Part shown: in pieces, positions 1 through 40,660 of the stretch
How positions within the stretch are numbered: position 1 is the first letter of the stretch
Layout of the letters: every line of letters begins with the position of its first letter
Source of the DNA: a virus
Reading direction: 5' to 3' (one strand)
Length of the DNA: 40,660 nucleotides
UHGV virus genome: UHGV-0383422
Notes under the pieces: generated by a model
The model's database searches: none
Told to the model about the DNA's origin: nothing
The model's input: the letters and a program-made list of their open reading frames with translations, nothing else
Position numbers and translations under genes: made by a program

Positions 1-15
1 CAGAACTATTAAACG

Positions 16-1266
16 TTATTCCCCCGCCATCCACTTCTCAAACTTCGACGGGGAGAACGGAATCAGATCCGTATGCTCCCCGTCAATCCATGAATCAATC
101 ATATCGGCCCACTGCTGCAACATGTAGGCGCGCTGTCTGGCGTATTCCGCTTTGTTATATACGGCGCGCACACCTTTCTGCTCATGTGCCAGAGCCTTTT
201 CAATCCAGTCTGAAGGATAACCAGCCTCATGCAACAACGTACTGGCTGTACGGCGCATATCATGTACAGTGAAGTCCTGAATATGCTCACCATCTTCATT
301 TATTATTTTCACCGTTCTGTCGATCAGAGAGTTCAGCGCGGCATTAGATAATGGCTTCCGGAAATTGTAACGACCAGGAACCAGATATTCACTTCCACCA
401 GCGCACATCTGCAACCCGACCAATATATCCTGTGCCTGTTTAGGCAGGTAAATAACGTGCGCCCGGCTTCCCTTCATGCGGTCTGGAGGAATTGTCCATG
501 TCCATTTTTTAAAATCTATTTCATCCCACGTTGCATTGGTGAATTCGCCCTTACGAACCATAGTGATAAGCACCAGTTTTAAAGCCATTTTCATAGTGCC
601 CATAGCACCAATGGCATCCAGCGTGCGGAAGAACAGGCCAATTTCTTCTGGTGCCAGTGTTCGCTCTCGTGGTTTAAATATGGCGATAGACGAAGGTTTA
701 ATGTCAGCCGCAGGATTAAACAAACCATGACCACGGTCATTGGCGTGACGGTATACGCTACTGATGATCTCCCTGGCCTGCACTGCTGTTGCCCGGCCAC
801 CGCGTTCGACAATCCGGTCACACAAATCACGAACCATCGATGTGGTAATTTCAGCCATCATTTTATTGCCAAGAACCGGAAGTATGTCACGGTCGATCAC
901 CGCCTGTTTCATTGCGCGGGTACTGTCAGCCAGGATGACGTGTTTCATATAACTGTCGGTATGTACCGCAAACGTCTCGGCACCACGAATCTTTTTGATA
1001 CCGTCACGTTTAGCCGCAGCCGGTGACTGGCCTGCTTTAAGCAGCTTCTTTGCAGCAATCAGTTCTTCTCGCGCTTCTGCCAGGCTGATACCGTCACGCC
1101 CATACTGCCCGATTACCAGTGTTTCGCGGCGACCGTTGATACGGTAGTCATAGCGAAACGAGACCGTGCCTGACGTAAGCACAGCTACATACAGCCCGTC
1201 ACGATCGGAGACCTTGTACAGTTTGTCCTGCGGCTTGAGGTTTTTTAATTTTGTATCGGTAAGCAC
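16..1266 (-). CDS. int: tyrosine integrase (P4-like phage integrase family)
   Basis: 416-aa ORF; C-terminal HDMRRT (HxxR) and catalytic-Tyr region RAVYNKAEY typical of tyrosine recombinases; located at the phage end. Confidence 0.9.
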   Translation of the reverse strand: MLTDTKLKNLKPQDKLYKVSDRDGLYVAVLTSGTVSFRYDYRINGRRETLVIGQYGRDGISLAEAREELIAAKKLLKAGQSPAAAKRDGIKKIRGAETFAVHTDSYMKHVILADSTRAMKQAVIDRDILPVLGNKMMAEITTSMVRDLCDRIVERGGRATAVQAREIISSVYRHANDRGHGLFNPAADIKPSSIAIFKPRERTLAPEEIGLFFRTLDAIGAMGTMKMALKLVLITMVRKGEFTNATWDEIDFKKWTWTIPPDRMKGSRAHVIYLPKQAQDILVGLQMCAGGSEYLVPGRYNFRKPLSNAALNSLIDRTVKIINEDGEHIQDFTVHDMRRTASTLLHEAGYPSDWIEKALAHEQKGVRAVYNKAEYARQRAYMLQQWADMIDSWIDGEHTDLIPFSPSKFEKWMAGE

Positions 1267-1307
1267 AATTCACCCGTATAGAAACCATTTTCATGACGGT
1301 ATGAGAG

Positions 1308-1324
1308 TATACCTTTAAGGTAAT
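1308..1324. promoter_or_regulatory. operator-like palindrome TATACCT-TTA-AGGTAAT upstream of int
   Basis: Member of the dispersed ATTACCT-N3-AGGTAAT family; 42-58 bp upstream of the int start codon; flanked by 9-bp inverted repeat TGACGGTAT/ATACCGTCA (1294-1302, 1323-1331). Confidence 0.45.
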
Positions 1325-1373
1325 ACCGTCACCTGTACCGACGAAAAATATGGTGTATAGTGAATAGAAATGA

Positions 1374-1410
1374 ATACATAAAAACAAAAACCCTCTGTTT
1401 TTACAGAGGG
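1374..1410 (-). terminator. rho-independent terminator after the lysis cassette
   Basis: Stem CCCTCTG/CAGAGGG (1391-1397/1404-1410) followed on the minus strand by TTTTTGTTTTTAT. Confidence 0.7.
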
Positions 1411-1583
1411 TTAAATTAGTATCTGAATAGGAATGAGTTGCTATGAGTTAGCTGTTAATCATTCCCACTCAATTATTTACGATAACCATAACCAATTGAG
1501 TGATAACATTTTTCCAAATCTCAATTTTTCCCGTACCGTTTTATATACCGTCACCGGAAATCAGTACCATGAAAAATGCCATG

Positions 1584-2066
1584 CTATCTGGTCAAAGTGT
1601 CGTACTGTTTTTCGCAGACTCTTCCGGCTTCGGCTGCCCGGTCAGCATACTCTGCCAGTTGTCTGTTTCTCTCGAGAGATTTGCTGAGCACGTCGGCAAG
1701 CAAAACTCCGGTGTCTGCGGCTGACGACCCAGCGCCGACAATGGCGTTATACTGCCTGAGCTGCTCACGGATGGCAAAGAGTTGTTGCTGCAACCGGCCA
1801 GCGCTAGCGGCAGCATCAAGAGCATCATTGCGCGCCTGGTCGATCCTCTGCTGAGCTTCACGTTCATTGGTCACTTTCTCCTGTTCGTAGTACTGACGAA
1901 CTTTGTCTTCTTCGGCTTTGCGGTCTTCTTCCGCCTGAGCATACCCGGCATCGTACTGGCGACTGCCGTGTATATTCCAGGCAACCACTCCTGATATGAC
2001 CAGAACAGCAAGCACTGCCACGATAAGAAACTGTTTCCAGTATGCTTTTACGAATGCCCAGATCAT
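1584..2066 (-). CDS. inner-membrane spanin subunit (Rz-like)
   Basis: 160 aa; N-terminal transmembrane segment then charged coiled-coil-like region; last gene of lysis cassette; start overlaps endolysin stop. Confidence 0.75.
1592..1828 (-). CDS. outer-membrane lipoprotein spanin subunit (Rz1-like), embedded in Rz in another frame
   Basis: ORF fully inside Rz; N-terminus [14 protein letters not shown] has signal peptide and lipobox (LAGC); Pro-rich mature part; start Met chosen at the internal MM. Confidence 0.65.
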   Translation of the reverse strand: MMLLMLPLALAGCSNNSLPSVSSSGSITPLSALGRQPQTPEFCLPTCSANLSRETDNWQSMLTGQPKPEESAKNSTTL

Positions 2067-2692
2067 ACCGCCAGCACCTTACTGGCAGTGATGTACCGCG
2101 CTCGCCGGTCGTCGATGCCGTTCCGGCCACCATTGATAATCAGAGTTACACGTGCAATATCGCCGGTATACTTCATGCATCCTTTGCTGGCGAAGAACCA
2201 CGCCGCGCTACGAGCCGCATATTCGTCCTGCGCCAGCAGTTCAGGGCTCTCCAGCAGGTCAACCTTCAGACCGTTTCCGCAATCACGATAGTTATTCAAA
2301 CCGGTAATCTGGATAAGTCCGCGCCCTCGGTAATTCCAGCCATCACCAGGGGCATTGTTCCCCATGCGTTTGCTGTATACCAGATTTGCGATCGCGCGCT
2401 GGCGCTCAAGTGGCAATGGTGGTTCACCAGCACGGCGCCCCAGTGCATTAGCCTGCCCCTGAGTGAGACGCCCAGCCCGAACGAAGTTAGCCAGTCCGCT
2501 GACACTGTAGTTGAAATTCTCCTGCAACCTGGTGAAGCCCCCAGACTCATGCCCGACTTGAGCAATAAACATTGCCTGATCTTCTGCTTTGCTGATACCA
2601 AACTCTTTCATCGCAGAAGTTATATGCGAGAACCAGCGTGCGGCCAGTGCCTCGCTGATACCAGCAGCTCGCTGGAATTGTTTAATCTCCAT
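2063..2692 (-). CDS. endolysin, glycoside hydrolase family 19 (chitinase-like lysozyme)
   Basis: 209 aa from internal Met ([11 protein letters not shown]...) with GAGGT Shine-Dalgarno upstream; GH19-like motifs ([22 protein letters not shown]); the listed 264-aa version overlaps the upstream gene and is rejected. Confidence 0.8.
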
Positions 2693-2990
2693 GTTTAGAC
2701 CTCGATACTTTAAAAATTTGAACGACGTTACCGCGCGTTTTAATAACCGCAGCCAGCATGACAGCGTTGATAATGACCTCAGATAAATCCACAGCCATTG
2801 GCGTACGTAACCAGATTGCATAGGCGACTCGAACAGGAATACTGGCCGCAGCAACAATCAGGAAATAAGCAAGCCATCCTCCCCACCTTCGATGTTGAGA
2901 GCCGTTACGCCGGAATGTGACAACGCGAATTGCTATGCCAGTGCAAATAACTGCATTGGTGATAAGCAAAAAAAACTCATGCGTTACCAT
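2682..2990 (-). CDS. second holin-like / lysis-accessory membrane protein
   Basis: 102 aa with about three hydrophobic helices; sits between holin and endolysin with overlapping ends. Confidence 0.5.
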
Positions 2991-3381
2991 CGTCTTTTCT
3001 CCCCGGAATTAACTCGCGTGGATTATCGGAACGGTGATAGAGCCATATACCAATACGCACAGCGACAATTGCTGACACGAATGCGCCTGCAGAGAAAACA
3101 ATCCCTTTTTCAAAAGAGTCCTGCGTGATGGTAGGGATCAGGCTGGCTATGCCGATAAGAATTGATGCTGCTGGTTTGTAAAAGAGAAGGCCGCAAAGAA
3201 AGCTGAGCATCGACAGGAGCACCCGGCGACGGATGGGGTACTCTACTGCAGAGGTAACAAAAATTACCGCCCCAGCCAAAGCCCCTAAAGCAACCTCCGG
3301 AGGGGCACCTGCAATAACCGCAGCAAGAGAACTAAAACTAAGCAACTGATTTAATTGCTCACTTGTTACTTGAGCAGACAT
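2977..3381 (-). CDS. holin-like membrane protein
   Basis: 134 aa, multiple transmembrane segments, charged C-terminus; first gene of lysis cassette; AGGAGAAAGT Shine-Dalgarno upstream. Confidence 0.6.
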   Translation of the reverse strand: MSAQVTSEQLNQLLSFSSLAAVIAGAPPEVALGALAGAVIFVTSAVEYPIRRRVLLSMLSFLCGLLFYKPAASILIGIASLIPTITQDSFEKGIVFSAGAFVSAIVAVRIGIWLYHRSDNPRELIPGRKDDGNA

Positions 3382-3662
3382 ACTTTCTCCTGTTTACTAT
3401 CTATAAGCCAGTCAATTATTGATGACTAAACCCGCATAGTAAACCATATATGAATCATTATTGTTCCATATCATATATCTCAATAAAAGTACTAATGATT
3501 TTACAGAACGAGCCAGCAGAGTGGGGGCAGTTGTACAGGAACCATAGACTTAATTTTGTATTTAATAATGCTATGGTGTAATAAACCTGAACATGTATTT
3601 AAAATACGTACTGATTCATGATAGAATTCAAAGATAACTTTTCACAAACTCCGTTTTTGATA

Positions 3663-3689
3663 CCCGCAAAATATTGCGGGCTTTTTTTT
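3663..3689 (+). terminator. intrinsic-terminator-like hairpin oriented for plus-strand transcription, at the tailspike 3' end
   Basis: Stem CCCGCAA/TTGCGGG followed by eight T on the plus strand; on the minus strand the hairpin is preceded, not followed, by the T/A run. Confidence 0.45.
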
Positions 3690-6600
3690 AACGTTCTTCC
3701 AGAGACTGAATCCGCTCTTTTATCTTATCCATTTCTCTGCGCTGCCATGCTGCCTCGATATAGAATAAGAGATCAGGTCTGACCCCCCATCTAGATCCTG
3801 CTGGCGTTATTTCAACGCGCTCAATGATGTCTTCCATTACCATCACTGGATTATCATCCTCATCAACAATGATGCTCCCGTCATTATCAGTCAGCGGCAT
3901 TTCCCTTTGGCCAGTAATGACGTCATCATATACTGCGGGATAATCGTCATAGCAAAGAAAGGCATAGCGGCATGTTGTGCTTTCTTCTTCCATGAGTCCG
4001 TGAGAAATAAGAACATCACGAAGTTGCTGCGCGATTACACCATGATGTATCCTCGCCCCTTCTTCCCCCTTTATAGCGACAGCGTTCAGCCATTTATAAG
4101 CGATATACCTGACGTCACCCCAGGCATCCAGCAATGCTTCGTCAGGAGAGACCGGCTCTGTCTTTAATGTTCCGTCACTGGTAACCACAGGATTGGAGCC
4201 AAGATAAACTGTCGAGAACCTGTTTCCCGGACCACCAAGAGCATTTACATTATCAAGATAAGGTTTAACATCTCCGTTCTCAAAAAGATGTTCGAGTGCG
4301 TTATATACCGCGCGACGTGGAGTACTGCTTCCGGAACCATGCAACGTTATCATTGCACCATCTGCTGAAGACGTTGTTTCACCGCCGCTAACGATTAATC
4401 TCTGAGCGGTAACATCATCAGACGGTACTTTCTTCGCAATAATGGCGTAATTACCCTCAAGTTTGACTTCCGCGCGAACTTGTCCTGATGTACCTGCATG
4501 GACAGTCAGTGACTGGACGGCAACATCATCTGTGAAATCAACGGGTACAGGAACCGTCCTCACGCCTGACGTCGACATAAAAGTAGGAAGCGTTCTGTTA
4601 GGAGTGGCTCCGTAGACAAAATCCCTTGAAACAAATTCTTCCTGTTTAATTTTCACCCTGAAACAATACAAATCAGCCGGGTGACCATCGTGAACATAAG
4701 GATATTTTCTGTTGTTATCCCCTATGCTCCATGGGTTTAGAAAGTCTTCCCCACCGAAAATGTAGTACAGCCAGTTGTCTTTGATACAAACTGAACCAAC
4801 ACCAACTGCAGAGTTAACTATTCCGCCCTGATAAATCTGATCAGTAACATTAACCCACTCTACATTATCCAGACTCCACTCATTGACGTTAACTCTGGTC
4901 ATAAATGTTCTTGGATAATTTCCTGCATAACGGTTATCAGGTTCTCCTCCTTCCCACTCACCAAATGCGCGCTCACTGCCAAAAATAATCAGCTCATCGC
5001 CAACTTTGGCAAAAGGAAGGTTTGAGTGATGAACATTATTTGGGAAGCGAAGAGAATTCCATGATGTACCTAAATCAGAGCTTCTGTGCAATGAACTACC
5101 GGGTTGAGTACTTAATGTCCCCCTGGTCGTCAGATACAGAATGCCATCATAATATTTTACACATGGCTCAGATGCATTCGCCTCATATTCTGCAGGTATG
5201 CGTCTGCGAACAAAGCTACCAGGAGAACCGAAAGCATCAGAGAAATAGAGTATCCCAAGCTCGCGTGGACCAATATCACCATTATGGTAGCCAACAGCAA
5301 AACTGTTATCGCTAATCGTCGCAAAACTGTGAATCTCAGTAACAGGAGTGCTTCCGTCAACAAAAGAAGGAATAGTTCCAAGACTGGTTTTTCTCCATGG
5401 TGACGAGTGAAATGATGTACCAAAACTCCAGTATCTACCCTCGTTATTCTGATCCACATCCTGGGTATTTTGCGTCGTAACTGTAAAAGTATTTTTATCA
5501 ATAACAGTAGTCACCGTCATATTCCCGGTAACACCTGTAACACCAGAGTTTGAGAAGTTGACAAAATCACCAGCAAATAATCCGTGATCAGTAATGCGAA
5601 TATAAGCGACTTGCTGATTTGCTGCTTTCGTTATACCACCATAAGCGCGAAGGCTGCGACTCATTGGGCGATCCCACAACTCTGCAACCTGCAGTTTATT
5701 TCCGCTCACGGTCCGCGTCTCAATTACAGCAAAAAGGCGATTTCTGACAACCCCCATACTCATGCAGTGATAGTTAACTGTGGGATAGTTTTCATGTAAA
5801 TCTGTAAGCCATTCCGGCGTTGTCCAGGTCTTCCCGTCATCTCCTGAGCGAACCCATGCAACATGGAGGTTATTTACACCATGGCGGTCTCCAGCCATAA
5901 AAGGCGCATAGATGACATTGTCATATACAAACGTTTTATCCTGCGTCCAGGCGTTGTACCACGGTGTATCTGTAATTTTAAATAACTCTCCCTGGATAAA
6001 ATCTTCAGAAGCATAAAAAAGAGGCTGGCCCGGTATTCTCTCAAATAAAAAACGAGCATTTTTAAATCGACTGACATCCGGAAGAGTTGATACTTTAAAA
6101 GTAAGCCCTAATCCGTCAATTTTATAACCTGGAGATGAGGCTTCAAGGCACGCGCTTATTGCAGTGGAATCGTCATTTATACCATCACCAACAGCTCCAA
6201 AATCTTTGGGGCTAATAGCATCACGCATTTTATCCTGGAACGTTCGGTACACAGCCCCAGAACCATACTGAATAAACCAACCAAAACCACCAACAACCCC
6301 GGCGATTGCAGCATCGACATAATTACGCATTGAGCGATTATTTACAGCGTCCTGCTCAAATGATGGATCTGCAAGGTTAGAAATTTTGTTTTGCTTTGCA
6401 TCGTAATATTTTGCAAGCAAAGATGGTTTCATCAATGCACGTCTGAACCACCCAAAACATTGCTGGATCAGCATCGTCAGGTAGTCAAAGGCATCTTCAT
6501 GCACTTCGGGGAAAAATTTTCCCTGATTGCGAAGGTCTGTCTCCTGCACTACATCAAGCACACGATCTATCGTAATTCGCCATCCAGTAGCAAGCGGAGA

Positions 6601-6807
6601 CGGAAGAACCACAGAACCGCCACTATAAGTGCCCGCCCCAGTTACCGTATAACCGGTATCCAGAACCAATTCTGTTACGTTTCCGTTCAGGTCAGACACC
6701 TGAACAACCAGGTCTGATTTTCTGAAAATTCGAAAAGTATACGGAAACGATGTCGTAACGCCGTTACCAGTGTATTCGTTGTGGTCAACTTCGGTTGAGA
6801 CCGTCAT
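3688..6807 (-). CDS. tailspike, endosialidase-like (endo-N-acetylneuraminidase) with C-terminal intramolecular chaperone domain
   Basis: 1039 aa; N-terminal particle-binding-like domain; sialidase Asp-boxes (SGDDGKTW, SSDLGTSW); C-terminal region (LGSNPVVTSDG...RIHHGVIAQQLRD...) resembles self-cleaving chaperone domains of endosialidase tailspikes (recollection, not searched). Confidence 0.8.
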   Translation of the reverse strand: MTVSTEVDHNEYTGNGVTTSFPYTFRIFRKSDLVVQVSDLNGNVTELVLDTGYTVTGAGTYSGGSVVLPSPLATGWRITIDRVLDVVQETDLRNQGKFFPEVHEDAFDYLTMLIQQCFGWFRRALMKPSLLAKYYDAKQNKISNLADPSFEQDAVNNRSMRNYVDAAIAGVVGGFGWFIQYGSGAVYRTFQDKMRDAISPKDFGAVGDGINDDSTAISACLEASSPGYKIDGLGLTFKVSTLPDVSRFKNARFLFERIPGQPLFYASEDFIQGELFKITDTPWYNAWTQDKTFVYDNVIYAPFMAGDRHGVNNLHVAWVRSGDDGKTWTTPEWLTDLHENYPTVNYHCMSMGVVRNRLFAVIETRTVSGNKLQVAELWDRPMSRSLRAYGGITKAANQQVAYIRITDHGLFAGDFVNFSNSGVTGVTGNMTVTTVIDKNTFTVTTQNTQDVDQNNEGRYWSFGTSFHSSPWRKTSLGTIPSFVDGSTPVTEIHSFATISDNSFAVGYHNGDIGPRELGILYFSDAFGSPGSFVRRRIPAEYEANASEPCVKYYDGILYLTTRGTLSTQPGSSLHRSSDLGTSWNSLRFPNNVHHSNLPFAKVGDELIIFGSERAFGEWEGGEPDNRYAGNYPRTFMTRVNVNEWSLDNVEWVNVTDQIYQGGIVNSAVGVGSVCIKDNWLYYIFGGEDFLNPWSIGDNNRKYPYVHDGHPADLYCFRVKIKQEEFVSRDFVYGATPNRTLPTFMSTSGVRTVPVPVDFTDDVAVQSLTVHAGTSGQVRAEVKLEGNYAIIAKKVPSDDVTAQRLIVSGGETTSSADGAMITLHGSGSSTPRRAVYNALEHLFENGDVKPYLDNVNALGGPGNRFSTVYLGSNPVVTSDGTLKTEPVSPDEALLDAWGDVRYIAYKWLNAVAIKGEEGARIHHGVIAQQLRDVLISHGLMEEESTTCRYAFLCYDDYPAVYDDVITGQREMPLTDNDGSIIVDEDDNPVMVMEDIIERVEITPAGSRWGVRPDLLFYIEAAWQRREMDKIKERIQSLEER

Positions 6808-6910
6808 GTTAAATCTCCAGATAGTCGCAGCACCCGTTGCGCCGCATATCTGGTTATTCTATTACCTGGAAAACCACATATGGATAGAAAGGCTGTAAAT
6901 ACGAATAGAT

Positions 6911-6927
6911 ATTACCTTTCAGGTAAT
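6911..6927. promoter_or_regulatory. operator-like palindrome ATTACCT-TTC-AGGTAAT (perfect 7-3-7)
   Basis: In the divergent intergenic region between tailspike and the LexA-controlled gene. Confidence 0.5.
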
Positions 6928-6963
6928 TTGCAAAACGTGCTGGATAGCAAACAAATTATTTGA

Positions 6964-6983
6964 TACTGTATAAATATACAGTT
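6964..6983 (+). promoter_or_regulatory. LexA (SOS) box TACTGTATAAATATACAGTT
   Basis: Perfect CTGT-N8-ACAG (6966-6981) with AT-rich spacer, about 20 bp upstream of the start codon at 7003; -35-like TTGATA at 6960-6965. Confidence 0.8.
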
Positions 6984-7002
6984 ATTGCATGGAGAAGATA
7001 AG

Positions 7003-7260
7003 ATGCAGCAGTATCACTATCCACTGGAAGACGGATTTACCGAAAGGATTCACACGCCGGGAGGCGTCAGGTCACTGGTGGAGGGATCGCACTTGATGAA
7101 ATTACTCCGGGATCTCGATAAGGATGGATTTAATGTCGATGGCCCACTTGCCGAACTGACTGCACTGATTAACTACGTCACCAGCTCACAGATGTCTATG
7201 CAGGATCTGCAAACACATCTCGACTATTGTGCCGAACAATTACGAAAACAAACCCGGTAA
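7003..7260 (+). CDS. small SOS-controlled antirepressor-like protein
   Basis: 85 aa from ATG at 7003 with GGAGA Shine-Dalgarno; LexA box upstream; clearly homologous to the C-terminal approx 80 aa of the Bro-N protein at 8409-9119. Confidence 0.7.
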   Translation: MQQYHYPLEDGFTERIHTPGGVRSLVEGSHLMKLLRDLDKDGFNVDGPLAELTALINYVTSSQMSMQDLQTHLDYCAEQLRKQTR

Positions 7261-7266
7261 ATTTAA

Positions 7267-7284
7267 AGGCCGCAAGAGCGGCCT
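7267..7284. terminator. hairpin between convergent genes (possible bidirectional terminator)
   Basis: Stem AGGCCGC/GCGGCCT with AAGA loop; T-rich flanks on both sides. Confidence 0.45.
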
Positions 7285-8011
7285 ATCGTTTCGCTTTGTG
7301 CTCGTCCCAGCACGTTTTGCACCATGCCATTAAGCCGTCCGCATTTTGATTATTAGGGTAAAAGCTGGTCCGTTTTCTGCGGACATTACAAATTGGGCAC
7401 CACTTCATATGGCGTGTATTCTTTGGGCCATCGAGACACCTTGCACACCACTTAGTCAATCCATCTGGATTTTTTGACGATTTCCGGAATTTGTCATATG
7501 GAAGGTTTATTCTGCATCGCAAACACTGCTTGCGGCCACTTGAAACTCTGTTAGCTGATTCTTCTTTTGGCGGCGATACAGAAGGTATTCTTGCTGGCTC
7601 TGATACTGCCTGAGGTGCTTTTTTAGATGACTGAGACGATATGTCATCACCAGGGAATCTTCCATGATATGCCGGACGCATTGATACTCCAGGTGGAAGC
7701 TCAGCTGTAAACGGCTTTGGCTGAATCAGTTGCCTCTCTTTTGCTAACTCCTGCTGTTTACAATATGTCTGGATTACCGCACTATCATAAGCAGGAGGTG
7801 CGGAAATATTAGGCGCATTACCTCCAGTTTTTTGAAACTGAGTAGAGGTGTGTTCTATCACCTGTGTACGATTAATCGTTATCTCCCCATCTTCGGTCTT
7901 TATCGTTTTGTTATGATTAACGACCGTACGATCAGAGATCTTAGTCTTGTTCTGGTTGATAACGTAAATAATCACCGCAACCACACCAACAACTATCCAG
8001 AAAACTTCCAT
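7283..8011 (-). CDS. membrane-anchored protein with C-terminal tandem Cys4 zinc-ribbon repeats (function unknown)
   Basis: 242 aa; N-terminal transmembrane helix; two approx 30-aa repeats each CxxC...DGL..WC..C; GAGGAA Shine-Dalgarno. Confidence 0.65.
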   Translation of the reverse strand: MEVFWIVVGVVAVIIYVINQNKTKISDRTVVNHNKTIKTEDGEITINRTQVIEHTSTQFQKTGGNAPNISAPPAYDSAVIQTYCKQQELAKERQLIQPKPFTAELPPGVSMRPAYHGRFPGDDISSQSSKKAPQAVSEPARIPSVSPPKEESANRVSSGRKQCLRCRINLPYDKFRKSSKNPDGLTKWCARCLDGPKNTRHMKWCPICNVRRKRTSFYPNNQNADGLMAWCKTCWDEHKAKR

Positions 8012-8030
8012 TGCTTTTCCTCACAATAAC

Positions 8031-8047
8031 ATTACCTTAAAGGTAAT
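8031..8047. promoter_or_regulatory. operator-like palindrome ATTACCT-TAA-AGGTAAT (perfect)
   Basis: 20-36 bp upstream of the start codon of the 7283-8011 gene; a weaker copy ATTACCT-TTG-CGGTAAA lies at 8124-8140. Confidence 0.5.
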
Positions 8048-8408
8048 ATCTTGCTTTCAGGTGATCAAGCGTTAAACGCCACCAACCAAATACGGTTGAT
8101 TTTGATATTTCTCCGCGTTTATCATTACCTTTGCGGTAAATTTACATCGCACTCCTCTTGTGCCATAGTAATCGGGCACTGGCAAAATCCAGTGCCGGGA
8201 TTGGCGTCCCGGGTTACTAAGTGGCGCATACCACGCCAGACGTGGTTTTTTTATGCGTTAAGCACAGCTATATCCGAATTATGGTGGGCTGGGCAGGGGT
8301 CCGAAAGGACGCCGGTACCACTTAGGCCGGTACGCCAACCTTGTCCAGTTCACCACCAGTAATTGGCGTTGCGGTGGTGATTAAAATCACTAAGTGGAGA
8401 TAACCACC

Positions 8409-9119
8409 ATGGCTAATGCTCAAACTTCCATCTTCAAATTTGAATCTGTTAACCCTATCCGTTCCATCATTATCGATGGCCAACCATGGTTTGTAGCCCA
8501 AGACGTTTGTAGTGCGCTGCGTATCCAAAACGTCACCCAAGCACTTGAAAAACTGGATGATGATGAAAGGTCTATGTTCAACATAGGGCATGAACATCGT
8601 GCAATTTTTGACAGCCGAGTAAAAGAGATCAACATCATCTCCGAGTCAGGCCTCTACACACTGATCCTCCGCTGCCGCGACGCAGTGACACCAGGCACTA
8701 TCCCCTACCGCTTTCGTAAATGGGTTACGGGTGAGGTTCTTCCTCAGATCCGCCGCACCGGAAGCTACATTAAAAACTCGCTCCCGCAGGAAGAACGCAT
8801 AAAGATGGTTGCCGACCAGGTGGCCAACGCCACGGCGTCAGCAGTAATGCAGGCGATGAAGATAGAGAACAAAACCTACAGCGCCCCACTGAATCCCGGC
8901 TACCGCAGCCTGATTCATTCGCCGTCTGGTGTTCTCGGCCTGACGGAGAACTCACTGCTGATGAATCTGCTGAACCAGTTACAGGACGACGGGCACGACG
9001 TATCGGGCGCGGCGGCGGAGCTGACCACCATGTTCTGCTACATCGTCGGTGTGAGCAAATGCCTGCGTGATATCCAGACCCACGCGGAATACATCAACGA
9101 CAAGGCAGGGTTCTTCTGA
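8409..9119 (+). CDS. Bro-N domain antirepressor-like protein
   Basis: 236 aa from ATG at 8409 with GGAGA Shine-Dalgarno; N-terminal Bro-N/KilA-N-like region; C-terminal domain homologous to the 7003-7260 product. Confidence 0.7.
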   Translation: MANAQTSIFKFESVNPIRSIIIDGQPWFVAQDVCSALRIQNVTQALEKLDDDERSMFNIGHEHRAIFDSRVKEINIISESGLYTLILRCRDAVTPGTIPYRFRKWVTGEVLPQIRRTGSYIKNSLPQEERIKMVADQVANATASAVMQAMKIENKTYSAPLNPGYRSLIHSPSGVLGLTENSLLMNLLNQLQDDGHDVSGAAAELTTMFCYIVGVSKCLRDIQTHAEYINDKAGFF

Positions 9120-9126
9120 CGGGCGG

Positions 9127-9152
9127 TGGCACAGGGATGTGCCTTTAAATAA
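9127..9152 (+). terminator. rho-independent terminator after the Bro-N gene
   Basis: Stem GGCACA/TGTGCC with GGGA loop followed by TTTAAATAATT. Confidence 0.55.
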
Positions 9153-9190
9153 TTCTGTACAGATTGCAGACTGTGGGTGAATAGCGTACT

Positions 9191-9207
9191 ATTACCTTAA
9201 AGGTAAA
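9191..9207. promoter_or_regulatory. operator-like palindrome ATTACCT-TAA-AGGTAAA
   Basis: Immediately upstream of the GGAGG Shine-Dalgarno and ATG (9219) of the 55-aa gene. Confidence 0.5.
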
Positions 9208-9218
9208 GGAGGCGCGAT

Positions 9219-9386
9219 ATGACAGCGTTGAAAAATCGTACTCAGCACAATGAACAAGCCAAGCAATGCTGGGATGTCATTGGAAAAGTTATGCTTGGCC
9301 GCGCAAGCAAAGAGCGCGACAAGGATATGGTTTACCAGACAGGAACATCTTTCAGCGACTTCAAGGCGGCATTTCGCTCCAAATAG
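9219..9386 (+). CDS. hypothetical small protein (55 aa)
   Basis: ATG with strong AAAGGAGG Shine-Dalgarno; hydrophilic; not in the supplied track (below 60 aa); overlaps the N-terminal extension of listed ORF 9266-9847, which I reject. Confidence 0.55.
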   Translation: MTALKNRTQHNEQAKQCWDVIGKVMLGRASKERDKDMVYQTGTSFSDFKAAFRSK

Positions 9387-9406
9387 AAGCACATCAGGAG
9401 TTTTCC

Positions 9407-9847
9407 TTGAAGTTTAACATTAGAATATCTAATAGTTTTCTACATGGGGAAAGCAACACCCCTTTCGCTGTAGACGGACCTTTCCTTACTGATGATGAAA
9501 TAAAAATCATACAAAGTTTTTTAGAGGATGTTGCCAATGGAAGGGCGCTTGTTGGAAAAAACAAGCCCTCGTGGGTTGATGATAACCATGATAAAATTCC
9601 CGGCTCAGACAATTATGAGCAAGAGAATTATTGGCATTATCATTGTGGGCCAACATGGTATCCAAACACATTTAAGAATTATACCATTAACTTAAATTTC
9701 AACCCTGGCGGAAGGCATTCTAATGAATGCATTCATTATGCAAAAAATGATAATGAAATTGTCATTGTTGGATTTTCAAGAGAACACATACCTTTCCTTT
9801 CATCAGATGGAAACAACAATCCGCTTTTTAATGATGAAGAAGAATAG
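9407..9847 (+). CDS. hypothetical protein, AT-rich accessory gene (about 146 aa)
   Basis: Same frame as listed ORF 9266-9847, but start placed at in-frame TTG 9407 six nt after AGGAG; no in-frame ATG in the AT-rich part; sharp drop in GC from about 9400; terminator follows. Confidence 0.5.
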   Translation: MKFNIRISNSFLHGESNTPFAVDGPFLTDDEIKIIQSFLEDVANGRALVGKNKPSWVDDNHDKIPGSDNYEQENYWHYHCGPTWYPNTFKNYTINLNFNPGGRHSNECIHYAKNDNEIVIVGFSREHIPFLSSDGNNNPLFNDEEE

Positions 9848-9867
9848 CCCGCGCTGCGGGCTTTTTT
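9847..9867 (+). terminator. rho-independent terminator
   Basis: Stem GCCCGC/GCGGGC with GCT loop followed by TTTTTT. Confidence 0.75.
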
Positions 9868-9939
9868 GTGGACGAAACAAAAGTCAGTGCTACACTCATT
9901 GACGCCACATTGAGGTGGCTTATAGATGGAAATTTCACA

Positions 9940-10101
9940 ATGAAAAAAGCATTTGCTGCACTGTTCGTTTTGTTGTCTCTGGTAGCTTCAACTCAGGCCT
10001 TTGCCGGTCGTTGTCAGCACGACAGCGACACTGCTGCTGACGGCTCCCGCTGCGGTGGGCGTTCTGCGGACTCCCGTCCGGGCGGCGGTGGCATTCGTTA
10101 A
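9940..10101 (+). CDS. small secreted peptide (signal peptide plus approx 31-aa Cys-containing mature part)
   Basis: MKKAFAALFVLLSLVASTQAFA signal-like N-terminus, then GRCQHDSDTAADGSRCGG...; internal Met chosen because the longer form overlaps the upstream terminator. Confidence 0.45.
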   Translation: MKKAFAALFVLLSLVASTQAFAGRCQHDSDTAADGSRCGGRSADSRPGGGGIR

Positions 10102-10123
10102 AAACAAGGCCGCGAAAGCGGCC
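10096..10123 (-). terminator. hairpin terminator for the minus-strand structural operon
   Basis: Stem GGCCGC/GCGGCC with GAAA loop (10108-10123); T-run on the minus strand. Confidence 0.55.
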
Positions 10124-10124
10124 T

Positions 10125-10136
10125 GTGACATGTCAC
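10125..10136. repeat. 12-bp perfect palindrome GTGACATGTCAC (copy 1 of 3)
   Basis: Exact palindrome between convergent accessory genes and the ejection operon. Confidence 0.6.
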
Positions 10137-10143
10137 GCTCACG

Positions 10144-10284
10144 TTATGACAAGCCTATGTACCCTGCTACACCAGATAATATCATAATAACTGCAACAGC
10201 AAATTCGCCATCGTCAATGATACATTTACGGTTCATAACGCCAAGTGCAACAAGCGCAAACACAACAAGAATAAAAGCAATCAT
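10144..10284 (-). CDS. small hydrophobic membrane peptide (46 aa)
   Basis: MIAFILVVFALVALGVMNRKCIIDDGEFAVAVIMILSGVAGYIGLS; AAGGATGAG Shine-Dalgarno; just downstream of the 824-aa ejection-protein gene; not in supplied track. Confidence 0.45.
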   Translation of the reverse strand: MIAFILVVFALVALGVMNRKCIIDDGEFAVAVIMILSGVAGYIGLS

Positions 10285-10293
10285 TTCTCATCC

Positions 10294-12768
10294 TTATTGC
10301 GGAGTGACATCCTGTGGTCGCCACCAGTATGTCTGGTTAAACTCTTTCTTCGAACGTTGCTCCATTTTACGCAAATAACCTGGTGAAAAATACTCCTGCA
10401 TCTGGTTAAAGATCATGTGATCGAGAGCCGCCTTCAAGTACCAGAGATTCGCACCTGGCATCAGACCTTTCCCCAGCTTAACCAGATCACCACCAGTCTG
10501 CTCACTCTTCCCTTCCACAGCATTTAACGGTATGCCCTGAGCAATCTTCACTACGTCATCAACCAGACCAGCTACCGGGCCAAGCATCGACGCCAGCGCG
10601 CCGCTTCCGTACCTAGTGTGATCTGACAATAAAAAGTCACCGTAAAGGCCAAGACCACCACCTTTCAGTAGAGCACCAAGCCAAAATTTAGCAGCATCTT
10701 CTCCTGTCATCTCGCGAGGATTACGACCAGACGCAAGGTCGTTAAGTTGCTGCGACAAAGCGCCAAGAATGGTCGTACTGGCAATAAACGTCGCAATATA
10801 TGCCGCACGCCCACCAGCAGACGGCATACCCATAGCGCGTGACCAGTGACGCATAACCACCGAGATAGGGAACGATTTAAACAGGAAAACACTTCTCGTT
10901 AATTCACCTTTCCATGTTCCACGCTGAATACCAGAACCGGTTATCAGTTGCTCACGTGCTCCCGGTGTAATAACAGCCATATCAACTTCTTCAGTTACGG
11001 CACCGAGCAGTTTACGCATTGCCTCAAATTTCACGCGTTCAGGCTCACCAAGATGTTTAACTGCTGAATCAGGGATACGCATAATGCTTTCCGGTGTCAG
11101 CATCGTATTATTACCGTTCCCCCAGTCCTCCTGTTTCGCCAGCTTCCATACGCTCCAGTCTGTGTCAGTAATCCCTTTGCTTTTCAGGATACGAAAATCA
11201 GAGTCATCGAGGCTACGAAGGTCTGGTGTACGTGACACTACTTCTCCCAGGCTTCCCATCATGGTTACGCCATAGGCGCGCTTGTGCGCATCTGACCATG
11301 CTGTAAGCCCACTGGCACGCATTACCGCCGTTGCCGCCCAACGAGACACTGACGGCCCCATATTATCCATCGCCCAGCGGTTAACGCTGCCAAGTAGAGA
11401 TTCCATCGCCAGACCAGCGCGGCGCGCCCGCGCAAGTTCTGTACGGTTCGTTGGGTCCATAGCTTCAAGCTGGTTGCGGAATAACTGGTTCATTGGAAGG
11501 TTGGTAACCTTCGCAGACAGATACATGGTTCCAAGATCAGAGAACGATGACAGCAACGCGGATCCGAGTCTGCTGGCAACCAGCCAGTTGCGGATATTGT
11601 CAGACCATCGCGCGATGTGCGGATTCGCTACAGGCTGTGTCTTTCCGGAAATAAAGTTGTACAGATTCTCTGTGTTGTTCGCCAGCCGCTCGACTTTACC
11701 GGTTTTACTCGGGTTAGCTGTTGCCGTTTCTGCCTTCACCTGATCAAGAAGAGAGCGGAAAACATGATCGGGGTTTGGGCCATATGTTTCCACCAGTGCA
11801 ATATCTTTACTGATACCTTCCAGGTGACCGACCATGATTTCCCATAGAGAGCGATCGCCATAAAGTTGCTGATATTGCAGATAGGAATCTGCATCTTTGA
11901 AATGTATCTGTCGTGATGCATTACCACGGTTAGCACGTGCGCCGGAAATTCGCATTCCGGTATCAGTAAGCTTATTCAGCCCACCAGTAGCGATCGTGTT
12001 ATAAGCCTCTCCAAGAAATGAAGACAACTCGGCATCGTTCATCAGTTGTCCATCGGCTCGGATATAATATTTGCGATCCAGCTTACCTATAACATCGCTA
12101 ACCCACTTATCCTTTGATACTGCCCCAACCTTTTCCATAGAATGATGTTGAGGGATCCCCCAGTTTTCGAGATAGCCAATGTCCCCACCAGCATCATTAA
12201 ACCGGCGGCGCAGCAGCTCTGTAACTTCTCTCCACGCCTTAGCACCGTTTCTTGCTTTAGCATTGCCAGTATTTTGCCCCCGCATTTCATATACCAGGTC
12301 ACGTACGCCCGCTTCATCTTCAAACAGACCAAAAAAGCGAGGATCAACTGCTTCGAATGCCTCCTGCAATTGACTCAATGCATAATCACGGGTGGCTTTT
12401 GTTCTGGATTCAACAGAGAGGAAATTAGATTTACCGTCTGCATTAAAAGCTATAGTACGGTTAAGAGCGCCAAGTTTCCCATCAGCCCCTTGATAGCTAT
12501 TGATAAATTTATCCAATCTCTGACGCGCGGCTATAGTGAGAGCCACACGACGTTTCTTTAATGCCGCTTCTCGCTGTAATTCTTCAGATGCCAATTGTGC
12601 TGCTCGATATAGCCGCTCTGATTCGGAAAGTTGTCTCCACGACATCGGGTCATCACGAGCAATGGAGCGCATATTTCGATAAATGCGGTCTTCAATGTTC
12701 TGTATTTCTCGCGCCGTTAACGTGCGCTGCGCCGCCTGCTGGACCGCTTGTATACATTCCTGTCTCAT
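10294..12768 (-). CDS. internal virion / DNA-ejection protein (large)
   Basis: 824 aa; last of three consecutive large genes at the distal end of the morphogenesis operon. Confidence 0.6.
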   Translation of the reverse strand: MRQECIQAVQQAAQRTLTAREIQNIEDRIYRNMRSIARDDPMSWRQLSESERLYRAAQLASEELQREAALKKRRVALTIAARQRLDKFINSYQGADGKLGALNRTIAFNADGKSNFLSVESRTKATRDYALSQLQEAFEAVDPRFFGLFEDEAGVRDLVYEMRGQNTGNAKARNGAKAWREVTELLRRRFNDAGGDIGYLENWGIPQHHSMEKVGAVSKDKWVSDVIGKLDRKYYIRADGQLMNDAELSSFLGEAYNTIATGGLNKLTDTGMRISGARANRGNASRQIHFKDADSYLQYQQLYGDRSLWEIMVGHLEGISKDIALVETYGPNPDHVFRSLLDQVKAETATANPSKTGKVERLANNTENLYNFISGKTQPVANPHIARWSDNIRNWLVASRLGSALLSSFSDLGTMYLSAKVTNLPMNQLFRNQLEAMDPTNRTELARARRAGLAMESLLGSVNRWAMDNMGPSVSRWAATAVMRASGLTAWSDAHKRAYGVTMMGSLGEVVSRTPDLRSLDDSDFRILKSKGITDTDWSVWKLAKQEDWGNGNNTMLTPESIMRIPDSAVKHLGEPERVKFEAMRKLLGAVTEEVDMAVITPGAREQLITGSGIQRGTWKGELTRSVFLFKSFPISVVMRHWSRAMGMPSAGGRAAYIATFIASTTILGALSQQLNDLASGRNPREMTGEDAAKFWLGALLKGGGLGLYGDFLLSDHTRYGSGALASMLGPVAGLVDDVVKIAQGIPLNAVEGKSEQTGGDLVKLGKGLMPGANLWYLKAALDHMIFNQMQEYFSPGYLRKMEQRSKKEFNQTYWWRPQDVTPQ

Positions 12769-12773
12769 TTAAT

Positions 12774-14576
12774 TTAACCTCTCAAGAAACACGCCACAGC
12801 GACATCAAACAGGCTGGAATCCTGTATTGCCTGCTCACTTTCCCTGTTCGCTTCATCCAGTACTTCACGCGCGCTGCGCGATTGTGGATTACCATCATCA
12901 TCCAGCACGGTGATTATCATGTCCGGATATTCAAGCAGCGAGTCTTCAGCTATACGCAGATCAATATCTCCTGCCGGATCTGCCATCATTTTTTGTTCTG
13001 TCTGTTGCAATATCTTACCGGGATCAAAAGGAGCTACTTCGTCTGGCGTCCTGACCTCTGCTGTTTTATAGAATGAAACAGCCTGAGCATTAAGTTCACT
13101 TTCTGCCTGCTGTCTCCGAGCCAGTTCTGCTCGAGCTTCAAAAAACTGACCGCCAGGCTCATGCGGTGCCAACGCGTTACGGGAAAATTCCAGGCGTTCT
13201 TGTGCCTGCCGGATTCGTTGGTCAATATCCCGAAGTCTGGCCTGTTTATCTGATCGAGCACGAGACAAAGCTTTACCGCTACCGGCTGGATCTTCTGCAA
13301 GAATTTGTGCGCGCTGTTCAGTGAGATTTTCAATAATTCGTTGGCTATTAGCGATTTCAGACTGGTAAACCTGTCTATCGCCACGCGGCAAAAGCTGCGC
13401 GGCCTGTTCTTCAAGCAACCGATTTTCTATAGCGCGCGCCGTTACTCCATCATCTACAGATGACAGAGCCTCATTAACTGCCTGAGACAGCAGACTCTTG
13501 CGTCCAGGAATTTCACTGAAAGATGCAGACTCAACAATGCTGGCAACGTCTACAGGTCTCCCCTGGCTAACATCAGACATGGCTTTTCGCAGAGCCTGAA
13601 TGTGCGAATTACGCGAAAGCACGTTGATCGGCACGCCGGGAGCAATATCAATTTCAGCATGATGAGCGGCATTCGCCGCCAGTGCAGCATCGATATCAAC
13701 TGGTGAAAAATTTGGTGCGCTTGTAGACTCGCCGCGAGAGTTAATAAATCTGCCGACACCACCAAACGCCACCCCAAGAACAGCATCAATAGCAATTGCC
13801 TGTCGATCCAACACATCATACTGGTTAGCCATTTCGCTATAGCCACCATCACGAAGCGTTTTTGCAGTAAGCCCACGCTGTGCCATACCGAACGCAATAT
13901 TTGTACCTGCGGCATAGGCAATATCTGGCGTTGCACGTACTGCTGTTGCTGCGGCGCGTCGCACTGAACTTTCACCCGTCCGCGCAAGCTGAGCCGCCAC
14001 ACCTTCCGCCAGCGCACCACCAGCACGTAACCCGAGGCTCATAGGGATCAGTGTTCCGGCACCAGCAGTAATACCCTGCACTAATCCCGCTTCCTGCGCC
14101 GTCCTGAAATCAACACCCTGTGCTGTAAGCCGTTCAAACTCAGAAAAACCCTGTAGAGAAGTTACCGCCGCAGCACCTCCGACCGGACCACCGAGCGTTG
14201 TACCGACAACAGCCTGCCCGCCCATATCGAACAACCCATAAAGGACCTGCCCGGCGGTTCCGGTTGTCGCGGCATCAGGCGTCAGCCGCTTAACCTGCTG
14301 CTCTGCTAGTTTTCTCTGCTCAGCAATGTATGAAACTGAAGTGTCATTGATCGAGGTGTTTTCGTTAACAAACTGAGCAATCGGGGATACGATTTTATCC
14401 ATCCCTGCCCATAGCAACTGATCTGGCTTTGCCACCAGCCCGGAGTACAAACCAGACAATGCCGCTCCTACAGCATTGTCGAAAAAACCAACATCGCTGT
14501 TAAAGCCAGCTGGATTTGATGCTGCTTCGTCAAGCTGCTGATTCTGGTTTACTGGATTAAGGCCAAAGTAACTCAT
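12774..14576 (-). CDS. internal virion / DNA-ejection protein
   Basis: 600 aa, Ala/Gly-rich; position in structural operon. Confidence 0.55.
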   Translation of the reverse strand: MSYFGLNPVNQNQQLDEAASNPAGFNSDVGFFDNAVGAALSGLYSGLVAKPDQLLWAGMDKIVSPIAQFVNENTSINDTSVSYIAEQRKLAEQQVKRLTPDAATTGTAGQVLYGLFDMGGQAVVGTTLGGPVGGAAAVTSLQGFSEFERLTAQGVDFRTAQEAGLVQGITAGAGTLIPMSLGLRAGGALAEGVAAQLARTGESSVRRAAATAVRATPDIAYAAGTNIAFGMAQRGLTAKTLRDGGYSEMANQYDVLDRQAIAIDAVLGVAFGGVGRFINSRGESTSAPNFSPVDIDAALAANAAHHAEIDIAPGVPINVLSRNSHIQALRKAMSDVSQGRPVDVASIVESASFSEIPGRKSLLSQAVNEALSSVDDGVTARAIENRLLEEQAAQLLPRGDRQVYQSEIANSQRIIENLTEQRAQILAEDPAGSGKALSRARSDKQARLRDIDQRIRQAQERLEFSRNALAPHEPGGQFFEARAELARRQQAESELNAQAVSFYKTAEVRTPDEVAPFDPGKILQQTEQKMMADPAGDIDLRIAEDSLLEYPDMIITVLDDDGNPQSRSAREVLDEANRESEQAIQDSSLFDVAVACFLRG

Positions 14577-17086
14577 TGCGGAATATCTCCGGAGAATCTC
14601 TGACGCTTCTGTGTCAGATTAAGAACAACGGGAGAACCATCATCTTTCAGCAGATAACCAGTACCAAGTTTCACCAGGTACTGACTATCGCCGTAACTTT
14701 GCAAACCATACTGACCAGGCGGTGTTTTTATCCCGGAGCCGACAACTTGTTCATTCCAAGCCTGATTAACCTGCTTATCGAATTGCTCTGCAGACATTCC
14801 CCACGGCAAAAGGACATTCCCCATTCCGTTATAGTCATGCACGCCACCTGTAGCTACGTTAACAGCCTGTTTCCAGACATCATTGTCAATTTCGCCTGAT
14901 ACCACGCCTTTTTTCGCCATCACACCAGCGTAATAATCCTTTGCGATCTCGTATGCCATTGATGCGCCCTGAGCGTCACCAGCAAATGCATCCTTCACCA
15001 TGTCAGAAAACTCAAGGCGAAGATCAGCATCTTTAGGCATCGGAATACCTTTCGCATCATCAGTACCTTTACGAGCCGCCGCGCCAGCAAGAATTGTCTG
15101 CGCAGCGGTTTCAGGAGACACGGAAACATCCGGATTAAACCAGTTTTTTTCTGCCAAAATACCACCAGGCTTATCCATCAGTATCCCGGCAACGGCAGCA
15201 GATGGAGCGTTGGCACTGATCTGCTGTAGTGCTGACATATACACCTGCCCACCACCAGTGCTCTGCCTGATGGTATCGAGATATGCTGCCTGTTGGGAAA
15301 CTGGAGCATCACGAAAGAAAACACCGATCTGATTGGCCTCGTCTTTGGAAAAGAACGTCAGTGGAGTGCCATATGACTTAGCAAGGTCACTGACCTGAGC
15401 GGCACGCAAGGCAACGCTCTGTCCAAAGTTATCCTTATTGCTCATGTCGATAGGCTTTGCCTGTCGGGAGGCAAGAGAGAACTGCACAGGATCCGACTGC
15501 CGCTGCTTTATCACCTGATTTGCAGCCGAAACAACGTTGTCATAAAGAGTTGCGCGTGCCGCATACCCCTCCCCTGTATCACCAGTATCCGGGCGTAATT
15601 GCTCAACATATGCTGTAATGCTGCTTGTCGGCATGTTGCGGAAAGAGCCTATATACTGTCCGGCGATCTGCGTATTCTTAAACTCGGTATATCGCAGGTT
15701 TCCTTCTCTGACTCCATAAGCTGCAATAAAATCATCCTCACCAGGTGGGTTAGGAAATTCAATGCCACGCATATACGCAGCCGTCGCATCGCGAACCCGG
15801 CTGTCGAGCATCGTTTTATATTCAGCCTGCTGTTGTCTGGCTAGTGCATCAGTCTGTCGCAACACGCTGGCCTGATCTGATTCACTTAAAGCATCGAACC
15901 AGGCTACACCGGTATAACGTTTATTTTTTGTCGGTAGCTGAGAAAGCCCCAGCGCAGCACTAACACCTGCAGTTAACTGCTGATCACTGTATGGCTGGCT
16001 ACCGTTTTCATGATGGATAATGGCTGCACAAAGCGCCTTCAGGGTATCAGGATTTGATGCATCGAGAGGCTCATCAGCAGAAACGCCAAGTTGTTCGCAC
16101 ACTGCTTTGATATACGACATAGTGTCATTTTTATCAGTAGGCGGTGCCCAGCGATTAATTATCTCGCTGACGGTATCAATACCCTGCCGCTGATACGACA
16201 TCAGGTTCCGCCCTAATGCACGAATACCGTGTTCAGGGGTTTCGAATTTGGCAAAGCGACCATCATCACCAGTCTGCCCAACCCACGGATTAGTTTTGCT
16301 GTATTCAAGATTGCCGGGGTTATTGTTGCGTATACCGCGGGTACGATCGGAAGAGCCACTATCTGCTACAGCACGGCGAGAACCAGCAGCAGTATCGCTT
16401 AACTCGCCGTTTTGCTGTCTTACCTGAAGATAGTTTGCTCCAATAGCATTTTGAGCAGTTGCTTTTGCTGTTGCTTCTTTAAACTCGATTTTCTTGGCCT
16501 GGATTTGCTCGTCACTCCAGCCATGTGCAATGCCGTAATCCTCAATTTGCTGGAAAGTTTGCTTATTAGCCAATACGTATGCGGCGTTGTCGCCATACAA
16601 TGCTGCGGCATTTTTACCATTGTTCAGCAGCGTAGCCTGAAACTGGCCTTCTTCGTAGGCATTTATTTGCCCTATCTCGTGCCGCCCGGCCTGCGTAGTG
16701 AACTGAATGCGCTGCTGCTGCGCCTGCTGCATGAAAGCATTACGAGCCTGTTCATCCGGCAGCGACATAGCCAGTTGTTCGACCTGAGCATCAAACTGCT
16801 GCGTATACTCCTGACCTTTTCCAATAGCATTTTTCCCTTTCAGGTTAAGCAAACCTGTTTCAGGGTTATTCAGCAGATCGCTGCTTATCTGGCTTAAGCT
16901 AAGAGAAGCATCCTGAGCCATAGCAACATTCGCACGCTGTTTTGCCTGCGCAATAATACCTGCATATTGCTCTGCAACATCGCCAAGTACATCACCGACA
17001 TTTGGTGTCTGAAACGATGAGAATCCCTGCGTCGAAATCCCTCTGCTCTGAACCTGACGGCCCGATGTTGTTGGTACAACTGGCAT
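14573..17086 (-). CDS. internal virion / DNA-ejection protein (large)
   Basis: 837 aa; Gln/Ala-rich coiled regions; position in structural operon; any cell-wall-hydrolase domain is unverified. Confidence 0.55.
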   Translation of the reverse strand: MPVVPTTSGRQVQSRGISTQGFSSFQTPNVGDVLGDVAEQYAGIIAQAKQRANVAMAQDASLSLSQISSDLLNNPETGLLNLKGKNAIGKGQEYTQQFDAQVEQLAMSLPDEQARNAFMQQAQQQRIQFTTQAGRHEIGQINAYEEGQFQATLLNNGKNAAALYGDNAAYVLANKQTFQQIEDYGIAHGWSDEQIQAKKIEFKEATAKATAQNAIGANYLQVRQQNGELSDTAAGSRRAVADSGSSDRTRGIRNNNPGNLEYSKTNPWVGQTGDDGRFAKFETPEHGIRALGRNLMSYQRQGIDTVSEIINRWAPPTDKNDTMSYIKAVCEQLGVSADEPLDASNPDTLKALCAAIIHHENGSQPYSDQQLTAGVSAALGLSQLPTKNKRYTGVAWFDALSESDQASVLRQTDALARQQQAEYKTMLDSRVRDATAAYMRGIEFPNPPGEDDFIAAYGVREGNLRYTEFKNTQIAGQYIGSFRNMPTSSITAYVEQLRPDTGDTGEGYAARATLYDNVVSAANQVIKQRQSDPVQFSLASRQAKPIDMSNKDNFGQSVALRAAQVSDLAKSYGTPLTFFSKDEANQIGVFFRDAPVSQQAAYLDTIRQSTGGGQVYMSALQQISANAPSAAVAGILMDKPGGILAEKNWFNPDVSVSPETAAQTILAGAAARKGTDDAKGIPMPKDADLRLEFSDMVKDAFAGDAQGASMAYEIAKDYYAGVMAKKGVVSGEIDNDVWKQAVNVATGGVHDYNGMGNVLLPWGMSAEQFDKQVNQAWNEQVVGSGIKTPPGQYGLQSYGDSQYLVKLGTGYLLKDDGSPVVLNLTQKRQRFSGDIPQ

Positions 17087-17098
17087 CTTATTATCCCC

Positions 17099-17638
17099 TT
17101 ATCGACCGGTTGGAGTGCCAACAGCAGCAGAAATCGGCGCAGCCTTCTGAGAGAACGGGCTCCACGTTCCGCCGCCCATCTGGTATGCACCGTATGCTTT
17201 TAGTGGTGCCGTTAACAAAGTGCTGGTCATCGATGATTTAGCAGCCGACTGAGCAGCAGCCCCCTGTGCCTGAGCATTCATTCCCTGAACCTGATACCCA
17301 TATGCCTCACGCTGAGCATTATTCACTGTCGTTAACGCATCAAGAGTGCCGAACTGAGCATTATCCGCAAAAACGTCAAGAGCTGTTCCGCTACTTAATT
17401 CCGCACCGGTAGCCCCCATAGTGGCCGCCGCAGTGCCTGAGCGTTGACGCATTTCACGACGACGCTGATCCGCTTCAATATTCCCACGATTGATTGAATC
17501 CTGTGCCTGAGCTTCAGCAATTTCAGCATTCCGATCAGCTATGGCTGACTGGTATTTTGCCTGCTTGCTCTGGCTGTACATTGACGCGGCTGTGGATGCC
17601 ACTGTGACGGCAACCAAAGCGATGGCTGGGTTACACAT
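17099..17638 (-). CDS. virion structural protein with N-terminal hydrophobic segment
   Basis: 179 aa; Ala/Gln-rich; structural operon. Confidence 0.5.
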   Translation of the reverse strand: MCNPAIALVAVTVASTAASMYSQSKQAKYQSAIADRNAEIAEAQAQDSINRGNIEADQRRREMRQRSGTAAATMGATGAELSSGTALDVFADNAQFGTLDALTTVNNAQREAYGYQVQGMNAQAQGAAAQSAAKSSMTSTLLTAPLKAYGAYQMGGGTWSPFSQKAAPISAAVGTPTGR

Positions 17639-18102
17639 TATTTTCTCTCCATGTGAAATCTGTGGAAATTAAGACCAAGAGCACCATAAGGCGCGGCTTC
17701 TTCAAGCCTGAATCCAAGCCAGTGCAGCCATGCTTTGGCAACATGGTTTCGCTCGTCGACGTAGTTTTCCAGGCGCGGATAAACTGCCAGCATCTGCTGC
17801 AATACAGGGCGGCAGTGGCGAAGAAATGTCTTCTGATATTTTTCAATACGGCTGGTTCCTACCAGCCAGGGCGTACCATTGCCACCGATCATTGACGCCG
17901 GAGATACGCCAAACATGGTTACCAGTTCTCCGTTCGCAAATCCTGACCAGGCCATAGTCGCAGTACGCAGACCAACACGCAGCGCATCTTCGGTAGTCAT
18001 CAGTGATACCGCATACAGTTCGTCAATATCAGCCTGACGAACATCCGGCAAAATCATCTGAAGATGCTCTTCGGTTGCGGGAATAATTTGAACATCGATC
18101 AT
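17638..18102 (-). CDS. hypothetical protein in structural module
   Basis: 154 aa; translationally coupled to neighbours. Confidence 0.5.
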   Translation of the reverse strand: MIDVQIIPATEEHLQMILPDVRQADIDELYAVSLMTTEDALRVGLRTATMAWSGFANGELVTMFGVSPASMIGGNGTPWLVGTSRIEKYQKTFLRHCRPVLQQMLAVYPRLENYVDERNHVAKAWLHWLGFRLEEAAPYGALGLNFHRFHMERK

Positions 18103-20573
18103 CAGAACCCACCAACAGTAAGGCGAGGAATAACGGCAAGAACAGACAGCGGCAACGGATCAAGCTGACGGATTTTTACACGTCCGTTTTTGCCCCAGTT
18201 ACTGTCCAGTTTCACTTCTACTTTTCCGGTAGCATCATCAACAGGATCATCGTAGAACTCGAATTCACGCTGTGGATATTCGTACCATTTACCGCCGGGC
18301 GTAGTCGCCCAGATGCCGCGACTGGCATTCACAACCAGAGTAACGGACGGGATCACCTGTTTTTTGTCCAGCAGCGTTTCCTGTCCGTTAATGTTGATAT
18401 CCAGTGTTTCGAATTCAGCAGTTATTGGCAGGCCGATGTGCACTACAGCCCCCGGTGATTCCAGCGTGACGGCACATCCGGAAACCACTTTCTGTGGTTC
18501 CACGTTCGCATCAGAGAGAATGTTTACGGTCTGGCCTTCAAGATGAGACAGGCCTCCAAATGTCCGGCGCGCCATCTGCCAGTTCGTGGTGGCCACATTC
18601 CTGAGGGATGGCGGGACGTTCCTGTTAGCACGAACCACTACAGCGGTATTGCTGGTTACAGAAATAATGTCGCAACGTAATTCTTTTGACACCTCATCGC
18701 CAGTATCAGGATCAGTTCCGGTATAAGGGAACTGTAGTTGCGCGCCGACATCACTACTGGTGAAGTACGCACCACCAGAAACACTGATTGTATATTCCGC
18801 GCGGTAATCCCATTCGCCAGAACCACCAGTGATGATCATCGTTCTGTCAGACGTATTTCTTCCATCATAGCTAAGGCCAGAATCAACAAAGAAAGCATCT
18901 TCATCGCTGGTAAATAAACGGCTGGACAGTCGCTCGATGTATCTCACTGTTTGCCCGTTAACGGTTCGGTTAACGACGAAATACACCGCATCTTCATTGC
19001 CTTCGCTGATACTGCATGTGCTTTCATATTTTCCGGTACTGGATTGTGGTGCCCATGCAAAAACCTGCTGATCACGCAAATAGGTCATCACCAGTAATTT
19101 ACCGTCATCACGGATGCAGAAGGCGCTGGAGTAAGGGACTATTGAGAAGCACCAGTCAACAATGCTGTGCTTCTGAAAAAGATGATTGGCAAGGATAGTA
19201 AGGTCGTTCCCCTGATAGCCGTCAACATCGAATGAGTAGGCCAGATCACGGACAACACTGCCTTTCTCCTGGACGAACAGAGCAATATTCGCCACGGCAA
19301 TTGGTGGGACATTGCTCGAGCCATTTGATCCCTGAGAGCTGAATGCAAATGATGATGGGGTAAGCACTTTGTTCTGGTCGCCAGTGATGACGTACTCACC
19401 TCCGGAAGTCAGCGCCACCAGCGAACCAACATCAATCAGGTGACGGATCTCATTAACCTGACGCCCGGCATAGGTGTAGATAATTCTGTCGTCATCCTGC
19501 GTAGGATTGCTTTTGCCAAAATCCTTATAATCCCCAGTACGGCTGGCCCAGATAGTCTGAGGGAACGCAGTCGATGCGGCGAAGTAAAGACGCTGTTGAT
19601 AATAAACAACAGTGCCAGGATAACCATTAACACTGTTCCAGGCATATTTAGCCCATTTATAGCTGGCATTATCCTCGCCAACGACCTGCGAAGGGATATA
19701 GGAAATCACCTCGGCAGTTGCAGTAGTGCCATTTGCAGCAGTGATACGGGCAATGCCAAAACCACTGTGCAGATACTCCCACTCAATGCCAGTATCATCA
19801 TCACCGGATCCGCCCCAGCCATCCCATGATGTGCCTTCTGTATGCGAAGGGCGCAAAGTACCTGTTTTGCCTGCTGTAACGGCGCGATAGTAGTTACTGT
19901 CTGCACGGCGAATATCGCCAATCGACGTACTCTTACTGGTTTCCCATACAGGTACTGAATCCACTGCAGGCTGTTCCAGATAGAACAATTTGCCTACCTG
20001 CTCCGCGCCAAAAATAGAGACGCTTGCCGTTAACGTAATTGTCCCGGTGCTGGCGCTGGCATAAACCGTCACTGACTCATCAATATTGATATCTTCAAAT
20101 GGCCCGTTCTTCGTTACCACATCAACCAGTTGCCAGTTGTCATGCGCATAGCGACGCAACTCTTTCGGCGGGTATGCCGGATGAACAAGCGTAAGCACGT
20201 CTGCGCTTTGCGTGAATTTAATTCGGAACAGATCGGCTTCAGTATATGGCGTGGCAATTTCATAAATAACATTGCTGCTGTTCAGCACCAACGCACCATC
20301 TTTGATAACGCGCATGTACTGGTGTCCGAACTCCAGAGCATAGGTCTGAACCGTCGAGAACTGGAACGGGATCAGGCGGCATTTCCGATTTGGGTATTTG
20401 GCGGCACCGACAAAACGCGTACCAGGTCGATTCTCAACGCCGCCATACTGCCGCACGATAAAGTTATCGCACTTGCGCAATGCCACCTGGTACTTCGCCA
20501 TGTCGATACGTCCGTACAACGACGGTCCAATCTCACCACCAGCAAAGCTGGGCTGGATCCAACTGATAGCCAT
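18102..20573 (-). CDS. large tail/nozzle structural protein
   Basis: 823 aa; position between adaptor-like and internal virion genes. Confidence 0.55.
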   Translation of the reverse strand: MAISWIQPSFAGGEIGPSLYGRIDMAKYQVALRKCDNFIVRQYGGVENRPGTRFVGAAKYPNRKCRLIPFQFSTVQTYALEFGHQYMRVIKDGALVLNSSNVIYEIATPYTEADLFRIKFTQSADVLTLVHPAYPPKELRRYAHDNWQLVDVVTKNGPFEDINIDESVTVYASASTGTITLTASVSIFGAEQVGKLFYLEQPAVDSVPVWETSKSTSIGDIRRADSNYYRAVTAGKTGTLRPSHTEGTSWDGWGGSGDDDTGIEWEYLHSGFGIARITAANGTTATAEVISYIPSQVVGEDNASYKWAKYAWNSVNGYPGTVVYYQQRLYFAASTAFPQTIWASRTGDYKDFGKSNPTQDDDRIIYTYAGRQVNEIRHLIDVGSLVALTSGGEYVITGDQNKVLTPSSFAFSSQGSNGSSNVPPIAVANIALFVQEKGSVVRDLAYSFDVDGYQGNDLTILANHLFQKHSIVDWCFSIVPYSSAFCIRDDGKLLVMTYLRDQQVFAWAPQSSTGKYESTCSISEGNEDAVYFVVNRTVNGQTVRYIERLSSRLFTSDEDAFFVDSGLSYDGRNTSDRTMIITGGSGEWDYRAEYTISVSGGAYFTSSDVGAQLQFPYTGTDPDTGDEVSKELRCDIISVTSNTAVVVRANRNVPPSLRNVATTNWQMARRTFGGLSHLEGQTVNILSDANVEPQKVVSGCAVTLESPGAVVHIGLPITAEFETLDININGQETLLDKKQVIPSVTLVVNASRGIWATTPGGKWYEYPQREFEFYDDPVDDATGKVEVKLDSNWGKNGRVKIRQLDPLPLSVLAVIPRLTVGGF

Positions 20574-21181
20574 CAGGACAACCTCGCAATGGTAAACTCG
20601 TCAACCGGTGGCTGTGGTTCCTGTGATTCATTCTGGCTATGCGAGCCAGCACTAAGAATCACGCGATTGTACATATTGAGAGCAAATGTACCGAGATCCG
20701 CATTCCCAGTCAGCGCCATGTTAATGGCTGCCGCAAGACGCCAGGCCAGCGCCTCCATAAAAATGGCATCAAACATGTTTACATCTGAAACGCGAGAGAC
20801 ATACTTGAGCCATGCCTGAGGCTGGTCTGTGTAGATCAACTTTCCTGTTCCGTTGGTGTCTGCACCAACTTCGTACTGAACGCGCATTGCTGCTGTTGGA
20901 TTGCGTACACCAGGAAGCATAATTTCAGTAATGCGCAGACAATCTGACGGGTACTGGTACGCATATTCCCAGTCAGGCGGTGGATTGCTCGTATCTGCAA
21001 GCGCCACGCGTTTGGTAGCAAAGTTCCAGTCAAAATCAGAAAGCACAGCATCACGGCAGGCCTCAAAGTGCAGCGAACATTCCCCCGCTTCCTTGCTGGC
21101 TTCCGTCAGGCTGTTAATGCTGCGGCTGTTGCCAATATTGGACAGCGCACGATTACAGATCTCTACTACAGAGGCCATCAC
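20573..21181 (-). CDS. head-tail adaptor-like structural protein
   Basis: 202 aa; position; coupled overlaps. Confidence 0.5.
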   Translation of the reverse strand: MMASVVEICNRALSNIGNSRSINSLTEASKEAGECSLHFEACRDAVLSDFDWNFATKRVALADTSNPPPDWEYAYQYPSDCLRITEIMLPGVRNPTAAMRVQYEVGADTNGTGKLIYTDQPQAWLKYVSRVSDVNMFDAIFMEALAWRLAAAINMALTGNADLGTFALNMYNRVILSAGSHSQNESQEPQPPVDEFTIARLS

Positions 21182-21507
21182 TCACCTCCGTTACCGTACA
21201 GAGTTTCAGCCGCTGATTTTTCTACATCCCCGGAAACAGGAGCGATCGCCATATCAGTGATCTGCAGATCGGCGCTGCGATTAACACCATCGTCAGTTTC
21301 TTTGGCAGACAGGCCTCGAATAACAGCCTTTGCAGTTATCATCACTTCTGTTCCGACGCCCTGAGGTTGCGCCTTCAGCTTATTCAATGTGTCGTTATTA
21401 AGAGTGATGCACAGCCCCCACGGGTATTCATCGCGAGTTCTGGTTTCTCCGCTCTCATCCTGGTAGCTGTCAGTGCCGGTTTTGAGGTTTACGAGTTCCA
21501 TATACAC
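21178..21507 (-). CDS. hypothetical virion protein
   Basis: 109 aa; preceded by a UUCG-loop hairpin and AGGAG Shine-Dalgarno. Confidence 0.5.
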   Translation of the reverse strand: MYMELVNLKTGTDSYQDESGETRTRDEYPWGLCITLNNDTLNKLKAQPQGVGTEVMITAKAVIRGLSAKETDDGVNRSADLQITDMAIAPVSGDVEKSAAETLYGNGGE

Positions 21508-21518
21508 TCCTGCAATAA

Positions 21519-21534
21519 AGGGGCCGAAGCCCCT
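21519..21534 (-). other. RNA stem-loop (AGGGGC-UUCG-GCCCCU) between structural genes
   Basis: Six-bp GC stem with UUCG tetraloop on the minus-strand transcript, directly before a ribosome-binding site. Confidence 0.4.
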
Positions 21535-21551
21535 TGTCTGATCCGCGAGGC

Positions 21552-21896
21552 TTACACGCCCAGTTCTTTACGCTTATCTGCGATCTTCTCGCGGAGCGTT
21601 TCGGCTTTGGCGTTATGGTGTGGCTTCTCGTTAAAGAGCAATTCGTACTCTTCACGGAGCTTATCCAGTTCACCATCATCTGACACGTCGTTGATGATTT
21701 TGGTGCTGGTTGCTGCCATTGACACCTTTCCTGCAACTTTTGCTTTTGCCTGTCTGGCTGCATCGTTAACAGGTTCCAGTGCGCTACCAGGCTCACCTTC
21801 GTATTCGATTTCTGCCCCCTCCGGCCACAGAGTGTTATGGATATGAGAGAGGCGCAGAACGCGGTATCTTGGTTTCTCACCTGACATCGATATCAC
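21552..21896 (-). CDS. hypothetical virion protein
   Basis: 114 aa; preferred over overlapping 21470-21880 ORF by coupling to neighbours and composition. Confidence 0.45.
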   Translation of the reverse strand: MISMSGEKPRYRVLRLSHIHNTLWPEGAEIEYEGEPGSALEPVNDAARQAKAKVAGKVSMAATSTKIINDVSDDGELDKLREEYELLFNEKPHHNAKAETLREKIADKRKELGV

Positions 21897-21897
21897 C

Positions 21898-22335
21898 TTA
21901 ACCAGTTACTTTTGAGCGGATCGGATACGGCGTATTGGCATCAACATCAAGACTGATACCAGCAGTGAATTCGCCAGCCGTTAGTGGGCCAGTTGCGACG
22001 GAGTAGTTAACACGCAGATATCGCTGAACACCGGCAGGCACCTTTGCAGAAACAACTCGTTTACCTGCTGTCAGGGCGGTCTTTGCCAGTGCGCCACTAT
22101 CATAAATAGTGGTCCATGAGCTGTTATTCTCACTCGTCTGCAACTGGATGTTTACAGTTGCATCACCGCTTGCTGCGGCGGCTGTGTTAACCAGCGCCCA
22201 AAACTCAAGCGGGTAACCCACGCCGATATCACGACGTTTTCCGTCAATTGGACCGAGATCGATTACGTCAGTAGAAGCCGCGGTATTCGTAACCGCCTGA
22301 GCTTCGGAGAACATCAACAGTTTGTCGGTGATCAT
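21898..22335 (-). CDS. hypothetical virion protein (possible capsid decoration)
   Basis: 145 aa; immediately after major capsid gene. Confidence 0.45.
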   Translation of the reverse strand: MITDKLLMFSEAQAVTNTAASTDVIDLGPIDGKRRDIGVGYPLEFWALVNTAAAASGDATVNIQLQTSENNSSWTTIYDSGALAKTALTAGKRVVSAKVPAGVQRYLRVNYSVATGPLTAGEFTAGISLDVDANTPYPIRSKVTG

Positions 22336-22350
22336 CTTCTTTCTCCATTA

Positions 22351-22370
22351 GTGGGTCTGTTACGACCCAC
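22351..22370 (-). other. stem-loop after major capsid gene (possible attenuator or stability element)
   Basis: Stem GTGGGTC/GACCCAC; no T-run; followed by GGAGAAAG Shine-Dalgarno of next gene. Confidence 0.4.
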
Positions 22371-22386
22371 AGGTTAATAACAGGCG

Positions 22387-23379
22387 TTACACCACGCGGG
22401 CTTCTGTTTCCAGAAGCGCATCAGTTTCACGGATTGGTACACCACGGAATGAAGTCCACCACTCGCCTTCTGTCTCTTTTACGCTGATAGCCAGAGATGT
22501 TTTCTCCAGAGACTGCAGATCAAGAGCCTGGCCTACAGTGCGGTTCATGTAGAACACCGGGCGGCCCATGCCACGGTTTGGAATGCGATGTAGTGCTTTA
22601 ACCATCAACTTCGCAATATTTGCGGCAGAGGATGGTTCTGAAAGATTGCTGACATCGATGTTTGCAATGCGAACAACATAACGCCAGTCACGCAGAGCAA
22701 GTCCGTTATCCCATTTGTAATGGGTGCGATAGCCTTCGTACTTGCCGCCATTAGCATCTTCCAGTGTCACCTGGCCTTTATCTTCCATCTGGATGCCAGC
22801 CTTCTGCCCTTTCGGGAAGATGCCATGCACGGTGTTTTCGCCCCACACCACTAACCAGATTGAGGTGTTATCTGTACCCGTGCCACCAGCATCAATGATG
22901 TTCTGAGCATTACCCGCAGACAGGCTGGAATAGCGGGAGGACAGTCCCATAAACTGCTGAGGGTTAACGCTGGAATCACCATAAAACAGCGTCTGCGCCA
23001 TCTGCTGATTCATCGCTTCAATAAATGCGCGGTCTTCAGACAGGCGGAATTCGGCGGTATTGCCGTTCAGATCAGCCAGTGACTTATCGACTTCCGCATA
23101 GGTTTCCAGCATGCCAACGGAATCGGTTACCTGCACTGTGGTTGATTTGCTTGGCTGTACGCCATAGTTCAGCAAACGCCAGGTAGCTGAAGGTAAACCA
23201 GAACGAATGGTGGTTCGGTGTCCGGTAGGAAGGTTCCCTTCGACAAAAGGCATATCCTGAAGGATCGGGTTAGTTTGACCGAGAAGCTCGATAATCTTAT
23301 CGACTTTCCCGTTTGGATCGACGCGCTTACCCCAGTCAGCCAGCGTTAGCGCAGTTAAGCCTTTAACAGCCATTGTCAT
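22387..23379 (-). CDS. major capsid protein
   Basis: 330 aa; directly after the scaffolding gene. Confidence 0.75.
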   Translation of the reverse strand: MTMAVKGLTALTLADWGKRVDPNGKVDKIIELLGQTNPILQDMPFVEGNLPTGHRTTIRSGLPSATWRLLNYGVQPSKSTTVQVTDSVGMLETYAEVDKSLADLNGNTAEFRLSEDRAFIEAMNQQMAQTLFYGDSSVNPQQFMGLSSRYSSLSAGNAQNIIDAGGTGTDNTSIWLVVWGENTVHGIFPKGQKAGIQMEDKGQVTLEDANGGKYEGYRTHYKWDNGLALRDWRYVVRIANIDVSNLSEPSSAANIAKLMVKALHRIPNRGMGRPVFYMNRTVGQALDLQSLEKTSLAISVKETEGEWWTSFRGVPIRETDALLETEARVV

Positions 23380-23387
23380 TTCCTCTC

Positions 23388-24089
23388 TTATTTGCCATAG
23401 AGCACTTCGGCCGCACTACGCTGGCCTTCATTACCACCGGTGACCATGCCATCTTCAGACATCGCCTTTCCGATTTTCACGAACGTTTTGACCAGATCAG
23501 GGTGATTACCCAGCCCGGTGGTGTTCAGATATTCTTTGAGTTCAGGTGTCCCGAACTGGTCAAGCGCACGCTGTGCGGCGCTAAGGTTAGAAATCAACTT
23601 GTCGCCACCGATTTCTTTGTCGGCTTTTACATCCGCAGCCCACTGCTCGGTTGTTTTCTGCCAGGCTTCTGCCTGGCGCTGCTGAACACCTGCCAGAATC
23701 TTCGGATAAGCATCAACCAGCTTTTGCGCTTGCTCGTTGGTCAGGTTTAGTTCTCGCGCCACCGGCTCGAATTCCTTCAACGCTTCTGTATCCAGCTCTA
23801 CGCCTTCGGCAGCCTGAAACTCGTACTTTTCAGGCGCACCCTCTGGTTTATCGCCGTCCTTTTTTTCATCCTGCTTATCGTTTTCAGGCTTTTTGTCATC
23901 AGCAGGTTTATCGCCATCAGCAACAGGTTGTGGCTTATCACCTTCCTGTTGTGATGGATCACCAACTGGAGCAGGGTTATCACCTGCAGGCGCTGACGGT
24001 TCTGACGCAGCCGGAGCTGCTCCACCATCGACTGGTTGCTCATTGCAAAGACGGCGATACAGCAAACGCTCAAATAAATTCATGATCAC
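23388..24089 (-). CDS. head scaffolding protein
   Basis: 233 aa; Pro/Asp/Lys-rich acidic low-complexity N-terminal half; between portal and capsid. Confidence 0.7.
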   Translation of the reverse strand: MIMNLFERLLYRRLCNEQPVDGGAAPAASEPSAPAGDNPAPVGDPSQQEGDKPQPVADGDKPADDKKPENDKQDEKKDGDKPEGAPEKYEFQAAEGVELDTEALKEFEPVARELNLTNEQAQKLVDAYPKILAGVQQRQAEAWQKTTEQWAADVKADKEIGGDKLISNLSAAQRALDQFGTPELKEYLNTTGLGNHPDLVKTFVKIGKAMSEDGMVTGGNEGQRSAAEVLYGK

Positions 24090-24382
24090 TCCTGTTCACT
24101 GGCCTCTTTGGCCATCTTCAAATACTGTTCAGGGCAATGCGCCATAACGCGCTGAAACAGTTCCAGCGCCAGATTGCGTTGCCCCTCATTAAATGCCATT
24201 GCCATAGCATCCATCGGAGAGATAGCGGAAAACACCCGGCCTTTCTCCAGCACCGACCAGACAACGCGACGCCCCTGTTCACTGCTCATGACAAAGCGAA
24301 TGTCATCAATTTCACGCTGTGCCATGTCACGTTGCTTACGGGCGTTTTCTTCTTTCAGTTGATCGTCTTCGAAATCTGTCAT
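24086..24382 (-). CDS. hypothetical head-morphogenesis protein
   Basis: 98 aa; coupled between portal and scaffold. Confidence 0.5.
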   Translation of the reverse strand: MTDFEDDQLKEENARKQRDMAQREIDDIRFVMSSEQGRRVVWSVLEKGRVFSAISPMDAMAMAFNEGQRNLALELFQRVMAHCPEQYLKMAKEASEQE

Positions 24383-26058
24383 TGTGATTGCCCACCCTGA
24401 CCACTAACTGCATTCGCCATAGCTGACAAAACACTCGGATCCGAAGTTTTAGCTTCGCTTAGCGTCTTGGCACCCTGTGCCGCCGCCATCCCCATCGCCA
24501 TCATTTGTTGCTGCTGTTGTTGCTGTGCCCGTTGCTGGCGAGCCTGCTCAACCTGTTCCTGCGGAACAATGACGGTTGGAGACACTCCGGACATATCAGC
24601 GAATGCATCGATCGCCTGATCAACGTTGAGTTTGTCGAGAGCTTCTGGTTTCGCTTGCGCAAGTTGACCAATGAAGTTAACCGTGGACGCCAGACTGGAC
24701 AGGCCGATAGACTTCTGCGCCTGAGCCATGACGGAAATGTATTCGACCTTCAGGGGCATGCCTTCCATCGCGTCAGGCGGTGTCGGCAGCATGTTTTTAC
24801 GCACCATCATCGAGAAAGCGCGGTCAATGAGAGGATTAAGACATTCGTCGTTCAGACGCTCCAGAACCGGCCCCAACATCAGAAGTTTTTCTTCTTTCAT
24901 TTCGATCACCGCTTCAACAGGCATCGAGCGGGTATTGATGTTCTGCAACATCATGAACAGATCGACAAAGTAGGCGCTGTTAATGATTTGACGGGTGTCC
25001 TGAATGTCTGCCACCAAATCTGCTGTACTGGGGTTAACCAGATAAGCAGGCCTGAAACCATCCTGACCAGTAATCTGATCGATATACGTGATGTCGCCAG
25101 GAAGAAGGGAGGCACGCTGATTCTTGAGGGAAGTCGGAGCAACCATCGGCGGATTGGTGGCTTTATCAATCAACTGCGACTTGCGCTTCTGGAGAAGCTG
25201 CAATGCCTTAACAGGTCCAAGCGCCAGCATACCCGGGCATGATGATCCATAAACATCTTCGCCGTTAACTTCCCAGCGCGGAGCCATAATTGGAAACTCA
25301 TCGAATCCGGACTCACGCAACAACTTGTCGTTATCGCCACCAACCTCGTAATAAACCGATTTGAATGGCTTGTTCTTGCTATCCAGCTTCGATGTATCGC
25401 GGTCAATGTTCGGGTAAACCGAATGCATCACTTCAATCCACTTCTCGTAGGTGCCGCTTTCCCACATGCTTTTTACGGATTCGCTGACGTTATTTAGCCC
25501 GAACTCCTGAACAAGCTGACGAACAGTCATAGAGAACTTGCGAAAACAGGTGTCCACACTGCCACGAGGTGAGTTAGCCAGGTAGTAACTGCCTATCGGG
25601 AATGGCATTGTGCGAATGATGTCCTCGTCATCCTCCAGCACCGCCATTGCACCAGTGCTGTATGTGCCGAGGCTTCCGTATAACTGCGGAAGAGACTGGT
25701 AGAGATTCGACTTATTGAACATATCGTTCATGCGGTTCTGAACTGCCTCAAGCCACAACTTAACAGGGCCATAGTCCATCATTTCAGGATCTGGCGTAGC
25801 CAGGCGAAACCACGGACGGGCGGGGCTTGTTATGCCTGACATCATGCCGCTGGCAAGAGTGCGCGCCGCCATAGTCCCGGTCGAATCAATAATGCGTGTA
25901 TTGCGTCGATCGTTACGGTTAACCTCAGAAGTCAGAAAGCGGGAACCACGCGGGTTGATGTAATCACTCAACTCGCGCCAGTGCGGCTCGAACGACTGAC
26001 GCTCGCTTTCAAGTTGTGCGAACTGTTTGTTCAATCGCTCTTTAGTTGTTTCCGCCAT
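24379..26058 (-). CDS. portal protein
   Basis: 559 aa; poly-Gln/Ala C-terminal tail; position next to terminase and scaffold. Confidence 0.8.
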   Translation of the reverse strand: MAETTKERLNKQFAQLESERQSFEPHWRELSDYINPRGSRFLTSEVNRNDRRNTRIIDSTGTMAARTLASGMMSGITSPARPWFRLATPDPEMMDYGPVKLWLEAVQNRMNDMFNKSNLYQSLPQLYGSLGTYSTGAMAVLEDDEDIIRTMPFPIGSYYLANSPRGSVDTCFRKFSMTVRQLVQEFGLNNVSESVKSMWESGTYEKWIEVMHSVYPNIDRDTSKLDSKNKPFKSVYYEVGGDNDKLLRESGFDEFPIMAPRWEVNGEDVYGSSCPGMLALGPVKALQLLQKRKSQLIDKATNPPMVAPTSLKNQRASLLPGDITYIDQITGQDGFRPAYLVNPSTADLVADIQDTRQIINSAYFVDLFMMLQNINTRSMPVEAVIEMKEEKLLMLGPVLERLNDECLNPLIDRAFSMMVRKNMLPTPPDAMEGMPLKVEYISVMAQAQKSIGLSSLASTVNFIGQLAQAKPEALDKLNVDQAIDAFADMSGVSPTVIVPQEQVEQARQQRAQQQQQQQMMAMGMAAAQGAKTLSEAKTSDPSVLSAMANAVSGQGGQSQ

Positions 26059-26072
26059 TTCAATGACTCCGG

Positions 26073-26279
26073 TTACTGACCAAGCAGCGTTTTACCGCTG
26101 GTATTAGCGGTTGATGTGTCGCCCTGAGAACCGGTAAGCAGCGTAGAACTACGACCAGCAGCAGCGCGACGGCGACGAGTTTCTTCGTCGCGGGCATCAA
26201 CAACGGCGGCATCCTGCTCCTGTGGTGCTGCCTGAACTTCTGGTGTTGCAGGCACTGATGGTGAGCTACCCATGCACAT
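26073..26279 (-). CDS. hypothetical small protein upstream of portal
   Basis: 68 aa, low complexity; shares the GGAGTCATTGA ribosome-binding segment with the portal gene. Confidence 0.4.
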   Translation of the reverse strand: MCMGSSPSVPATPEVQAAPQEQDAAVVDARDEETRRRRAAAGRSSTLLTGSQGDTSTANTSGKTLLGQ

Positions 26280-26367
26280 ATCAATGACTCCGTACGCAAT
26301 TAAATTATTACCAATTTAACCATATATGATTTATTTATCGTAGGTAGTTGACATTTAACGCACAAAT

Positions 26368-26384
26368 TATTACCTTTCAGGTAA
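26368..26384. promoter_or_regulatory. operator-like palindrome ATTACCT-TTC-AGGTAAC
   Basis: Dispersed motif family member, in the terminase-portal accessory island. Confidence 0.45.
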
Positions 26385-26706
26385 CCAAAGAGTTCATTCC
26401 GGTTACTAACCTGACTGGCTTGTCGTTAAATTGAACAGGTGGAGTGAGCTTTTATTTTGAGCAGTACGGCGTATGGCACATGCGCCGATAGCGGTCTGGA
26501 TACGTTTAAGGGGCACCCTCCCTTGCTCGGGCAAACGAACCAGGTAGCCGGAATGTGCAAGTCGAGCGGTTTTATTCCGCGCACGGGGATTCACCATCCC
26601 GGCGATTCGGTGTGACGCCTCGGAAGAGACGAGGGTACAACGATGAGAGCATTTATGGAGCCGCGACAAAGTGTGGCGCCTTAACAGGCTAAGTGCTCTC
26701 AGCGTT

Positions 26707-26783
26707 GTGGCATTAGCTCAGTTGGACAGAGCAACCGCCTTCTAAGCGGTTGGTCGCAGGTTCGAATCCTGCATGCCACGCCA
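26707..26783 (+). tRNA. tRNA-Arg (anticodon UCU)
   Basis: Folded by hand: acceptor GTGGCAT/ATGCCAC, D-arm GCTC/GAGC, anticodon stem ACCGC/GCGGT with loop CTTCTAA (anticodon TCT), T-arm GCAGG-TTCGAAT-CCTGC, discriminator G and CCA. Confidence 0.9.
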
Positions 26784-26826
26784 GAATCACGCCTAAGGAC
26801 CGTGATGCCAGAAGTTCCAGGTGCTT

Positions 26827-26868
26827 GGCGGTGATGGTTTCCCTTGAAGGACTATCACCGCCCTTTTT
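26827..26868 (+). terminator. hairpin terminator downstream of tRNA
   Basis: Stem GGCGGTGAT/ATCACCGCC followed by CTTTTT. Confidence 0.55.
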
Positions 26869-26946
26869 ACAGCAGGACGCCATTGCGATGACTTCATGCT
26901 GTAAACCAGTACAGCCACGGAAGGCATAACTCATTGCTTCCAGTTC

Positions 26947-26971
26947 GCCCGGTTCGTCCGGGCATTTTTTT
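26947..26971 (+). terminator. rho-independent terminator
   Basis: Stem GCCCGG/CCGGGC with TTCGT loop followed by ATTTTTTT; next ATG only 13 nt downstream. Confidence 0.65.
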
Positions 26972-26983
26972 AAGGTGAAAATC

Positions 26984-27316
26984 ATGAAAGAGAAGACTGC
27001 AGCTGAGCGCTATGCCGCAGCTATCAATGCCGCGATGGCGATTGTAAACCTGCGTGAAGAGATTAAAGATCTCCTTGCAATTATCCATAACAACCTGACA
27101 TGTACAGAGTTGCTTGGCGGTCAGTACAACGGTGAGGCGGTGAAGGAGGCATTTAAAAATGCCGAGGTAGGAATAATTCCAGCAAACTATGTCAAGGCTG
27201 AATGTGTGCTCCTAAAGGCACGAGTGAGTCTGCATGAAGATCCTGGTAATCTCGGTCGAACTGCAATGCGTTACGTGATAGACGAGTCGAATGCCAAACA
27301 CAATCTACCGAAATAA
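26984..27316 (+). CDS. hypothetical protein (110 aa), accessory gene
   Basis: ATG at 26984 with AAGGTGA Shine-Dalgarno; convergent with large terminase; palindrome copy just after the stop. Confidence 0.55.
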   Translation: MKEKTAAERYAAAINAAMAIVNLREEIKDLLAIIHNNLTCTELLGGQYNGEAVKEAFKNAEVGIIPANYVKAECVLLKARVSLHEDPGNLGRTAMRYVIDESNAKHNLPK

Positions 27317-27320
27317 CACC

Positions 27321-27332
27321 GTGACATGTCAC
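27321..27332. repeat. 12-bp perfect palindrome GTGACATGTCAC (copy 2 of 3)
   Basis: Exact palindrome four nt after the stop of 26984-27316. Confidence 0.6.
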
Positions 27333-27406
27333 AAACAGACAGCCTATGAGCTGGCTTTGTTTTATCCTCACCAGAGGATATCAACGACATTATCCCCACC
27401 AGCGGA

Positions 27407-28882
27407 TTAAGCATAGGGATCGTAATCTGTGATGGCCTTGCCTTGCTGGTTCTGCTGACCGGGAATTCGCAGACGCTTCGACACAGGGAACGCAAACGTC
27501 AGCAGTAGCGCATCGCCTTTACCAGGAGAACGCCCAAGTCGCTCTTTGATATCTTCCTTCGGTTCGATAACGATTTTACCGTCCACTCGAACTTTGTACT
27601 CTGCTGCCGACAGGTCGTCCGCTGTTTCCTGGTCATCCAGCATGCCGCCCAGCCTCAGCCATGTCTTGCATGAATTGAACATCTCCCCACGCTTGTTGAG
27701 CATCTGCGGGTCAGTAGACGCGCCACCGAACGGAACAAGTTGCCATGTACGACCCCATCCGTCACCGATTGACTTCAGACCGGTTCCGTAACCGAAGTCG
27801 ATGAACACCGCGTCAGCCTGATACTGGTCTTCAAAGTCAGCGATACGCTTCGCCATAATCAGATCGTCGGTAGTCTTGTTGCCAGTCCACAGCACCTTAC
27901 TGTGTAGCCCCTGCCGCAGGTATATCACCGCGTCATCAACGCCTGAATATGCCGGGTCAACACCGATTATCACCGGAGCATGCGCCACCTGCGCAGCGGT
28001 TACCACCCGTTTCATTGCCTCATCAGTAAGACCGGTAGGGATAAACTGCAATTCAGATGCATCAGGGAATATGCCGCGCACACGGATTTTAACGAAGTCG
28101 CTGTCTTCCCCGTAGTCATCAACCCATTTCTGCAACTGCTGTTTGTTAGTGCCTTCCACCGTTCGGCTGTCAATCTGCGCAGTTTTCCAGCGGTGTTTAT
28201 ATTTGCGGAAACATTCGCGGAAACGTCCGGTATTACGCGTCGGGTTTCCGAACGCCACCCAGATAATCTCAGTGTCTTCGTCCGTTAGTGCACCCTCGGC
28301 AACTTCCCACACCAGATCCGCAATGTTCGACGCTTCATCGAATACCACGATGATGCGTTTGCGCTCGTTGTGTAGTCCGGCGAATGCCTCAGTGTTGTGC
28401 TCAGACCAGGGGATTGCGTCAGCTCGCCACCGCTTGTCGTGTCCAGGATCATTGCTGTACATCGCGGTAGCGGTACAGGTAAACCAGTCTTTCGTGATAG
28501 CAAGGTTCGACCACTTGATAATTTCCGGCCAGGTCTTCGTTCGTAGCTGGTTGTCGGTGTTGGCGGTCACCACGACCTTACAATCCTCGCAAGTGGACAT
28601 GCCCCAGTTGATCAGCATTGAGATGAATGCGGATTTACCAATACCGTGACCCGAAGCACGTGCCAGCATAAGCGGCTGATAGCGCGTCTCTGGATTCTGC
28701 AGGTGATCACGTATCTCTCGGAACGCATCAGCCTGCCACTGACGTGGGCCGGTAGCATGTGCCAGTTCAGTCCCCTCTTCCCCCCACGGGAACGCATAGA
28801 GGGCATAGCCAAGCGGATCGTGAGTGAACCCTGCAATATCCTCGATCAACTGCTCTTCAGGAGATAACGCTGTATCTGTCAC
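27407..28882 (-). CDS. terminase large subunit
   Basis: 491 aa; Walker A-like ASGHGIGKS; acidic nuclease-region motifs; coupled to small subunit. Confidence 0.85.
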   Translation of the reverse strand: MTDTALSPEEQLIEDIAGFTHDPLGYALYAFPWGEEGTELAHATGPRQWQADAFREIRDHLQNPETRYQPLMLARASGHGIGKSAFISMLINWGMSTCEDCKVVVTANTDNQLRTKTWPEIIKWSNLAITKDWFTCTATAMYSNDPGHDKRWRADAIPWSEHNTEAFAGLHNERKRIIVVFDEASNIADLVWEVAEGALTDEDTEIIWVAFGNPTRNTGRFRECFRKYKHRWKTAQIDSRTVEGTNKQQLQKWVDDYGEDSDFVKIRVRGIFPDASELQFIPTGLTDEAMKRVVTAAQVAHAPVIIGVDPAYSGVDDAVIYLRQGLHSKVLWTGNKTTDDLIMAKRIADFEDQYQADAVFIDFGYGTGLKSIGDGWGRTWQLVPFGGASTDPQMLNKRGEMFNSCKTWLRLGGMLDDQETADDLSAAEYKVRVDGKIVIEPKEDIKERLGRSPGKGDALLLTFAFPVSKRLRIPGQQNQQGKAITDYDPYA

Positions 28883-29553
28883 TGATTACCATCCTGACGT
28901 TCTTTGAGTCGCTTCCTGGCTGCTGCTATGCGATCAGCAATTGTCACATTCACATTAACATCCAGACGTTCTTTGAACGCGTTGACATCAACATGCTTAC
29001 CAATCAGCTCAAGGTTCTTCACCTTGTCAGGCCATTTAATTTTTTTGAGGATTGTCTCTATCGAATCCTCGTTCATGTTCATGATGGTCGATGACAGATC
29101 AAAGCCACTAAGCGTAGTGCGCCAGATTTTCGGCCACTCACGGATTGGTTTAAGGCTCCCATCGTCGTTGAGGATGTCGATCACGTCCATCTGGTCGATC
29201 TCCACCAGGCGCATGAGAACGTAATCAGCACTGACGCGCATTCGTTTGTTGCGCTCCTCCATCAACTCGGCAATCCGTTTTTGAATGCGTTCATCGCGCA
29301 TCATGACACTGGCTTTAACTGCCGCTGTATTTGGGGAGAATCCTGCGTTAATCGCTGCCTGAGTCTGGTTTTCAGGCGTTTTGATGTATGACTGGCAATA
29401 AGCCTCCTGCATTGCTGTTAGTGGCTTAAATTGCGTTGATTTGCGTTTATAGGTTTTAGGTTCAGCAGGCATCATAACCACCGTGGTAATAGTTACCGTT
29501 GTGGTAATAGTACCATGCAAAATAAAGCCGCCATAGTTGGCGGCAGTATTCAA
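28879..29553 (-). CDS. terminase small subunit
   Basis: 224 aa; N-terminal HTH-like region (AMQEAYCQSYIKTPENQTQAAINAGFSPNTAAVKA); likelier start may be the internal MM at 29475, as the listed N-terminus is encoded by a direct-repeat region. Confidence 0.8.
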   Translation of the reverse strand: MNTAANYGGFILHGTITTTVTITTVVMMPAEPKTYKRKSTQFKPLTAMQEAYCQSYIKTPENQTQAAINAGFSPNTAAVKASVMMRDERIQKRIAELMEERNKRMRVSADYVLMRLVEIDQMDVIDILNDDGSLKPIREWPKIWRTTLSGFDLSSTIMNMNEDSIETILKKIKWPDKVKNLELIGKHVDVNAFKERLDVNVNVTIADRIAAARKRLKERQDGNQ

Positions 29554-29585
29554 AACCCATCAAATTCATCATGCATAATCTACTC

Positions 29586-29597
29586 GTGACATGTCAC
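29586..29597. repeat. 12-bp perfect palindrome GTGACATGTCAC (copy 3 of 3)
   Basis: Exact palindrome between the upstream gene stop and the small-terminase start region. Confidence 0.6.
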
Positions 29598-29941
29598 ACT
29601 ATTAATTTCGTTTCATGCCAGCCTTTAGTCACCCAGCATTGCGAGTCACCATTACACGGGCATGAATTAACTGGAACTCTCTCGCCGCACTTACCGCAAC
29701 ATTTTCTGCTGATCGATTTTATACGCCCGCGCACGCGTGCATCATCCTGGCGGATCAGTAACGCGATGTACTCGGCCATTTCATAGGGATCGCGACCAGG
29801 GCGCCGGGCGGCGCAGTTCCGCGCCAGCATTTCCTGCTCCTGCTTATCCAGCACCAGTTCAATTTTGCGCTCACCGGCGGCGGACTGCCGAGCGCGCTGC
29901 GCGGCTTTGCGTTCTGCGGGGGATTTAGCCACGAATCGCAC
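29594..29941 (-). CDS. hypothetical protein with Cys-rich C-terminus (start uncertain)
   Basis: Listed ORF starts at GTG; internal ATG (MLARN...) has AGGAG Shine-Dalgarno; C-terminus CCGKCGERVPVNSCPCNGDSQCW; GC-rich segment. Confidence 0.4.
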   Translation of the reverse strand: MRFVAKSPAERKAAQRARQSAAGERKIELVLDKQEQEMLARNCAARRPGRDPYEMAEYIALLIRQDDARVRGRIKSISRKCCGKCGERVPVNSCPCNGDSQCWVTKGWHETKLIV

Positions 29942-30047
29942 TCCACGCCAGATTGATTAATGACTCCCAGGTAATATAAACCCGGATACCAGCAGCCAGG
30001 CCGAAACCAATCACCATGGCATAAAGCAGAGCGTTGCACTTGTTCAT
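29925..30047 (-). CDS. small membrane peptide (40 aa)
   Basis: MNKCNALLYAMVIGFGLAAGIRVYITWESLINLAWSAIRG; AGGAGGTGA Shine-Dalgarno; ATG overlaps upstream stop. Confidence 0.45.
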   Translation of the reverse strand: MNKCNALLYAMVIGFGLAAGIRVYITWESLINLAWSAIRG

Positions 30048-30829
30048 CACTTCACCTCCTGCGGCGGTTCTGGTAGCGGCATCCAGAACAAGGCGTTCCC
30101 TAACCACGATAAAGTGCCGTCGCTCAACTCCACGTATTCCCCTTGTACCTGTCCTGCCATATACTCGCCGTGCTTTGAATAAATTAAAATCCAATCATCT
30201 TGAGGGGGCATTCGCTCACTACAGCTTATCCAACCATCCGGAGTCACCGGAAGCGAGAACGGCAGCACATCTCTGTGAACAAGTTTTTGCTGTGACAGGT
30301 TATCCAGAACTTTCTGTACTGCTGCATCACCGAATACACCAAGCGCATCTGCCATAACTCCTACAACCTGATAAGCCTCAGCGCATACCGTGGATAAACC
30401 ATCCGGAATTACCGGAGAGTTGCCGGGTTCTTTAATGTGCAAGCGAGGCTCACCATCTTTTGGCTCAGGCCACTGGCGCTCCATGTTGATCTTCAATTTA
30501 TCTTCCATAGCAACGGTAATTTCAGCATCGCTGATGCCAGCACGGCGCTGTGCATCCCACAACAGAAACTGCATATCAGCCCACTCGCTAAGATCGTCTG
30601 GTTCGGCTGCGGCTTCCAGTGCCTCTTTTGAGAGGTGTTTCAGTGGACCAATGGGGCCAACGCAGCCAAATGTGGAGTCAGACCATTTGGCATGCTCGTG
30701 GCGAATCTGTTCGCGTTCCAGTGATGCCAGTGCAATTCGTGCTAGTTCCATTTGTTCGCCACGAGTAAGCCCGTTTTCAAGCGGATTTTTAATGAACAAT
30801 TCAATACGTTCTTTGGTAATAGTGGTCAT
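30047..30829 (-). CDS. hypothetical protein (nin-region type)
   Basis: 260 aa; early-operon position; no motif recognised with confidence. Confidence 0.5.
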   Translation of the reverse strand: MTTITKERIELFIKNPLENGLTRGEQMELARIALASLEREQIRHEHAKWSDSTFGCVGPIGPLKHLSKEALEAAAEPDDLSEWADMQFLLWDAQRRAGISDAEITVAMEDKLKINMERQWPEPKDGEPRLHIKEPGNSPVIPDGLSTVCAEAYQVVGVMADALGVFGDAAVQKVLDNLSQQKLVHRDVLPFSLPVTPDGWISCSERMPPQDDWILIYSKHGEYMAGQVQGEYVELSDGTLSWLGNALFWMPLPEPPQEVK

Positions 30830-30839
30830 GTGTTACTCC

Positions 30840-31103
30840 TTAACCCGCAGTGCTTTCAACTGATGAGGGGAACAAAATCTTTTCATCAAACCCTGCATTC
30901 ATATCATTGACAGCAACACACCAATCCATTGACGAACGATTATCAAGAGCCTCCATGATTTCATCCATGCGGCGCAGGTCATACAGGTAAATGCTTTTAT
31001 CGCCAATGGTGTAAAAACCAATTTTTTTCGGTGATGGGCAGCGATCAAGAACGTCCTGTAATTCGCTCAACCATGCTTGTTCTTTTTTTGTCAAAGTTGC
31101 CAT
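30840..31103 (-). CDS. hypothetical protein
   Basis: 87 aa; start lies directly after the conserved junction repeat. Confidence 0.5.
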   Translation of the reverse strand: MATLTKKEQAWLSELQDVLDRCPSPKKIGFYTIGDKSIYLYDLRRMDEIMEALDNRSSMDWCVAVNDMNAGFDEKILFPSSVESTAG

Positions 31104-31104
31104 A

Positions 31105-31596
31105 TCACTCTCCTTTGATGCGAATGCCAGTGGTACTCATTCTCCTGATTTCCCAGAGCACACGAGGAACACCACCGTTTCCGACCGGATCGCGTTTACT
31201 CCGCAGGGCGACGCTTGATTCCGCCCAGCTTTTTCTTGGAGGAAGCTCTTTCACACGAACAAAACCAGCTGCGCGGAGAGATGCTCCTGATTCATCTGCC
31301 TGGGTGTACGTAATACAACGTTGATAACCCATAGCCTTTGCTGCCCGCCAGACAGCACCATAAAGCGCGCTGTTAGCGTTGCGTTCTCCTGTGGTACATG
31401 TGCGATTTACTTCAAGCGTTAATCCATCGTCCAAATGTCGTGCAACAGGTCTACCGGCTGTCGCCACACCTATCAATTCTCCGGCATCATTTCTCAGACC
31501 AATGCTGAATTTATGCCCCACCGGGGGTTTATTGTGTCGGTGATGTCTGGATATAAACGCCTTCGCAACACGAAGAGTAACCGGTGAAATTTGCAT
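31105..31596 (-). CDS. hypothetical protein with His/Arg-rich N-terminus; ends GIRIKGE
   Basis: Start set at ATG 31596 with GGAGAG Shine-Dalgarno (listed ORF begins at GTG); C-terminal heptapeptide shared with the upstream gene. Confidence 0.5.
   Translation of the reverse strand: MQISPVTLRVAKAFISRHHRHNKPPVGHKFSIGLRNDAGELIGVATAGRPVARHLDDGLTLEVNRTCTTGERNANSALYGAVWRAAKAMGYQRCITYTQADESGASLRAAGFVRVKELPPRKSWAESSVALRSKRDPVGNGGVPRVLWEIRRMSTTGIRIKGE
31106..31130. repeat. 25-bp direct repeat (junction copy 1) CACTCTCCTTTGATGCGAATGCCAG
   Basis: Identical 25-mer at 31600-31624; encodes C-terminal GIRIKGE plus stop plus Shine-Dalgarno of next gene. Confidence 0.7.
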
Positions 31597-31598
31597 TC

Positions 31599-32285
31599 TC
31601 ACTCTCCTTTGATGCGAATGCCAGCGGCACGGGAATCATTCCATCGCTTTACTTCTTCACGAATTACGTCAATGCATTCTTTCGAATCCATTAGGTAATC
31701 TTCATCAAAAAGCCTTTCCTGTTCGTTTTCTATCGCAACAATGATTGCTTCAACTAACTTTTGTGCCTGAGAACCACTTTCTAACTCTGCAATGCGCTTC
31801 TCTGCGGCTTCCAGCTTCTCGCGCATATCGTCAACGTACTCGACCAGAGATCCGCCAGCAGGAATTTCGCACTCCTCGACCAGTTGGAAGTAGATATCAG
31901 CTGCGGCCCGTGTGTTGCTATGCCTAGCGTCGCCCATCTCACCTTCACGAAGAGCATCGCGTTCGGCGGTAAGATTGGCTATTTTGCTGTCTTTGCCTTC
32001 CAGCTCAACGCGAAGCCTCCCAACCGTAAGCGCAATATCCTCGTTCTCCTGGTCGCGGCGTTTGATGTATTGCAGGTTTCTTTCCCGTTCATCCAGCAGC
32101 GTCAGCACGGTTTCTGGTCCGGTCAGAAATTTGAAGGCGTTGAGCGCATCAATATCCACACCATAATCTTTAAGTTCCTGTTCACTTAACAAATCATCAT
32201 CAGCTGGCAACATTAACAGGCGTTCCATTGCTGGAATTGCACGTTCTGCCGCCTCACGCAGTGCCTGATAGTTAATTTTGGTCAT
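31599..32285 (-). CDS. Ea22-like early protein
   Basis: 228 aa, acidic coiled-coil-like; C-terminal GIRIKGE; prophage early-region position. Confidence 0.55.
   Translation of the reverse strand: MTKINYQALREAAERAIPAMERLLMLPADDDLLSEQELKDYGVDIDALNAFKFLTGPETVLTLLDERERNLQYIKRRDQENEDIALTVGRLRVELEGKDSKIANLTAERDALREGEMGDARHSNTRAAADIYFQLVEECEIPAGGSLVEYVDDMREKLEAAEKRIAELESGSQAQKLVEAIIVAIENEQERLFDEDYLMDSKECIDVIREEVKRWNDSRAAGIRIKGE
31600..31624. repeat. 25-bp direct repeat (junction copy 2)
   Basis: Identical to 31106-31130. Confidence 0.7.
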
Positions 32286-32286
32286 A

Positions 32287-32586
32287 TCACATCACCCTGA
32301 AGCCGTTGCATTTACGTAAAAAATCGCAGATATAGCCCTTCATTTTTTCGTGCCAATCTCGATCATTCCCATTGCACCAACCATCAGGTGGAGTCCAGTT
32401 TTCTATCAGAGCAGCCATTTTCTTTGCTTTCGCCGGAGTAGCTGTTGCGGTATCGCAGTAATGACGAGTGTCAACCAACGTATCCATACCATCGATATCA
32501 AGTACGCAAAACCATGTGTGATTCGGCATTTCAACAGATGGTATTTGTTGCCCGCGTCGACGTTTATCAATAAGACATACAGTCAC
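32287..32586 (-). CDS. hypothetical protein
   Basis: 99 aa; coupled in early operon. Confidence 0.45.
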   Translation of the reverse strand: MTVCLIDKRRRGQQIPSVEMPNHTWFCVLDIDGMDTLVDTRHYCDTATATPAKAKKMAALIENWTPPDGWCNGNDRDWHEKMKGYICDFLRKCNGFRVM

Positions 32587-33188
32587 TGGTTGCCTCCTTT
32601 GCGAAGCTGGGCAGCAAAGTCAACTAACCACTCAGTCATTTCAACCTTCCCTACCAGGTCTGAACCAGGGTGCATACAGCAATCACTCTGCGCCGCTTTG
32701 AAATCCTTATACTCATATTCTTGGGCCACCAGATTTTTTGCAGCTTCTATAGCAGCATCCACCCCCTGCGCCCGAACTTCAGCCAGGAAAGCGTCGGTGG
32801 CTTGGGTTTCGATATCGTTAATTTCAGGAAGAATCTCTTCCCATGTAGCGATATCGCCATTCAAATGCCATCCGGCAATTCCACTGGAGTTATCCGCAAC
32901 ACTGCGAACGGCTTCAATAGTTTCATGCATTGCCGCATTCTCCGCTGCCAGCGCCGAAAACTTCTCGTGTGCCAACTTAACAGCCGCATCAGCCTGCTTA
33001 ATTGACTCAATCGCTTTCTGCTGGTCTTCGGCCAGCGCATTAGCACGCACCAGTTGCACTTCCAGTTGCGTTGCCAAATCGCTGATCAGCTTTGCCACAC
33101 TGCGCATATCAACGGCACCACATTCTGCTTTCAGTTCCGAAGCCATCTCATGCCCGGCGGCAACTAACCCTTTGATATTACTTTCCAT
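32583..33188 (-). CDS. hypothetical protein
   Basis: 201 aa, acidic/Ala-rich; early operon. Confidence 0.5.
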   Translation of the reverse strand: MESNIKGLVAAGHEMASELKAECGAVDMRSVAKLISDLATQLEVQLVRANALAEDQQKAIESIKQADAAVKLAHEKFSALAAENAAMHETIEAVRSVADNSSGIAGWHLNGDIATWEEILPEINDIETQATDAFLAEVRAQGVDAAIEAAKNLVAQEYEYKDFKAAQSDCCMHPGSDLVGKVEMTEWLVDFAAQLRKGGNQ

Positions 33189-33249
33189 CTTTACCCTCGC
33201 TTATCCACATAACTTATTGATTACATTGATAACTAAAAAGATCGTCGAT

Positions 33250-33594
33250 TCAGAACTCTTCGATGTTCCAGCCACCACCTGCTTTCTTTGGTTTAACCGT
33301 TACCCCGATGATTCGGAACGGATACTGATCTGCGGCGACTTTGGTTTTCACCCTGGCGTCGTCGGTCCAGAAACCTTTCACTTCGTGCAGTTCCATCTCT
33401 CCGGTGGCGAGCATCACAGCGAAATCGGGCGTATAGAACGTGTTGTCAGCTAACCGCAGCTTGATACCCTCGAATCGATACCAGGCGATTTCCCCTGCAC
33501 GTTTACGCTGCTCAAGGTGCTGGCAATACGCAGATTCTGTTTTGTTCATCTGGCCTGTTTTGAGTCGACCAAGAGCCTGTATCTGTTTTCTCAT
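33250..33594 (-). CDS. hypothetical protein (possible small nuclease-like nin-region protein)
   Basis: 114 aa; start codon two nt from an operator-like palindrome that supplies its GAGGT Shine-Dalgarno. Confidence 0.5.
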   Translation of the reverse strand: MRKQIQALGRLKTGQMNKTESAYCQHLEQRKRAGEIAWYRFEGIKLRLADNTFYTPDFAVMLATGEMELHEVKGFWTDDARVKTKVAADQYPFRIIGVTVKPKKAGGGWNIEEF

Positions 33595-33596
33595 GA

Positions 33597-33613
33597 TTTA
33601 CCTCTAAGGTAAT
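33597..33613. promoter_or_regulatory. operator-like palindrome TTTACCT-CTA-AGGTAAT
   Basis: Dispersed motif family; overlaps the ribosome-binding region of 33250-33594. Confidence 0.45.
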
Positions 33614-33658
33614 TAAAAACCATATAAGACACGAAATCAATAGAGTTTAGAATATTTT

Positions 33659-33675
33659 GTTACCTTGTAGGTAAT
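33659..33675. promoter_or_regulatory. operator-like palindrome GTTACCT-TGT-AGGTAAT
   Basis: Second copy 62 bp from the previous one, between replication and nin-like modules. Confidence 0.45.
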
Positions 33676-33711
33676 TGTTGAGGCGTAAAAAAATGCGCTA
33701 TCGCGCTGGTA

Positions 33712-34488
33712 TTACTTGATAAATCCTGCCGCCTTTCCCCGCCTGTATTCCTCCATCAGCCACTGCGCCGGTGTTATTCCCCCAAGGGTGGCGGCGTTAG
33801 GCATGCACCCGAAACTTCGCCCTGGTGGATGGTAAACGTCTCTCCCTGTGTCCGGAGGTGTACTCATGGGCTCTGGCTTTGCCTGTATGCTGATCACCGG
33901 ATCGGGTATCTGCTGTCCGGAAGCCACCTTTTTCGCCCAATCATCGAGCAGCCTGCGCGCGTGTTTCTCAACCTCACTCTCGCTAAGCTGGCGCTGATAC
34001 ATTGCACGACGGGTATCACATACGACCCAGTACATAACCGGATGCCGCCACGGGAATCTTTCGGGACCACCAGGATATAAACTTTTTTCCTTGCTGTACC
34101 GGTGAAACTCCGCCATCACATCGTCAATGGTGACGCCAAGAACCATCTTGCTGTCTTTGCACCACTTGATGAATTGCCCTGGCGACGGCCAGAACGGAGA
34201 TTCACTGGCGCGGGCGTGGCGCATACCAGCGTTAACCTGTTCCATTGTAGTGATCCCATTCTCCAGAAACGCAAGCATCCATTGCTTACGGAATTCATTA
34301 AGTTTGTTCTGCTCCCTTATGGTCGAAACGCTTGCAGGAAATGCAGCCTGTAACTGGACAAATAGTTCATTGAAAATTCTAGCAACCTGCTCCTTTTTGC
34401 CATTGCTGTCACGCCGCTCTTCATGCACAGCAACACCATGCTCACGTAAGCGATCGTACTCATTGAGAAGTTCTGGAGTTGATTTCAT
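33712..34488 (-). CDS. replication protein (P-like helicase-loader candidate)
   Basis: 258 aa, downstream of and overlapping the initiator-like gene; no Walker A; assignment by position. Confidence 0.5.
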   Translation of the reverse strand: MKSTPELLNEYDRLREHGVAVHEERRDSNGKKEQVARIFNELFVQLQAAFPASVSTIREQNKLNEFRKQWMLAFLENGITTMEQVNAGMRHARASESPFWPSPGQFIKWCKDSKMVLGVTIDDVMAEFHRYSKEKSLYPGGPERFPWRHPVMYWVVCDTRRAMYQRQLSESEVEKHARRLLDDWAKKVASGQQIPDPVISIQAKPEPMSTPPDTGRDVYHPPGRSFGCMPNAATLGGITPAQWLMEEYRRGKAAGFIK

Positions 34489-35302
34489 CCCACACCCCTT
34501 CTATCCAGTCAGTGTTATTCCAGTCAAGCTCATCGCTTTTCCCGGCATTTTTTGATTTTCCCCTGATATGATTTACGTGCCTGGCGAATTTTTGTTCCCA
34601 CTGAACCTGCGTGAACACTTTGCCCTCAGCCATCCAGTAATCCCGGAATGCAGCAAGTTCAGCAGGTGTAAATTCCGGTTCCGGCAGGGCCGTTCCCCAC
34701 AGCGCAGCACGCCGCCGAAAATCTGGCGACGGTAGCCAGCCATCTGTCATCGGAAATTTCCCGATGGGTTCACTCAGGCCATCCAGAAATTCAGGTTCTG
34801 CCACCTGCAACGGCGTACTGTTCGCTTCACTGGTCGGAGCACCCTCGCGCACGTGCGCTATGTGTGGGGTTTTATATATATCTTCCTCTTCCTCTGGTAA
34901 CTCCTTTTGTAACGCTGTTGGCGTTACTTTTTGCGTTACTCGTTTTCTATGCTCTGCCACTCTTCTATTCGTAAGTGCACGTTTTTTCGATGATTCTCCA
35001 TTATGTCGCTCAAAGTTTGGAAGAATTAGTTTGCCGTCATGATAAGCAAGCCATCCGACGCTAATGAGGGCGTCAGCAAATCCTGTAATAAAAGCGAGTC
35101 TATCAAGTACTCCTTTTGTAACGCTGCCAGCGTTACCGTCTATTGTTTGCTGGTCAGCCCATGCCCATATACGAACCAGCTTTCCAAGAACAGCATCTGG
35201 ATCAATACCCAGAATTTCTGCTATCTGAAAAATTTCAGGTTTATCAGGAGTGATAACTTCAACCTTAATCCAGCTGCTTGCCATAGGTTTCCCCTCTTGC
35301 AC
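34460..35302 (-). CDS. replication initiator / replisome organizer (O-like) with DnaT-like C-terminal region
   Basis: 280 aa; contains internal iteron-like repeats in different reading frames plus an AT-rich tract. Confidence 0.6.
   Translation of the reverse strand: MQEGKPMASSWIKVEVITPDKPEIFQIAEILGIDPDAVLGKLVRIWAWADQQTIDGNAGSVTKGVLDRLAFITGFADALISVGWLAYHDGKLILPNFERHNGESSKKRALTNRRVAEHRKRVTQKVTPTALQKELPEEEEDIYKTPHIAHVREGAPTSEANSTPLQVAEPEFLDGLSEPIGKFPMTDGWLPSPDFRRRAALWGTALPEPEFTPAELAAFRDYWMAEGKVFTQVQWEQKFARHVNHIRGKSKNAGKSDELDWNNTDWIEGVWDEINSRTSQ
34895..35138. repeat. candidate origin: iteron-like repeats (GTAACGC/GCGTTAC) and AT-rich tract inside the initiator gene
   Basis: 26-bp repeat TCCTTTTGTAACGCTG..GCGTTAC at 34901-34926 and 35111-35136, each an inverted repeat; extra GCGTTAC at 34932-34938; TTTTATATATAT at 34870-34881. 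Confidence 0.5.
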
Positions 35303-35477
35303 TCTTTAGTGCACAAGCAAATTCATTACGATGGCGGTTGGCGCTATTCATTGCACATTCAACACATGTTCCGTTCAGAACATACCTTTCAGAGAGATGG
35401 CCGTGACGGCACCGCTTTCCTGTGAAATAGCGATTTAACCCGGCTTTTGCGGCCTCCATTCTGGTTACTATCTTCAA
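35265..35477 (-). CDS. hypothetical small Cys/His-containing protein
   Basis: 70 aa; CRHGH...CVEC...C pattern suggests metal binding; between cro-like and replication genes. Confidence 0.45.
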   Translation of the reverse strand: MKIVTRMEAAKAGLNRYFTGKRCRHGHLSERYVLNGTCVECAMNSANRHRNEFACALKSARGETYGKQLD

Positions 35478-35571
35478 TTTTTCCGCCCCTTTTTGTTATT
35501 GATATTGGCTATTTTGCACAATTGGAAAATTTGATCAACCAGATTTGGTTTTTTATTACCCTTAAGGTGCG

Positions 35572-35603
35572 AATAGATATGAAAAGACCGCCGGATGGCG
35601 GTC
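35572..35603 (-). terminator. rho-independent terminator immediately after the cro-like gene
   Basis: Stem GACCGCC/GGCGGTC with GGAT loop followed on the minus strand by TTTTCATATCTATT. Confidence 0.6.
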
Positions 35604-35625
35604 TACAGAGGGTTGTGGCTGGATA

Positions 35626-35856
35626 TCATGAGTAGAAGAAGTATGCCAGTTCTGCTTTTGAGCGCAGCCATTGTCTTGTTTTACAGGCTTTAAAAAGCCC
35701 ATTCATCAATACTTTACCTGGCATTTTGCGCTTGCCTGTTAAGTGAGTCTGGATATAGTGACTCGTCGTTCCGGCTTCCTGTGCGAAGGCTTCACGCTCA
35801 TCCGGAGTAAGTGCAAGCCAGTGCTTTTTGAAATCGAAATGTCCGTTATCGCTCAT
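35626..35856 (-). CDS. Cro-like HTH regulator
   Basis: 76 aa; HTH-like segment FAQEAGTTSHYIQTHLTGKRK; divergent from the CI-like gene across an operator cluster. Confidence 0.6.
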   Translation of the reverse strand: MSDNGHFDFKKHWLALTPDEREAFAQEAGTTSHYIQTHLTGKRKMPGKVLMNGLFKACKTRQWLRSKAELAYFFYS

Positions 35857-35891
35857 AGCTATTGCCTGATATTTATTTCAGATAATAAATA

Positions 35892-35956
35892 TTCACCCAT
35901 AAGGTAACAAAAATCAAGGATAGTTACCTATGAGGTGCATTTACCTGTTGGGTAAT
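35892..35956. promoter_or_regulatory. operator cluster: three palindromes of the ATTACCT-N3-AGGTAAT family at the cro/cI divergent region
   Basis: 35892-35908 TTCACCC-ATA-AGGTAAC; 35923-35939 GTTACCT-ATG-AGGTGCA; 35940-35956 TTTACCT-GTT-GGGTAAT. Confidence 0.6.
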
Positions 35957-36010
35957 ATTGCTTTAAATTGAATCATCTACTGATTCATATATGAGGCGAT
36001 TTTCCAGAAA

Positions 36011-36595
36011 ATGAAAAGTATCCAGGACGTCCGCAGGCAAAATCTCAACGACTTGATCGACCGTGAATTCAATGGTGTTCAGACGCGGATGGCAGAAAAA
36101 CTTGGAACTCAGGCAAATCTGGTAAACCGCTGGGCTCTTGGCAAGAAGGTTATCGGCGACCAGGTTGCACGAAAAATTGAAGCTGCCGCCAATAAACCCC
36201 GTAACTGGCTTGATATTGATCGTTCGCTTTCTCAGGAGGGTTTTCAGCCTGTCGGCCCGAGCGATATAGGTCAGCTGGCGGCTCACAACCTGGAACGCTG
36301 GATGAGCGAAAGCCGCGACCTTTCAACACAGGGAAAACTTCACCGCGCATCCGGCGTCGCCCAGGTGACAATCAGCCGCCTGTTAAACAATGAGGTCAGC
36401 GTTTCCATTTCCACCCTGGAGAATGTTGCATCCGCATTCGGGCGTCACGGATATGAACTACTGATTCACCCGCACGACCCTGCGACTATCAACTATGACC
36501 GCTCACGCTACGCATTGTTACCCGAAACCGAGAAAGCAAAGATCGAAAGTTACATTGAATTTGTCATCAACCAGAACGAAAAAAGCAAACAATAA
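36011..36595 (+). CDS. CI-like repressor candidate (HTH; no LexA-type self-cleavage domain evident)
   Basis: 194 aa; HTH-like segments; no Ser-Lys peptidase motif; divergent from cro-like gene; own terminator. Confidence 0.55.
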   Translation: MKSIQDVRRQNLNDLIDREFNGVQTRMAEKLGTQANLVNRWALGKKVIGDQVARKIEAAANKPRNWLDIDRSLSQEGFQPVGPSDIGQLAAHNLERWMSESRDLSTQGKLHRASGVAQVTISRLLNNEVSVSISTLENVASAFGRHGYELLIHPHDPATINYDRSRYALLPETEKAKIESYIEFVINQNEKSKQ

Positions 36596-36616
36596 AACTA
36601 TAGTTTTCAGTAAGTA

Positions 36617-36641
36617 AGCCGCCTCATGGCGGCTTTTTTAT
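36617..36641 (+). terminator. rho-independent terminator after the CI-like gene
   Basis: Stem AGCCGCC/GGCGGCT with TCAT loop followed by TTTTTTA. Confidence 0.8.
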
Positions 36642-36652
36642 TGCCAGATAGA

Positions 36653-36669
36653 TTACCTTACGGGTAATT
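36653..36669. promoter_or_regulatory. operator-like palindrome ATTACCT-TAC-GGGTAAT
   Basis: Between the CI terminator and the promoter of the rightward recombination operon; weaker related copy at 36714-36730. Confidence 0.5.
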
Positions 36670-36686
36670 TTTTTAACTCATATCTA

Positions 36687-36715
36687 TTGACACCAAACCA
36701 AATAAGCATAATTAT
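36687..36715 (+). promoter_or_regulatory. candidate sigma70 promoter for rightward early operon
   Basis: TTGACA (36687-36692), 17-bp spacer, AATTAT-like -10; sits between terminator/operator and the first ORF. Confidence 0.35.
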
Positions 36716-36748
36716 TACCCCAACGGTAACAGACCGAGGTAACAAGTT

Positions 36749-36901
36749 ATGCAGTGGAAAATCATCAACGGTTGGTACTGCGTTACTGCATGCGGATTCA
36801 TGAGCTGGAAGTTCCGCACCTTACAGGAAGGCATTAAGTGGGCTTTCGTCAGCAAAGAAGCTCGCGATGTAGCCAACGATAACGAGATATGGGAGGGCTG
36901 A
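36749..36901 (+). CDS. hypothetical small protein (50 aa, Trp/Cys-containing)
   Basis: ATG with GAGGT Shine-Dalgarno; MQWKIINGWYCVTACGFMSWKF...; not in supplied track. Confidence 0.4.
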   Translation: MQWKIINGWYCVTACGFMSWKFRTLQEGIKWAFVSKEARDVANDNEIWEG

Positions 36902-36903
36902 TA

Positions 36904-37203
36904 ATGAACGTTAATCAGCAGAAAAATCTTCAAAAAATCATGCTGGCATTCGACAAGGACTACCGCCTGTCAGAACAGCTATATGACCGACAAGTTGAAC
37001 TGATTGAGAGCATCCGACTTCATCAACTGTCCTCAACTTTCGACGTTGTAACAGGCAAAGGCGTTCGTCAGGAAGTGCTGGAGGCTGCTAAAGACAGCCC
37101 TGAGTTCGAAGAACTGATGGATGCCTACCGGCGCGAGGCAATGGCAATTATAGCGCGCTGGGATCTGGCGGATCAGCTTGATGGGCAGAGGGACGCGGCA
37201 TGA
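36904..37203 (+). CDS. hypothetical protein
   Basis: 99 aa from ATG 36904 with GGGAGGG Shine-Dalgarno; coupled to exonuclease gene. Confidence 0.5.
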   Translation: MNVNQQKNLQKIMLAFDKDYRLSEQLYDRQVELIESIRLHQLSSTFDVVTGKGVRQEVLEAAKDSPEFEELMDAYRREAMAIIARWDLADQLDGQRDAA

Positions 37204-38099
37204 TGCGGAACGCTGGAATCATGGATAGAACAAAATACATCGGAGGAAGCGATGTTGCAGGGATTCTTGGAATTAGCCCATGGCGCACCCCGCTTGAGGT
37301 TTATCTGGATAAGGTCCAGCCACGTGTCAAACCAGTAGACCCAAGCAAGCAGAAAGTTTTCACGCGTGGCCAGCGTATGGAGCCATACGTAATAGACCTG
37401 CTTTCTGAGGAAACAGGGATGGAAATCGTTCATCGCGGAAACCGCTATATCCACCGTGATTACGATTTTATTGCAGCTGAGATCGATGCAGAAGCAGCGT
37501 CAGGCGAGAACATTGAGATCAAAACAGTTAGTCCGTTCAAAGCCAAAGAATGGGGAGAAATCCAGACAGATGCAATTCCTGTGCATTACACGGCCCAGGC
37601 CATGCACGGGTTGATGGTTACAAACAAACAGGTATGCGTTTTCGGTGTGCTTATCGGTGGCGACGACTTCCGAATCTATCGGGTTGAGCGTGATGAAGAA
37701 ACTATCCAGGCGATCTTAGAAAAAGAAATCGCTTTCTGGGACCGAGTGAAAAATCTTAACCCGCCGGAAGCTACCAGCGTAAGCGATGTATCGCTGATGT
37801 TTGAGAAAGATGCCGGGACAAGTATCGAGGCTGACGGAAAGGCACTCGCACTATTCAACGATCTACGAGACATGAAATCACGCAGAAAATCACTGGAAGA
37901 AGAAATAGCTATATCAGAAGAGAAGCTGAAGATGTACATGCAAGAGCACTCAGTCCTGACCCTGGACGGAAAGCCGCTCTGCACATGGAAATCTCAGATC
38001 AGCAACAGATTCGACCAGAAGCTATTCCAGTCAGTACACCCTGAGTTATTCGAAAAATTCAAAACAACAACGACACAACGCGTCTTCAGAATGAAGTAA
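37200..38099 (+). CDS. YqaJ-type recombination exonuclease
   Basis: 299 aa; N-terminal YIGGSDVAGILGISPWRTPLEVY motif; directly upstream of RecT-like gene. Confidence 0.8.
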   Translation: MMRNAGIMDRTKYIGGSDVAGILGISPWRTPLEVYLDKVQPRVKPVDPSKQKVFTRGQRMEPYVIDLLSEETGMEIVHRGNRYIHRDYDFIAAEIDAEAASGENIEIKTVSPFKAKEWGEIQTDAIPVHYTAQAMHGLMVTNKQVCVFGVLIGGDDFRIYRVERDEETIQAILEKEIAFWDRVKNLNPPEATSVSDVSLMFEKDAGTSIEADGKALALFNDLRDMKSRRKSLEEEIAISEEKLKMYMQEHSVLTLDGKPLCTWKSQISNRFDQKLFQSVHPELFEKFKTTTTQRVFRMK

Positions 38100-38108
38100 G
38101 GAGAAAAA

Positions 38109-39131
38109 ATGTCTATCAATGCACTTAAGGCAGCGGCTACCGGTAACCAAGTTGCACATCATAATGAGAAACCAACAACTCTGGCCGGACTTCTGGCAGA
38201 CCCAAAAATTAAAGCTCAGATGGCTTTGGCACTTCCAAAGCACATGACAGCAGACCGTCTGGCGCGCATAGCAACCACAGAGATCAGAAAGGTTCCAAAA
38301 CTTGCATCATGCGACCAAGCCAGCTTCCTGGGGGCAATTATGCAATGTGCCCAATTGGGTCTTGAACCAGGCGGAGCTCTTGGACACGCTTACCTGATAC
38401 CGTTCGACAAACGCCAGAAAGTAAATGGAAGATGGGAAACCGTATCTACAGAAGCACAGCTGATTATCGGCTATCGCGGAATGATTGACCTTGCCCGCCG
38501 CTCTGGGCAGATCCTGAGTATCTCGGCTCGTACCGTACATACAAACGACAAATTCAGCTACTCATACGGCCTGGAAGAAACGCTCGAGCATTTACCTTGC
38601 GAAACAGGTGACCGCGGAGAATTAACGCACGTTTACGCCGTTGCACGACTGAAAGATGGCGGAGTCCAATTTGAAGTTATGAGCCGGGCAGACGTTGAGA
38701 AAGTTCGTGCACTGAGCAAAGCCGGTAGCAGTGGCCCATGGGTTGATCACTTCGATGAGATGGCTAAAAAAACAGTAATTCGCCGACTGTTCAAATATCT
38801 TCCTGTTTCTATTGAAATGCAGAAGGCTGTTGTTATGGATGAGCGCGCTGAAGCTGGACTTAGCCAAGATAACGCAGCTGTTATCACTGGTGAATATTCC
38901 GTAGTTGACGATGAGCGTCAACACCTGTCGCCAATTTCAGATTCAGAACGAGAAGAAGCTCGAGAATATATCATCGCGATACTTAATAGCCTGGATCCAT
39001 CTGCTGAAGATGCAAAAACGATGTTCAAGCGCGCTGAAAATGAAATTAACACCATGGCTGAAAAGCTCGGTGATGAATATCACCAAAAATTCATGATGAC
39101 GCTTAACGATATGCGTCCAGAATTCGAGTAA
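38109..39131 (+). CDS. RecT-family single-strand annealing recombinase
   Basis: 340 aa; RecT-like core (GLEPGG...AYLIPF...IIGYRG); paired with exonuclease. Confidence 0.8.
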   Translation: MSINALKAAATGNQVAHHNEKPTTLAGLLADPKIKAQMALALPKHMTADRLARIATTEIRKVPKLASCDQASFLGAIMQCAQLGLEPGGALGHAYLIPFDKRQKVNGRWETVSTEAQLIIGYRGMIDLARRSGQILSISARTVHTNDKFSYSYGLEETLEHLPCETGDRGELTHVYAVARLKDGGVQFEVMSRADVEKVRALSKAGSSGPWVDHFDEMAKKTVIRRLFKYLPVSIEMQKAVVMDERAEAGLSQDNAAVITGEYSVVDDERQHLSPISDSEREEAREYIIAILNSLDPSAEDAKTMFKRAENEINTMAEKLGDEYHQKFMMTLNDMRPEFE

Positions 39132-39180
39132 CCACCACCGCGGCGCCACGTGCGCCGCACTGCAACCAAGAGAGGTATTC

Positions 39181-39429
39181 ATGAAAGGTGCATTAGGTAA
39201 GAAAGAACTCCTGGCGGTGGTGCCACTGTCATGGAGCACTATCGACCGTATGGAGCGCGCAGGGGAATTTCCTAAACGCTGGTATATCACCGATAAACGC
39301 TGCGCATGGAACCGTGATGAAGTTGAGCGTTGGCTTGATGAACGTCAGGCAGCAAGCCCGGCAGAGTTCCAGGGTAAAAAGCCTCCTGTTCAGCAACGTG
39401 TATATCGTCCCGTGAGCAACGCTGCATGA
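39181..39429 (+). CDS. AlpA-like HTH regulator (possible excisionase/directionality factor)
   Basis: 82 aa; LLAVVPLSWSTIDRMERAGEFPK then WNRDEVERWL pattern typical of AlpA-type small DNA-binding proteins. Confidence 0.55.
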   Translation: MKGALGKKELLAVVPLSWSTIDRMERAGEFPKRWYITDKRCAWNRDEVERWLDERQAASPAEFQGKKPPVQQRVYRPVSNAA

Positions 39430-39538
39430 GTGCGCTGCTAAGGCACTGGAGCAAATGGTCAGGATGGTACTTATTCCTGGCCTCTGTTTCAGCATGGCTT
39501 TATCTGCTGGCATTAATTTTCAGAGAGGGTTGGATTAA

Positions 39539-39838
39539 GTGAGAAAGTTAAGCCGACTTGAAAAATATCACATGAATAAGGTTTCAATGCGCAGTCCGTC
39601 AAAGATTGTCGCCGTTACTCCTGCGGCGATAGAGATCGAAAAACGCGCGATTGAAAGAGAGAAAAAAGGGCAATTCCGCATTGCCGCTCACCTTTGGCTT
39701 CAGTGTATGGATGTTGCTTCTGGTGATGTTGAACGTGCAAGGATCGCGGTTCGCAGGGACCAATGTATCACAAAAGGTAACGGCCTTCGCCGTGGCGACT
39801 ATAGCGGCATAGGATGTTGTGGGGTGGTTTATGACTAA
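39539..39838 (+). CDS. hypothetical protein
   Basis: 99 aa; coupled to methyltransferase gene. Confidence 0.45.
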   Translation: MRKLSRLEKYHMNKVSMRSPSKIVAVTPAAIEIEKRAIEREKKGQFRIAAHLWLQCMDVASGDVERARIAVRRDQCITKGNGLRRGDYSGIGCCGVVYD

Positions 39839-40481
39839 GAAATACACACTAATCTATGCAGATCCACCCTGGGTATACCGGGACAAAGCCGCAGATGGTA
39901 ATCGCGGTGCCGGTTTTAAATATCCGGTTATGAGTGTGCTGGATATCTGCCGCCTTCCTGTGTGGGATTTGGCCGATGAAAACTGTCTGTTGGCCATGTG
40001 GTGGGTGCCAACACAACCACTCGAAGCACTAAAAGTTGTTGAAGCCTGGGGATTCCGTCTGATGACGATGAAGGGCTTCACGTGGATAAAATGTGGTAGT
40101 CGACAACCAGATAAACTGGTTATGGGTATGGGACACATGACTCGCGCCAATAGTGAAGATTGCCTGTTTGCGGTAAAGGGAAAACTACCTACGCGCATTA
40201 ATGCAGGGATCGTTCAGTCATTTACCGCACCGCGGCTTGAGCATTCAAGAAAGCCAGATATCGTTCGTGAAAAACTTGTGCAATTATTAGGCGATATTTC
40301 TCGCATTGAACTGTTCGCCCGCCAGACGTCTCATGGCTTTGATGTTTGGGGTAATCAGTGCGAAGACCCGGCAGTGCAACTACACCCTGGATACGCGTTG
40401 GATATTGGCGGATTAACAAATGCATTCAGCAATGCTCCGCTGTCACCAACAGACATCCAGGGGCGGGAGCGTGCTGCATGA
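39831..40481 (+). CDS. DNA N6-adenine methyltransferase, MT-A70 family
   Basis: 216 aa from ATG 39831; catalytic DPPW motif in YADPPWVYRD. Confidence 0.8.
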   Translation: MTKKYTLIYADPPWVYRDKAADGNRGAGFKYPVMSVLDICRLPVWDLADENCLLAMWWVPTQPLEALKVVEAWGFRLMTMKGFTWIKCGSRQPDKLVMGMGHMTRANSEDCLFAVKGKLPTRINAGIVQSFTAPRLEHSRKPDIVREKLVQLLGDISRIELFARQTSHGFDVWGNQCEDPAVQLHPGYALDIGGLTNAFSNAPLSPTDIQGRERAA

Positions 40482-40660
40482 ACAGGGCATCACCAGCAGA
40501 TTTAAGAAAATGCCTTGAAACTGCAAACATGCTTGCACACAGCGGGATCAGGTTTGTTCCAATTCCCGCTGTCACTGATGCTGAATTTGCAACACTGTCA
40601 GCAATATTCGAAAACAAAATTGAATCACTGGCAGCAGAAGCAGAGATGGAAGAAAATCAG
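40478..40660 (+). CDS. hypothetical protein, 3' end truncated by window edge
   Basis: ATG overlaps methyltransferase stop (ATGA); ORF runs to end of window. Confidence 0.4.
   Translation, partial: MNRASPADLRKCLETANMLAHSGIRFVPIPAVTDAEFATLSAIFENKIESLAAEAEMEENQ

What the first reader, a model, noticed from the sequence alone, without database searches (positions are those of the whole stretch)
1294..1331. Nested inverted repeats upstream of int
The operator-like core TACCT-TTA-AGGTA (1310-1322) is embedded in a second, offset 9-bp inverted repeat TGACGGTAT (1294-1302) / ATACCGTCA (1323-1331), about 30-70 bp upstream of the integrase start. This could combine repressor control of int with integrase arm-type or host-factor binding.
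Basis: seen in the sequence. Interest (0 to 1): 0.35.

Follow-up and report, generated by a model that had tools for sequence, protein, structure and literature searches.

The report
Integrase promoter region inside phage attP
The nested inverted repeat is real and lies in the attachment-site arm next to the integrase gene of an epsilon15-like phage, where integrase-binding repeats flank a repressor-operator-like palindrome; this layout is ordinary for such phages and largely already annotated in phage epsilon15.

Summary
The sequence is exactly as described: TGACGGTAT 1294-1302, ATACCGTCA 1323-1331 and TACCT-TTA-AGGTA 1310-1322, 28-65 bp upstream of the int GTG at 1266. As bare inverted repeats they are not beyond chance. 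Their significance comes from recurrence and conservation.

The window is an epsilon15-like (Uetakevirus) phage in the unintegrated order. The int-Rz gap is attP, with the published 17-bp core at 1457-1473 (target: the 3' end of guaA).

- **Outer arms.** These are copies of a 9-10-bp motif (GTGACGGTAT) found on both sides of the core. It is invariant across four host genera, annotated as integrase-binding in the epsilon15 GenBank record, and replaced by CATGGTAT in a more distant integrase clade. I read them as arm-type Int sites.
- **Inner palindrome.** This is one of 12 copies of TACC-N5-GGTA (0.6 expected), the family epsilon15's annotators call repressor sites. The window encodes a homologue of the SPC32H repressor Rep. 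The int-proximal half-site reads TATACT, a conserved -10-like hexamer.

Best model: an int promoter buried in the attP/attL arm, controlled by Rep and by Int itself. All binding is inferred. The RNase III hairpin annotated in epsilon15 gets no covariation support. This is a new member of a known kind and of low interest.

The parts
16..1266 (-). [quoted passage not shown]
   Evidence: ORF. Pfam PF13356 Arm-DNA-bind_3 (residues 2-87), PF22022 and PF00589. 98-99% identical to the integrases of ZX5 and phiV10.
1294..1302 (+).
   Evidence: This is the least conserved copy (TGTCGCTAT, TGTCGGTAT, TGACGGTAC, TGACAGTAC in relatives). An inverted copy 31-51 bp upstream of int is nevertheless common in more distant guaA-site integrases.
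1306..1311 (-). -10-like hexamer TATACT of the inferred int promoter; overlaps the int-proximal operator half-site
   Evidence: Read. The hexamer reads TATACT in most relatives, TATAAT in epsilon15 and TATATT in L097, so T1, A2 and T6 are always kept. The consensus promoter scan did not call a promoter here.
1308..1324 (.).
   Evidence: It belongs to the 12-copy TACC-N5-GGTA family. Epsilon15 homologues of the family are annotated as repressor sites. Matrix rank is 12 of 40,640. The half-sites are invariant and the central 5 bp vary.
1323..1332 (-). Arm-type Int site GTGACGGTAT (int sense); int-distal arm of the outer repeat; its TGAC is the only -35-like element, 15 bp from the -10
   Evidence: The 9-bp core 1323-1331 is invariant in all 12 phages of alignment A2. 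The orthologous 10-mer is annotated protein_bind 'integrase' in epsilon15.
1335..1343 (-). Degenerate tandem partner of the arm-type site (GTACCGACG on the + strand; 12 bp start-to-start)
   Evidence: This position is a perfect ATACCGTCA in the Klebsiella phages.
1389..1412 (-). Intrinsic terminator between the attP core and int; it stops lysis-operon transcription (phage form) or guaA transcription (prophage form) before int
   Evidence: One search finds a 10-bp stem followed by a T run. It is conserved in all relatives and annotated in epsilon15 and phiV10.
1457..1473 (.). attP core AATCATTCCCACTCAAT (reverse complement of attgagtgggaatgatt = last codons and stop of guaA)
   Evidence: PMC9782041. 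Prophage records break here into guaA. Homologous integrases lie 200-320 bp from a guaA stop codon.
1533..1554 (-). Tandem pair of arm-type sites on the other (Rz-side) arm: GTACCGTTT 1533-1541 and ATACCGTCAC 1545-1554
   Evidence: conserved. The orthologue of 1545-1554 is annotated as integrase-binding in epsilon15.
36011..36595 (+). rep, CI-like repressor; the candidate protein for the TACC-N5-GGTA operators
   Evidence: Matches PDB 5D50, the SPC32H repressor, at E 3.5e-42. Carries HTH_3. Operator copies flank it at 35925/35942 and 36654/36716.

Best explanation
[quoted passage not shown] The two outer arms are separate arm-type binding sites for the N-terminal domain of the phage integrase. 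The int-distal one (1323-1332) is the strong, invariant site. It has a degenerate tandem partner at 1335-1343 and is mirrored by a tandem pair on the other arm (1533-1554). The inverted copy is at 1294-1302. Between them lies a weakened copy of the phage repressor (Rep) operator, ATTACC-N5-GGTATA (1308-1324). Its int-proximal half doubles as the -10 hexamer (TATACT) of the int promoter. A terminator separates int from everything upstream, and int is convergent with the early-left operon, so int needs its own promoter in this 121-bp stretch. Inferred mechanism: in a lysogen Rep sits on the -10 and spacer and keeps int off. When Rep is inactivated, int is transcribed from a start about 1299, while the AlpA-type candidate excisionase is made from the Rep-controlled early-left operon. 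Int bound at the sites over the -35-like element and the start point then limits its own synthesis, as in KplE1 intS and P4 int. Shown here: motif families, positions, conservation, and co-variation of the repeat with integrase lineage. Inferred: all protein binding, the promoter and its start point, and the regulatory logic.
For: The window is an epsilon15-like phage. The attP core is at 1457-1473. Int has an arm-DNA-binding domain. The 9-mer has 6 exact copies within 746-1553, on both sides of the core, and tandem pairs with 12-bp spacing lie on both arms. Epsilon15's record annotates the orthologous 10-mers as integrase-binding. In 80 genomic homologues nearly all sit 200-320 bp from a guaA stop. 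Relatives of 56% identity or more carry GACGGTAT repeats upstream of int, and the 53-55% clade carries CATGGTAT repeats in the same layout. TACC-N5-GGTA occurs 12-13 times in each of four genomes against 0.6 expected, essentially always between genes. Seven epsilon15 copies are annotated as repressor sites. A Rep homologue is present. The int-site ranks 10-12 of about 40,000 positions. The block TGACGGTATTACC-N5-GGTATAnT is invariant in 18 relatives while the N5 varies. The -10-like hexamer varies only as TATACT/TATAAT/TATATT. Proteus prophages have a different operator type (AACC-N5-GGTT) and keep the arm-site layout but have no palindrome there. A terminator lies between the core and int. 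KplE1/P4 provide the precedent (PMC2951348).
Against: No sigma-70 consensus promoter is called in 1150-1700. The -35-like TGAC lies only 15 bp from the -10, so the promoter is weak or needs an activator, or lies elsewhere. One operator half deviates at the flank position that is 93% conserved in the family, and the site is among the weakest family members. The epsilon15 annotators did not mark it as a repressor site. All four genera share the same operator consensus, so an immunity-swap test could not be done. The int-proximal arm-type copy is poorly conserved. The int-proximal palindrome half also resembles an arm-type site (7/9 here, 8/9 in Klebsiella phages), so it might bind Int rather than Rep. 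No binding or transcript data were available.
Confidence: 0.6

Rival explanations
1. Only the integrase story is true. The whole block is a cluster of Int arm-type sites (three forward copies plus one inverted) with an embedded -10. The resemblance of the middle to the Rep operator is a by-product of the shared GGTA(T)/TACC letters, and Rep does not bind.
For: The int-proximal half reads tAAAGGTAT, 7/9 to TGACGGTAT. In Klebsiella phages it reads TtACGGTAT (8/9), giving three forward copies at 12- and 14-bp steps. The site is among the lowest-scoring members of the operator family. It is not annotated as a repressor site in epsilon15.
Against: The distal half is a perfect ATTACC. The N5 spacing is fixed while its sequence varies, which is the family's signature. 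The palindrome is absent from 72 of 80 more distant homologues that keep the arm-site layout, including Proteus prophages whose Rep uses another operator.
Confidence: 0.25
2. It is an RNA hairpin in the int leader that is cut by RNase III, as annotated for the orthologous 39 bp of epsilon15 (26874-26912), giving post-transcriptional control of int.
For: Epsilon15 has a GenBank protein_bind feature labelled 'RNaseIII, mRNA processing'. The predicted fold is -16.1 kcal/mol with z = -2.25.
Against: Across 10 distinct relatives there is no pair with changes on both sides. The 5' arm is invariant, whereas the 3' arm changes and breaks pairs (A.A, G.G, U.U). The paired fraction equals the shuffled control, 91.4% against 91.0%. 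The stem has only 9+5 pairs interrupted by a 7-nt bulge, which is short for RNase III (general knowledge). If TATACT is the -10, the transcript starts inside the 3' arm, so the hairpin would exist only in read-through RNA that has passed the strong terminator. No Rfam family matches.
Confidence: 0.08
3. The symmetry is chance in a conserved non-coding stretch and has no function of its own.
For: Inverted repeats of this size are expected by chance several times per window.
Against: Both elements belong to strongly over-represented motif families. They are conserved across four genera, while neighbouring non-coding bases vary.
Confidence: 0.04

Closest known systems
attP / int upstream region of Salmonella phage epsilon15 (GenBank AY150271.2, features at 26651-27207)
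   Same: It is orthologous sequence, about 82-84% identical over attP. It has the same core, the same 10-mer GTGACGGTAT at the same four forward positions, the same terminator and the same 38-39-bp nested repeat.
   Different: The epsilon15 record labels the nested repeat 'RNaseIII'. It does not mark its central palindrome as a repressor site, nor the inverted 9-mer as an Int site. Epsilon15 has one extra base in the spacer, TATAAT instead of TATACT, and TACCC/GGGTA instead of TACCT/AGGTA.
KplE1 (CPS-53) intS promoter within attL; also HK620, Sf6 and CUS-3 (Panis et al. 2010, PMC2951348)
   Same: int has its own promoter that overlaps the att arm next to the gene. Int arm-type sites overlap the promoter elements. 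The excisionase gene is transcribed separately (AlpA-family gene at 39181-39429).
   Different: KplE1 has no CI-type repressor module, and regulation there is by IntS and the RDF TorI. Here a repressor-operator-like palindrome lies between the Int sites. The integrase family and target differ (argW tRNA against the guaA 3' end). Nothing is experimentally shown here.
Satellite phage P4 int regulation by Int and Vis (Piazzolla et al. 2006, as cited in PMC2951348)
   Same: It is a P4-type integrase with attP adjacent to and upstream of int. Int binds near its own transcription start and lowers its own expression. The RDF is AlpA/Vis-type.
   Different: Sequence, target site and motif are unrelated. 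In P4 the second regulator is the RDF, possibly acting on the mRNA, rather than the immunity repressor.
Rep operators of SPC32H/epsilon15-like phages (ATTACC-N5-GGTAAT; repressor structure PDB 5D50)
   Same: It has the same core palindrome and spacing, a Rep homologue in the genome, and a promoter-proximal position between genes.
   Different: One half-site is GGTATA instead of GGTAAT, and the site abuts Int sites on both sides. Rep binding to this copy has not been reported in anything I could read; the primary SPC32H and epsilon15 papers were not held.
Lambda attP arm-type sites P1, P2, P'1-P'3
   Same: These are short repeats on both arms, in both orientations, some in tandem. They are read by the integrase N-terminal domain and bridged to the core with the help of bending proteins (general knowledge; summarised in PMC2951348).
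   Different: In lambda, attP is downstream of int and does not contain the int promoter. Lambda int is expressed from PI and PL.

Membership tests
Arm-type integrase sites of a heterobivalent tyrosine-integrase attP | The integrase carries a separate N-terminal arm-DNA-binding domain | tested here: met
   PF13356 Arm-DNA-bind_3, residues 2-87, E 3.9e-20
Arm-type integrase sites of a heterobivalent tyrosine-integrase attP | A short motif, different from the core, is repeated on both sides of the crossover core within about 150 bp | tested here: met
   The core is at 1457-1473. Motif copies lie at 1294, 1323 and 1335 (degenerate) on one side and at 1533 (degenerate) and 1545 on the other.
Arm-type integrase sites of a heterobivalent tyrosine-integrase attP | The motif is conserved among close relatives and changes with integrase lineage | tested here: met
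   1323-1331 is invariant in 12 phages. A GACGGTAT class and a CATGGTAT class separate by integrase identity, with the same layout.
Arm-type integrase sites of a heterobivalent tyrosine-integrase attP | Direct binding by the integrase N-terminal domain | not testable with these tools
   This needs gel shift or footprinting. It is only predicted in the epsilon15 record.
Rep operator family of epsilon15-like phages (ATTACC-N5-GGTAAT) | TACC-N5-GGTA palindrome with fixed 5-bp centre | tested here: met
   1310-1322
Rep operator family of epsilon15-like phages (ATTACC-N5-GGTAAT) | Flanks T(-1)/A(+1), 93% conserved, on both half-sites | tested here: not met
   The distal half ATTACC fits. The int-proximal half is GGTAtA (aTACC on the + strand) in all relatives. 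The site still ranks 10-12 of about 40,000.
Rep operator family of epsilon15-like phages (ATTACC-N5-GGTAAT) | Cognate repressor gene in the same genome | tested here: met
   36011-36595 against PDB 5D50, E 3.5e-42
Rep operator family of epsilon15-like phages (ATTACC-N5-GGTAAT) | The site follows the repressor specificity: present where the genome uses this operator type, and changed or absent where it uses another | tested here: inconclusive
   It is present in all four genera that use TACC-N5-GGTA. It is absent in Proteus prophages that use AACC-N5-GGTT, but those have no replacement palindrome either. L101 and L103 could not be typed.
Rep operator family of epsilon15-like phages (ATTACC-N5-GGTAAT) | Binding by Rep | not testable with these tools
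   The primary papers were not held.
Integrase promoter overlapping attL with negative autoregulation (KplE1 intS / P4 int class) | int is transcribed from its own promoter located between the att core and the gene | tested here: inconclusive
   The terminator at 1389-1412 isolates int, and a conserved TATACT is present. No consensus promoter is called, and the -35-like element is at 15-bp spacing. No transcript data are available.
Integrase promoter overlapping attL with negative autoregulation (KplE1 intS / P4 int class) | The RDF gene is transcribed separately from int | tested here: met
   The AlpA-family ORF at 39181-39429 is on the opposite strand, in the operon that starts after rep.
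RNase III processing hairpin (epsilon15 annotation) | Base pairing is maintained by compensatory changes among relatives | tested here: not met
   0 of 14 pairs change on both sides, and the paired fraction equals the shuffles.
RNase III processing hairpin (epsilon15 annotation) | The whole hairpin is present in a transcript | not testable with these tools
   This depends on the int start point or on read-through of the terminator.

The most novel reading that the evidence does not exclude
The Rep operator overlaps the invariant Int arm-type site by 2 bp (1323-1324) and lies 5 bp from the inverted one. Rep bound here in a lysogen could therefore physically exclude Int from the attL arm as well as shutting off int transcription. 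The immunity repressor would then directly veto excision until the antirepressor removes it, which would be a direct coupling of immunity to recombination at a single DNA address.
Probability: 0.12. Interest if true: 0.55.

Novelty: new member of a known kind. Interest (0 to 1): 0.25.

Why it matters
If the model holds, it explains how epsilon15-like prophages time integrase synthesis. These prophages are present in about 10% of complete E. coli genomes, and the one in this window carries a K1-capsule endosialidase tailspike. Their int gene is cut off from every other phage promoter. A repressor operator and self-binding sites packed onto one weak promoter would solve that problem. The model would also correct a long-standing 'RNase III site' label in the epsilon15 reference record. 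The layout itself (int promoter inside the att arm, arm-type repeats, dispersed repressor sites) is well precedented, so the gain is incremental.

Tried and rejected
- **Immunity-swap test.** I looked for a relative with a different operator consensus whose int-upstream palindrome had changed with it. Epsilon15, BUCT711 and Tyrion share the window's TACC-N5-GGTA consensus. The phage collection holds no integrase relative between 40% and 79% identity.
- **Proteus prophages.** Those fetched from IMG/VR use AACC-N5-GGTT but have no palindrome upstream of int. This is informative but not a swap.
- **First IMG/VR scan.** It returned only 98-100% identical loci, mostly cut at the int start.
- **L101 and L103.** The Pantoea and Buttiauxella loci keep a TACC-N5-GGTA near int, but their flanks were too short to say whether they are epsilon15-like.
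- **Promoter scan.** No consensus promoter was found in 1150-1700.
- **Rfam.** Nothing came near the gathering score.
- **Primary papers.** The Virology 2007 (epsilon15), J Virol 2013 and PNAS 2016 (SPC32H) papers were not held. What those authors found is known to me only through the GenBank features and secondary citations.
- **Alignment artefact.** A first MAFFT alignment misplaced a 1-nt indel. It was replaced by a trimmed alignment before counting pairs.
- **Single-palindrome reading.** I rejected the idea that the outer repeat is one palindromic operator for a dimeric protein. The two arms evolve differently, and their spacing is 20 or 21 bp.

Full report
**Observation.** The reported strings are present at the reported coordinates: TGACGGTAT 1294-1302, TACCTTTAAGGTA 1310-1322 and ATACCGTCA 1323-1331. 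The integrase ORF is 16..1266 on the minus strand and starts with GTG. More distant homologues have ATG at the same codon. The repeat therefore lies 28-65 bp upstream of int.

Taken alone, the symmetry is not remarkable. Perfect 9-bp inverted repeats with 30 bp or less between the arms occur 11 times in the window, against 4.7 +/- 3.1 in shuffles. 5-bp arms around 3 nt occur 50 times against 38. The case for function rests on recurrence and conservation.

**Context.** The first 2.2 kb match epsilon15-like podophages (genus Uetakevirus): vB_EcoP_ZX5 at 98.8%, phiV10 at 96.5% and epsilon15 at 83%.

For ZX5, phiV10 and epsilon15 the attP core is reported as attgagtgggaatgatt, 190 bp upstream of int, with attB at the 3' end of guaA (PMC9782041). 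Its reverse complement is window 1457-1473. Klebsiella prophage records switch from phage sequence to guaA exactly there.

So the int-Rz gap (1267-1583) is attP, and the window has the unintegrated gene order. An intrinsic terminator on the int strand lies at 1412-1389, between the core and int. It isolates int from the lysis operon in the phage form and from guaA in the prophage form. int is also convergent with the early-left operon at the other end of the window. int therefore needs its own promoter within about 121 bp, and the nested repeat sits in that stretch.

**Outer arms.**
- ATACCGTCA has seven exact copies in the window, six of them between 746 and 1553.
- Read in the int sense, the motif is GTGACGGTAT.
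- On the int side of the core there is a copy at 1323-1332 with a degenerate partner 12 bp away (1335-1343), plus the inverted copy at 1294-1302.
- On the Rz side there is a degenerate copy at 1533-1541 and a perfect one at 1545-1554, again 12 bp apart.
- The epsilon15 GenBank record annotates the orthologues of 998, 1088, 1323 and 1545 as integrase-binding sites.
- The integrase carries an Arm-DNA-bind_3 domain.
- Across twelve phages from Escherichia, Salmonella, Enterobacter and Klebsiella, 1323-1331 is invariant. The partner at 1335-1343 is a perfect copy in the Klebsiella phages. The inverted copy drifts.

A scan of one genome per species found 80 homologues, and almost all lie 200-320 bp from a guaA stop codon. 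Those with 56% identity or more have GACGGTAT repeats upstream of int: a tandem pair, then an inverted copy 31-51 bp before the start, often with a further forward copy. The 53-55% clade has the same layout built from CATGGTAT. A repeat that keeps its layout but changes its letters with the integrase is what arm-type sites should look like.

**Inner palindrome.**
- TACCTNNNAGGTA with one mismatch or fewer occurs 12 times against 0.43 expected.
- The broader TACC-N5-GGTA also occurs 12 times against about 0.6 expected, with extended consensus ATTACC-N5-GGTAAT.
- The copies lie between long ORFs. They are upstream of the tailspike, around the Bro-N antirepressor-like gene, before the portal and terminase genes, and on both sides of the repressor gene.
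- Epsilon15, Klebsiella phage BUCT711 and Enterobacter phage Tyrion each have 12-13 copies, including one upstream of int.
- In epsilon15, seven copies are annotated 'repressor, lysogeny', but not the int copy.
- Window 36011-36595 encodes a homologue of the SPC32H repressor, PDB 5D50, at E 3.5e-42.
- A matrix trained on the other three genomes, with their own int-upstream copies left out of training, ranks the int copy 10th-12th of about 40,000 positions in each genome. This is at the weak end of the family but clear of background.

The conserved unit is ATTACC-N5-GGTATA in the int sense. The N5 varies (TTAAA, CTAAA, CGAAA, ATTAC, CTTAA), whereas the half-sites do not.

The int-proximal half departs from the family consensus in the same way in every relative. 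There it reads TATACT (TATAAT in epsilon15, TATATT in one Superficieibacter prophage), which is a -10-like hexamer. The only -35-like element is the TGAC of the arm-type site, 15 bp upstream. The consensus scan accordingly calls no promoter. If TATACT is the -10, transcription would start near 1299, inside the inverted arm-type copy.

**Test against a relative with another repressor specificity.** Proteus prophages have a 62%-identical integrase and a 36%-identical Rep homologue. They use AACC-N5-GGTT palindromes around rep and have no TACC-N5-GGTA in 11 kb. They keep the arm-site layout upstream of int but have no palindrome between the sites. The palindrome is therefore not part of the integrase system. 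It occurs only in relatives close to the epsilon15-like phages: the four complete genomes and L095-L100, plus the untyped L101 and L103. A true swap, with a different operator at the same place, was not found.

**The RNase III reading.** Epsilon15's record labels the orthologous 39 bp as an RNase III site. The RNA fold is modest, at -16.1 kcal/mol with z = -2.25. In ten distinct relatives no pair changes on both sides. The 5' arm never changes, while the 3' arm does, giving A.A, G.G and U.U mismatches. The paired fraction equals the shuffled control. No Rfam family matches. With a start near 1299 the hairpin would not exist in the int mRNA. I rate this rival low.

**Model.** The module reads, in order, Int site (over the -35-like element), Rep operator (spacer and -10), then Int site (start point).
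- Rep would silence int in the lysogen.
- Loss of Rep would turn on int here and the AlpA-family candidate excisionase (39181-39429). That gene lies in the operon that starts at the operator-flanked promoter at 36687-36715.
- Int would then damp its own promoter.

This is the organisation shown experimentally for KplE1 intS, and reported for P4 int, where the int promoter overlaps attL and Int represses it (PMC2951348). What is added here is an immunity-repressor site. All binding and the promoter are inferred.

An unresolved alternative is that the int-proximal half of the palindrome is a third, degenerate Int site (7/9 here, 8/9 in Klebsiella phages) and that Rep plays no part.

**Verdict.** The feature is the ordinary attP/int-promoter region of a known phage genus. 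Its repeats are already annotated in epsilon15. The operator assignment and the rejection of the RNase III label are modest additions.

Noticed in passing
window 998-1007, 1088-1097 (int-sense copies) and 745-754 (inverted), all inside int: Further exact copies of the arm-type 10-mer lie inside the integrase coding sequence. Two of them encode R-D-G-I within the arm-DNA-binding domain. The copies at nt 172 and 262 of int are kept in most homologues down to 62% identity (both in Proteus and P. lundensis, only nt 172 in Pantoea and Buttiauxella), but not in more distant ones. Epsilon15's record marks them as integrase sites. It is open whether they are functional sites or codon coincidence.
   Followed up: partly
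window 1361-1373 and 1424-1436: The direct repeat TGAATAGRAATGA flanks the terminator between the attP core and the arm-type sites and is conserved in all 12 phages aligned. More distant guaA-site elements carry their own, different repeat at the same two places (for example GATAACGATTGA in Pantoea and CTGACTATCA in P. lundensis). These are candidate sites for an element-specific accessory protein such as the excisionase.
   Followed up: partly
window 1466-1479 / 1489-1502: The imperfect inverted repeat CACTCAATTATTTA / TAACCAATTGAGTG starts inside the attP core and extends into the Rz-side arm (I6; a 9-bp perfect part). It may be core-type integrase sites. The epsilon15 record places IHF sites here.
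   Followed up: no
window 6913, 8033, 8126, 9193, 26371, 29494, 33599, 33661, 35925, 35942, 36654, 36716: Copies of the dispersed operator family ATTACC-N5-GGTAAT lie between genes all round the genome, including before late genes (tailspike, portal, terminase), not only in the immunity region. Several abut a predicted -10, for example TATCAT|TACC at 8120-8129 and AATTAT|TACC at 36710-36719. This genome-wide spread recalls the stoperators of mycobacteriophage L5 (from memory).
   Followed up: partly
window 3688-6807 (-): The tailspike is an endosialidase, with End_N_terminal, End_beta_propel, End_beta_barrel, End_tail_spike and Peptidase_S74 chaperone domains. This is therefore an epsilon15-like temperate phage aimed at polysialic-acid (K1-type) capsule, unlike epsilon15 or phiV10.
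   Followed up: partly
L255 (E. coli GPEC1337 chromosome, NZ_CM142779.1 1347389-1352668): 543 of 5426 complete E. coli genomes carry this att arm. In several the full int-attP-Rz junction is contiguous in the chromosome, with three matching places per genome. That pattern is expected for tandem prophages at guaA, and the window itself could come from such an array rather than from a free phage genome.
   Followed up: partly
L112-L173 (genome-contig loci): A very widespread clade of 53-55%-identical integrases occurs in Pseudomonas, Betaproteobacteria and others. They sit at a nearly fixed 316-321 bp from the guaA stop, with CATGGTAT repeats in the same layout. This may be the GIsul2-type guaA island family (from memory, not checked).
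   Followed up: no
window 39181-39429 (+): An 82-aa AlpA-family protein (PF05930) is encoded in the early-left operon. It is the likely excisionase, transcribed separately from and convergently with int.
   Followed up: no

What the first reader, a model, noticed from the sequence alone, without database searches (positions are those of the whole stretch)
1308..36669. Dispersed 17-bp palindromic operator motif (ATTACCT-N3-AGGTAAT): three copies at the cro/cI switch and single copies next to many other genes
The arms ATTACCT/AGGTAAT with a 3-bp spacer recur, perfectly or with one or two mismatches, at 1308, 6911, 8031, 8124, 9191, 26368, 33597, 33659, 35555, 35892, 35923, 35940 and 36653. All are intergenic, and a specific 14-base arm pattern is expected far less than once in 40 kb by chance. 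Three copies are clustered between the divergent Cro-like and CI-like genes, the classic position of an immunity operator. The other copies sit next to int, the LexA-controlled gene, the zinc-ribbon gene, the 55-aa gene, the tRNA island, the nin-like region and the rightward early promoter. That looks like one repressor silencing many accessory promoters in the lysogen, in the manner of stoperators, rather than a two-cluster OL/OR layout. Alternative: since the 3' arm contains AGGT, the transcribed copies could fold as hairpins masking ribosome-binding sites (for example at 33597).
Basis: seen in the sequence. Interest (0 to 1): 0.7.

Follow-up and report, generated by a model that had tools for sequence, protein, structure and literature searches.

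The report
Repressor operators scattered across a phage
The repeated 17-bp palindrome is real and is almost certainly the binding site of this ε15/phiV10-like phage's immunity repressor, placed at the start of nearly every transcription unit; the same scattered sites are already annotated in the related phage ε15, so this is a solid but essentially known feature.

Summary
ATTACCT-N3-AGGTAAT occurs 10 times at ≤2 mismatches against 0.08 expected. Its core TTACC-N5-GGTAA occurs 11 times exactly against about 0.05 expected. All 16 sites I accept lie in the roughly 11% of the window outside ORFs.

The window is a Uetakevirus (ε15/phiV10/ZX5-like) genome. Its 194-aa "CI-like" protein is a full-length homologue of the SPC32H Rep protein (PDB 5D50), a tetrameric, non-cleavable repressor inactivated by the antirepressor Ant. 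The ε15 GenBank record already annotates seven dispersed "repressor" binding sites with this motif. Five other phages and six prophages carry the motif at the same syntenic positions.

The layout is an OR triple, an OL pair, and extra sites at other operon starts. OL and the nin-like region share one cassette: operator, 18 nt, −35, 17 nt, then a −10 overlapping a second operator. Operator centres are 62 bp apart in almost all of the 12 genomes.

The RNA-hairpin reading is rejected and strict stoperator membership is not met. Rep binding itself was not tested here.

Verdict: already known in kind, well supported, low-to-moderate interest. The conserved 62-bp promoter clamp is the most interesting residue.

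The parts
36011..36595 (+). rep: immunity repressor, 194 aa, with an N-terminal HTH DNA-binding domain and a C-terminal tetramerisation / Ant-binding domain
   Evidence: Full-length match to SPC32H Rep, PDB 5D50 (E 3.5e-42). There is no S24 peptidase domain. The 'NLVNRW' helix is invariant in the six aligned phage Reps. The ZX5 protein, 99.5% identical, blocks lytic transcription when overexpressed.
35626..35856 (-). cro-like small HTH regulator, 76 aa, first gene of the leftward early operon
   Evidence: Matches phrog_35 'transcriptional repressor' (E 5.6e-13). It is 58-100% identical across six phages and divergent from rep.
35892..35908 (.). OR-1 operator TTCACCCATAAGGTAAC, lying in the core of the putative cro promoter
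   Evidence: A minus-strand promoter is predicted at 35910-35882. A conserved TTGATT -35 lies just upstream. The position is conserved in 12 genomes.
35923..35939 (.). OR-2 operator GTTACCTATGAGGTGCA (weak right arm)
   Evidence: It directly abuts OR-3 and the position is conserved in the related phages.
35940..35956 (.). OR-3 operator TTTACCTGTTGGGTAAT, overlapping the -35 of a putative rep promoter (TTTACC-17-TTAAAT)
   Evidence: The exact core is conserved about -70 from the rep start in all genomes. The promoter assignment is my inference from the sequence.
36652..36668 (.). OL-1 operator ATTACCTTACGGGTAAT, located after the rep terminator and 18 nt upstream of the -35
   Evidence: The terminator is at 36616-36635.
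36687..36715 (+). Rightward early promoter TTGACA-17-AATTAT, driving gp37-like, recE/recT and downstream genes
   Evidence: 10 of 12 consensus matches. The same cassette is seen in six phages.
36714..36730 (.). OL-2 operator ATTACCCCAACGGTAAC, overlapping the last two bases of the -10 and the +1 region; its centre is 62 bp from OL-1
33659..33675 (.). nin-region distal operator, after the terminator of the replication genes
33597..33613 (.). nin-region proximal operator. It overlaps the -10 (TTTAAT) of a TTGATT-17-TTTAAT promoter, and its right arm supplies the Shine-Dalgarno sequence of the DUF1064 / resolvase-like gene (ATG at 33594)
   Evidence: The 62-bp spacing holds in 11 of 12 genomes (61 bp in L011).
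29474..29508 (.). Tandem weak operators (29474-29490 and 29492-29508, centres 18 bp apart), between a terminator and the terS start codon
   Evidence: The same tandem is seen in ε15, phiV10, Tyrion and ZX5 (SPC32H keeps the first site and a degenerate second) and in two prophages. The first ε15 copy is annotated as a repressor site.
26369..26385 (.). Operator upstream of the gp3/portal structural operon
   Evidence: It is conserved in six phages although the upstream flank diverges. The ε15 equivalent, 2931-2947, is annotated as a repressor site.
6911..6927 (.). Perfect operator in the divergent region between the tail fibre gene (start 6807, minus strand) and ant
   Evidence: The ε15 equivalent, 19895-19911, is annotated as a repressor site.
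6964..6983 (.). LexA box TACTGTATAAATATACAGTT, just upstream of ant
   Evidence: Read directly from the sequence. It matches the CTGT-N8-ACAG consensus, which I cite from established knowledge.
7003..7260 (+). ant: small antirepressor, homologue of SPC32H Ant
   Evidence: 88% identity to SPC32H Ant (E 1e-56). LexA-controlled Ant inactivating the repressor is cited.
8031..8047 (.). Perfect operator 20 nt upstream of the start of the minus-strand 242-aa zinc-ribbon / EndoVII-like gene (7283-8011)
8124..8140 (.). Operator overlapping the -10 of the TTGATT-18-TATCAT promoter that drives IsrK-like sRNA, C4 RNA and the Bro-N antirepressor
   Evidence: The site is conserved in phiV10 (20496) and ZX5 (34695).
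8176..9119 (+). Second antirepressor module: IsrK-like sRNA (8176-8252), C4 antisense RNA (8277-8360) and the Bro-N antirepressor (8409-9119)
   Evidence: Rfam scores of 67.7 and 66 bits, both above the gathering thresholds. Bro-N matches Pfam at 1e-19. The ZX5 ORF4 antirepressor promotes lytic growth.
9191..9207 (.). Operator abutting the RBS of the 55-aa cargo gene (ATG at 9220)
   Evidence: ZX5 has different cargo in this slot but also carries an operator there (35760).
1308..1324 (.). Operator variant (one arm reads TATACC) 42 nt upstream of the int start, about 140 bp from the attP core (1457-1473)
   Evidence: The same variant arm sits at the same position in all six phages and in L009 and L011.
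35555..35571 (.). Degenerate site after the cro terminator and before the gp40-like gene
   Evidence: Better copies occupy this position in ZX5, phiV10, Tyrion and BUCT711.

Best explanation
The 17-bp palindrome, consensus A-TTACC-(T)WWW(A)-GGTAA-T, is the operator of the phage's immunity repressor Rep (36011-36595). Rep is a homologue of the tetrameric, non-cleavable SPC32H/ε15 repressor. The small Cro-like protein probably binds at least the OR copies as well.

In the lysogen, Rep would occupy these sites:
1. An OR triple covering the divergent cro and rep promoters.
2. An OL pair.
3. An identically built pair in the nin-like region.
4. Sites at the head of the terS, head/structural, tail-fibre/ant, Bro-N antirepressor, cargo-gene and int units.

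One protein would then directly shut almost every transcription unit. These units are separated by terminators rather than joined by antitermination.

At OL and in the nin region, two operators with centres 62 bp apart (about six helical turns, so on the same face) bracket the -35 and -10. This suits one tetramer, or two cooperating units, clamping the promoter.

Induction is by antirepression rather than cleavage. DNA damage removes LexA from the box in front of ant, and Ant strips Rep from DNA. A second antirepressor, the Bro-N protein behind IsrK and C4 RNAs, itself sits behind a Rep operator, which would give positive feedback.

Shown here: the motif statistics, the site positions, the synteny, and the Rep and Ant homology. 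Inferred: binding itself, which promoters are repressed, and the clamp.
For: - Enrichment and placement: 10 matches against 0.08 expected; 11 exact cores against about 0.05; top palindrome in an unbiased count; all sites lie outside ORFs.
- Prior annotation: ε15 GenBank AY150271.2 marks 7 dispersed 'protein_bind: repressor, lysogeny' sites. Their sequences are ATTACC-N5-GGTAAT.
- Repressor identity: the window Rep is a full-length homologue of SPC32H Rep 5D50. Secondary literature describes that Rep binding palindromic sites as a tetramer and being disassembled by Ant. The N-terminal HTH is the most conserved part of six Reps, with NLVNRW invariant, which matches the invariant half-site.
- Synteny: six phages and six prophages from Escherichia, Salmonella, Enterobacter, Klebsiella, Citrobacter, Erwinia, Superficieibacter and Scandinavium have sites at about -118, -87 and -70 (OR), about +640 and +700 (OL), and a 62-bp pair about 2.4 kb away.
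- Half-site follows the Rep N-domain: Pseudomonas phage PseuP_224 has an S24-type cI with a homologous N-domain and no Cro-like homologue. It carries ATTACC-N4-GGTAAT on both sides of its cI gene. Distant homologues with a different recognition helix lack the motif.
- DNA-type conservation: the arms are invariant in sequence, the central base is A or T in 106 of 112 symmetrised cases, and positions 7/11 do not covary.
- Functional support: overexpressing the 99.5%-identical ZX5 repressor cut endolysin and holin transcripts by more than 99.9%.
- Induction circuit: Ant is 88% identical to SPC32H Ant and has a LexA box.
Against: - No binding data for this phage were available to me.
- The primary ε15 and SPC32H papers are not in the library. 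I could not confirm which operator sequence was used in their EMSA and structural work, and the ε15 sites may be bioinformatic predictions.
- The motif does not vary across the genus, so repressor-operator covariation could not be tested properly. The PseuP_224 case is a single example.
- The Cro-like protein is equally conserved, so it cannot be excluded as the main binder of some sites.
- For the late operons and int I found no convincing sigma-70 promoter next to the operator. Repression there is assumed.
- The strongest OR site overlaps the putative rep promoter, which is unusual for a λ-like switch.
- The nin cassette is conserved as a whole (80-93% identity per segment). The operators are therefore not isolated islands of conservation there.
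Confidence: 0.85

Rival explanations
1. The dispersed copies are mainly targets of the Cro-like protein, or of another lytic-phase regulator. They would be used for temporal control during lytic growth, for example turning early units down or late units on, rather than for silencing by Rep in the lysogen.
For: The Cro-like protein is an HTH 'transcriptional repressor' family member. It is even more conserved than Rep across the genus, as the motif is. Operators at the late operons sit just upstream of weak promoter-like sequence and about 40-50 bp upstream of a shared ATAT(G/A)TGGTT box, where an activator might act.
Against: ε15 annotates the sites as repressor sites. PseuP_224 keeps the half-site and the Rep-type N-domain but has no Cro-like homologue. 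In classical switches Cro and repressor share operators, so this rival mostly adds to the main explanation rather than replacing it.
Confidence: 0.25
2. Stoperator-like roadblocks: the sites lie inside transcription units and bound repressor blocks elongating RNA polymerase rather than initiation.
For: Some sites lie downstream of a terminator or promoter-like element and directly on the RBS: the terS tandem 29474/29492, 9191, 35555, and the third OL site in ε15, SPC32H and BUCT711.
Against: The sites are palindromic, so they have no orientation. At OR, OL, nin and IsrK they overlap or bracket promoter hexamers. There are about 16 sites and all lie at unit boundaries, none between genes within the long structural operon.
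Confidence: 0.2
3. The transcribed palindromes act as RNA hairpins that mask ribosome-binding sites or act as processing or termination signals.
For: The 3' arm contains AGGT or GAGG and abuts start codons at 33597, 9191 and the terS tandem. Every copy can form a 6-7-bp stem.
Against: The stems are weak, at -4.2 to -6.9 kcal/mol. The arms are conserved in sequence, not in pairing: positions 7/11 are complementary in 19 of 56 unique sites against 17.8 expected, and 8/10 in 13 against 15.8. Mismatched sites break pairing on one arm only. Several copies lie upstream of the -35 or in divergent promoter regions, and the predicted +1 falls inside the proximal operators, so the full hairpin would not be transcribed.
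Confidence: 0.03
4. The sites are recognition sequences for another DNA transaction, such as packaging (pac/terminase), integration (Int arm sites) or replication, and not for transcription control.
For: One tandem sits immediately before terS, where ε15 and phiV10 records begin. One copy lies in the attP-int interval next to annotated Int and IHF sites in ε15.
Against: The same motif forms the OR and OL clusters around the repressor gene in every genome and brackets promoter hexamers. A single packaging or integration function would not need about 16 sites at operon starts.
Confidence: 0.05

Closest known systems
Repressor-binding sites annotated in Salmonella phage ε15 (GenBank AY150271.2; Kropinski et al. 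2007, Virology 369:234; paper not readable here)
   Same: Same genus and same 17-bp palindrome ATTACC-N5-GGTAAT. The positions also match: upstream of terS, upstream of gp3/portal, the ant/tailspike divergent region, OL, and the region between the replication genes and the nin-like genes.
   Different: The window's Rep is only 43% identical to the ε15 repressor, and the window prefers T7/A11 (ACCT...AGGT). The ε15 record lists 7 sites and omits the OR triple; my scan finds 15 in ε15 and 16 in the window. The window adds sites at the IsrK/C4/Bro-N module, a zinc-ribbon gene and a 55-aa cargo gene.
SPC32H Rep-Ant antirepression system (PDB 5D50 and 5D4Z; Kim & Ryu 2013 J Virol; Kim et al. 2016 PNAS; known to me through secondary citations and memory)
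   Same: Rep is homologous over its full length (E 3.5e-42). Ant is 88% identical and has a LexA box in front of it. There is no S24 autocleavage domain. The tetrameric Rep binds palindromic operators.
   Different: Binding and structure were determined for the Salmonella protein, not for this E. coli-type Rep. I could not check which operators were used. The window also has a second, Bro-N-type antirepressor module that SPC32H lacks in its annotation.
λ-type OR/OL immunity operators
   Same: Three sites lie between the divergent cro-like and repressor genes and overlap both promoters. A second cluster lies on the other side of the repressor gene and controls the other early operon.
   Different: The repressor is not an S24 autocleaving CI. 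OL has two sites bracketing the promoter with centres 62 bp apart rather than three adjacent sites. There are about 10 further sites elsewhere in the genome.
Dispersed operators of other temperate phages: P1 C1 operators, φC31 conserved inverted repeats, mycobacteriophage L5 gp71 stoperators (from my own knowledge)
   Same: One immunity repressor has many sites spread over the genome, including, as in P1, one controlling a c4-ant antirepressor operon.
   Different: The proteins and motifs are unrelated. P1 and L5 sites are asymmetric. L5 stoperators are oriented and act on elongation within operons, whereas these sites are symmetric and mostly sit at promoters.

Membership tests
Uetakevirus (ε15/SPC32H-type) Rep operators | 17-bp palindrome ATTACC-N5-GGTAAT with an A/T-rich centre | tested here: met
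   The window sites and the annotated ε15 sites share the invariant TTACC/GGTAA arms, and position 9 is A or T in 106 of 112 cases.
Uetakevirus (ε15/SPC32H-type) Rep operators | A cognate Rep protein encoded next to the OR and OL clusters, with a conserved N-terminal HTH | tested here: met
   (5D50, E 3.5e-42, residues 1-190). (NLVNRW invariant in the six phage Reps).
Uetakevirus (ε15/SPC32H-type) Rep operators | Sites at positions syntenic with those annotated in ε15 | tested here: met
   The terS, gp3, ant/tail-fibre, OL and nin positions all match.
Uetakevirus (ε15/SPC32H-type) Rep operators | Rep physically binds the sites and represses the adjacent promoters | not testable with these tools
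   Only indirect support: ZX5 repressor overexpression abolishes lysis-gene transcripts, and secondary descriptions of SPC32H Rep binding palindromic DNA.
Uetakevirus (ε15/SPC32H-type) Rep operators | Induction through a LexA-controlled small Ant rather than repressor cleavage | tested here: met
   Ant homologue at 88% identity. LexA box at 6964-6983. No S24 domain in Rep. The mechanism itself is taken from the literature.
Stoperators (mycobacteriophage L5 gp71 type) | Asymmetric site with one orientation relative to transcription | tested here: not met
   The sites are palindromic, so orientation is undefined.
Stoperators (mycobacteriophage L5 gp71 type) | Located within transcribed operons, downstream of promoters, blocking elongation | tested here: inconclusive
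   The OR, OL, nin and IsrK sites overlap or bracket promoter hexamers. The terS tandem, 9191 and 35555 lie in leaders or after terminators. No TSS data are available.
λ-like CI/Cro switch | Multiple operators between divergent repressor and cro genes, plus a second cluster at the other early promoter | tested here: met
λ-like CI/Cro switch | Repressor with an S24 (LexA-like) autocleavage domain | tested here: not met
   Pfam finds only HTH families. The C-terminal half aligns to the SPC32H Rep tetramerisation / Ant-binding domain.
Regulatory RNA hairpin / RBS-sequestering element | Pairing maintained by covariation, stable structure, and location within transcripts | tested here: not met
   (-4 to -7 kcal/mol; 7/11 complementary in 19 of 56 against 17.8 expected). 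Several copies lie upstream of the -35.

The most novel reading that the evidence does not exclude
A single non-cleavable tetrameric repressor directly gates essentially every transcription unit of the phage, with no antiterminator cascade. At OL and the nin region it does so through a fixed 'promoter clamp': two operators whose centres are 62 bp apart bracket the -35 and -10, and one tetramer binds both, wrapping the promoter in a six-turn microloop. The geometry is conserved in 12 genomes across at least eight enterobacterial genera. If the SPC32H work did not already describe this, it would be one of the tightest conserved repression loops known, and a compact, portable operator-promoter-operator cassette.
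Probability: 0.3. Interest if true: 0.5.

Novelty: already known. Interest (0 to 1): 0.27.

Why it matters
The result lets the regulatory circuit of phiV10/ZX5-like E. coli phages be annotated properly. These phages are used as O157:H7 reporter phages and occur as prophages in pathogenic E. coli. Neither the phiV10 record nor the ZX5 paper defines operators.

It also predicts which cargo genes are silent in the lysogen: the Bro-N antirepressor module, a zinc-ribbon/EndoVII-like gene and a 55-aa gene.

Finally, it links structural work on the tetrameric SPC32H Rep to a concrete genome-wide operator architecture. The 62-bp paired operators around promoters can be tested directly and could be reused as a tight repressible promoter cassette.

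Tried and rejected
- Primary papers. I tried to read Kropinski 2007 (PubMed id and PMC2698709), Kim & Ryu 2013 (PMC3807360) and Kim 2016 (PMC4983836). None is held. Full-text searches for the motif string and for 'ε15 operator', 'phiV10 operator' and 'SPC32H operator' gave only secondary mentions.
- Wrong spacer. A first core scan used N7 instead of N5 and found nothing. It was corrected.
- Repressor-operator covariation within the genus. This was impossible because the half-site and the recognition helix are invariant in all 12 genomes.
- Distant Rep N-domain homologues. Those in Paraburkholderia, Hydrogenovibrio and Thiomicrospira lack the motif, but I could not define their own operators with confidence. 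Only PseuP_224 gave a clean related palindrome.
- Operators as conservation islands. In the nin cassette the whole cassette is conserved at 80-93% per segment, so this test is uninformative there.
- Sigma-70 promoters at the late-operon and int sites. The consensus scan found promoter-like sites at chance frequency and none convincing at 26369, 6911 (tail-fibre side) or 1308.
- RNA hairpin reading. Rejected.

Full report
**Observation**

The pattern ATTACCT-N3-AGGTAAT occurs 10 times at ≤2 mismatches, where dinucleotide-preserving shuffles give 0.08. It occurs 15 times at ≤3 mismatches against 1.1 expected. The invariant part is TTACC-N5-GGTAA, with 11 exact copies against about 0.05 expected.

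I also counted every 5+5 palindrome with a spacer of 1-9 in the window. This motif ranks first with 11 copies; the best unrelated palindrome has 3.

The sites at 35892 and 35923 have 4 mismatches and 35555 has 5, not one or two. They still occupy positions where related genomes carry a site or a degenerate site.

All 16 sites lie in the 10.9% of the window that a generous ATG-ORF cover leaves free.

**What the window is**

The region 33000-38000 is 97-99% identical to Escherichia phages vB_EcoP_ZX5, TL-2011b, HEMP4 and phiV10. These belong to the genus Uetakevirus, whose type phage is Salmonella phage ε15.

It has HTH domains but no S24 autocleavage domain.

Secondary literature describes SPC32H Rep as a tetramer that binds palindromic DNA. 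Each DNA-binding pair is formed by N-terminal domains from different dimers. A tetrameric antirepressor, Ant, disassembles it, and its C-terminal domain has a p53-like, looping-type tetramerisation fold.

The window encodes an Ant homologue at 7003-7260, 88% identical to SPC32H Ant. A near-consensus LexA box, TACTGTATAAATATACAGTT, lies at 6964-6983. This fits the LexA → Ant → Rep induction route cited for SPC32H.

For ZX5, whose repressor is 99.5% identical, overexpression abolished free phage and cut endolysin and holin transcripts by more than 99.9%. That paper did not define operators.

**The motif is already annotated in the genus**

The ε15 GenBank record carries seven 'protein_bind: repressor, lysogeny' features:
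- upstream of terS;
- upstream of gp3/portal;
- between gp19 (the ant homologue) and the tailspike gene;
- three between the repressor gene and gp37;
- one between the replication genes and the RuvC-like gene.

Their sequences are ATTACC-N5-GGTAAT. From memory, the ε15 genome paper (Kropinski et al. 2007) gives a consensus of this form. I could not open the paper, so the record is my evidence.

**Comparative evidence**

The exact core occurs 8-11 times in each of six genomes: the window, ε15, SPC32H, phiV10, Tyrion (Enterobacter) and BUCT711 (Klebsiella). Expectation is about 0.05 per genome.

Six prophages recovered through Rep homology have sites at the same offsets from rep. They come from Superficieibacter, Ca. 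Erwinia dacicola, Klebsiella, two Citrobacter species and Scandinavium. The offsets are:
- about -118, -87 and -70 (OR);
- about +640 and +700 (OL);
- a pair about 2.3-3.4 kb upstream.

The Rep proteins are as little as 41-45% identical overall. Their N-terminal HTH domain is the best-conserved part, and the helix NLVNRW is invariant in the six aligned phage Reps (one prophage has TLVNRW). That explains why the half-site does not vary.

More distant homologues with a different helix (Paraburkholderia, Hydrogenovibrio, Thiomicrospira) lack the motif.

Pseudomonas phage PseuP_224 is informative. Its cI has a related N-domain fused to a classical S24-type C-terminus. It has ATTACC-N4-GGTAAT at -73, -34 and +828 relative to its cI start, and it has no homologue of the Cro-like protein. 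The half-site therefore tracks the Rep-type N-domain. This is one example, so I treat it as suggestive.

**Anatomy in the window**

*OR.* Three sites lie between the cro-like gene and rep.
- 35892 sits in the core of the leftward promoter. A promoter is predicted at 35910-35882, and a conserved TTGATT -35 lies just upstream.
- 35923 and 35940 abut each other.
- 35940 covers TTTACC, which together with a conserved TTAAAT 17 nt downstream would form a rep promoter. This promoter is my inference.

*OL.* The rep terminator (36616-36635) is followed by operator 36652, then 18 nt, then TTGACA, 17 nt and AATTAT. The last two bases of the -10 are the first two bases of operator 36714.

*nin-like region.* The same cassette occurs after the terminator of the replication genes: operator 33675-33659, 18 nt, TTGATT, 17 nt, TTTAAT, then operator 33613-33597. 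The right arm of that operator serves as the Shine-Dalgarno sequence for the DUF1064/resolvase-like gene.

*Spacing.* Operator centres are 62 bp apart in both cassettes in nearly all 12 genomes; a few show 61 or 63 bp. That is about six helical turns. OR-1 to OR-2 is 31 bp, and 8031 to 8124 is 93 bp. All three spacings are close to multiples of three helical turns.

*Single and tandem sites.*
- Directly before the terS ATG, after a terminator (29474/29492).
- Upstream of the structural operon (26369).
- Between the tail-fibre gene and ant (6911).
- 20 nt before a minus-strand zinc-ribbon/EndoVII-like gene (8031).
- On the -10 of a TTGATT-18-TATCAT promoter (8124). This promoter drives an IsrK-like sRNA, a C4 antisense RNA and a Bro-N antirepressor.
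- On the RBS of a 55-aa cargo gene (9191).
- 42 nt before int (1308).
- After the cro terminator (35555).

ZX5 carries different cargo after its antirepressor, yet it also has an operator in that slot.

**DNA site or RNA element?**

The hairpins are weak, at -4.2 to -6.9 kcal/mol. I collected 56 unique exact-core sites from the 12 genomes and examined them:
- Positions 7/11, which would extend the stem, are complementary in 19 sites against 17.8 expected by shuffling.
- Positions 8/10 are complementary in 13 against 15.8 expected.
- The central base is A or T in 106 of 112 symmetrised cases.

Degenerate sites lose one arm rather than changing both. Several sites lie upstream of the -35. This is the signature of a dimeric DNA-binding protein, not of a selected RNA structure.

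**Mechanism proposed**

Rep, and probably the Cro-like protein at OR, binds these operators. In the lysogen, one repressor would directly silence the two early operons and the nin/packaging, structural, tail-fibre, int and accessory units. The accessory units include a second antirepressor module. These units are separated by terminators.

The 62-bp operator pairs bracketing promoters fit a tetramer with two DNA-binding units clamping the promoter.

Induction goes through LexA-controlled Ant. Derepression of the Bro-N module would reinforce it.

The statistics, positions, synteny and homologies are shown here. Binding, the identity of the repressed promoters and the clamp are inferred. Confidence in the operator assignment is about 0.85. 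Confidence in the clamp is about 0.3-0.45.

**Weak points**
- I found no convincing sigma-70 promoters next to the operators of the late operons or int.
- The strongest OR site overlaps the putative rep promoter.
- The nin cassette is conserved as a whole, so its operators are not islands of conservation.
- The Cro-like protein cannot be separated from Rep by comparative data.

**Comparison and novelty**

This is the operator system of ε15 and SPC32H-type phages: same genus, same motif and same positions. I therefore file it as already known.

The contrast with an OL/OR layout and the stoperator analogy are not. The sites are symmetric and mostly promoter-associated, and both OR and OL exist.

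Three details may be new:
- the fuller site list (16 sites here, and 15 by my scan in ε15 against 7 annotated, with the OR triple missing from that record);
- the conserved 62-bp operator-promoter-operator cassette;
- Rep control of the IsrK/C4/Bro-N antirepressor module.

Noticed in passing
window 8176-8252 and 8277-8360 (+), upstream of 8409-9119: An IsrK-like Hfq-binding sRNA with its own terminator (Rfam RF01394, 67.7 bits) is followed by a C4 antisense RNA (RF01695, 66 bits). Both lie directly upstream of a Bro-N antirepressor gene. This resembles a P1 immI / Gifsy-1 isrK-anrP module, so the phage has two antirepressor systems: LexA-controlled Ant and this one.
   Followed up: partly
window 3442-3451, 6872-6881 and 26318-26327 (all minus strand); related sequence at about 33620-33629: A box ATAT(G/A)TGGTT lies 40-70 nt upstream of the start codons of the lysis, tail-fibre and gp3/structural operons. 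It is also present at the ε15 equivalents, with one copy (tailspike) more diverged. It could be a late-promoter or activator element. The raw pattern count (5 against 2.6 expected) is not significant on its own; the placement is what stands out.
   Followed up: partly
L018 (Pseudomonas phage PseuP_224) 5922-5935, 5961-5974 and 6823-6836: This phage's S24-type cI shares the Rep N-terminal HTH domain. Its gene is flanked by ATTACC-N4-GGTAAT palindromes: the same half-site as in the window with a spacer one base shorter.
   Followed up: partly
L002 (ε15) 33340-33356, 33357-33373 and 33387-33403: The ε15 GenBank record annotates seven repressor sites but none between the repressor gene and gp39. 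Three motif copies, two with exact cores, sit there in the same arrangement as the window's OR.
   Followed up: yes
window 29527-29600 (minus strand), upstream of terS: A palindromic promoter-like element (GTGACATGTCAC ... CATGAT) is followed by a strong terminator (GCCGCCAACTATGGCGGC plus a T-run) and then by the tandem operators and the terS ATG. This promoter-terminator-gene layout resembles a late antitermination unit, but no Q-like gene was identified.
   Followed up: no
window 7283-8011 (-): This 242-aa gene has C-terminal zinc-ribbon / endonuclease VII / Lar-like matches (phrog_6762, phrog_1035, phrog_5558). It is absent from ZX5 and phiV10, lies between ant and the IsrK module, and has its own perfect operator 20 nt upstream, which looks like a mosaic insertion.
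   Followed up: partly
window 26707-26783 (+) and 26400-26700: A tRNA-Arg(TCT) gene lies on the strand opposite to the structural genes. The roughly 300-bp GC-rich non-coding stretch between it and operator 26369 has no Rfam match. ε15 annotates an RNase III site in the equivalent region.
   Followed up: no
window 1457-1473 (minus strand): The attP core ATTGAGTGGGAATGATT reported for phiV10, ε15 and ZX5 is intact. The window is therefore the unintegrated (phage or circularly permuted) form, not a prophage junction.
   Followed up: yes

What the first reader, a model, noticed from the sequence alone, without database searches (positions are those of the whole stretch)
3688..6807. Chimeric tailspike: endosialidase-like catalytic body with two Asp-boxes and a C-terminal self-cleaving chaperone domain
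The 1039-aa tailspike has a generic particle-binding N-terminal domain, two sialidase Asp-box motifs (SGDDGKTW, SSDLGTSW) and a C-terminal region that, from memory, closely resembles the intramolecular chaperone domain of K1-capsule endosialidases. This points to a polysialic acid (K1-type) capsule receptor and so to an encapsulated Enterobacteriaceae host. A depolymerase on a temperate phage is of practical interest.
Basis: partly seen in the sequence, partly recalled or inferred. Interest (0 to 1): 0.5.

Follow-up and report, generated by a model that had tools for sequence, protein, structure and literature searches.

The report
Known K1-capsule endosialidase tailspike gene

Summary
It has two Asp-boxes: SGDDGKTW at aa 321-328 and SSDLGTSW at aa 576-583.

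The interpretation also holds. All four endosialidase Pfam domains match, plus Peptidase_S74. Residues 205-876 align end to end with the solved K1F endosialidase, and 757-1038 with its C-terminal chaperone domain. The endoNF active-site residues and the Ser877/Lys882 self-cleavage dyad are conserved.

The gene is a mosaic:
- nt 1-578 are about 98% identical to other Uetakevirus tailspike N-termini.
- nt 579-698 are an orphan hinge.
- nt 699-3077 are 99.6% identical to the endosialidase of the P22-like prophage CUS-3.
- The last 43 nt and about 280 nt downstream are again orphan.

It is not new. The exact protein is in NCBI on 190 contigs. A 99.8% identical gene sits in 72 complete E. coli genomes, including K1 strains such as APEC O1. 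It is also ORF7 of phage vB_EcoP_ZX5, which was isolated on an O87:H52:K1 host; the 2022 paper on that phage describes a comparable three-domain layout. The joint mapping and the co-residence with CUS-3 are small additions. Low interest.

The parts
3688..6807 (-). Complete tailspike CDS: 1039 aa plus stop, 115.6 kDa precursor
   Evidence: ORF list and translation. Same CDS length as annotated in phage ZX5 and APEC O1. Exact protein is in NCBI. Mass.
6815..6818 (-). GGAG ribosome-binding site, 7 nt upstream of the ATG
   Evidence: Read directly from the sequence.
6230..6807 (-). Mosaic segment 1 (gene nt 1-578, aa 1-193): Uetakevirus (epsilon15/phiV10-type) phage-binding N-terminal domain
   Evidence: 10 mismatches in 579 nt against phage EC.W1-9. 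97% identity to EC.W1-9 and phiv142-3, and 70-74% to the phiV10 and epsilon15 tailspike 5' ends. PHROG tail families match at their N-termini. PDB 28lx/8ck1 matches aa 1-209 at E 9.6e-36.
6110..6229 (-). Mosaic segment 2 (gene nt 579-698, about aa 194-233): orphan hinge carrying the DFGAVGDGxxDD motif at the start of the endosialidase N-terminal extension
   Evidence: Dense mismatches to both EC.W1-9 and CUS-3. At most 58% aa identity to any of 22 compared homologues. The motif is shared with pectate-lyase-type Uetakevirus tailspikes.
3731..6109 (-). Mosaic segment 3 (gene nt 699-3077, aa 234-1026): block 99.6% identical to the CUS-3 siaK1 endosialidase
   Evidence: 9 mismatches in 2379 nt against CUS-3 of RS218. 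BLASTP alignment. megablast.
5995..6195 (-). Endosialidase N-terminal extension (aa 205-271)
   Evidence: Pfam PF12218, E 5.9e-32.
4645..5994 (-). Six-bladed beta-propeller catalytic domain (aa 272-721) with H309, R515, E547, R562 and R613
   Evidence: Pfam PF12217, E 1.2e-233, full-length model. Alignment to 1v0e/3gvl. Residues. Their role is described in PMC12632334.
5824..5847 (-). Asp-box 1, SGDDGKTW (aa 321-328)
   Evidence: Aligns with endoNF SGDDGQTW.
5413..5661 (-). Beta-barrel domain inserted in the propeller (aa 383-465)
   Evidence: Pfam PF12195, E 7.9e-46.
5059..5082 (-). Asp-box 2, SSDLGTSW (aa 576-583)
   Evidence: Aligns with endoNF SRDIGQTW.
4180..4644 (-). Stalk / tailspike domain (aa 722-876); the mature protein ends at Thr876
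   Evidence: Pfam PF12219, E 8.5e-78. The endoNF crystal constructs end at the aligned ...SNPIVT.
3691..4179 (-). C-terminal intramolecular chaperone / Peptidase S74 domain (aa 877-1039, 18.7 kDa) with the Ser877 / Lys882 dyad (SDGTLK)
   Evidence: Pfam PF13884. PDB 3gw6 E 1.3e-93. Residues. Mass. The S-D-x-x-x-K pattern of ICA domains is described in PMC3742443.
3407..3730 (-). Mosaic segment 4: last 43 nt of the gene plus about 280 nt of non-coding DNA, orphan. Homology to other Uetakeviruses resumes at about 3406.
   Evidence: Local blastn. A phage-collection search finds only ZX5-type records. Mismatch list.
3663..3680 (.). GC-rich hairpin CCCGCAAAATATTGCGGG, 7 nt after the stop codon; terminator-like
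   Evidence: The T-run is on the + strand side, so its function for the minus-strand gene is inferred only.

Best explanation
The gene encodes the homotrimeric tailspike of a temperate phiV10/epsilon15-like podovirus (genus Uetakevirus) that infects E. coli K1.

Proposed mechanism:
- Residues 1-193 form the slender phage-binding domain that fixes the spike to the tail.
- A short hinge (about aa 194-233) leads into a GH58 endo-alpha-2,8-sialidase. This comprises an N-terminal extension, a six-bladed beta-propeller with two Asp-boxes and the active site (H309, R515, E547, R562, R613), an inserted beta-barrel, and a stalk.
- Residues 877-1039 are an intramolecular chaperone. It drives trimerisation and folding of the stalk, then cuts itself off at Ser877 using a Ser-Lys dyad. 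The result is a 97-kDa mature subunit.
- On the virion the enzyme binds and depolymerises the polysialic acid capsule, which lets the phage reach the outer membrane.

The gene arose by module exchange. A Uetakevirus N-terminal domain is joined, at the conserved DFGAxGDG..DD motif, to an endosialidase cassette. The central 2.38 kb of that cassette is nearly identical to the endosialidase of the P22-like prophage CUS-3.

Shown here: homology, conserved residues, mosaic boundaries, distribution. Inferred: enzymatic activity, autoproteolysis, receptor use.
For: - Domains: PF12218, PF12217 (E 1e-233), PF12195, PF12219 and PF13884, in the canonical order.
- Structures: aa 205-876 match the endoNF structures 1v0e/3gvl at E=0. 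The phi92 endosialidase 4hiz matches at E 1e-271. The endoNF chaperone domain 3gw6 matches at E 1e-93.
- Active site: the endoNF residues H350, R549, E581, R596 and R647 named in PMC12632334 align to H309, R515, E547, R562 and R613. The R613 column coincides with the Arg-to-Ala substitution in PDB 3gvj.
- Cleavage site: the endoNF crystal constructs end at the residue aligned with Thr876. Ser877 and Lys882 are in place.
- Reference enzyme: the body is 99.6% identical in nt to CUS-3 siaK1. The GenBank record for siaK1 cites direct-assay evidence of endo-alpha-sialidase activity, PMID 16689790.
- N-terminal domain: about 98% identical in nt to EC.W1-9 over the first 578 nt, 97% to EC.W1-9 and phiv142-3 over about 596 nt, and 70-74% to phiV10 and epsilon15. 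The epsilon15 gp20 N-terminus is the phage-binding domain.
- Genome: it is phiV10-like with an integrase.
- Host: phage ZX5, with a 99.8% identical gene, plaques on an O87:H52:K1 host and lysogenises it.
- Distribution: full-length copies occur in 72 complete E. coli genomes, including O1:K1:H7 strains and cerebrospinal-fluid isolates.
Against: - No biochemical assay exists for this exact protein; the ZX5 paper only annotated the domains.
- One residue I recall as part of the endoNF stalk polysialic-acid binding site (Q853) is Met819 here and in CUS-3. Binding at that site may therefore differ from K1F.
- The hairpin after the stop codon is not a textbook terminator in the direction of the gene.
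- The direction of the exchange cannot be decided from these data: CUS-3 to Uetakevirus, the reverse, or both from a third source.
Confidence: 0.93

Rival explanations
1. The protein binds polysialic acid but is catalytically dead or has a shifted specificity (for example alpha-2,9 or alternating alpha-2,8/2,9 K92-type polymer, or only O-acetylated polysialic acid). It would then act as an adhesin rather than a K1 depolymerase.
For: Endosialidases with altered linkage preference exist; the phi92 enzyme 4hiz is a homologue. The stalk-site residue equivalent to endoNF Q853 is Met here.
Against: All five active-site residues are conserved. The body differs from the assayed CUS-3 enzyme by 4 aa in aa 234-876 (5 in aa 234-1026). 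The carrier genomes listed include K1 strains, and the ZX5 host is K1.
Confidence: 0.04
2. The gene is a decaying remnant in a defective prophage and no longer makes a functional virion protein.
For: Many prophage tailspike genes in E. coli are truncated. The protein search returned many partial CUS-3-type entries.
Against: The ORF is intact at 1039 aa, with only 1-2 aa differences from the APEC O1 and ZX5 copies. ZX5 is a viable, plaque-forming, lysogenising phage. The window has the excised phage arrangement with a full structural module.
Confidence: 0.02
3. The similarity to CUS-3 reflects continuing gene conversion between co-resident prophages in one chromosome, rather than a single past exchange.
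For: APEC O1, APEC O18, EC69 and F11 carry both prophages 169-186 kb apart.
Against: In APEC O1 the two co-resident copies still differ at 9 of 2379 sites. Seven sites are fixed between the Uetakevirus copies (window, ZX5, APEC O1) and the CUS-3 copies (RS218, APEC O1).
Confidence: 0.1

Closest known systems
ORF7 (QTH80017.1) of Escherichia phage vB_EcoP_ZX5 (MW722083; Pathogens 2022, PMC9782041) and RefSeq WP_000218907.1 of the E. coli APEC O1 prophage
   Same: Same gene: 6 nt / 2 aa differences from ZX5 and 1 aa from APEC O1. Same Uetakevirus backbone; window 1-7260 is 99.4% identical to ZX5. A three-domain architecture is already stated in the paper.
   Different: Essentially nothing in the gene itself. 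This window carries an extra 0.86-kb insert upstream (7261-8124) and differs in parts of the early region.
CUS-3 endosialidase tailspike siaK1 (ABQ88383.1; P22-like Lederbergvirus prophage of E. coli K1 RS218)
   Same: The catalytic body, stalk and most of the chaperone domain (aa 234-1026) are 99.6% identical in nt. Both are temperate K1 phages.
   Different: CUS-3 has a P22-type head-binding domain (PF09008) instead of the epsilon15-type one. The hinge and the last 13 aa differ. CUS-3 carries the neuO O-acetyltransferase downstream, with AAGACTC repeats; these repeats are absent from the window.
EndoNF, the endosialidase of phage K1F (PDB 1v0e, 3gvl, 3gw6)
   Same: Same domain order, active-site residues, Asp-boxes and Ser/Lys cleavage site.
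   Different: About 65% aa identity in the body and about 52% in the chaperone domain, measured against the K1F-like homologue P0017. K1F has a T7-type N-terminal adaptor and is a lytic phage. There is a 7-aa insertion here (FVDGSTP, aa 481-487) relative to endoNF.
Tailspikes of other Uetakeviruses (epsilon15 gp20, phiV10, phiv142-3, EC.W1-9)
   Same: [quoted passage not shown]
   Different: Their bodies are beta-helix O-antigen- or capsule-specific enzymes (pectate-lyase-like), not a sialidase propeller.

Membership tests
GH58 phage endosialidase (endo-N-acetylneuraminidase) | Six-bladed beta-propeller catalytic domain | tested here: met
   PF12217 matched over its whole length (1-367/367), E 1.2e-233. 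E=0 to 1v0e/3gvl.
GH58 phage endosialidase (endo-N-acetylneuraminidase) | Active-site residues equivalent to endoNF H350, R549, E581, R596 and R647 | tested here: met
   H309, R515, E547, R562 and R613 in aligned columns. Residue list from PMC12632334.
GH58 phage endosialidase (endo-N-acetylneuraminidase) | Two Asp-box motifs in the propeller | tested here: met
   aa 321-328 and 576-583. 0 of 20,000 shuffles gave two matches.
GH58 phage endosialidase (endo-N-acetylneuraminidase) | Beta-barrel domain inserted in the propeller, followed by the stalk domain | tested here: met
   PF12195 at aa 383-465 and PF12219 at aa 722-876.
GH58 phage endosialidase (endo-N-acetylneuraminidase) | Stalk polysialic-acid binding site (endoNF R837, S848, Q853; residue list from my memory of the endoNF structure papers) | tested here: inconclusive
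   R803 and S814 are conserved, but Q853 corresponds to M819. The same is true of CUS-3.
GH58 phage endosialidase (endo-N-acetylneuraminidase) | Hydrolysis of alpha-2,8-polysialic acid | not testable with these tools
   Only indirect evidence: the 99.6% identical CUS-3 body is annotated with direct-assay evidence.
Peptidase S74 / C-terminal intramolecular chaperone (ICA) domain | Homology to the chaperone domain immediately after the stalk | tested here: met
   PF13884 at aa 877-937, E 1.7e-10. 3gw6 E 1.3e-93, plus other S74-bearing spikes 9vvr, 7y5s, 3gud and 6eu4.
Peptidase S74 / C-terminal intramolecular chaperone (ICA) domain | Nucleophile Ser and general-base Lys five residues later (S-D-x-x-x-K) at the cleavage site | tested here: met
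   S877-D-G-T-L-K882. The endoNF crystal constructs end at the residue aligned with T876. The pattern is cited for ICA domains in PMC3742443.
Peptidase S74 / C-terminal intramolecular chaperone (ICA) domain | Actual autoproteolytic release of the domain | not testable with these tools
   Needs SDS-PAGE of the expressed protein. Predicted fragments are 97.0 and 18.7 kDa.
Uetakevirus (epsilon15/phiV10-like) tailspike | N-terminal phage-binding domain homologous to epsilon15 gp20 / phiV10 | tested here: met
   70-74% nt identity to the phiV10 and epsilon15 tailspike 5' ends and 97% to phiv142-3. PHROG tail families match at positions 1-200.
Uetakevirus (epsilon15/phiV10-like) tailspike | Located in a Uetakevirus genome at the tailspike slot | tested here: met
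   The first 25 kb of the window is 96-98% identical to HEMP4, phiV10 and phiv142-3 over about 75% of its length. Gene order is the same as in ZX5.
Phage T7 tail-fibre N-terminal domain (label used in the ZX5 paper) | Pfam PF03906 above its gathering threshold | tested here: not met
   Only 16.1 bits against a cut-off of 25.2, E 0.0092, over aa 135-161.

The most novel reading that the evidence does not exclude
The orphan flanks are the hinge (nt 579-698) and the last 43 nt plus about 280 nt downstream. They may be relics of an older, unsampled endosialidase cassette that first entered the Uetakevirus lineage. Its central 2.38 kb would later have been overwritten by homologous exchange with a CUS-3-type prophage inside a doubly lysogenic K1 strain, or the reverse, with this phage as the donor to CUS-3. 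That would make these K1 ExPEC lineages a documented case of receptor-binding-module exchange between co-resident prophages of different podovirus genera.
Probability: 0.35. Interest if true: 0.3.

Novelty: already known. Interest (0 to 1): 0.12.

Why it matters
It matters little beyond correct annotation. The gene identifies the window as a K1-capsule-specific temperate Uetakevirus. It is one more example of tailspike module swapping, a principle established for K1 phages in 2006 (reviewed in PMC5380687). The enzyme body is nearly identical to the characterised CUS-3 endosialidase, so it offers no new depolymerase. As a temperate phage it is also a poor therapy candidate. The modest additions are the exact joints, at the DFGAxGDG..DD motif and in the last helix of the chaperone domain, and the finding that several ExPEC/APEC K1 genomes carry two endosialidase prophages.

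Tried and rejected
- **Plus-strand reading** of 3688-6807: full of stops, so the gene is on the minus strand.
- **neuO-like phase-variable O-acetyltransferase**, as found downstream of the CUS-3 spike: no AAGACTC repeats anywhere in the window. The 306-bp downstream gap is non-coding.
- **Source of the orphan 3' flank**: local blastn against CUS-3, phiv142-3 and EC.W1-9 found nothing. A distant-mode search of the phage collection found only ZX5-type records.
- **Source of the orphan hinge**: at most 58% aa identity to any of 22 diverse homologues. I did not search the metagenome or genome collections for it.
- **T7-tail-fibre label for the N-terminus**: sub-threshold in Pfam.
- **Ongoing gene conversion with co-resident CUS-3**: rejected for APEC O1, where 9 differences are retained and 7 are lineage-fixed.
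- **Structure prediction and fold search**: not run. Residues 205-1038 already align to solved structures at E=0 to 1e-93, so they would add nothing.
- **Two paper-search calls** failed on term length.
Full report
**Observation**

Window 3688-6807 holds one long ORF. It lies on the minus strand; the plus-strand reading is broken by many stops. The product is 1039 aa. A GGAG ribosome-binding site at 6815-6818 precedes the ATG at 6807.

The strict Asp-box pattern S.D.G..W occurs exactly twice: SGDDGKTW at aa 321-328 and SSDLGTSW at aa 576-583. In 20,000 shuffles of the protein, none gave two matches and 177 gave one. The motifs are therefore not chance. Both fall in the columns of the two endoNF Asp-boxes in the alignment to PDB 1v0e.

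**What it is**

Pfam gives the complete endosialidase architecture in canonical order:
- End_N_terminal, aa 205-271, E 6e-32
- End_beta_propel, aa 272-721, E 1e-233, full model length
- End_beta_barrel, aa 383-465, inserted in the propeller
- End_tail_spike, aa 722-876, E 9e-78
- Peptidase_S74, aa 877-937, E 2e-10

Against solved structures:
- aa 205-876 align end to end with the K1F endosialidase (1v0e, 3gvl; E=0)
- the phi92 endosialidase 4hiz matches at E 1e-271
- aa 757-1038 match the endoNF C-terminal chaperone domain 3gw6 at E 1e-93
- aa 1-209 match the N-terminus of depolymerase tailspikes 28lx/8ck1 at E 1e-35

**Functional residues**

I mapped chain positions of 1v0e to endoNF numbering as chain index + 244. 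This places the last residue of the construct at 910. It also places the Arg-to-Ala change of mutant 3gvj at R647.

The endoNF active-site residues H350, R549, E581, R596 and R647 are named in PMC12632334. They correspond to H309, R515, E547, R562 and R613 here, all conserved.

The endoNF crystal constructs end at ...SNPIVT, aligned with ...SNPVVT876. The next residues, S877-D-G-T-L-K882, supply the serine and lysine spaced as in other ICA/S74 domains (S-D-x-x-x-K; PMC3742443). Predicted products are a 97.0-kDa mature subunit and an 18.7-kDa released chaperone.

One caveat comes from my memory of the endoNF papers. Of the stalk binding-site residues R837, S848 and Q853, the first two are conserved, but Q853 is Met819 here and in CUS-3.

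**Mechanism (inferred from the family)**

- The chaperone domain nucleates trimerisation and folding of the stalk, then removes itself.
- The N-terminal domain attaches the trimer to the tail.
- The propeller cleaves alpha-2,8-polysialic acid, so the phage can tunnel through the K1 capsule.

Homology and conserved residues are shown here. Enzymatic activity, processing and receptor use are inferred.

**Chimera and joints**

Base-by-base comparison shows four segments:

| Gene nt | Window | aa | Relationship |
|---|---|---|---|
| 1-578 | 6230-6807 | 1-193 | About 98% identical to the tailspike 5' ends of Uetakeviruses EC.W1-9 and phiv142-3; 70-74% to phiV10 and epsilon15 |
| 579-698 | 6110-6229 | about 194-233 | Diverges from every comparator; at most 58% aa identity to 22 homologues |
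| 699-3077 | 3731-6109 | 234-1026 | 99.6% identical to siaK1 of CUS-3 (9 mismatches in 2379 nt) |
| 3078-3120 plus about 280 nt downstream | 3407-3730 | last 13 aa and non-coding | Matches neither CUS-3 nor other Uetakeviruses |

Further points on each segment:
- Segment 1: in epsilon15 this N-terminal region is the flexible phage-binding domain (bioRxiv 10.64898/2026.07.31.742079).
- Segment 2: it still encodes the DFGAVGDGxxDD motif. That motif opens both the endosialidase N-terminal extension and the pectate-lyase-type bodies of sister tailspikes. It is a plausible shared crossover site.
- Segment 3: CUS-3 is a P22-like K1 prophage. Its GenBank record cites direct-assay evidence for endo-alpha-sialidase activity.
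- Segment 4: backbone homology resumes about 25 nt before the holin-like gene. In the phage collection this DNA is found only in ZX5-type records.

The same CUS-3-type body (97-98% aa) also occurs fused to a PF18668 N-terminal domain and a K1F-type chaperone in about 46-kb contigs (P0002-P0013). This catalytic block has therefore spread across several phage backbones.

**Context**

The window is a phiV10/epsilon15-like Uetakevirus genome. It has an integrase at 16-1266, a lysis cassette, an anti-repressor and large virion proteins.

Window 1-7260 is 99.4% identical to phage vB_EcoP_ZX5. The integrase lies next to the Rz-like gene, which is the excised arrangement. In the APEC O1 prophage a host gene, yfgI, follows Rz.

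No neuO-type heptanucleotide repeat is present.

**Is it known?**

Yes.
- The exact 1039-aa sequence is in NCBI (for example CAM2748419.1) on 190 contigs. It is named [quoted passage not shown].
- Full-length copies at 99.8% or higher identity occur in 72 of 5,426 complete E. coli genomes. These include APEC O1, APEC O18, O1:K1:H7 strains and cerebrospinal-fluid isolates.
- The gene is ORF7 of phage vB_EcoP_ZX5 (6 nt, 2 aa differences). The published description states that it has an N-terminal tail-fibre domain, a central endosialidase and the C-terminal intramolecular chaperone. The phage was isolated on an O87:H52:K1 host (PMC9782041).
- Modular exchange of endosialidase bodies between P22-like, T7-like and SP6-like K1 phages is textbook material (PMC5380687).

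**Small additions from this work**

- The mapped joints described above.
- The ZX5 paper's T7-tail-fibre label for the N-terminus is below the Pfam threshold: 16 bits against a cut-off of 25. The domain is better described as the epsilon15-type phage-binding domain.
- At least four complete genomes (APEC O1, APEC O18, EC69, F11) carry both a CUS-3-like prophage (tailspike plus acetyltransferase at tRNA-Arg) and this Uetakevirus prophage, 169-186 kb apart.
- In APEC O1 the two copies still differ at 9 of 2379 shared sites, and seven sites are fixed between the two lineages. The exchange was therefore a single, fairly recent event, not continuing homogenisation.

**Verdict**

Novelty is nil: the gene is already known. 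Interest is low (0.12). The only open question is the evolutionary origin of the orphan flanks and the direction of the exchange with CUS-3.

Noticed in passing
window 7261-8124 (ORF 7283-8011, minus strand): An 0.86-kb segment absent from phage ZX5 and from the APEC O1 prophage. It carries a 242-aa ORF of PHROG 6762 (unknown function). Its C-terminus matches zinc-ribbon regions of endonuclease VII, HNH and Lar-like restriction-alleviation families. It looks like a moron inserted just upstream of the tailspike region.
   Followed up: partly
window 26707-26783 (+): A phage-borne tRNA-Arg (anticodon TCT). A tRNA-Arg is annotated at the corresponding place in the APEC O1 prophage.
   Followed up: no
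window 3663-3680: A GC-rich hairpin (CCCGCAAAATATTGCGGG) 7 nt after the tailspike stop. Its T-run is on the plus-strand side and an A-run is on the gene side. It may be a bidirectional or opposite-sense terminator.
   Followed up: no
window 3407-3687: About 280 nt of AT-rich non-coding DNA between the tailspike and the holin-like gene. It has no match outside ZX5-type phages. Sister Uetakeviruses carry small ORFs in this slot instead.
   Followed up: partly
window 1267-1583, and L006 (APEC O1) 25239-25435: The window has the integrase directly beside the Rz-like gene, which is the excised, attP-intact arrangement. In APEC O1 the host gene yfgI follows Rz, so the attachment site lies in this gap.
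   Followed up: no
L007 (APEC O1 2570223-2575642) versus L006 20001-23120: APEC O1 carries two endosialidase prophages: a CUS-3-like one at tRNA-Arg (integrase, acetyltransferase, 981-aa tailspike) and the Uetakevirus one 169 kb away. The same holds for APEC O18, EC69 and F11.
   Followed up: yes
proteins P0002-P0013 (contigs of about 45-48 kb): A third architecture: a PF18668 N-terminal domain, the CUS-3-type catalytic body (97-98% aa) and a K1F-type chaperone domain (about 51% to this one). This points to a second recombination joint at the stalk/chaperone boundary.
   Followed up: partly
proteins P0089 and P0093: These Uetakevirus-type tailspikes have the endosialidase N-terminal-extension domain (PF12218) but no sialidase propeller. 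That small domain therefore travels independently of the catalytic body.
   Followed up: no
window 9207-9834, 26992-27311, 29932-33030, 37204-39127: Early-region and other segments with no megablast match to ZX5 or, where covered, to APEC O1. This is the usual mosaicism of the non-structural half of the genome.
   Followed up: no

What the first reader, a model, noticed from the sequence alone, without database searches (positions are those of the whole stretch)
6911..9119. LexA-box-controlled small antirepressor paralogous to the C-terminus of the Bro-N protein, paired with a repressor lacking a cleavage domain
A perfect SOS box (CTGT-N8-ACAG, 6966-6981) lies about 20 bp before the 85-aa gene 7003-7260. 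Its product aligns along its length with the last approx 80 residues of the Bro-N protein 8409-9119 (shared PL..G, IH.P.GV, LM.LL, DG..V.G..AELT, D.QTH..Y). The CI-like protein at 36011-36595 shows no LexA-type Ser-Lys self-cleavage module. Together this predicts induction by a LexA-controlled antirepressor rather than repressor autocleavage. Having a second, larger paralog fused to a Bro-N DNA-binding domain and not preceded by a LexA box is an unusual two-tier arrangement.
Basis: partly seen in the sequence, partly recalled or inferred. Interest (0 to 1): 0.6.

Follow-up and report, generated by a model that had tools for sequence, protein, structure and literature searches.

The report
Known LexA-controlled antirepressor plus RNA-switched paralog

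Summary
There is a near-consensus LexA box at 6964-6983, and the 85-aa product of 7003-7260 aligns with the last ~80 residues of the Bro-N protein (42% identity, E 2e-15). The repressor has no protease domain.

The core is not new. The window is a phiV10/epsilon15-like (Uetakevirus) phage. The small protein is 87% identical to Ant of Salmonella phage SPC32H, and the CI-like protein is a full-length homolog of SPC32H Rep. Both are in the Rep-Ant co-crystal PDB 5D50. The LexA box matches the SPC32H box, whose single-base change distinguishes the variant SPC32N.

The Bro-N paralog is not unregulated. Its 240-nt leader holds an IsrK-like sRNA (8176-8252) and a C4 antisense RNA (8277-8360), both above Rfam gathering scores. 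The C4 loops pair perfectly with two target sets, one covering the Bro-N ribosome-binding site. RNA and targets co-vary without mismatch in seven phages. A repressor-type operator abuts the promoter.

The phage therefore carries one repressor-binding module twice. One copy answers to LexA, for SOS induction. The other answers to a P1/P7 immI-like or Gifsy-1 isrK-like RNA switch, probably for anti-immunity. That combination is a modest new variant of known parts.

The parts
6911..6927 (.). Palindrome ATTACCTTTCAGGTAAT, a presumed Rep/Cro-type operator between the divergent tailspike and ant genes
   Evidence: TTACCT-N3-AGGTAA with up to 2 mismatches occurs 16 times in the window against 0.94 expected. 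The site is conserved at the same place in SPC32H, phiV10 and TL-2011b. Protein binding is inferred, not shown.
6964..6983 (.). LexA (SOS) box TACTGTATAAATATACAGTT over the ant promoter region
   Evidence: It aligns with the SPC32H box. The SPC32H/SPC32N difference is a C-to-A change in the ACAG arm, homologous to window position 6980.
7003..7260 (+). ant: 85-aa antirepressor, ortholog of SPC32H Ant
   Evidence: phmmer against PDB hits 5d50_E 'Anti-repressor protein', E 4.1e-47. It is 75/86 identical to SPC32H Ant. It matches phrog_450. Its position next to the tailspike is the same as SPC32H ant.
7267..7284 (.). GC-rich hairpin just after ant, a terminator-like site shared with the convergent 242-aa gene
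   Evidence: (scored on the minus strand) and the sequence.
8124..8140 (.). Second operator-type palindrome ATTACCTTTGCGGTAAA, directly abutting the -35 hexamer of the leader promoter
   Evidence: The half-sites TTACC/GGTAA are invariant in six phages (alignment A2).
8141..8169 (+). Promoter-like TTTACA-17-CATAGT with an upstream TG; the predicted start near 8176 coincides with position 1 of the isrK model
   Evidence: The -10 region is invariant in A2. The isrK model starts at 8176.
8176..8252 (+). IsrK-like sRNA/leader carrying decoy target sites b1 (8201-8207) and a1 (8217-8224), ending in an intrinsic terminator (8230-8252)
   Evidence: Rfam RF01394 scores 67.7 bits against a gathering score of 50. 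RF03163 c4-a1b1 scores 44.1 bits against 46.7. Terminator. Complementarity.
8277..8360 (+). C4-type antisense RNA; a' loop CCACTTAG at 8318-8325, b' ACGCCAA at 8332-8338
   Evidence: Rfam RF01695 scores 66 bits against a gathering score of 45. The consensus fold places a' in a hairpin loop and b' in a single-stranded stretch.
8363..8397 (+). Target sites b2 (8363-8369, TTGGCGT) and a2 (8390-8397, CTAAGTGG); a2 overlaps the Shine-Dalgarno GGAG (8396-8399) of the Bro-N gene
   Evidence: Pairing has no mismatch here or in six related phages, and RNA and targets change together.
8409..9119 (+). Bro-N::Ant-like protein (236 aa): Bro-N domain at residues 17-112, Ant-like domain at residues 155-231 (nt 8871-9101)
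   Evidence: Pfam Bro-N. The only PDB hit is 5d50_E, residues 155-231, E 3e-13. BLASTP to ant gives E 2e-15. It is 81% identical to ZX5 ORF4 and nearly identical from residue 76 onward. ZX5 ORF4 reduced lysogeny when overexpressed (PMC9782041).
35893..35955 (.). Three operator-type palindromes in the intergenic region between the cro-like gene and rep
   Evidence: SPC32H has a syntenic triple cluster at 34390-34451.
36011..36595 (+). rep: non-cleavable two-domain repressor, homolog of SPC32H Rep
   Evidence: phmmer against PDB hits 5d50_A 'Repressor', E 3.5e-42, over residues 1-190. No S24 domain. Identity to SPC32H Rep is 54% in residues 1-70 and 40% in residues 91-194.

Best explanation
The window is a phiV10/epsilon15-like temperate podophage of E. 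coli that runs the SPC32H-type lytic switch.

1. Rep (36011-36595) cannot self-cleave. It holds the phage silent from TTACC-N5-GGTAA operators.
2. Host LexA sits on the SOS box at 6964-6983 and keeps ant (7003-7260) off.
3. DNA damage removes LexA. Ant is then made, binds Rep and strips it from DNA. This is inferred from orthology to the characterised and crystallised SPC32H system.
4. The Bro-N protein (8409-9119) carries a second, diverged copy of the whole Ant module as its C-terminal domain, so it is most likely a second antirepressor for the same Rep.
5. That protein is the payload of a P1/P7 immI-like RNA switch. A promoter abutted by a Rep-type operator starts a leader near 8176. Most transcripts would end at the terminator as an IsrK-like sRNA carrying decoy sites a1/b1.
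6. Read-through transcripts yield a C4 antisense RNA. Its a'/b' sequences pair with a2/b2 and cover the Bro-N ribosome-binding site, blocking translation in a lysogen.
7. Expression is expected in two situations. One is just after infection, before C4 accumulates, including from a superinfecting phage whose targets do not match the resident C4. The other is when the IsrK-like decoy titrates C4.

Basis of each part: the sequence homologies, RNA-family matches, complementarity and covariation are shown here. The protein-protein binding, the operator-Rep assignment, RNA processing and the timing of expression are inferred.
For: Identity of the phage and of the ant/rep pair:
- The region is 92-97% identical to TL-2011b, HEMP4, ZX5 and phiV10.
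- Ant hits 5d50_E at E 4e-47. Rep hits 5d50_A at E 3.5e-42 over its full length.
- GenBank names these genes ant and rep in SPC32H, at the same genomic positions.

LexA control:
- The ant upstream region, including the LexA box and the palindrome, aligns with SPC32H.
- The SPC32N mutation falls in that box.
- The mechanism is summarised in PMC7380047 and PMC9638917.
- Rep has no S24 domain.

Paralogy:
-.

Link between the Ant domain and this Rep type:
- All 32 phage records with an Ant-like domain also encode an SPC32H-type Rep.
- The Ant domain family is small: 63 representatives among 1.84 billion proteins.
- Where it is fused, it sits C-terminal to the usual antirepressor N-terminal modules: Bro-N, AntA, Rha or ORF6N.

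RNA switch:
- The isrK and C4 matches exceed the Rfam gathering scores.
- The same pair lies upstream of the Bro-N::Ant gene in all six related loci that have the gene. It is absent from SPC32H, which lacks the gene.
- a'/a1/a2 and b'/b1/b2 pair with zero mismatches in 7 of 7 phages, across at least four specificity types.
- a2 overlaps the Shine-Dalgarno sequence.
- The promoter and operator are invariant in alignment A2.

Function of the Bro-N protein and precedents:
- Overexpressing the ZX5 ortholog cut lysogen titre from 1e9 to 1e6 and repressor transcription by 75% (PMC9782041; orthology).
- P1 Ant, C4 and C1 control are described in PMC8198154. Gifsy-1 isrK-anrP is described in PMC4825925.
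Against: - No experiment exists on this phage. Ant-Rep binding is inferred across a Rep that is only 40-54% identical to the crystallised one, while Ant is 87% identical.
- Nothing shows that the C-terminal domain of the Bro-N protein contacts Rep rather than only oligomerising. SPC32H Ant is a tetramer.
- My structure model of the Bro-N protein was too poor to use (pLDDT 43).
- The ZX5 experiment used GST-fusion overexpression during infection. It did not test binding, and its authors did not consider the small Ant.
- In phiV10 the Ant-like domain is split by a frameshift, so the second antirepressor is dispensable in at least one viable phage.
- The assignment of the palindromes to Rep rests on position and enrichment only.
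- The P1 icd gene and the Gifsy-1 orf45 coupling ORF are absent here, so translational control may differ in detail from both models.
Confidence: 0.72

Rival explanations
1. The Ant-like C-terminal domain of the Bro-N protein is only an oligomerisation scaffold. The protein would then do something other than antagonise Rep, for example act as a DNA-binding regulator or host-takeover factor through Bro-N.
For: SPC32H Ant is a tetramer (PMC9638917), so part of the conserved surface serves self-assembly. The paralogs share only 42% identity. Bro-N proteins have diverse, poorly defined roles (PMC9782041). phiV10 tolerates a frameshift in this domain.
Against: The domain co-occurs strictly with SPC32H-type Rep in the phage collection. 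It is attached to four different N-terminal modules typical of antirepressors. The ZX5 ortholog lowers lysogeny 1000-fold and lowers repressor transcription. It also sits behind the RNA switch that guards antirepressors in P1/P7 and Gifsy-1.
Confidence: 0.13
2. The Bro-N::Ant protein is a real antirepressor, but it is aimed mainly at the Rep variants of other resident prophages. It would then serve cross-talk or anti-immunity in trans, not act on its own Rep, leaving the two paralogs with different targets.
For: The paralogs are diverged (42% identity). The small Ant stays 87% conserved across phages whose Reps differ by about 60%. Antirepressor cross-talk between prophages is documented in Salmonella (PMC3121763). 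C4 specificity differs between phages with 99% identical Rep, which fits superinfection contests.
Against: ZX5 ORF4 affected ZX5 itself. Nothing in the sequence shows distinct specificities. Residues invariant across both groups (Y4, P7, H17, G21, D41-G42, E51, Y58, T71-H72) suggest a shared surface.
Confidence: 0.12
3. The SOS box is fortuitous, and the phage is induced in the classical way by RecA-stimulated repressor cleavage.
For: None beyond the general commonness of that mechanism.
Against: The box matches 18 of 20 consensus positions and is unique in the window. It is conserved across Salmonella and E. coli relatives. It is the site of the SPC32N mutation. Rep has no S24 module and is homologous to the SPC32H repressor, cited among the antirepressor-inactivated repressors.
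Confidence: 0.02

Closest known systems
Salmonella phage SPC32H Rep-Ant-LexA switch (Kim & Ryu 2013; Kim et al. 2016; PDB 5D50, 5D4Z)
   Same: The ant (87% identity) and rep (about 43% identity, full length) genes are orthologous and sit at the same genomic positions. They share the same LexA box and the same palindrome upstream of ant, and belong to the same phage genus.
   Different: SPC32H has no Bro-N::Ant paralog and no isrK/C4 module. Its ant is followed directly by the membrane-protein and injection genes. The Rep here is strongly diverged.
Phage P1/P7 immI operon (c4 antisense RNA - icd - ant1/2)
   Same: A C4-family RNA is made from the leader of the antirepressor transcript. Its a'/b' loops pair with an upstream (a1/b1) and a downstream (a2/b2) site, the latter over a ribosome-binding site. 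The promoter lies next to an operator of the primary-repressor type. Specificity changes by co-variation of RNA and targets.
   Different: There is no icd gene, so a2 covers the antirepressor's own ribosome-binding site. An intrinsic terminator follows a1/b1, giving the IsrK form. The antirepressor protein is Bro-N plus an SPC32H-type Ant domain; whether it is related to P1 Ant was not tested. The host phage is an integrating podophage, not a plasmid prophage.
Gifsy-1 isrK - orf45 (STnc1160) - anrP locus (Hershko-Shalev et al. 2016)
   Same: An isrK-family sRNA with its own terminator is followed by read-through into a processed RNA and an antirepressor-like gene that is transcribed but translationally silent. 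Gifsy prophages also carry a separate LexA-controlled small antirepressor, so they too have two tiers.
   Different: There is no orf45-type coupling ORF in the window; the equivalent frame stops after 14 codons. In Gifsy-1 the two antirepressors are not reported to share a domain. Here they are paralogous.
Escherichia phage vB_EcoP_ZX5 ORF4 'anti-repressor' (Li et al. 2022)
   Same: It is a near-identical phage, and its ORF4 is the ortholog of 8409-9119 (81% overall, nearly identical from residue 76). It has the same isrK/C4 leader. Overexpression shifted the phage away from lysogeny.
   Different: That paper treats ORF4 as the only antirepressor. It annotates the small ant as hypothetical and does not mention LexA, SPC32H or the RNAs. 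ZX5 carries the phiV10-type a' sequence, which differs from the window's at 2 nt.
P22 immI (mnt, arc, sar RNA, ant) and coliphage 186 Tum
   Same: P22 has a secondary antirepressor kept silent in the lysogen partly by an antisense RNA. Phage 186 has a LexA-repressed antirepressor that inactivates a non-cleavable repressor.
   Different: The regulatory RNAs differ, and no sequence relation of the proteins to P22 Ant or 186 Tum was detected or tested here. P22 C2 is itself cleavable.

Membership tests
SPC32H-type Ant (small LexA-controlled antirepressor) | Sequence homology over the whole ~86-aa protein to the crystallised Ant | tested here: met
   5d50_E, E 4.1e-47, residues 2-84; 75/86 identical.
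SPC32H-type Ant (small LexA-controlled antirepressor) | LexA box overlapping the ant promoter region | tested here: met
   The 20-mer has 2 mismatches to consensus and is unique in the window. It aligns with the SPC32H box, which carries the SPC32N mutation. The exact -35/-10 hexamers could not be fixed by the consensus scan.
SPC32H-type Ant (small LexA-controlled antirepressor) | Binds and inactivates the cognate Rep | not testable with these tools
   Inferred from orthology only. The Rep C-terminal domain is 40% identical to the crystallised one.
SPC32H-type Rep (non-cleavable repressor) | Full-length homology to Rep, and absence of an S24 self-cleavage domain | tested here: met
   5d50_A, E 3.5e-42, residues 1-190. 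Pfam gives HTH families only.
SPC32H-type Rep (non-cleavable repressor) | Binds palindromic operators at the rep/cro region | tested here: inconclusive
   TTACC-N5-GGTAA is enriched 16 against 0.94 expected and clustered three-fold between cro and rep, here and in SPC32H. Which protein binds it is not shown.
P1/P7 immI C4 antisense RNA system | C4 RNA with the family's sequence and structure | tested here: met
   RF01695, 66 bits against a gathering score of 45. The fold has compensatory pairs.
P1/P7 immI C4 antisense RNA system | a'/b' complementary to a1/b1 upstream and a2/b2 downstream, the latter over a ribosome-binding site | tested here: met
   8/8 and 7/7 Watson-Crick pairs at both target sets. 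Zero mismatches in 7 phages, with co-variation. a2 overlaps GGAG at 8396-8399.
P1/P7 immI C4 antisense RNA system | icd gene between c4 and ant, with ant expression coupled to it | tested here: not met
   Only 48 nt separate C4 from the Bro-N ATG. No ORF ends at the Bro-N start.
P1/P7 immI C4 antisense RNA system | Downstream gene is an antirepressor of the primary repressor | tested here: inconclusive
   The C-terminal domain is homologous to SPC32H Ant, and the ZX5 ortholog reduces lysogeny. Binding was not tested.
Gifsy-1 isrK locus | isrK-family sRNA ending in an intrinsic terminator, upstream of an antirepressor-like gene | tested here: met
   RF01394, 67.7 bits against a gathering score of 50. 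The terminator at 8230-8252 is followed by a T run.
Gifsy-1 isrK locus | orf45-type upstream ORF translationally coupled to the antirepressor gene | tested here: not met
   The frame starting at ATG 8282 stops after 14 codons (sequence). No ORF of at least 20 codons ends at the Bro-N start. ZX5 and phiV10-type relatives do have a 37-codon ORF there, annotated 'ash family protein'.
Bro-N domain proteins | Pfam PF02498 match above the gathering score | tested here: met
   71.4 bits against 25.6, residues 17-112.

The most novel reading that the evidence does not exclude
Uetakevirus-type podophages have a bipartite immunity like P1/P7, built from one repressor-binding module used twice. A stand-alone Ant is wired to LexA for SOS induction. 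A Bro-N-fused Ant is wired to a C4/IsrK RNA switch for anti-immunity.

The window's C4 specificity (CCACUUAG) differs from that of phiV10, TL-2011b and ZX5 (CCUUUUAG), although their Reps are 99% or more identical. These phages would therefore be heteroimmune through the RNA alone.

The stand-alone Ant would also show that, in the large class of shuffled Bro-N/AntA/Rha/ORF6N antirepressors, the variable C-terminal domain is the repressor-recognition part.
Probability: 0.45. Interest if true: 0.45.

Novelty: new member of a known kind. Interest (0 to 1): 0.3.

Why it matters
For annotation, the small gene is labelled 'hypothetical protein' in most E. coli records. It should be called ant, the SPC32H-type LexA-controlled antirepressor. 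The RNAs in the Bro-N leader are unannotated, or are covered by a spurious 'ash family protein' CDS.

For biology, about 10% of complete E. coli genomes carry at least part of this region: 534 of 5426 have a match, and 107 have nearly the whole arrangement. Predicting when these prophages induce, and which of them can superinfect each other's lysogens, depends on recognising both inputs.

The pair of paralogs also offers a clean way to ask what the Bro-N domain adds to a minimal antirepressor. None of this overturns existing models.

Tried and rejected
- Papers not held: Kim & Ryu 2013 (PMC3807360) and Kim et al. 2016 (PMC4983836) could not be read. Their content is used only through citing papers, GenBank annotation, PDB entries and my recollection of the abstracts.
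- Wrong palindrome spacing: my first search used N5 between 7-mers and found only chance-level matches. The correct TTACCT-N3-AGGTAA search followed.
- Structure model: the AlphaFold model of the Bro-N protein from a 19-sequence alignment was poor (pLDDT 43, pTM 0.28). I ran no fold search on it and drew no structural argument.
- NCBIfam and PADLOC gave nothing for Ant, the Bro-N protein or the neighbouring accessory genes.
- Weak hits dismissed as chance: Pfam DUF724 on Ant (17.6 bits against 38.4) and Trp_leader at 9763-9869 (21.5 bits against 41).
- The word-indexed homolog search with the small Ant returned only stand-alone ~85-aa proteins. The fusions appeared only with the exhaustive profile search.
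- Other LexA candidates: the CTGT-N8-ACAG matches at 22357 and 26899 are at chance frequency and far from the 20-mer consensus.
- The consensus promoter scan did not give a convincing -35/-10 for ant. I did not assign one.
Full report
**What is in the sequence.**
- A CTGT-N8-ACAG motif lies at 6966-6981.
- The 20-mer at 6964-6983, TACTGTATAAATATACAGTT, differs from the E. coli LexA consensus at two positions. It is the only site in the 40.6-kb window within three mismatches, and none appeared in 100 shuffles.
- It ends 21 bp before the ATG of an 85-codon gene at 7003-7260.
- That product aligns without gaps to residues 155-228 of the 236-aa protein encoded at 8409-9119 (31/74 identical, E 2e-15).
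- The N-terminus of the larger protein is a Pfam Bro-N domain.
- The protein from 36011-36595 has HTH-type matches only and no S24 peptidase module.

**What the phage is.**
- The region is 92-97% identical to Escherichia phages TL-2011b, HEMP4, vB_EcoP_ZX5, phiv142-3 and phiV10, the last three filed under the genus Uetakevirus.
- The tailspike at 3688-6807 has the same length and position as the ZX5 tail-fibre gene.
- The phiV10/ZX5 attP core occurs once, at 1457-1473, next to the integrase gene.

**The small gene and the repressor are a known, solved system.**
- A search of PDB sequences with the 85-aa protein returns one hit: chain E of 5D50, 'Anti-repressor protein', E 4e-47.
- The CI-like protein returns chain A of 5D50 and 5D4Z, 'Repressor', over its full length, E 3.5e-42.
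- These are Ant and Rep of Salmonella phage SPC32H, whose GenBank record names the genes ant and rep at the same map positions.
- The literature I could reach cites Kim & Ryu (2013) for LexA-controlled antirepression, in which the antirepressor inactivates the repressor by protein-protein contact (PMC7380047).
- It also states that the Ant tetramer binds two Rep dimers and breaks the DNA-binding Rep tetramer (PMC9638917).
- I could not open the two primary papers.
- The ant upstream region of the window aligns with that of SPC32H, including the LexA box and a palindrome 37 bp upstream of it.
- The variant phage SPC32N differs from SPC32H in this region by a C-to-A change in the ACAG arm of that box. 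From memory of the 2013 abstract, this is the mutation that makes Ant constitutive.

One caveat applies. Ant is 87% identical to the SPC32H protein, whereas Rep is only 54% identical in residues 1-70 and 40% in residues 91-194. The interaction in this phage is therefore inferred, not shown. Phage PAS61 has a Rep 99.5% identical to the window's and only the small Ant. That fits the small Ant being sufficient for this Rep type.

**The larger paralog has its own control module.** An Rfam scan of 6700-10300 found three matches in the 240-nt leader of the Bro-N gene. The first two also pass in the whole-window gathering-threshold scan.

| Rfam family | Coordinates | Score (bits) | Gathering score |
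|---|---|---|---|
| isrK (RF01394) | 8176-8252 | 67.7 | 50 |
| C4 antisense RNA (RF01695) | 8277-8360 | 66 | 45 |
| c4-a1b1 target motif (RF03163) | 8163-8215 | 44.1 | 46.7 |

- The C4 hairpin loop CCACTTAG (8318-8325) is exactly complementary to CTAAGTGG at 8217-8224 and at 8390-8397.
- The adjacent single-stranded ACGCCAA (8332-8338) is complementary to TTGGCGT at 8201-8207 and at 8363-8369.
- The downstream a2 site overlaps the GGAG Shine-Dalgarno sequence (8396-8399) of the Bro-N ATG at 8409.
- The upstream pair of sites lies inside the IsrK-like RNA, which ends in a hairpin followed by a T run at 8230-8252.
- A promoter-like TTTACA-17-CATAGT with an upstream TG (8141-8169) would start transcription near 8176, which is position 1 of the isrK model.

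**Comparative support.**
- The same isrK-plus-C4 pair lies upstream of the Bro-N::Ant gene in phiV10, TL-2011b, ZX5, Enterobacter phage Tyrion and two Klebsiella phages. It is absent from SPC32H, which lacks that gene.
- In all seven phages the cognate a'/a1/a2 and b'/b1/b2 sets pair with no mismatch.
- The sequences themselves differ. a' is CCACTTAG, CCTTTTAG, CCGTTTAG or CCTTTGTAG. b' is ACGCCAA, AGACCAA or GTCTCAA.
- Three-way compensated change is strong evidence that the pairing is under selection.
- The window's a' differs at two positions from that of phiV10, TL-2011b and ZX5, although their Reps are 99-99.5% identical.
- This resembles P1 and P7, which, from my knowledge of Citron & Schuster 1990 (cited), differ in C4 specificity.

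**The palindromes.**
- TTACCT-N3-AGGTAA with up to two mismatches occurs 16 times against 0.94 expected.
- Within the finding the sites are at 6912 (between tailspike and ant), 8032 (before the 242-aa minus-strand gene), 8125 (abutting the -35 of the leader promoter) and 9192 (before the next plus-strand genes).
- Three more cluster between the cro-like gene and rep, at 35893-35955.
- SPC32H shows the same enrichment (18 against 0.81) and the same syntenic clusters.
- I read these as operators of Rep, and probably also of the Cro-like protein. That assignment is positional inference only.
- If it is right, the leader promoter is under the primary repressor as well as the RNA, as is the P1 immI operon (PMC8198154).

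**What the Bro-N protein probably does.**
- Its only PDB relative by sequence is SPC32H Ant (residues 155-231, E 3e-13).
- In 50,697 phage records the Ant-like domain occurs in 32, and every one of them also encodes an SPC32H-type Rep.
- An exhaustive profile search found only 63 representatives among 1.84 billion proteins. Most are stand-alone proteins of about 85-95 aa.
- The fused forms carry Bro-N, AntA, Phage_pRha or ORF6N at the N-terminus. These are the interchangeable N-terminal modules of phage antirepressor-like proteins.
- The ZX5 ortholog is 81% identical overall and nearly identical from residue 76. When overexpressed it reduced lysogen titre from 1e9 to 1e6 and repressor transcription by 75% (PMC9782041). 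That paper did not notice the small Ant, LexA or the RNAs.

Taken together, the protein is most likely a second antirepressor against the same Rep. It would be silenced in the lysogen by C4. It could be expressed early after infection, or when the IsrK-like decoy titrates C4, as IsrK does for AnrP in Gifsy-1 (PMC4825925).

**Differences from the models.**
- There is no icd gene as in P1 and no orf45-type coupling ORF as in Gifsy-1. The frame that forms a 37-codon ORF in ZX5, annotated 'ash family protein', stops after 14 codons here.
- In Tyrion and the Klebsiella phages, ant, the RNA module and the Bro-N gene lie in tandem.
- In the window a 242-aa minus-strand gene has been inserted between ant and the RNA module.
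- In phiV10 the Ant-like domain is split by a frameshift, so the second tier is dispensable there.

**Verdict.** The finding is real and well read, but its core is already known at atomic resolution in a congeneric phage. The paralogy is genuine, and I found no paper in the searchable library that describes it. The second tier is not uncontrolled, however. It is governed by a known class of RNA switch, and a LexA tier plus an IsrK-controlled tier coexist in Gifsy-1. I rate it a new member of known kinds with a modest new combination, interest 0.3.

Noticed in passing
window 1309, 6912, 8032, 8125, 9192, 26370, 33598, 33660, 35893, 35924, 35941, 36653, 36715: A phage-wide palindrome, TTACC-N5-GGTAA, occurs 16 times against 0.94 expected. 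It sits in almost every intergenic or promoter region, including each transcription unit of the accessory island. SPC32H has the same motif at syntenic places. It is probably the Rep/Cro operator set.
   Followed up: partly
window 8318-8325 versus L001, L002, L009: The window's C4 a' loop, together with both of its targets, differs by two compensated substitutions from phiV10, TL-2011b and ZX5, although Rep is 99% or more identical. This predicts RNA-based heteroimmunity between otherwise homoimmune phages.
   Followed up: partly
L009 2456-2569 (ZX5); window 8282-8326: In ZX5 a CDS annotated 'ash family protein' lies on top of the C4 RNA. In the window the same frame stops after 14 codons at the TAG inside the a' loop. 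The CDS call is therefore likely spurious, or at least not conserved.
   Followed up: partly
L001 3274-3953 (phiV10 p23 + p22): In phiV10 and O157 typing phages 9 and 10, the Bro-N::Ant gene is split into two ORFs by a frameshift inside the Ant-like domain.
   Followed up: no
window 7003-7260 versus 36011-36595: Ant is 87% identical to SPC32H Ant, while its presumed target Rep is only 40-54% identical. The antirepressor is far more conserved than the repressor it is supposed to recognise.
   Followed up: partly
window 7283-8011 (minus strand): A 242-aa protein with an N-terminal hydrophobic segment and two C-terminal Cys-rich segments that match endonuclease VII / Stc1-like zinc-ribbon profiles (phrog_6762, function unknown). 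An operator-type palindrome lies 21 nt upstream. The gene is absent from SPC32H, Tyrion and the Klebsiella phages, and is annotated only as a misc_feature in TL-2011b.
   Followed up: no
window 9219-10101: Three small accessory genes of unknown function lie behind an operator-type palindrome: a 55-aa ORF with a strong AGGAGG Shine-Dalgarno sequence, a phrog_5954 protein (about 9410-9847), and a small Gly/Cys-rich protein starting at ATG 9940 with a hydrophobic, signal-peptide-like N-terminus (by eye, not tested). None has PADLOC or NCBIfam hits.
   Followed up: no
L002 6926-6993 (TL-2011b): An Rfam sar RNA match (RF00262, 44.8 bits against a gathering score of 43), the P22 immI antisense RNA, occurs in a relative. 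It lies in a segment with no counterpart in the window.
   Followed up: no
window 26707-26783 and 1457-1473: A tRNA-Arg(TCT) gene lies among the structural genes, as in SPC32H. A single copy of the phiV10/ZX5 attP core ATTGAGTGGGAATGATT lies beside the integrase gene. The window therefore shows only one att copy, so it is either a free phage genome or a prophage stretch that includes only one junction.
   Followed up: no

What the first reader, a model, noticed from the sequence alone, without database searches (positions are those of the whole stretch)
7283..8011. Membrane-anchored protein with tandem Cys4 zinc-ribbon repeats in the tailspike-proximal accessory island
The 242-aa product has one N-terminal transmembrane helix, a low-complexity Pro/Ser linker, and two approx 30-residue repeats of the form CxxC-(approx 21)-WCxxC that each contain DGL. 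It sits where related phages often carry superinfection-exclusion or immunity genes, and its start is 20 bp from a perfect operator-like palindrome, suggesting lysogen-specific control. I do not recognise the repeat as a characterised family.
Basis: partly seen in the sequence, partly recalled or inferred. Interest (0 to 1): 0.5.

Follow-up and report, generated by a model that had tools for sequence, protein, structure and literature searches.

The report
Membrane-tethered twin zinc-finger prophage protein
This is a real, conserved but uncharacterised phage accessory gene: a protein pinned to the inside of the cell membrane that dangles two DNA-enzyme-type zinc fingers on a long flexible tether, wired to the phage repressor, and most likely used in phage-versus-phage conflict, though nothing here tests that function.

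Summary
Window 7283..8011 (minus strand) encodes a 242-aa protein with one N-terminal transmembrane helix, a conserved juxtamembrane hairpin, a variable linker of about 100 aa and two Cys4 repeats. The window is an epsilon15/phiV10-like (Uetakevirus) prophage.

The repeat is not unknown. It is the finger seen beside viral HNH/endonuclease VII nucleases and in Pfam Stc1, and its best solved match is the N-terminal zinc motif of PacI. What is uncharacterised is this architecture (PHROG 6762).

The palindrome is real. It is one of at least 11 copies of ATTACC-N5-GGTAAT, which by position is the operator of the phage CI-like repressor. The gene's -10 element lies inside it. The same geometry occurs in Serratia, Pectobacterium and Providencia relatives.

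In other phages the gene sits directly behind cI (Aeromonas phiARM81mr) or behind mnt, where P22 carries sieA.

My best reading is anti-phage exclusion or defence at the cytoplasmic membrane face (about 0.45), inferred and not shown. Interest is moderate.

The parts
7283..8011 (-). Complete ORF, 242 aa plus stop: membrane-tethered twin zinc-finger protein (PHROG 6762)
7952..8011 (-). Residues 1-20: N-terminal transmembrane anchor. Predicted N-out/C-in: Glu2 outside, K22/K24/R28 after the helix.
   Evidence: hydropathy, charges, 28 model helix 3-20, pLDDT 85-90; conserved F4, W5, G9
7844..7951 (-). Residues 21-56: conserved juxtamembrane segment (NQN.TK..DRTV...TIKTEDGEI.I.RTQV). Modelled as a beta-hairpin at low confidence.
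   Evidence: It is conserved even in distant members P0042, P0046, P0047 and P0054 and in phiARM81mr p22.
7544..7843 (-). Residues 57-156: variable Pro/Ala/Ser/Gln-rich tether, predicted disordered. Its length varies in the family (first finger starts at residue 120-163).
7421..7543 (-). Residues 157-197: zinc finger 1 (C163, C166, C189, C192), net charge +8
7286..7420 (-). Residues 198-242: zinc finger 2 (C205, C208, C231, C234), net charge +7
8019..8022 (-). Shine-Dalgarno GAGG, 7 nt before the ATG
   Evidence: read from sequence
8031..8047 (.). Perfect 8-1-8 palindrome ATTACCTTAAAGGTAAT: a copy of the dispersed repressor operator ATTACC-N5-GGTAAT
   Evidence: It is identical in the 93%-identical allele L012.
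8040..8068 (-). Predicted sigma-70 promoter TTGATC (8063-8068) - 17 nt - TACCTT (8040-8045). The -10 lies inside the operator.
   Evidence: Same geometry in Serratia (TTGAAC-17-TACCTT), Pectobacterium (TTGACA-16-TACCTT) and Providencia (TTGAAT-17-TAACCT). It falls below the threshold of the consensus scan.
7267..7284 (-). Intrinsic terminator hairpin AGGCCGC-TCTT-GCGGCCT followed by TTAAATTT, overlapping the stop codon
8124..8140 (.). Second operator copy (ATTACCTTTGCGGTAAA) in the shared divergent control region. It abuts the -35 of the isrK/C4/ant promoter and lies 93 bp centre to centre from the first operator.

Best explanation
The gene is a self-contained accessory ('moron') cassette: promoter plus operator, Shine-Dalgarno, ORF, terminator.

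Its product is a bitopic inner-membrane protein. Only two residues face the periplasm. A conserved hairpin sits under the membrane. A flexible tether of 60-100 residues holds a very basic pair of Cys4 zinc fingers in the cytoplasm.

I propose that it works in phage-versus-phage conflict at the cytoplasmic face of the membrane. The fingers are of the type that accompanies viral HNH nucleases and some helicases. I propose that they bind nucleic acid, or a DNA-delivery or DNA-bound protein, where foreign DNA enters. This would stop a superinfecting phage from establishing itself.

Two sub-modes are possible:
- A non-lethal block of entry or establishment (about 0.28).
- AbiP/PdpSau-like abortive infection, in which target binding makes the anchors perturb the membrane (about 0.17).

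In this phage, expression is gated by the CI-like repressor. The gene would be on immediately after infection or induction and throttled once the repressor accumulates.

Shown here: architecture, conservation, the family relation of the finger, the operator network, the promoter geometry and the genomic contexts.

Inferred: topology, zinc binding, nucleic-acid binding, the sign of regulation and the biological role.
For: Cassette structure.

Topology: the charge distribution favours C-in, and eight cysteines fit the reducing cytoplasm.

Finger domain:
- Confidently modelled (pLDDT 86).
- Net charge +15, pI 10.
- Conserved basic and aromatic residues: K161, R165, K174, F175, K180, W188, K203, R211, R212, Y218, W230, K232.

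Finger relatives are attached to nucleic-acid enzymes:
- PHROG endonuclease VII, HNH and primase families.
- BFVD fold hits to HNH endonucleases of phages and giant viruses.
- PacI and Hpy99I in the PDB.
- A superfamily-1 helicase (P0105) carrying the same finger pair at its C-terminus, and a ResIII/DEAD helicase.

Genomic contexts are those of exclusion and immunity genes:
- Between tailspike and ejection-protein genes in E. coli, Serratia, Providencia, Pectobacterium and Yersinia phages.
- 12 bp behind an mnt-like gene in a P22-like prophage, and behind an Arc/Mnt-like gene in another. groups sieA, orf59a and mnt on one P22 fragment.
- 18 bp behind cI in Aeromonas phage phiARM81mr.
- As an opposite-strand insert among siphovirus tail genes.
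- In a small island with recombinases.

Precedent: membrane-anchored nucleic-acid-binding defence proteins exist, namely AbiP and PdpSau (PMC10127798).

Fit: an exclusion or defence role suits both expression modes seen, with the repressor gene and early after infection.
Against: - No experiment exists. There is no match to any PADLOC or NCBIfam model, and the literature searches found nothing characterised.
- In this phage the promoter geometry predicts low expression in an established lysogen. That is unusual for prophage-encoded exclusion.
- The founding member of the finger's Pfam relative, Stc1, uses its tandem fingers for protein-protein contact with Ago1, not DNA (PMC2875855). Nucleic-acid binding is therefore not secure.
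- With two periplasmic residues the protein cannot touch a periplasmic injection conduit, which SieA is thought to do.
- Gene position in a variable island is weak evidence of function.
Confidence: 0.45

Rival explanations
1. Early function that benefits the phage. In this phage the protein would be made immediately after infection or induction. It would tether phage DNA or replication and recombination complexes to the membrane, as phi29 p16.7 does (my own knowledge). Alternatively it would neutralise a host nuclease or restriction activity.
For: - The -10 lies inside the repressor operator in four lineages, which places the gene in the derepressed early regulon together with int, ant and internal early promoters.
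- The finger pair is basic and of a type linked to DNA enzymes.
- There is a weak PHROG match to a family labelled 'Lar-like restriction alleviation' (E 1.3e-9).
Against: - Co-transcription behind cI and behind mnt means lysogenic expression in other phages. That makes little sense for a replication anchor.
- The gene is dispensable: phiV10 keeps only a 68-bp remnant and the TL-2011b copy lacks residues 1-18.
- Pfam gives no Lar_restr_allev match.
Confidence: 0.2
2. Protein-binding adaptor aimed at a host target. The fingers would act like LIM/Stc1 or RING-type modules and hold a host cytoplasmic protein at the membrane. Candidates are a divisome or protease component, or a sigma or transcription factor. 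This would be host takeover or modulation. The layout (anchor, charged segment, Pro/Gln-rich tether, globular head) resembles that of ZipA (my own knowledge).
For: - Sub-threshold Stc1 match in 20 of 26 members.
- The Stc1 fingers mediate Ago1 binding.
Against: - The closest sequence and fold relatives are nuclease and helicase accessories.
- No partner is indicated by conserved gene neighbours.
Confidence: 0.15
3. Modulator of the lysis-lysogeny switch. A membrane-tethered factor would sequester or stabilise a switch component (antirepressor, repressor, or a protease acting on them).
For: The gene is persistently embedded among switch genes:
- Divergent from isrK-C4-Bro-N ant here.
- Divergent from a KilA-N/ANT gene in Serratia.
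- Next to antirepressors in Pectobacterium.
- Behind mnt and behind cI.

It also shares a two-operator control region with the ant operon.
Against: - Exclusion genes occupy the same regions in other phages.
- The Providencia, siphovirus and island contexts lack an adjacent switch gene.
- phiV10, which lacks the gene, is a working temperate phage (PMC9782041).
Confidence: 0.1
4. Decayed remnant of a homing HNH endonuclease that kept only its accessory fingers and has no function.
For: The fingers are typical of HNH and endonuclease VII N-termini.
Against: - The full architecture, including the anchor and hairpin, is conserved from E. coli to Aeromonas.
- The gene is intact in 129 of 129 E. coli genomes that carry it.
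- dN/dS is 0.17 in the fingers.
- It has its own conserved promoter, operator and terminator.
Confidence: 0.02

Closest known systems
Pfam Stc1 domain (PF12898) and the accessory Cys4 fingers of viral HNH / endonuclease VII nucleases (solved example: N-terminal zinc motif of PacI, 3m7k/3ldy; also Hpy99I, 3fc3)
   Same: Same unit: CxxC, about 22 residues with a conserved F and DG, then CxxC at a helix start, often in tandem.
- Stc1 match E 3e-4, and matches in 20 of 26 family members.
- Multi-repeat relatives pass the Stc1 gathering score.
- 41 BFVD matches at E <= 1e-3, mostly HNH endonucleases.
   Different: - There is no nuclease domain. The His-Me catalytic motif is absent.
- The fingers are coupled to a membrane anchor and a tether, which none of those proteins has.
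- The window protein scores 21.6 bits against a cut-off of 24.8, so it is below Pfam's threshold.
AbiP (Lactococcus) and PdpSau (S. aureus prophages): membrane-anchored nucleic-acid-binding abortive-infection proteins
   Same: An N-terminal transmembrane anchor with a cytoplasmic putative nucleic-acid-binding head. PdpSau is encoded as a prophage accessory gene (PMC10127798).
   Different: - Their head is an OB-fold-like region, not zinc fingers.
- There is no sequence or fold relation.
- They occur in Gram-positive hosts.
- This is an analogy of architecture only.
P22 SieA superinfection exclusion protein
   Same: An inner-membrane protein of a short-tailed temperate phage. From my own knowledge of the P22 map, sieA lies between the ejection-protein genes and mnt/arc/ant. 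One homologue of the target lies 12 bp behind an mnt-like gene, ahead of ejection-protein genes.
   Different: - SieA has 162-164 aa with three predicted membrane spans and no zinc fingers.
- There is no sequence similarity.
- SieA is proposed to interfere with the periplasmic and membrane conduit, which a protein with two periplasmic residues cannot reach.
Genes transcribed with the repressor in lysogens (lambda cI-rexA-rexB arrangement)
   Same: In Aeromonas phage phiARM81mr the homologue follows cI by 18 bp on the same strand, with its own Shine-Dalgarno and no terminator.
   Different: - There is no homology to RexA or RexB.
- In the window the gene is not in the cI operon. It has its own repressor-occluded promoter.
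Phage P1 style of regulation: a repressor with many dispersed operators plus an immI region with C4 antisense RNA
   Same: - At least 11 operator copies are scattered at promoters across the genome, with the same layout in phiV10 and Pectobacterium.
- The neighbouring ant operon carries an Rfam C4 RNA.
   Different: - The operator here is a 17-bp palindrome.
- The repressor is a two-HTH Cro/C1-type protein, not P1 C1.
- The statements about P1 rest on my own knowledge.

Membership tests
PHROG 6762 (uncharacterised phage protein family) | Full-length match to the family profile | tested here: met
   E 1.9e-149, residues 1-242 on profile positions 1-242 of 242. The family has no known function.
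Pfam Stc1 domain (PF12898) | Score at or above Pfam's gathering threshold (24.8 bits) | tested here: not met
   21.6 bits, E 3.2e-4. Twenty of 26 family members match at E <= 0.01, best 1.2e-4. Multi-repeat relatives found with the family profile do pass, at 56-61 bits. I treat the protein as a distant relative, not a curated member.
Pfam Stc1 domain (PF12898) | Tandem Cys4 fingers (eight cysteines) forming one LIM-like unit | tested here: met
   Eight cysteines in two CxxC-22-CxxC units, invariant or nearly so. The pair is modelled with pLDDT 86.
HNH / His-Me finger nucleases (including endonuclease VII) | beta-beta-alpha-metal catalytic core with a conserved His and Asn/His metal ligands | tested here: not met
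   - No Pfam HNH or Endonuclease_7 match at E <= 10.
- PHROG matches cover only the N-terminal finger parts of those families, for example profile positions 45-95 of 271 and 8-52 of 142.
- The 86-residue C-terminal region is entirely taken up by the two fingers.
- N209 after the CxxC is not conserved.
Classical zinc ribbon (two beta-hairpin zinc knuckles) | Both CxxC motifs sit on beta-hairpin knuckles | tested here: inconclusive
P22 SieA-type exclusion proteins | Sequence homology to SieA; multi-span inner-membrane protein | tested here: not met
   No PHROG or Pfam match to any exclusion family. The protein has one hydrophobic segment only, against three spans in SieA.
P22 SieA-type exclusion proteins | Blocks DNA injection by related phages when expressed alone | not testable with these tools
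   Needs plating, potassium-efflux and DNA-entry assays.
AbiP / PdpSau membrane-anchored Abi proteins | N-terminal membrane anchor plus OB-fold-like nucleic-acid-binding region | tested here: not met
   The anchor is present, but the head is a zinc-finger pair and no OB fold appears in the model. The resemblance is one of architecture only.
Known anti-phage defence systems (PADLOC-DB 2.0) | Match to any defence protein model | tested here: not met
   0 families at E <= 1.
Repressor-controlled gene of this prophage | Operator identical in type to those flanking the repressor gene and overlapping the promoter | tested here: met
   - Operator copies cluster between the cro-like and cI-like genes (35893-35956) and downstream of cI (36652, 36714).
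- The copy at 8031-8047 contains the -10 of TTGATC-17-TACCTT.
- Binding and repression themselves are not testable here.

The most novel reading that the evidence does not exclude
The family is a new class of single-polypeptide exclusion or abortive-infection protein in Gram-negative prophages. It would act as a 'fishing line' that captures incoming phage DNA, or the cytoplasmic tip of the injection machinery, at the inner leaflet. It would do so with zinc fingers borrowed from homing endonucleases. In Uetakeviruses it would be fired as an immediate-early gene, because its promoter is occluded by the prophage repressor. The infected or induced cell would then be closed to competitors during the lytic cycle rather than during lysogeny.
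Probability: 0.2. Interest if true: 0.65.

Novelty: new variant of a known kind. Interest (0 to 1): 0.4.

Why it matters
The family is common. It is present in 2.4% of complete E. coli genomes. By my reading of the table, it forms roughly 30-40 clusters at 50% identity from Enterobacterales and Aeromonas. It is also a mobile cassette found in podoviruses, siphoviruses and small islands.

If it is an exclusion or abortive-infection protein, it would add a new mechanism type to Gram-negative prophage defence: a membrane-tethered zinc-finger head. It would also give a function to the widespread Stc1/HNH-accessory finger outside nucleases.

Independently of function, the locus shows that in epsilon15-like phages the accessory cassettes (this gene, antirepressor operons, toxin-like modules) each carry a copy of the repressor operator. 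That changes the default assumption that such island genes are expressed in lysogens.

Tried and rejected
- Full-length fold search against the PDB gave nothing (best E 1.6), because most of the chain is disordered. A model of the finger domain alone was needed.
- The sequence search of PDB chains gave only chance matches to ClC-2. The profile search gave PacI at a non-significant E of 0.24.
- The word-indexed homology search with the 88-residue finger domain returned no candidates.
- The afdb50 fold library was not available.
- PADLOC and NCBIfam gave no match.
- Literature searches for SF0880 and for membrane-anchored zinc-finger exclusion proteins found no characterised relative. The epsilon15 genome paper (PMC2698709) is not held.
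- I considered and rejected a cryptic HNH active site formed by C189/C192, H201, C205/C208 and N209. The spacing (8 and 3 residues) is too short for a beta-beta-alpha core, and N209 is not conserved.
- I considered and rejected a secreted or periplasmic zinc domain. There is no basic n-region and no signal-peptidase motif, the positive charges follow the helix, and Cys4 sites suit the cytoplasm.
- I considered whether the repressor might activate this promoter. The operator lies 19 nt from the ATG and covers the -10, with an optimal 17-nt spacer. Neither a lambda PRM-like nor a MerR-like geometry fits.
- I examined the phiV10 operator near oac to test the sign of regulation. The geometry there was not interpretable.
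Full report
**What is there**

Window 7283..8011 holds a 242-aa ORF on the minus strand. It has a GAGG Shine-Dalgarno 7 nt before the ATG. A GC-rich terminator hairpin at 7267-7284 overlaps the stop codon; it folds at -14.4 kcal/mol, z = -3.4.

The window is an epsilon15/phiV10-like (Uetakevirus) temperate phage. The closest records are Escherichia phages HEMP4, TL-2011b, phiv142-3 and phiV10. The gene map matches phiV10. The tailspike at 3688..6807 is an endosialidase.

The gene lies in the variable island between the tailspike and the ejection-protein genes. phiV10 keeps only a 68-bp remnant there. The TL-2011b copy lacks residues 1-18.

**The protein**

- Residues 1-19 are the only hydrophobic segment (Kyte-Doolittle mean 2.33).
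- Glu2 precedes the helix and K22, K24 and R28 follow it. The positive-inside rule therefore puts the C-terminus in the cytoplasm, which also suits eight zinc-binding cysteines. This topology is inferred.
- Residues 21-56 are conserved across the whole family. They are modelled as a beta-hairpin at low confidence.
- Residues 57-156 are a variable Pro/Ala/Ser/Gln-rich stretch predicted to be disordered. Linker length differs among homologues: the first finger starts anywhere from residue 120 to 163.
- Residues 157-242 carry two repeats, CxxC-22-CxxC. They align to each other with score 69 against 23 +/- 5 for shuffles.
- The finger pair has a net charge of +15 and pI 10.
- Modelled alone, the finger pair reaches mean pLDDT 86.

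**Is the gene real and conserved**

- Thirty-three homologues at 38-97% identity come from Escherichia, Superficieibacter, Enterobacter, Citrobacter, Salmonella, Serratia, Providencia, Pectobacterium and Buttiauxella. All are unnamed.
- The anchor, the hairpin and both fingers are conserved and the linker is not.
- The gene is present and full length in 129 of 5426 complete E. coli genomes, always on the chromosome. The two I inspected are in the same prophage slot.
- Against a 93%-identical allele, dN/dS is 0.31 overall and 0.17 in the fingers.
- An exhaustive profile search found 1693 proteins at E <= 1e-3. By my reading of the table, about 30-40 representatives at 50% identity share the whole architecture.
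- Distant members, including Aeromonas phage phiARM81mr p22 and Yersinia phages YeP4/5/6, keep the anchor, hairpin, linker and two fingers.

**What the repeat is**

It is not an unknown motif.

- Pfam gives a sub-threshold Stc1 match (21.6 bits against a cut-off of 24.8), repeated in 20 of 26 family members.
- Proteins with 4-10 tandem copies found by the family profile pass the Stc1 threshold.
- PHROG profiles for endonuclease VII, HNH endonucleases, a primase family and a family labelled Lar-like match the fingers through their own N-terminal finger regions.
- Foldseek against viral models gives 41 matches at E <= 1e-3. They are mostly HNH endonucleases of phages and giant viruses, plus phage proteins labelled 'Stc1 domain'.
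- The same finger pair ends a 1237-aa superfamily-1 helicase (P0105), and arrays of fingers occur in a ResIII/DEAD helicase protein.
- The protein itself has no nuclease core.
- In S. pombe Stc1 the tandem fingers mediate binding to Ago1 (PMC2875855).

A protein-binding role therefore cannot be excluded, although the company the finger keeps points to nucleic acid.

**The palindrome**

ATTACCTT-A-AAGGTAAT at 8031-8047 is real. It is one of a family.

- TTACCT-N3-AGGTAA occurs six times exactly, with none expected.
- ATTACC-N5-GGTAAT occurs at 12 sites with at most one mismatch.
- Three copies lie between the cro-like gene (35626..35856, minus strand) and the CI-like two-HTH repressor gene (36011..36595, plus strand). 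Two more bracket a TTGACA promoter just downstream of the repressor gene.
- This is the layout of lambdoid OR and OL. I therefore assign the motif to the repressor, and probably also to the Cro-like protein. This is an inference from position.
- Other copies lie upstream of the integrase gene, in the tailspike/gp19-like intergenic region, at the isrK/C4/ant promoter, before the toxin-like module, before a tRNA island and inside the replication operon.
- phiV10 has the same distribution. So does a Pectobacterium prophage with the variant TTTACC-N5-GGTAAA.

**Sign of the control**

On the minus strand the sequence reads TTGATC, 17 nt, then TACCTT. The TACCTT occupies positions 3-8 of the operator.

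The same geometry is found upstream of the homologues in three other genera, although the spacers are unrelated in sequence:

- Serratia: TTGAAC-17-TACCTT.
- Pectobacterium: TTGACA-16-TACCTT, inside an 11-bp-arm perfect palindrome.
- Providencia: TTGAAT-17-TAACCT, inside ATTAACC-N5-GGTTAAT.

A match of four or more positions to TTGACA at a fixed position has a background frequency of 4.1% in this window. Most other operator copies lack this geometry; one that shares it is the TTGACA-17-TACCTT promoter at 26369.

A protein bound there should occlude RNA polymerase. In this phage the gene is therefore predicted to be on when the repressor is absent (fresh infection, induction) and throttled in an established lysogen.

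It is a prediction. The promoter falls below the threshold of the consensus scanner, and nothing was measured.

**Contexts elsewhere**

- Serratia prophages: same slot, divergent from a KilA-N/ANT antirepressor.
- Providencia and an unassigned prophage: beside the tailspike.
- Pectobacterium: after two antirepressor genes and a HicAB pair.
- A P22-like metagenomic prophage: Ant and Arc on one strand, then Mnt, the target (12-bp gap) and a 287-aa ORF on the other, ahead of the ejection-protein genes.
- The P22 paper shows that sieA, orf59a and mnt were cloned together on one fragment. That sieA lies between mnt and the ejection-protein genes is from my own knowledge of the P22 map.
- Another prophage: an Mnt/Arc-like gene followed by the target.
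- A siphovirus: an opposite-strand insert among tail genes.
- Buttiauxella: a small island with recombinases and a CI-like repressor.
- Aeromonas phage phiARM81mr: 18 bp behind the cI gene on the same strand, with its own Shine-Dalgarno and no terminator. That is the place rexAB occupies in lambda (my own knowledge).

The cassette is thus always wired to the resident repressor system. In some phages it is co-transcribed with a repressor gene, and in others it is controlled by the repressor's operator.

**Most likely mechanism**

A role that makes sense both in lysogens and immediately after infection is exclusion of, or defence against, other phages. A replication anchor or a toxic takeover factor would be odd behind cI.

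The architecture most resembles AbiP and PdpSau. Those are membrane-anchored proteins with a cytoplasmic nucleic-acid-binding head that cause abortive infection (PMC10127798). The head here is a different fold.

The resemblance to SieA is positional only. SieA has three predicted spans and is proposed to interfere with the periplasmic and membrane conduit (PMC10883804), which a protein with two periplasmic residues cannot reach.

I therefore propose a membrane-tethered capture of incoming nucleic acid, or of a DNA-associated protein, at the inner leaflet. I give 0.45 to the general role, split into about 0.28 for a non-lethal block and 0.17 for abortive infection.

Rivals:

| Rival | Confidence |
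|---|---|
| Early function that benefits the phage | 0.20 |
| Host-protein adaptor | 0.15 |
| Modulator of the lysis-lysogeny switch | 0.10 |
| Non-functional remnant | 0.02 |

No defence database knows the family and no paper found describes it.

**Verdict**

The repeat is a known finger type in an uncharacterised architecture. The palindrome is a genuine repressor operator, but with the opposite predicted effect. The function remains inferred.

Novelty: a new variant of a known kind (membrane-anchored accessory or exclusion proteins). Interest is moderate, 0.4.

Noticed in passing
window 1308, 6911, 8031, 8124, 9191, 26369, 33597, 33659, 35893-35956, 36652, 36714: A dispersed regulon of 17-bp palindromic operators (ATTACC-N5-GGTAAT). 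They cluster around the CI-like repressor gene. Single copies sit in front of int, the ant operon, the toxin-like module, a tRNA island and an internal point of the replication operon. phiV10 (L011) and a Pectobacterium prophage (L014, variant TTTACC-N5-GGTAAA) have the same layout. I found no description of this in the papers available.
   Followed up: partly
window 8176-8252 (+) and 8277-8360 (+), upstream of 8394..9119 (+): Rfam isrK (67.7 bits) and C4 antisense RNA (66 bits) lie in tandem in the leader of a Bro-N antirepressor gene. A promoter TTTACA-17-CATAGT ends at 8169, and an intrinsic terminator at 8230-8246 lies inside the leader. This combines the Gifsy-1 IsrK and P1/P7 C4 types of immI control in a Uetakevirus. 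The 8116-8394 stretch is also conserved in Klebsiella and Enterobacter phages, where nothing is annotated.
   Followed up: partly
window 6985..7260 (+) versus 8394..9119 (+): The small gp19-like ORF next to the tailspike is 42% identical over 74 residues to the C-terminal part of the Bro-N antirepressor of the same phage (E 4e-15). Both match PHROG 450. It is a free-standing copy of an antirepressor C-terminal domain and has its own perfect operator at 6911-6927.
   Followed up: partly
window 36011..36595 (+): Pfam matches only HTH families in the CI-like repressor. The best HTH_3 and HTH_26 stretches lie at residues 104-147 and a weaker YdaS_toxin HTH-type match at 21-61. The phiV10 record notes two HTH motifs in its homologue. 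No S24 peptidase match was found. Induction may therefore go through the antirepressor rather than RecA-mediated cleavage. Not tested.
   Followed up: no
window 9191-9847 (+): An operator copy sits directly in front of a 55-aa ORF (9219..9386) that overlaps a 193-aa ORF (9266..9847). RefSeq names the homologues of the latter as YafO-family toxin. Neither Pfam nor PADLOC matches it here. Other E. coli prophages carry a DUF4760 gene in this position instead.
   Followed up: no
window 3688..6807 (-): The tailspike has a complete endosialidase set (End_N_terminal, End_beta_propel, End_beta_barrel, End_tail_spike, Peptidase_S74 chaperone). This suggests, by inference from the domain set, a K1-capsule-specific epsilon15-like prophage. 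E. coli blood isolate EC67 carries a 99.6%-identical copy of the target gene, next to an endosialidase-annotated tailspike ORF of the same length.
   Followed up: partly
window 26369-26783 (+): A consensus promoter TTGACA-17-TACCTT, with its -10 inside an operator copy, points at a tRNA-Arg(TCT) gene (26707-26783) in the island between the terminase and portal genes.
   Followed up: no
L018 (Yersinia phage YeP5) 1900-2634: The Yersinia homologue has a (Lys-Thr)n run of about nine repeats right after the membrane helix. Its annotated start lies 29 codons upstream of the conserved MEIFW start, so the annotated start is probably wrong.
   Followed up: no
L009, L016, L017, 80-105 nt upstream of the homologues: Three homologues outside the epsilon15-like group share an upstream motif with CTG-N9-CAG spacing, for example CTGATCATCTATCAG. 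It is one base short of a LexA box. It may be the operator of a different regulator. It remains unexplained.
   Followed up: no
L001 (TL-2011b) 3483-4571; L002/L011 (phiV10): The gene has decayed in two isolated phages. The TL-2011b copy matches only residues 19-242 and is annotated as a misc_feature. phiV10 retains a 68-bp remnant annotated as similar to Shigella flexneri SF0880. The gene is therefore dispensable for phage growth.
   Followed up: partly

What the first reader, a model, noticed from the sequence alone, without database searches (positions are those of the whole stretch)
8048..8408. About 360 bp of structured, GC-rich non-coding leader upstream of the Bro-N gene
The stretch has no convincing ORF (listed 8051-8362 starts at TTG and is Trp/Arg-rich). 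It contains several strong hairpins (GGCACTGG/CCAGTGCC at 8175-8196; CCACG/CGTGG followed by seven T at about 8231-8252; GTCC-GAAA-GGAC near 8299-8310) and repeated ACTAAGTGG-like elements at 8215-8223, 8316-8324 (inverted) and 8388-8396. This resembles a regulatory RNA or attenuator controlling antirepressor expression rather than spacer DNA.
Basis: seen in the sequence. Interest (0 to 1): 0.45.

Follow-up and report, generated by a model that had tools for sequence, protein, structure and literature searches.

The report
Antisense-RNA switch guarding a phage antirepressor

Summary
The stretch 8048-8408 is real regulatory sequence of a known kind. Rfam places an isrK sRNA at 8176-8252 (67.7 bits, threshold 50) and a C4 antisense RNA at 8277-8360 (66 bits, threshold 45). 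The window is an epsilon15/phiV10-like (Uetakevirus) prophage.

A second triplet was missed: a1 TTGGCGT 8201-8207, a' ACGCCAA 8332-8338, a2 8363-8369.

Across 82 related modules these sites change together, with 23 variants of the a' linker and 50 b' loops. C4's own helices also covary (17 of 26 pairs).

A promoter-like site at 8141-8169 abuts an operator-like inverted repeat that occurs 14 times in the window.

Most likely mechanism, as in P1 c4-icd-ant and Gifsy-1 IsrK: C4 blocks antirepressor translation, and the terminated upstream RNA carries decoy sites. This module has no icd.

Novelty: new member of a known kind. Interest: low.

The parts
8032..8046 (.). Operator-like inverted repeat TTACC-N5-GGTAA, next to the start of the leftward gene 7283-8011
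   Evidence: 14 sites in the window (at most 1 mismatch) against 0.68 expected from shuffles.
8125..8139 (.). Operator-like inverted repeat TTACCTTTGCGGTAA, ending 1 nt upstream of the -35 hexamer of the cassette promoter
   Evidence: The same arrangement is kept in relatives L087 and L107, whose spacers differ. It is analogous to the C1 operator Oc4/Op51 at the P1 c4 promoter.
8141..8169 (+). Sigma-70 promoter-like site: -35 TTTACA 8141-8146, TG 8161-8162, -10 CATAGT 8164-8169. The implied start is about 8176.
   Evidence: 9 of 12 matches, extended -10. The implied +1 coincides with position 1 of the Rfam isrK model. This is a consensus match only and has not been shown to function.
8176..8252 (+). 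IsrK-like short RNA, equivalent to the a1/b1 element. Hairpin 1 is 8176-8195; hairpin 2 is 8196-8211.
   Evidence: Rfam RF01394: 67.7 bits against a gathering score of 50. RF03163 c4-a1b1: 44.1 bits against 46.7. Four of the 7 pairs of hairpin 1 covary.
8201..8207 (+). Site a1 (TTGGCGT), in the loop of hairpin 2; complementary to a'
8217..8224 (+). Site b1 (CTAAGTGG), single-stranded, just upstream of the terminator; complementary to b'
8230..8252 (+). Intrinsic terminator of the short RNA (ACCACG-CCAGA-CGTGGT followed by U7)
   Evidence: Every related module has a GC-rich stem plus U-run at this place, with differing stem sequences.
8277..8360 (+). C4 antisense RNA. Outer stem 8282-8298 with 8339-8355; hairpin 1 8299-8310; hairpin 2 8311-8331. 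By homology to the annotated mature P1 c4, the mature RNA would be about 8283-8357.
   Evidence: Rfam RF01695: 66 bits against 45. The minimum-energy fold equals the Rfam structure, z = -5.0. Of 26 pairs, 17 have compensatory changes, and 98.9% of cells are paired against 84.5% in shuffles.
8318..8325 (+). b' (CCACTTAG), in the loop of C4 hairpin 2
8332..8338 (+). a' (ACGCCAA), which is exactly the 7-nt single-stranded linker of C4
8350..8380 (+). Alternative hairpin. The 3' strand of the C4 outer stem (UCACCACC 8350-8357) pairs with GGUGGUGA 8373-8380, enclosing a2. It cannot form at the same time as the folded C4.
   Evidence: fold; 8 of 9 predicted pairs show compensatory changes in 63 sequences, including P1 and Gifsy-1. 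One search lists the variants.
8363..8369 (+). Site a2 (TTGGCGT), target of a'
8390..8397 (+). Site b2 (CTAAGTGG), target of b'; overlaps the Shine-Dalgarno GGAG at 8396-8399
   Evidence: In 82 related modules, b2 ends 7-14 nt before the start codon in nearly all.
8409..9119 (+). Regulated gene: a Bro-N domain protein of 236 aa, a putative antirepressor
   Evidence: Pfam Bro-N, E = 9.6e-20. The phiV10 homologue is annotated as a putative anti-immunity protein.

Best explanation
This is a P1 immI-type antisense-RNA cassette sitting in front of a Bro-N antirepressor gene in an epsilon15/phiV10-like prophage.

Proposed sequence of events:
1. A promoter at 8141-8169 starts transcription near 8176. 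It is probably shut by the phage's own repressor through the adjacent TTACC-N5-GGTAA operator.
2. Most transcripts stop at the terminator (8230-8252). This gives a ~77-nt IsrK-like RNA that displays site a1 in a hairpin loop and site b1 as single strand.
3. Read-through transcripts carry the C4 RNA (8277-8360). In phage P1 this RNA is cut out of the precursor and acts in trans.
4. C4's linker a' and loop b' pair with a2 (8363-8369) and b2 (8390-8397) on the same operon's mRNA. b2 overlaps the Shine-Dalgarno sequence, so the antirepressor is not translated. Downstream transcription may also fall through polarity.
5. The upstream a1/b1 copy competes for C4. As a free short RNA it would titrate C4 and switch the antirepressor on. 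In the nascent transcript it may let C4 tune termination and hence its own synthesis.

What is shown: family membership, the structures, the complementarity, and its covariation across relatives.
What is inferred: transcription from this promoter, processing of C4, the repression itself, and the decoy role of a1/b1.
For: Rfam matches above gathering scores: isrK 67.7 against 50, and C4 66 against 45. c4-a1b1 scores 44.1 against 46.7, with E = 5.6e-10.

The annotated P1 record has the same layout: C1 operator Oc4, promoters, a1, b1, c4 RNA, a2, b2, then icd and ant. P1's own upstream part scores as isrK-like at 35 bits.

C4 structure:
- The minimum-energy fold equals the Rfam structure, z = -5.0.
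- In 56 relatives, 17 of 26 pairs carry compensatory changes. 98.9% of cells are paired, against 84.5% in shuffles and 33-48% when partners are slid.

Intermolecular sites, tested without circularity. C4 copies were found with a covariance model, and a'/b' were read from structure columns. Numbers of modules with a perfect complement of at least 7 nt in the cognate flank, against the rate with non-cognate flanks:
- a1: 80 of 82, against 2.2%
- a2: 79 of 82, against 0.9%
- b2: 71 of 82, against 3.0%
- b1: 52 of 82, against 6.5%
There are 23 variants of the a' linker and 50 distinct b' loops.

In the set of 64 unique modules, b2 ends 7-14 nt before the start codon in 61 of the 63 with a called start.

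The downstream genes are antirepressor-type proteins (Bro-N, Rha, ORF6N, AntA, KilAC, P22_AR_C) or Icd-like ORFs.

Experimental support from a homologue: in Gifsy-1 the published compensatory pairs G28-C162 and G31-C159 (PMC4825925) are exactly a1:a' pairs. There, IsrK supplied in trans raised anrP translation 139-fold and transcription 8-fold.
Against: There are no expression data for this phage.
- The promoter is only a consensus match. The scan found 3 sites in the region against 2.1 expected.
- Thermodynamic co-folding does not predict the C4-target duplex while C4 stays folded, because loop-linker contacts are outside that model. Only the core duplex energies stand out: -30.3 and -36.4 kcal/mol, z about -3.6.
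- The Shine-Dalgarno to ATG spacing of 9 nt is rather long.
- The antirepressor function of the Bro-N protein is inferred from domain and context only.
- In Gifsy-1 a cis a1 mutation (G28A) raised expression rather than lowering it. A pure decoy model does not predict this, so a1/b1 may act mainly in cis on folding or termination.
Confidence: 0.85

Rival explanations
1. Gifsy-1-style activation through an upstream small ORF. The long transcript is translationally silent. The short IsrK RNA opens it so that a small ORF starting at the AUG in the C4 5' strand ("orf45") is translated, and ribosomes then pass by coupling into the antirepressor gene.
For: This is the published model for the homologous Gifsy-1 locus (PMC4825925). 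The window has the same AUG, at 8281.
Against: From that AUG the ORF is 45 codons in Gifsy-1 and overlaps the anrP start. In the window it is 14 codons, stopping at 8323-8325, 83 nt before the Bro-N ATG. It is also 14 codons in P1. Across relatives the lengths scatter from 3 to 280 codons. Coupling therefore cannot operate here. The conserved features are RNA pairs, not a peptide.
Confidence: 0.05
2. P4 CI-like transcription control. C4 acts mainly by pairing with a1/b1 and a2/b2 in the nascent RNA to promote premature termination, at the isrK terminator or through Rho, rather than by blocking ribosome binding.
For: b1 (8217-8224) lies 5 nt upstream of the terminator stem. In Gifsy-1, IsrK in trans raised a transcriptional fusion 8-fold, and the authors themselves raise a CI-like role for STnc1160. 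This can coexist with the best explanation.
Against: b2 overlaps the Shine-Dalgarno sequence in nearly all modules, which points to translation as the primary target. In Gifsy-1 the translational effect (139-fold) far exceeds the transcriptional one (8-fold).
Confidence: 0.25
3. A purely cis-acting leader: an attenuator hairpin plus structured spacer, with no trans-acting RNA.
For: A strong intrinsic terminator sits inside the leader. The a1b1:a'b' pairing can form in cis, and was shown on native gels for Gifsy-1.
Against: The three-way match of a1 = a2 and b1 ~ b2 with a'/b' is kept through 23 a' linker variants and 50 b' loops. That is not needed for a simple attenuator. In P1 the homologous RNA is annotated as a separate 77-nt product, and Gifsy-1 has a stable processed species, STnc1160.
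Confidence: 0.05
4. The stretch encodes a protein: ORF 8051-8362, 103 aa, TTG start.
For: The ORF is open.
Against: It has a TTG start with no Shine-Dalgarno sequence. A relative 93% identical over the matched stretch (L033) differs by a 2-nt indel in the first C4 hairpin. The substitutions are compensatory for RNA helices. No CDS is annotated there in phiV10 or RefSeq.
Confidence: 0.01

Closest known systems
Phage P1/P7 immI operon: c4 antisense RNA with a1/b1 and a2/b2 sites, then icd and ant1/2 (Citron & Schuster 1990, 1992, cited; P1 record NC_005856)
   Same: - The order of parts is the same: repressor operator, promoter, a1, b1, terminator-like hairpin, C4, a2, b2, target gene.
- C4 has the same fold, with b' in the loop of hairpin 2 and a' as the 7-nt linker.
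- b2 covers the ribosome-binding site.
- The 3' end is tRNA-like (stem followed by ACC).
- The alternative a2 hairpin is also present in P1.
   Different: - There is no icd. C4 targets the ribosome-binding site of the antirepressor gene directly. This holds for 38 of 79 related modules, and 41 have an Icd-like ORF.
- The antirepressor is a Bro-N protein, not Ant1/Ant2.
- The a and b sequences differ (P1: TTGACAG and GTTAGTG).
- The host phage is a small podovirus-type prophage, not a plasmid prophage.
- The upstream element scores as a full isrK (67.7 bits, against 35 bits in P1).
Gifsy-1 IsrK - orf45/STnc1160 - anrP locus of Salmonella (Hershko-Shalev et al. 2016, PMC4825925)
   Same: - The same three Rfam elements occur in the same order.
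- IsrK is terminated, with read-through into the antirepressor gene.
- a1 is identical (TTGGCGT).
- The published IsrK:orf45 base pairs are a1:a' pairs.
- b2 overlaps the anrP Shine-Dalgarno sequence there too.
   Different: - orf45 (45 codons, overlapping the anrP start) is not conserved; the window has 14 codons.
- The window has no isrJ downstream and no antQ upstream.
- The antirepressor protein differs.
APSE phages of Hamiltonella: isrK plus c4 next to a BRO-N gene (PMC7313666)
   Same: An isrK and a c4 sRNA lie upstream of a Bro-N domain gene in a short-tailed temperate phage. The a'/b' matches in the upstream region of the Bro-N gene have already been reported. APSE-2 is also a DNA hit to this stretch (H57).
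   Different: The host and phage lineage differ. That paper also reports a second match, in the DNA polymerase gene. No second a+b site exists in this window.
Satellite phage P4 CI RNA with seqA/seqC
   Same: The logic is tripartite: an upstream target copy, a processed antisense RNA, and a downstream target copy. The IsrK authors call IsrK a structural homologue of SeqA.
   Different: CI acts by premature transcription termination of replication genes, not on an antirepressor ribosome-binding site. The comparison rests on the paper; no P4 sequence was examined here.
P22 immI sar antisense RNA (arc-ant)
   Same: It gives antisense control of an antirepressor near the tailspike gene of a short-tailed temperate phage.
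   Different: sar is transcribed from the opposite strand (this is from my own knowledge of P22). Here all elements are on one strand. The - strand folds no better than shuffles (z = -1.2), and no Rfam sar match was reported.

Membership tests
C4 antisense RNA (Rfam RF01695) | Covariance-model score at or above the curated gathering score | tested here: met
   66.0 bits against 45, E = 8.6e-11, full-length match to model positions 1-87 at 8277-8360 on the + strand.
C4 antisense RNA (Rfam RF01695) | Long outer stem enclosing two hairpins, supported by covariation | tested here: met
   The minimum-energy fold equals the model structure, z = -5.0. Of 26 pairs, 17 have compensatory changes; the covariation score is 0.515 against 0.241 in shuffles.
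C4 antisense RNA (Rfam RF01695) | a' and b' complementary to a2/b2 ahead of the regulated gene, with b2 over the ribosome-binding site | tested here: met
   a' 8332-8338 pairs with a2 8363-8369. b' 8318-8325 pairs with b2 8390-8397, which overlaps GGAG 8396-8399. Cognate against non-cognate rates: 79 of 82 against 0.9%, and 71 of 82 against 3.0%.
C4 antisense RNA (Rfam RF01695) | Excised from a longer precursor to a stable RNA of about 77 nt (RNase P for the 5' end in P1; from my own knowledge of Hartmann et al. 1995) | not testable with these tools
   Only the tRNA-like end is visible: the stem is followed by A8355-C-C, as at the annotated P1 3' end.
P1/P7 immI operon (c4-icd-ant) | An icd ORF between C4 and the antirepressor gene, whose translation is the direct target | tested here: not met
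   The first ORF after b2 is the 236-aa Bro-N protein. It has no Icd-like match (NF033153), whereas the short ORFs of 41 related modules match it.
P1/P7 immI operon (c4-icd-ant) | Upstream a1/b1 copy of the target sites | tested here: met
   a1 8201-8207 and b1 8217-8224 are identical to a2 and b2.
P1/P7 immI operon (c4-icd-ant) | Promoter under an operator of the phage's main repressor | tested here: inconclusive
   An inverted repeat at 8125-8139 abuts the -35 hexamer. It occurs 14 times in the window against 0.68 expected, including beside an HTH_3 gene at 36011-36595. Binding was not tested.
isrK sRNA (Rfam RF01394) | Covariance-model score at or above the gathering score, ending in an intrinsic terminator | tested here: met
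   67.7 bits against 50 at 8176-8252. Terminator at 8230-8252.
isrK sRNA (Rfam RF01394) | Hfq binding, and trans-activation of the downstream antirepressor | not testable with these tools
   Known only for Gifsy-1 (PMC4825925).
isrK sRNA (Rfam RF01394) | Downstream orf45 translationally coupled to the antirepressor gene (Gifsy-1 model) | tested here: not met
   The ORF from AUG 8281 is 14 codons and ends 83 nt before the Bro-N ATG.
c4-a1b1 motif (Rfam RF03163) | Covariance-model score at or above the gathering score | tested here: not met
   44.1 bits against 46.7 at 8163-8215, though E = 5.6e-10 and both hairpins align. It is a near miss. P1 scores 51.0 and Gifsy-1 48.1.
P22 sar antisense RNA | RNA transcribed from the strand opposite the antirepressor leader | tested here: not met
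   No Rfam match was reported. The - strand of the C4 region folds at z = -1.2.

The most novel reading that the evidence does not exclude
The cassette may be a three-state RNA switch rather than a simple antisense repressor.

1. The terminated IsrK-like RNA would act as an anti-antisense sponge for C4.
2. A conserved hairpin would re-use the 3' strand of the C4 stem to enclose a2. It shows 8 of 9 covarying pairs and is present from P1 to Gifsy-1. It would couple C4 folding and processing to target accessibility.
3. The freely recombining a and b alleles (23 a' linker variants, 50 b' loops) would form a two-part specificity code. That code would set which co-resident prophages can silence each other's antirepressors.

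On this reading the Gifsy-1 "orf45" is C4 itself, and the published IsrK effects are C4 titration.
Probability: 0.3. Interest if true: 0.45.

Novelty: new member of a known kind. Interest (0 to 1): 0.22.

Why it matters
This module decides whether an antirepressor is made, and so whether the prophage stays silent.

It is common and unannotated. At least 80% of the 301-nt stretch is found in 436 of 5,426 complete E. coli genomes, and RefSeq annotates only the BRO-N gene under the match.

Annotating it would explain an otherwise "empty" 400 bp. It would also predict immunity relationships between prophages from the a and b alleles.

The comparison bears on the Gifsy-1 IsrK model as well. The element read there as orf45 is a C4 RNA, and its coding frame is not conserved.

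None of this is a new principle.

Tried and rejected
- Protein-coding reading of 8051-8362: rejected because of non-triplet indels and RNA covariation.
- tRNA or tmRNA in the stretch: ARAGORN finds only tRNA-Arg at 26707-26783.
- First operator search with a 6-nt spacer: 0 hits. The correct spacer is 5 nt.
- Thermodynamic co-folding of whole C4 with the leader or with isrK: it gave no intermolecular a/b pairing, because these algorithms cannot model loop-linker contacts of a folded RNA. Only the core duplex energies were usable.
- Extra C4 targets elsewhere in the window, as reported for APSE: none found. A lone CTAAGTGG on the - strand at 7455 is at chance level.
- Classic P1 papers (PMC312442, PMC196329, PMC523184): not held. 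P1 details come from the GenBank annotation, from reference lists and from my own knowledge where marked.
- The first, exact-match census of a/b sites was circular in how it located the sites. It was redone with structure-defined a'/b'.

Full report
**What is in the sequence**

The stretch lies between a leftward gene (7283-8011) and a rightward Bro-N gene. That gene starts at ATG 8409 and ends at 9119 (Pfam Bro-N, E = 9.6e-20).

The repeated ACTAAGTGG is real but 1-2 nt off: 8216-8224, 8389-8397, and inverted at 8318-8326.

Folded as RNA, 8176-8425 has z = -4.4.

Two claims need correcting:
- The whole stretch is not GC-rich: 49.3% against a window mean of 48.9%. Only 8176-8360 is, at 56%.
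- The first 128 nt look like promoter and operator DNA, not leader.

**Identity**

An Rfam scan of the whole window at curated thresholds gives three hits:
- tRNA-Arg at 26707-26780
- isrK at 8176-8252 (67.7 bits, threshold 50)
- C4 antisense RNA at 8277-8360 (66 bits, threshold 45)

A more permissive scan adds the c4-a1b1 motif at 8163-8215. It scores 44.1 bits, just under its threshold of 46.7, with E = 5.6e-10.

The phage is epsilon15/phiV10-like (Uetakevirus). The best DNA matches are HEMP4 (97%), TL-2011b and phiV10. The phiV10 record annotates only a terminator and an "anti-immunity" Bro-N gene here.

**Anatomy, using phage P1's names**

The fully annotated P1 record shows this order: operator Oc4, promoters, a1 (7 nt), b1 (8 nt), c4 RNA, a2, b2, icd, ant.

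The window has the same order:
- Operator-like inverted repeat: 8125-8139
- Promoter: -35 TTTACA 8141-8146, TG, -10 CATAGT 8164-8169
- RNA start: about 8176
- Hairpin 1: 8176-8195
- Hairpin 2: 8196-8211, with a1 TTGGCGT (8201-8207) in its loop
- b1 CTAAGTGG: 8217-8224
- Terminator: 8230-8252
- C4: outer stem 8282-8298 with 8339-8355; hairpin 1 8299-8310; hairpin 2 8311-8331 with b' CCACTTAG (8318-8325) in its loop; a' ACGCCAA (8332-8338), which is exactly the 7-nt single-stranded linker
- a2: 8363-8369
- b2: 8390-8397, overlapping the Shine-Dalgarno GGAG at 8396-8399
- Start codon: ATG 8409

By homology to the annotated mature P1 c4, the mature RNA would be about 8283-8357. It would end in a stem followed by ACC, as a tRNA does.

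**Conservation of the C4 and isrK structures**

A scan of viral contigs with a pattern from isrK hairpin 1, chosen to contain no a or b bases, returned 120 loci.

In an alignment of 56 distinct C4 sequences:
- 17 of 26 pairs have compensatory changes.
- 98.9% of cells are paired, against 84.5% in column shuffles and 33-48% when partners are slid by 1-3 columns.

In isrK, hairpin 1 covaries at 4 of its 7 pairs. Every copy ends in a GC-rich stem plus U-run, with a different stem sequence.

**Conservation of the antisense contacts**

A first census by exact matching found 64 distinct modules in which a1 = a2 = the complement of a', with b behaving likewise. It counted 14 a alleles and 42 b words. 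That census located the sites by the match itself.

I therefore repeated it in a way that does not assume the answer. A covariance model built from the C4 alignment found 87 C4 copies, including those of P1 and Gifsy-1. a' and b' were then read from structure columns alone.

Modules with a perfect complement of at least 7 nt:

| Site | Cognate flank | Non-cognate flanks |
|---|---|---|
| a1 | 80 of 82 | 2.2% |
| a2 | 79 of 82 | 0.9% |
| b2 | 71 of 82 | 3.0% |
| b1 | 52 of 82 | 6.5% |

There are 23 variants of the a' linker and 50 distinct b' loops. The three copies of each site therefore change together, which is what selection for base pairing predicts. b1 is looser than b2.

**What is regulated**

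In the 64-module census, b2 ends 7-14 nt before a start codon in 61 of the 63 modules with a called start. In the 82-module set, the ORF that follows is one of two kinds:
- Long, in 38 modules. The proteins sampled carry Bro-N, Rha, ORF6N, AntA, KilAC or P22_AR_C domains, all of antirepressor type.
- A 54-81 aa Icd-like protein, in 41 modules (NCBIfam NF033153).

The window belongs to the icd-less class, in which C4 targets the antirepressor's own ribosome-binding site.

**Link to experiments**

In Gifsy-1 the same three Rfam elements occur in the same order ahead of anrP.

Taking the Rfam isrK start as +1, every mutation numbered in Hershko-Shalev et al. 2016 falls on the expected base:
- G28 and G31 lie in a1 (26-32).
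- C162 and C159 lie in a' (158-164).

So the published compensatory pairs G28-C162 and G31-C159 are a1:a' pairs. In that system:
- IsrK in trans raised anrP translation 139-fold and transcription 8-fold.
- An a' mutation (C162U) raised basal expression about 120-fold.
- IsrK-G28A no longer activated.

These results fit C4 acting as the repressor and IsrK acting as its competitor. That reading is my inference, not the authors'.

Their "orf45" starts at the AUG of the C4 5' strand. The same AUG in the window (8281) opens only 14 codons, as it does in P1. Across relatives the lengths scatter from 3 to 280 codons. Translational coupling through that ORF therefore cannot work here.

**Mechanism proposed**

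The operon is transcribed from a repressor-controlled promoter. Most transcripts end as the short a1/b1 RNA, and read-through yields C4. C4 pairs through its linker and loop with a2/b2 and blocks translation of the Bro-N antirepressor. The short RNA, or the a1/b1 segment of the nascent transcript, competes for C4.

A role for C4:a1b1 pairing in termination, as with P4 CI RNA, is a live complement. b1 sits 5 nt from the terminator stem, and transcription rose 8-fold in Gifsy-1.

Shown: family membership, structures, complementarity and covariation.
Inferred: transcription from this promoter, processing, repression and the decoy role.

**An extra conserved structure**

The 3' strand of the C4 outer stem (UCACCACC, 8350-8357) can instead pair with GGUGGUGA (8373-8380), enclosing a2.

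In 63 distinct sequences, including P1 and Gifsy-1, 8 of the 9 predicted pairs show compensatory changes. Examples are CUAUCGCC with GGCGAUAG, and CAUCACC with GGUGAUG.

This hairpin cannot form at the same time as folded C4. It could link C4 maturation to target exposure. I could not establish whether it has been described before.

**Novelty**

- The C4 and c4-a1b1 motifs were catalogued in 2010 (PMC2864571).
- The mechanism has been known for P1/P7 since 1990 (references).
- The isrK + c4 + Bro-N arrangement was reported for APSE phages (PMC7313666).
- The module occurs in 436 of 5,426 complete E. coli genomes, where RefSeq annotates only the BRO-N gene under the match.

This is an unannotated member of a known kind, so interest is low.

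Noticed in passing
window 1309, 6912, 8032, 8125, 9192, 26370, 29475, 29493, 33598, 33660, 35893, 35941, 36653, 36715: The inverted repeat TTACC-N5-GGTAA occurs 14 times (at most 1 mismatch) against 0.68 expected. By eye against the ORF list, the sites look intergenic, but this was not checked site by site. Two pairs flank an HTH_3 (Cro/C1-type) gene at 36011-36595. This looks like the operator set of the phage's main repressor, scattered over the genome as C1 operators are in P1.
   Followed up: partly
window 8350-8380; also L123 (P1) 4407-4445 and L122 (Gifsy-1) 34104-34147: A conserved hairpin re-uses the 3' strand of the C4 stem to enclose site a2 and cannot coexist with folded C4. In 63 sequences, 8 of 9 pairs show compensatory changes.
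   Followed up: partly
L122 (Gifsy-1) 34131-34214, - strand: The published "orf45"/STnc1160 region of Gifsy-1 is a full C4 antisense RNA (69 bits). The published IsrK:orf45 compensatory pairs are a1:a' pairs. The orf45 frame is not conserved: 14 codons in the window and in P1.
   Followed up: yes
downstream proteins of related loci (e.g. L042, L006, L024) compared with window 8409-9119: By eye, several antirepressors downstream of related cassettes share a C-terminal part resembling that of the window's protein (motif ...GHDV.GA...). In some (e.g. L042, L024) it is near-identical (...SPSGVLGLTENSLLMNLLNQLQ.DGHDVSGAAAELTTMF...). Their N-terminal domains differ: Pfam found AntA in the L042 protein and ORF6N in the L006 protein. 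This suggests domain shuffling around a common C-terminal module. No alignment was made.
   Followed up: no
L077 (2422 and 3565), L053, L010, L031: Some viral contigs carry two isrK/C4 cassettes. In L077 the first copy has lost matching a2/b2 sites, so it may be a decaying duplicate or may act only in trans.
   Followed up: no
window 9126-9206: Another promoter-like site (9126-9153) and another copy of the TTACCTTAAAGGTAA repeat (9192-9206) lie just after the Bro-N gene. They precede small ORFs (9219-9386, 9266-9847) that have no Pfam or NCBIfam match.
   Followed up: no
window 26707-26783: A tRNA-Arg(TCT) gene is carried by the phage (73.3 bits; also found by ARAGORN).
   Followed up: no
window 8083-8105: A small hairpin plus T-rich run (CAACCAAATACGGTTG ATTTTGAT) lies on the + strand upstream of the cassette promoter. 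It may terminate transcription coming from the left.
   Followed up: no
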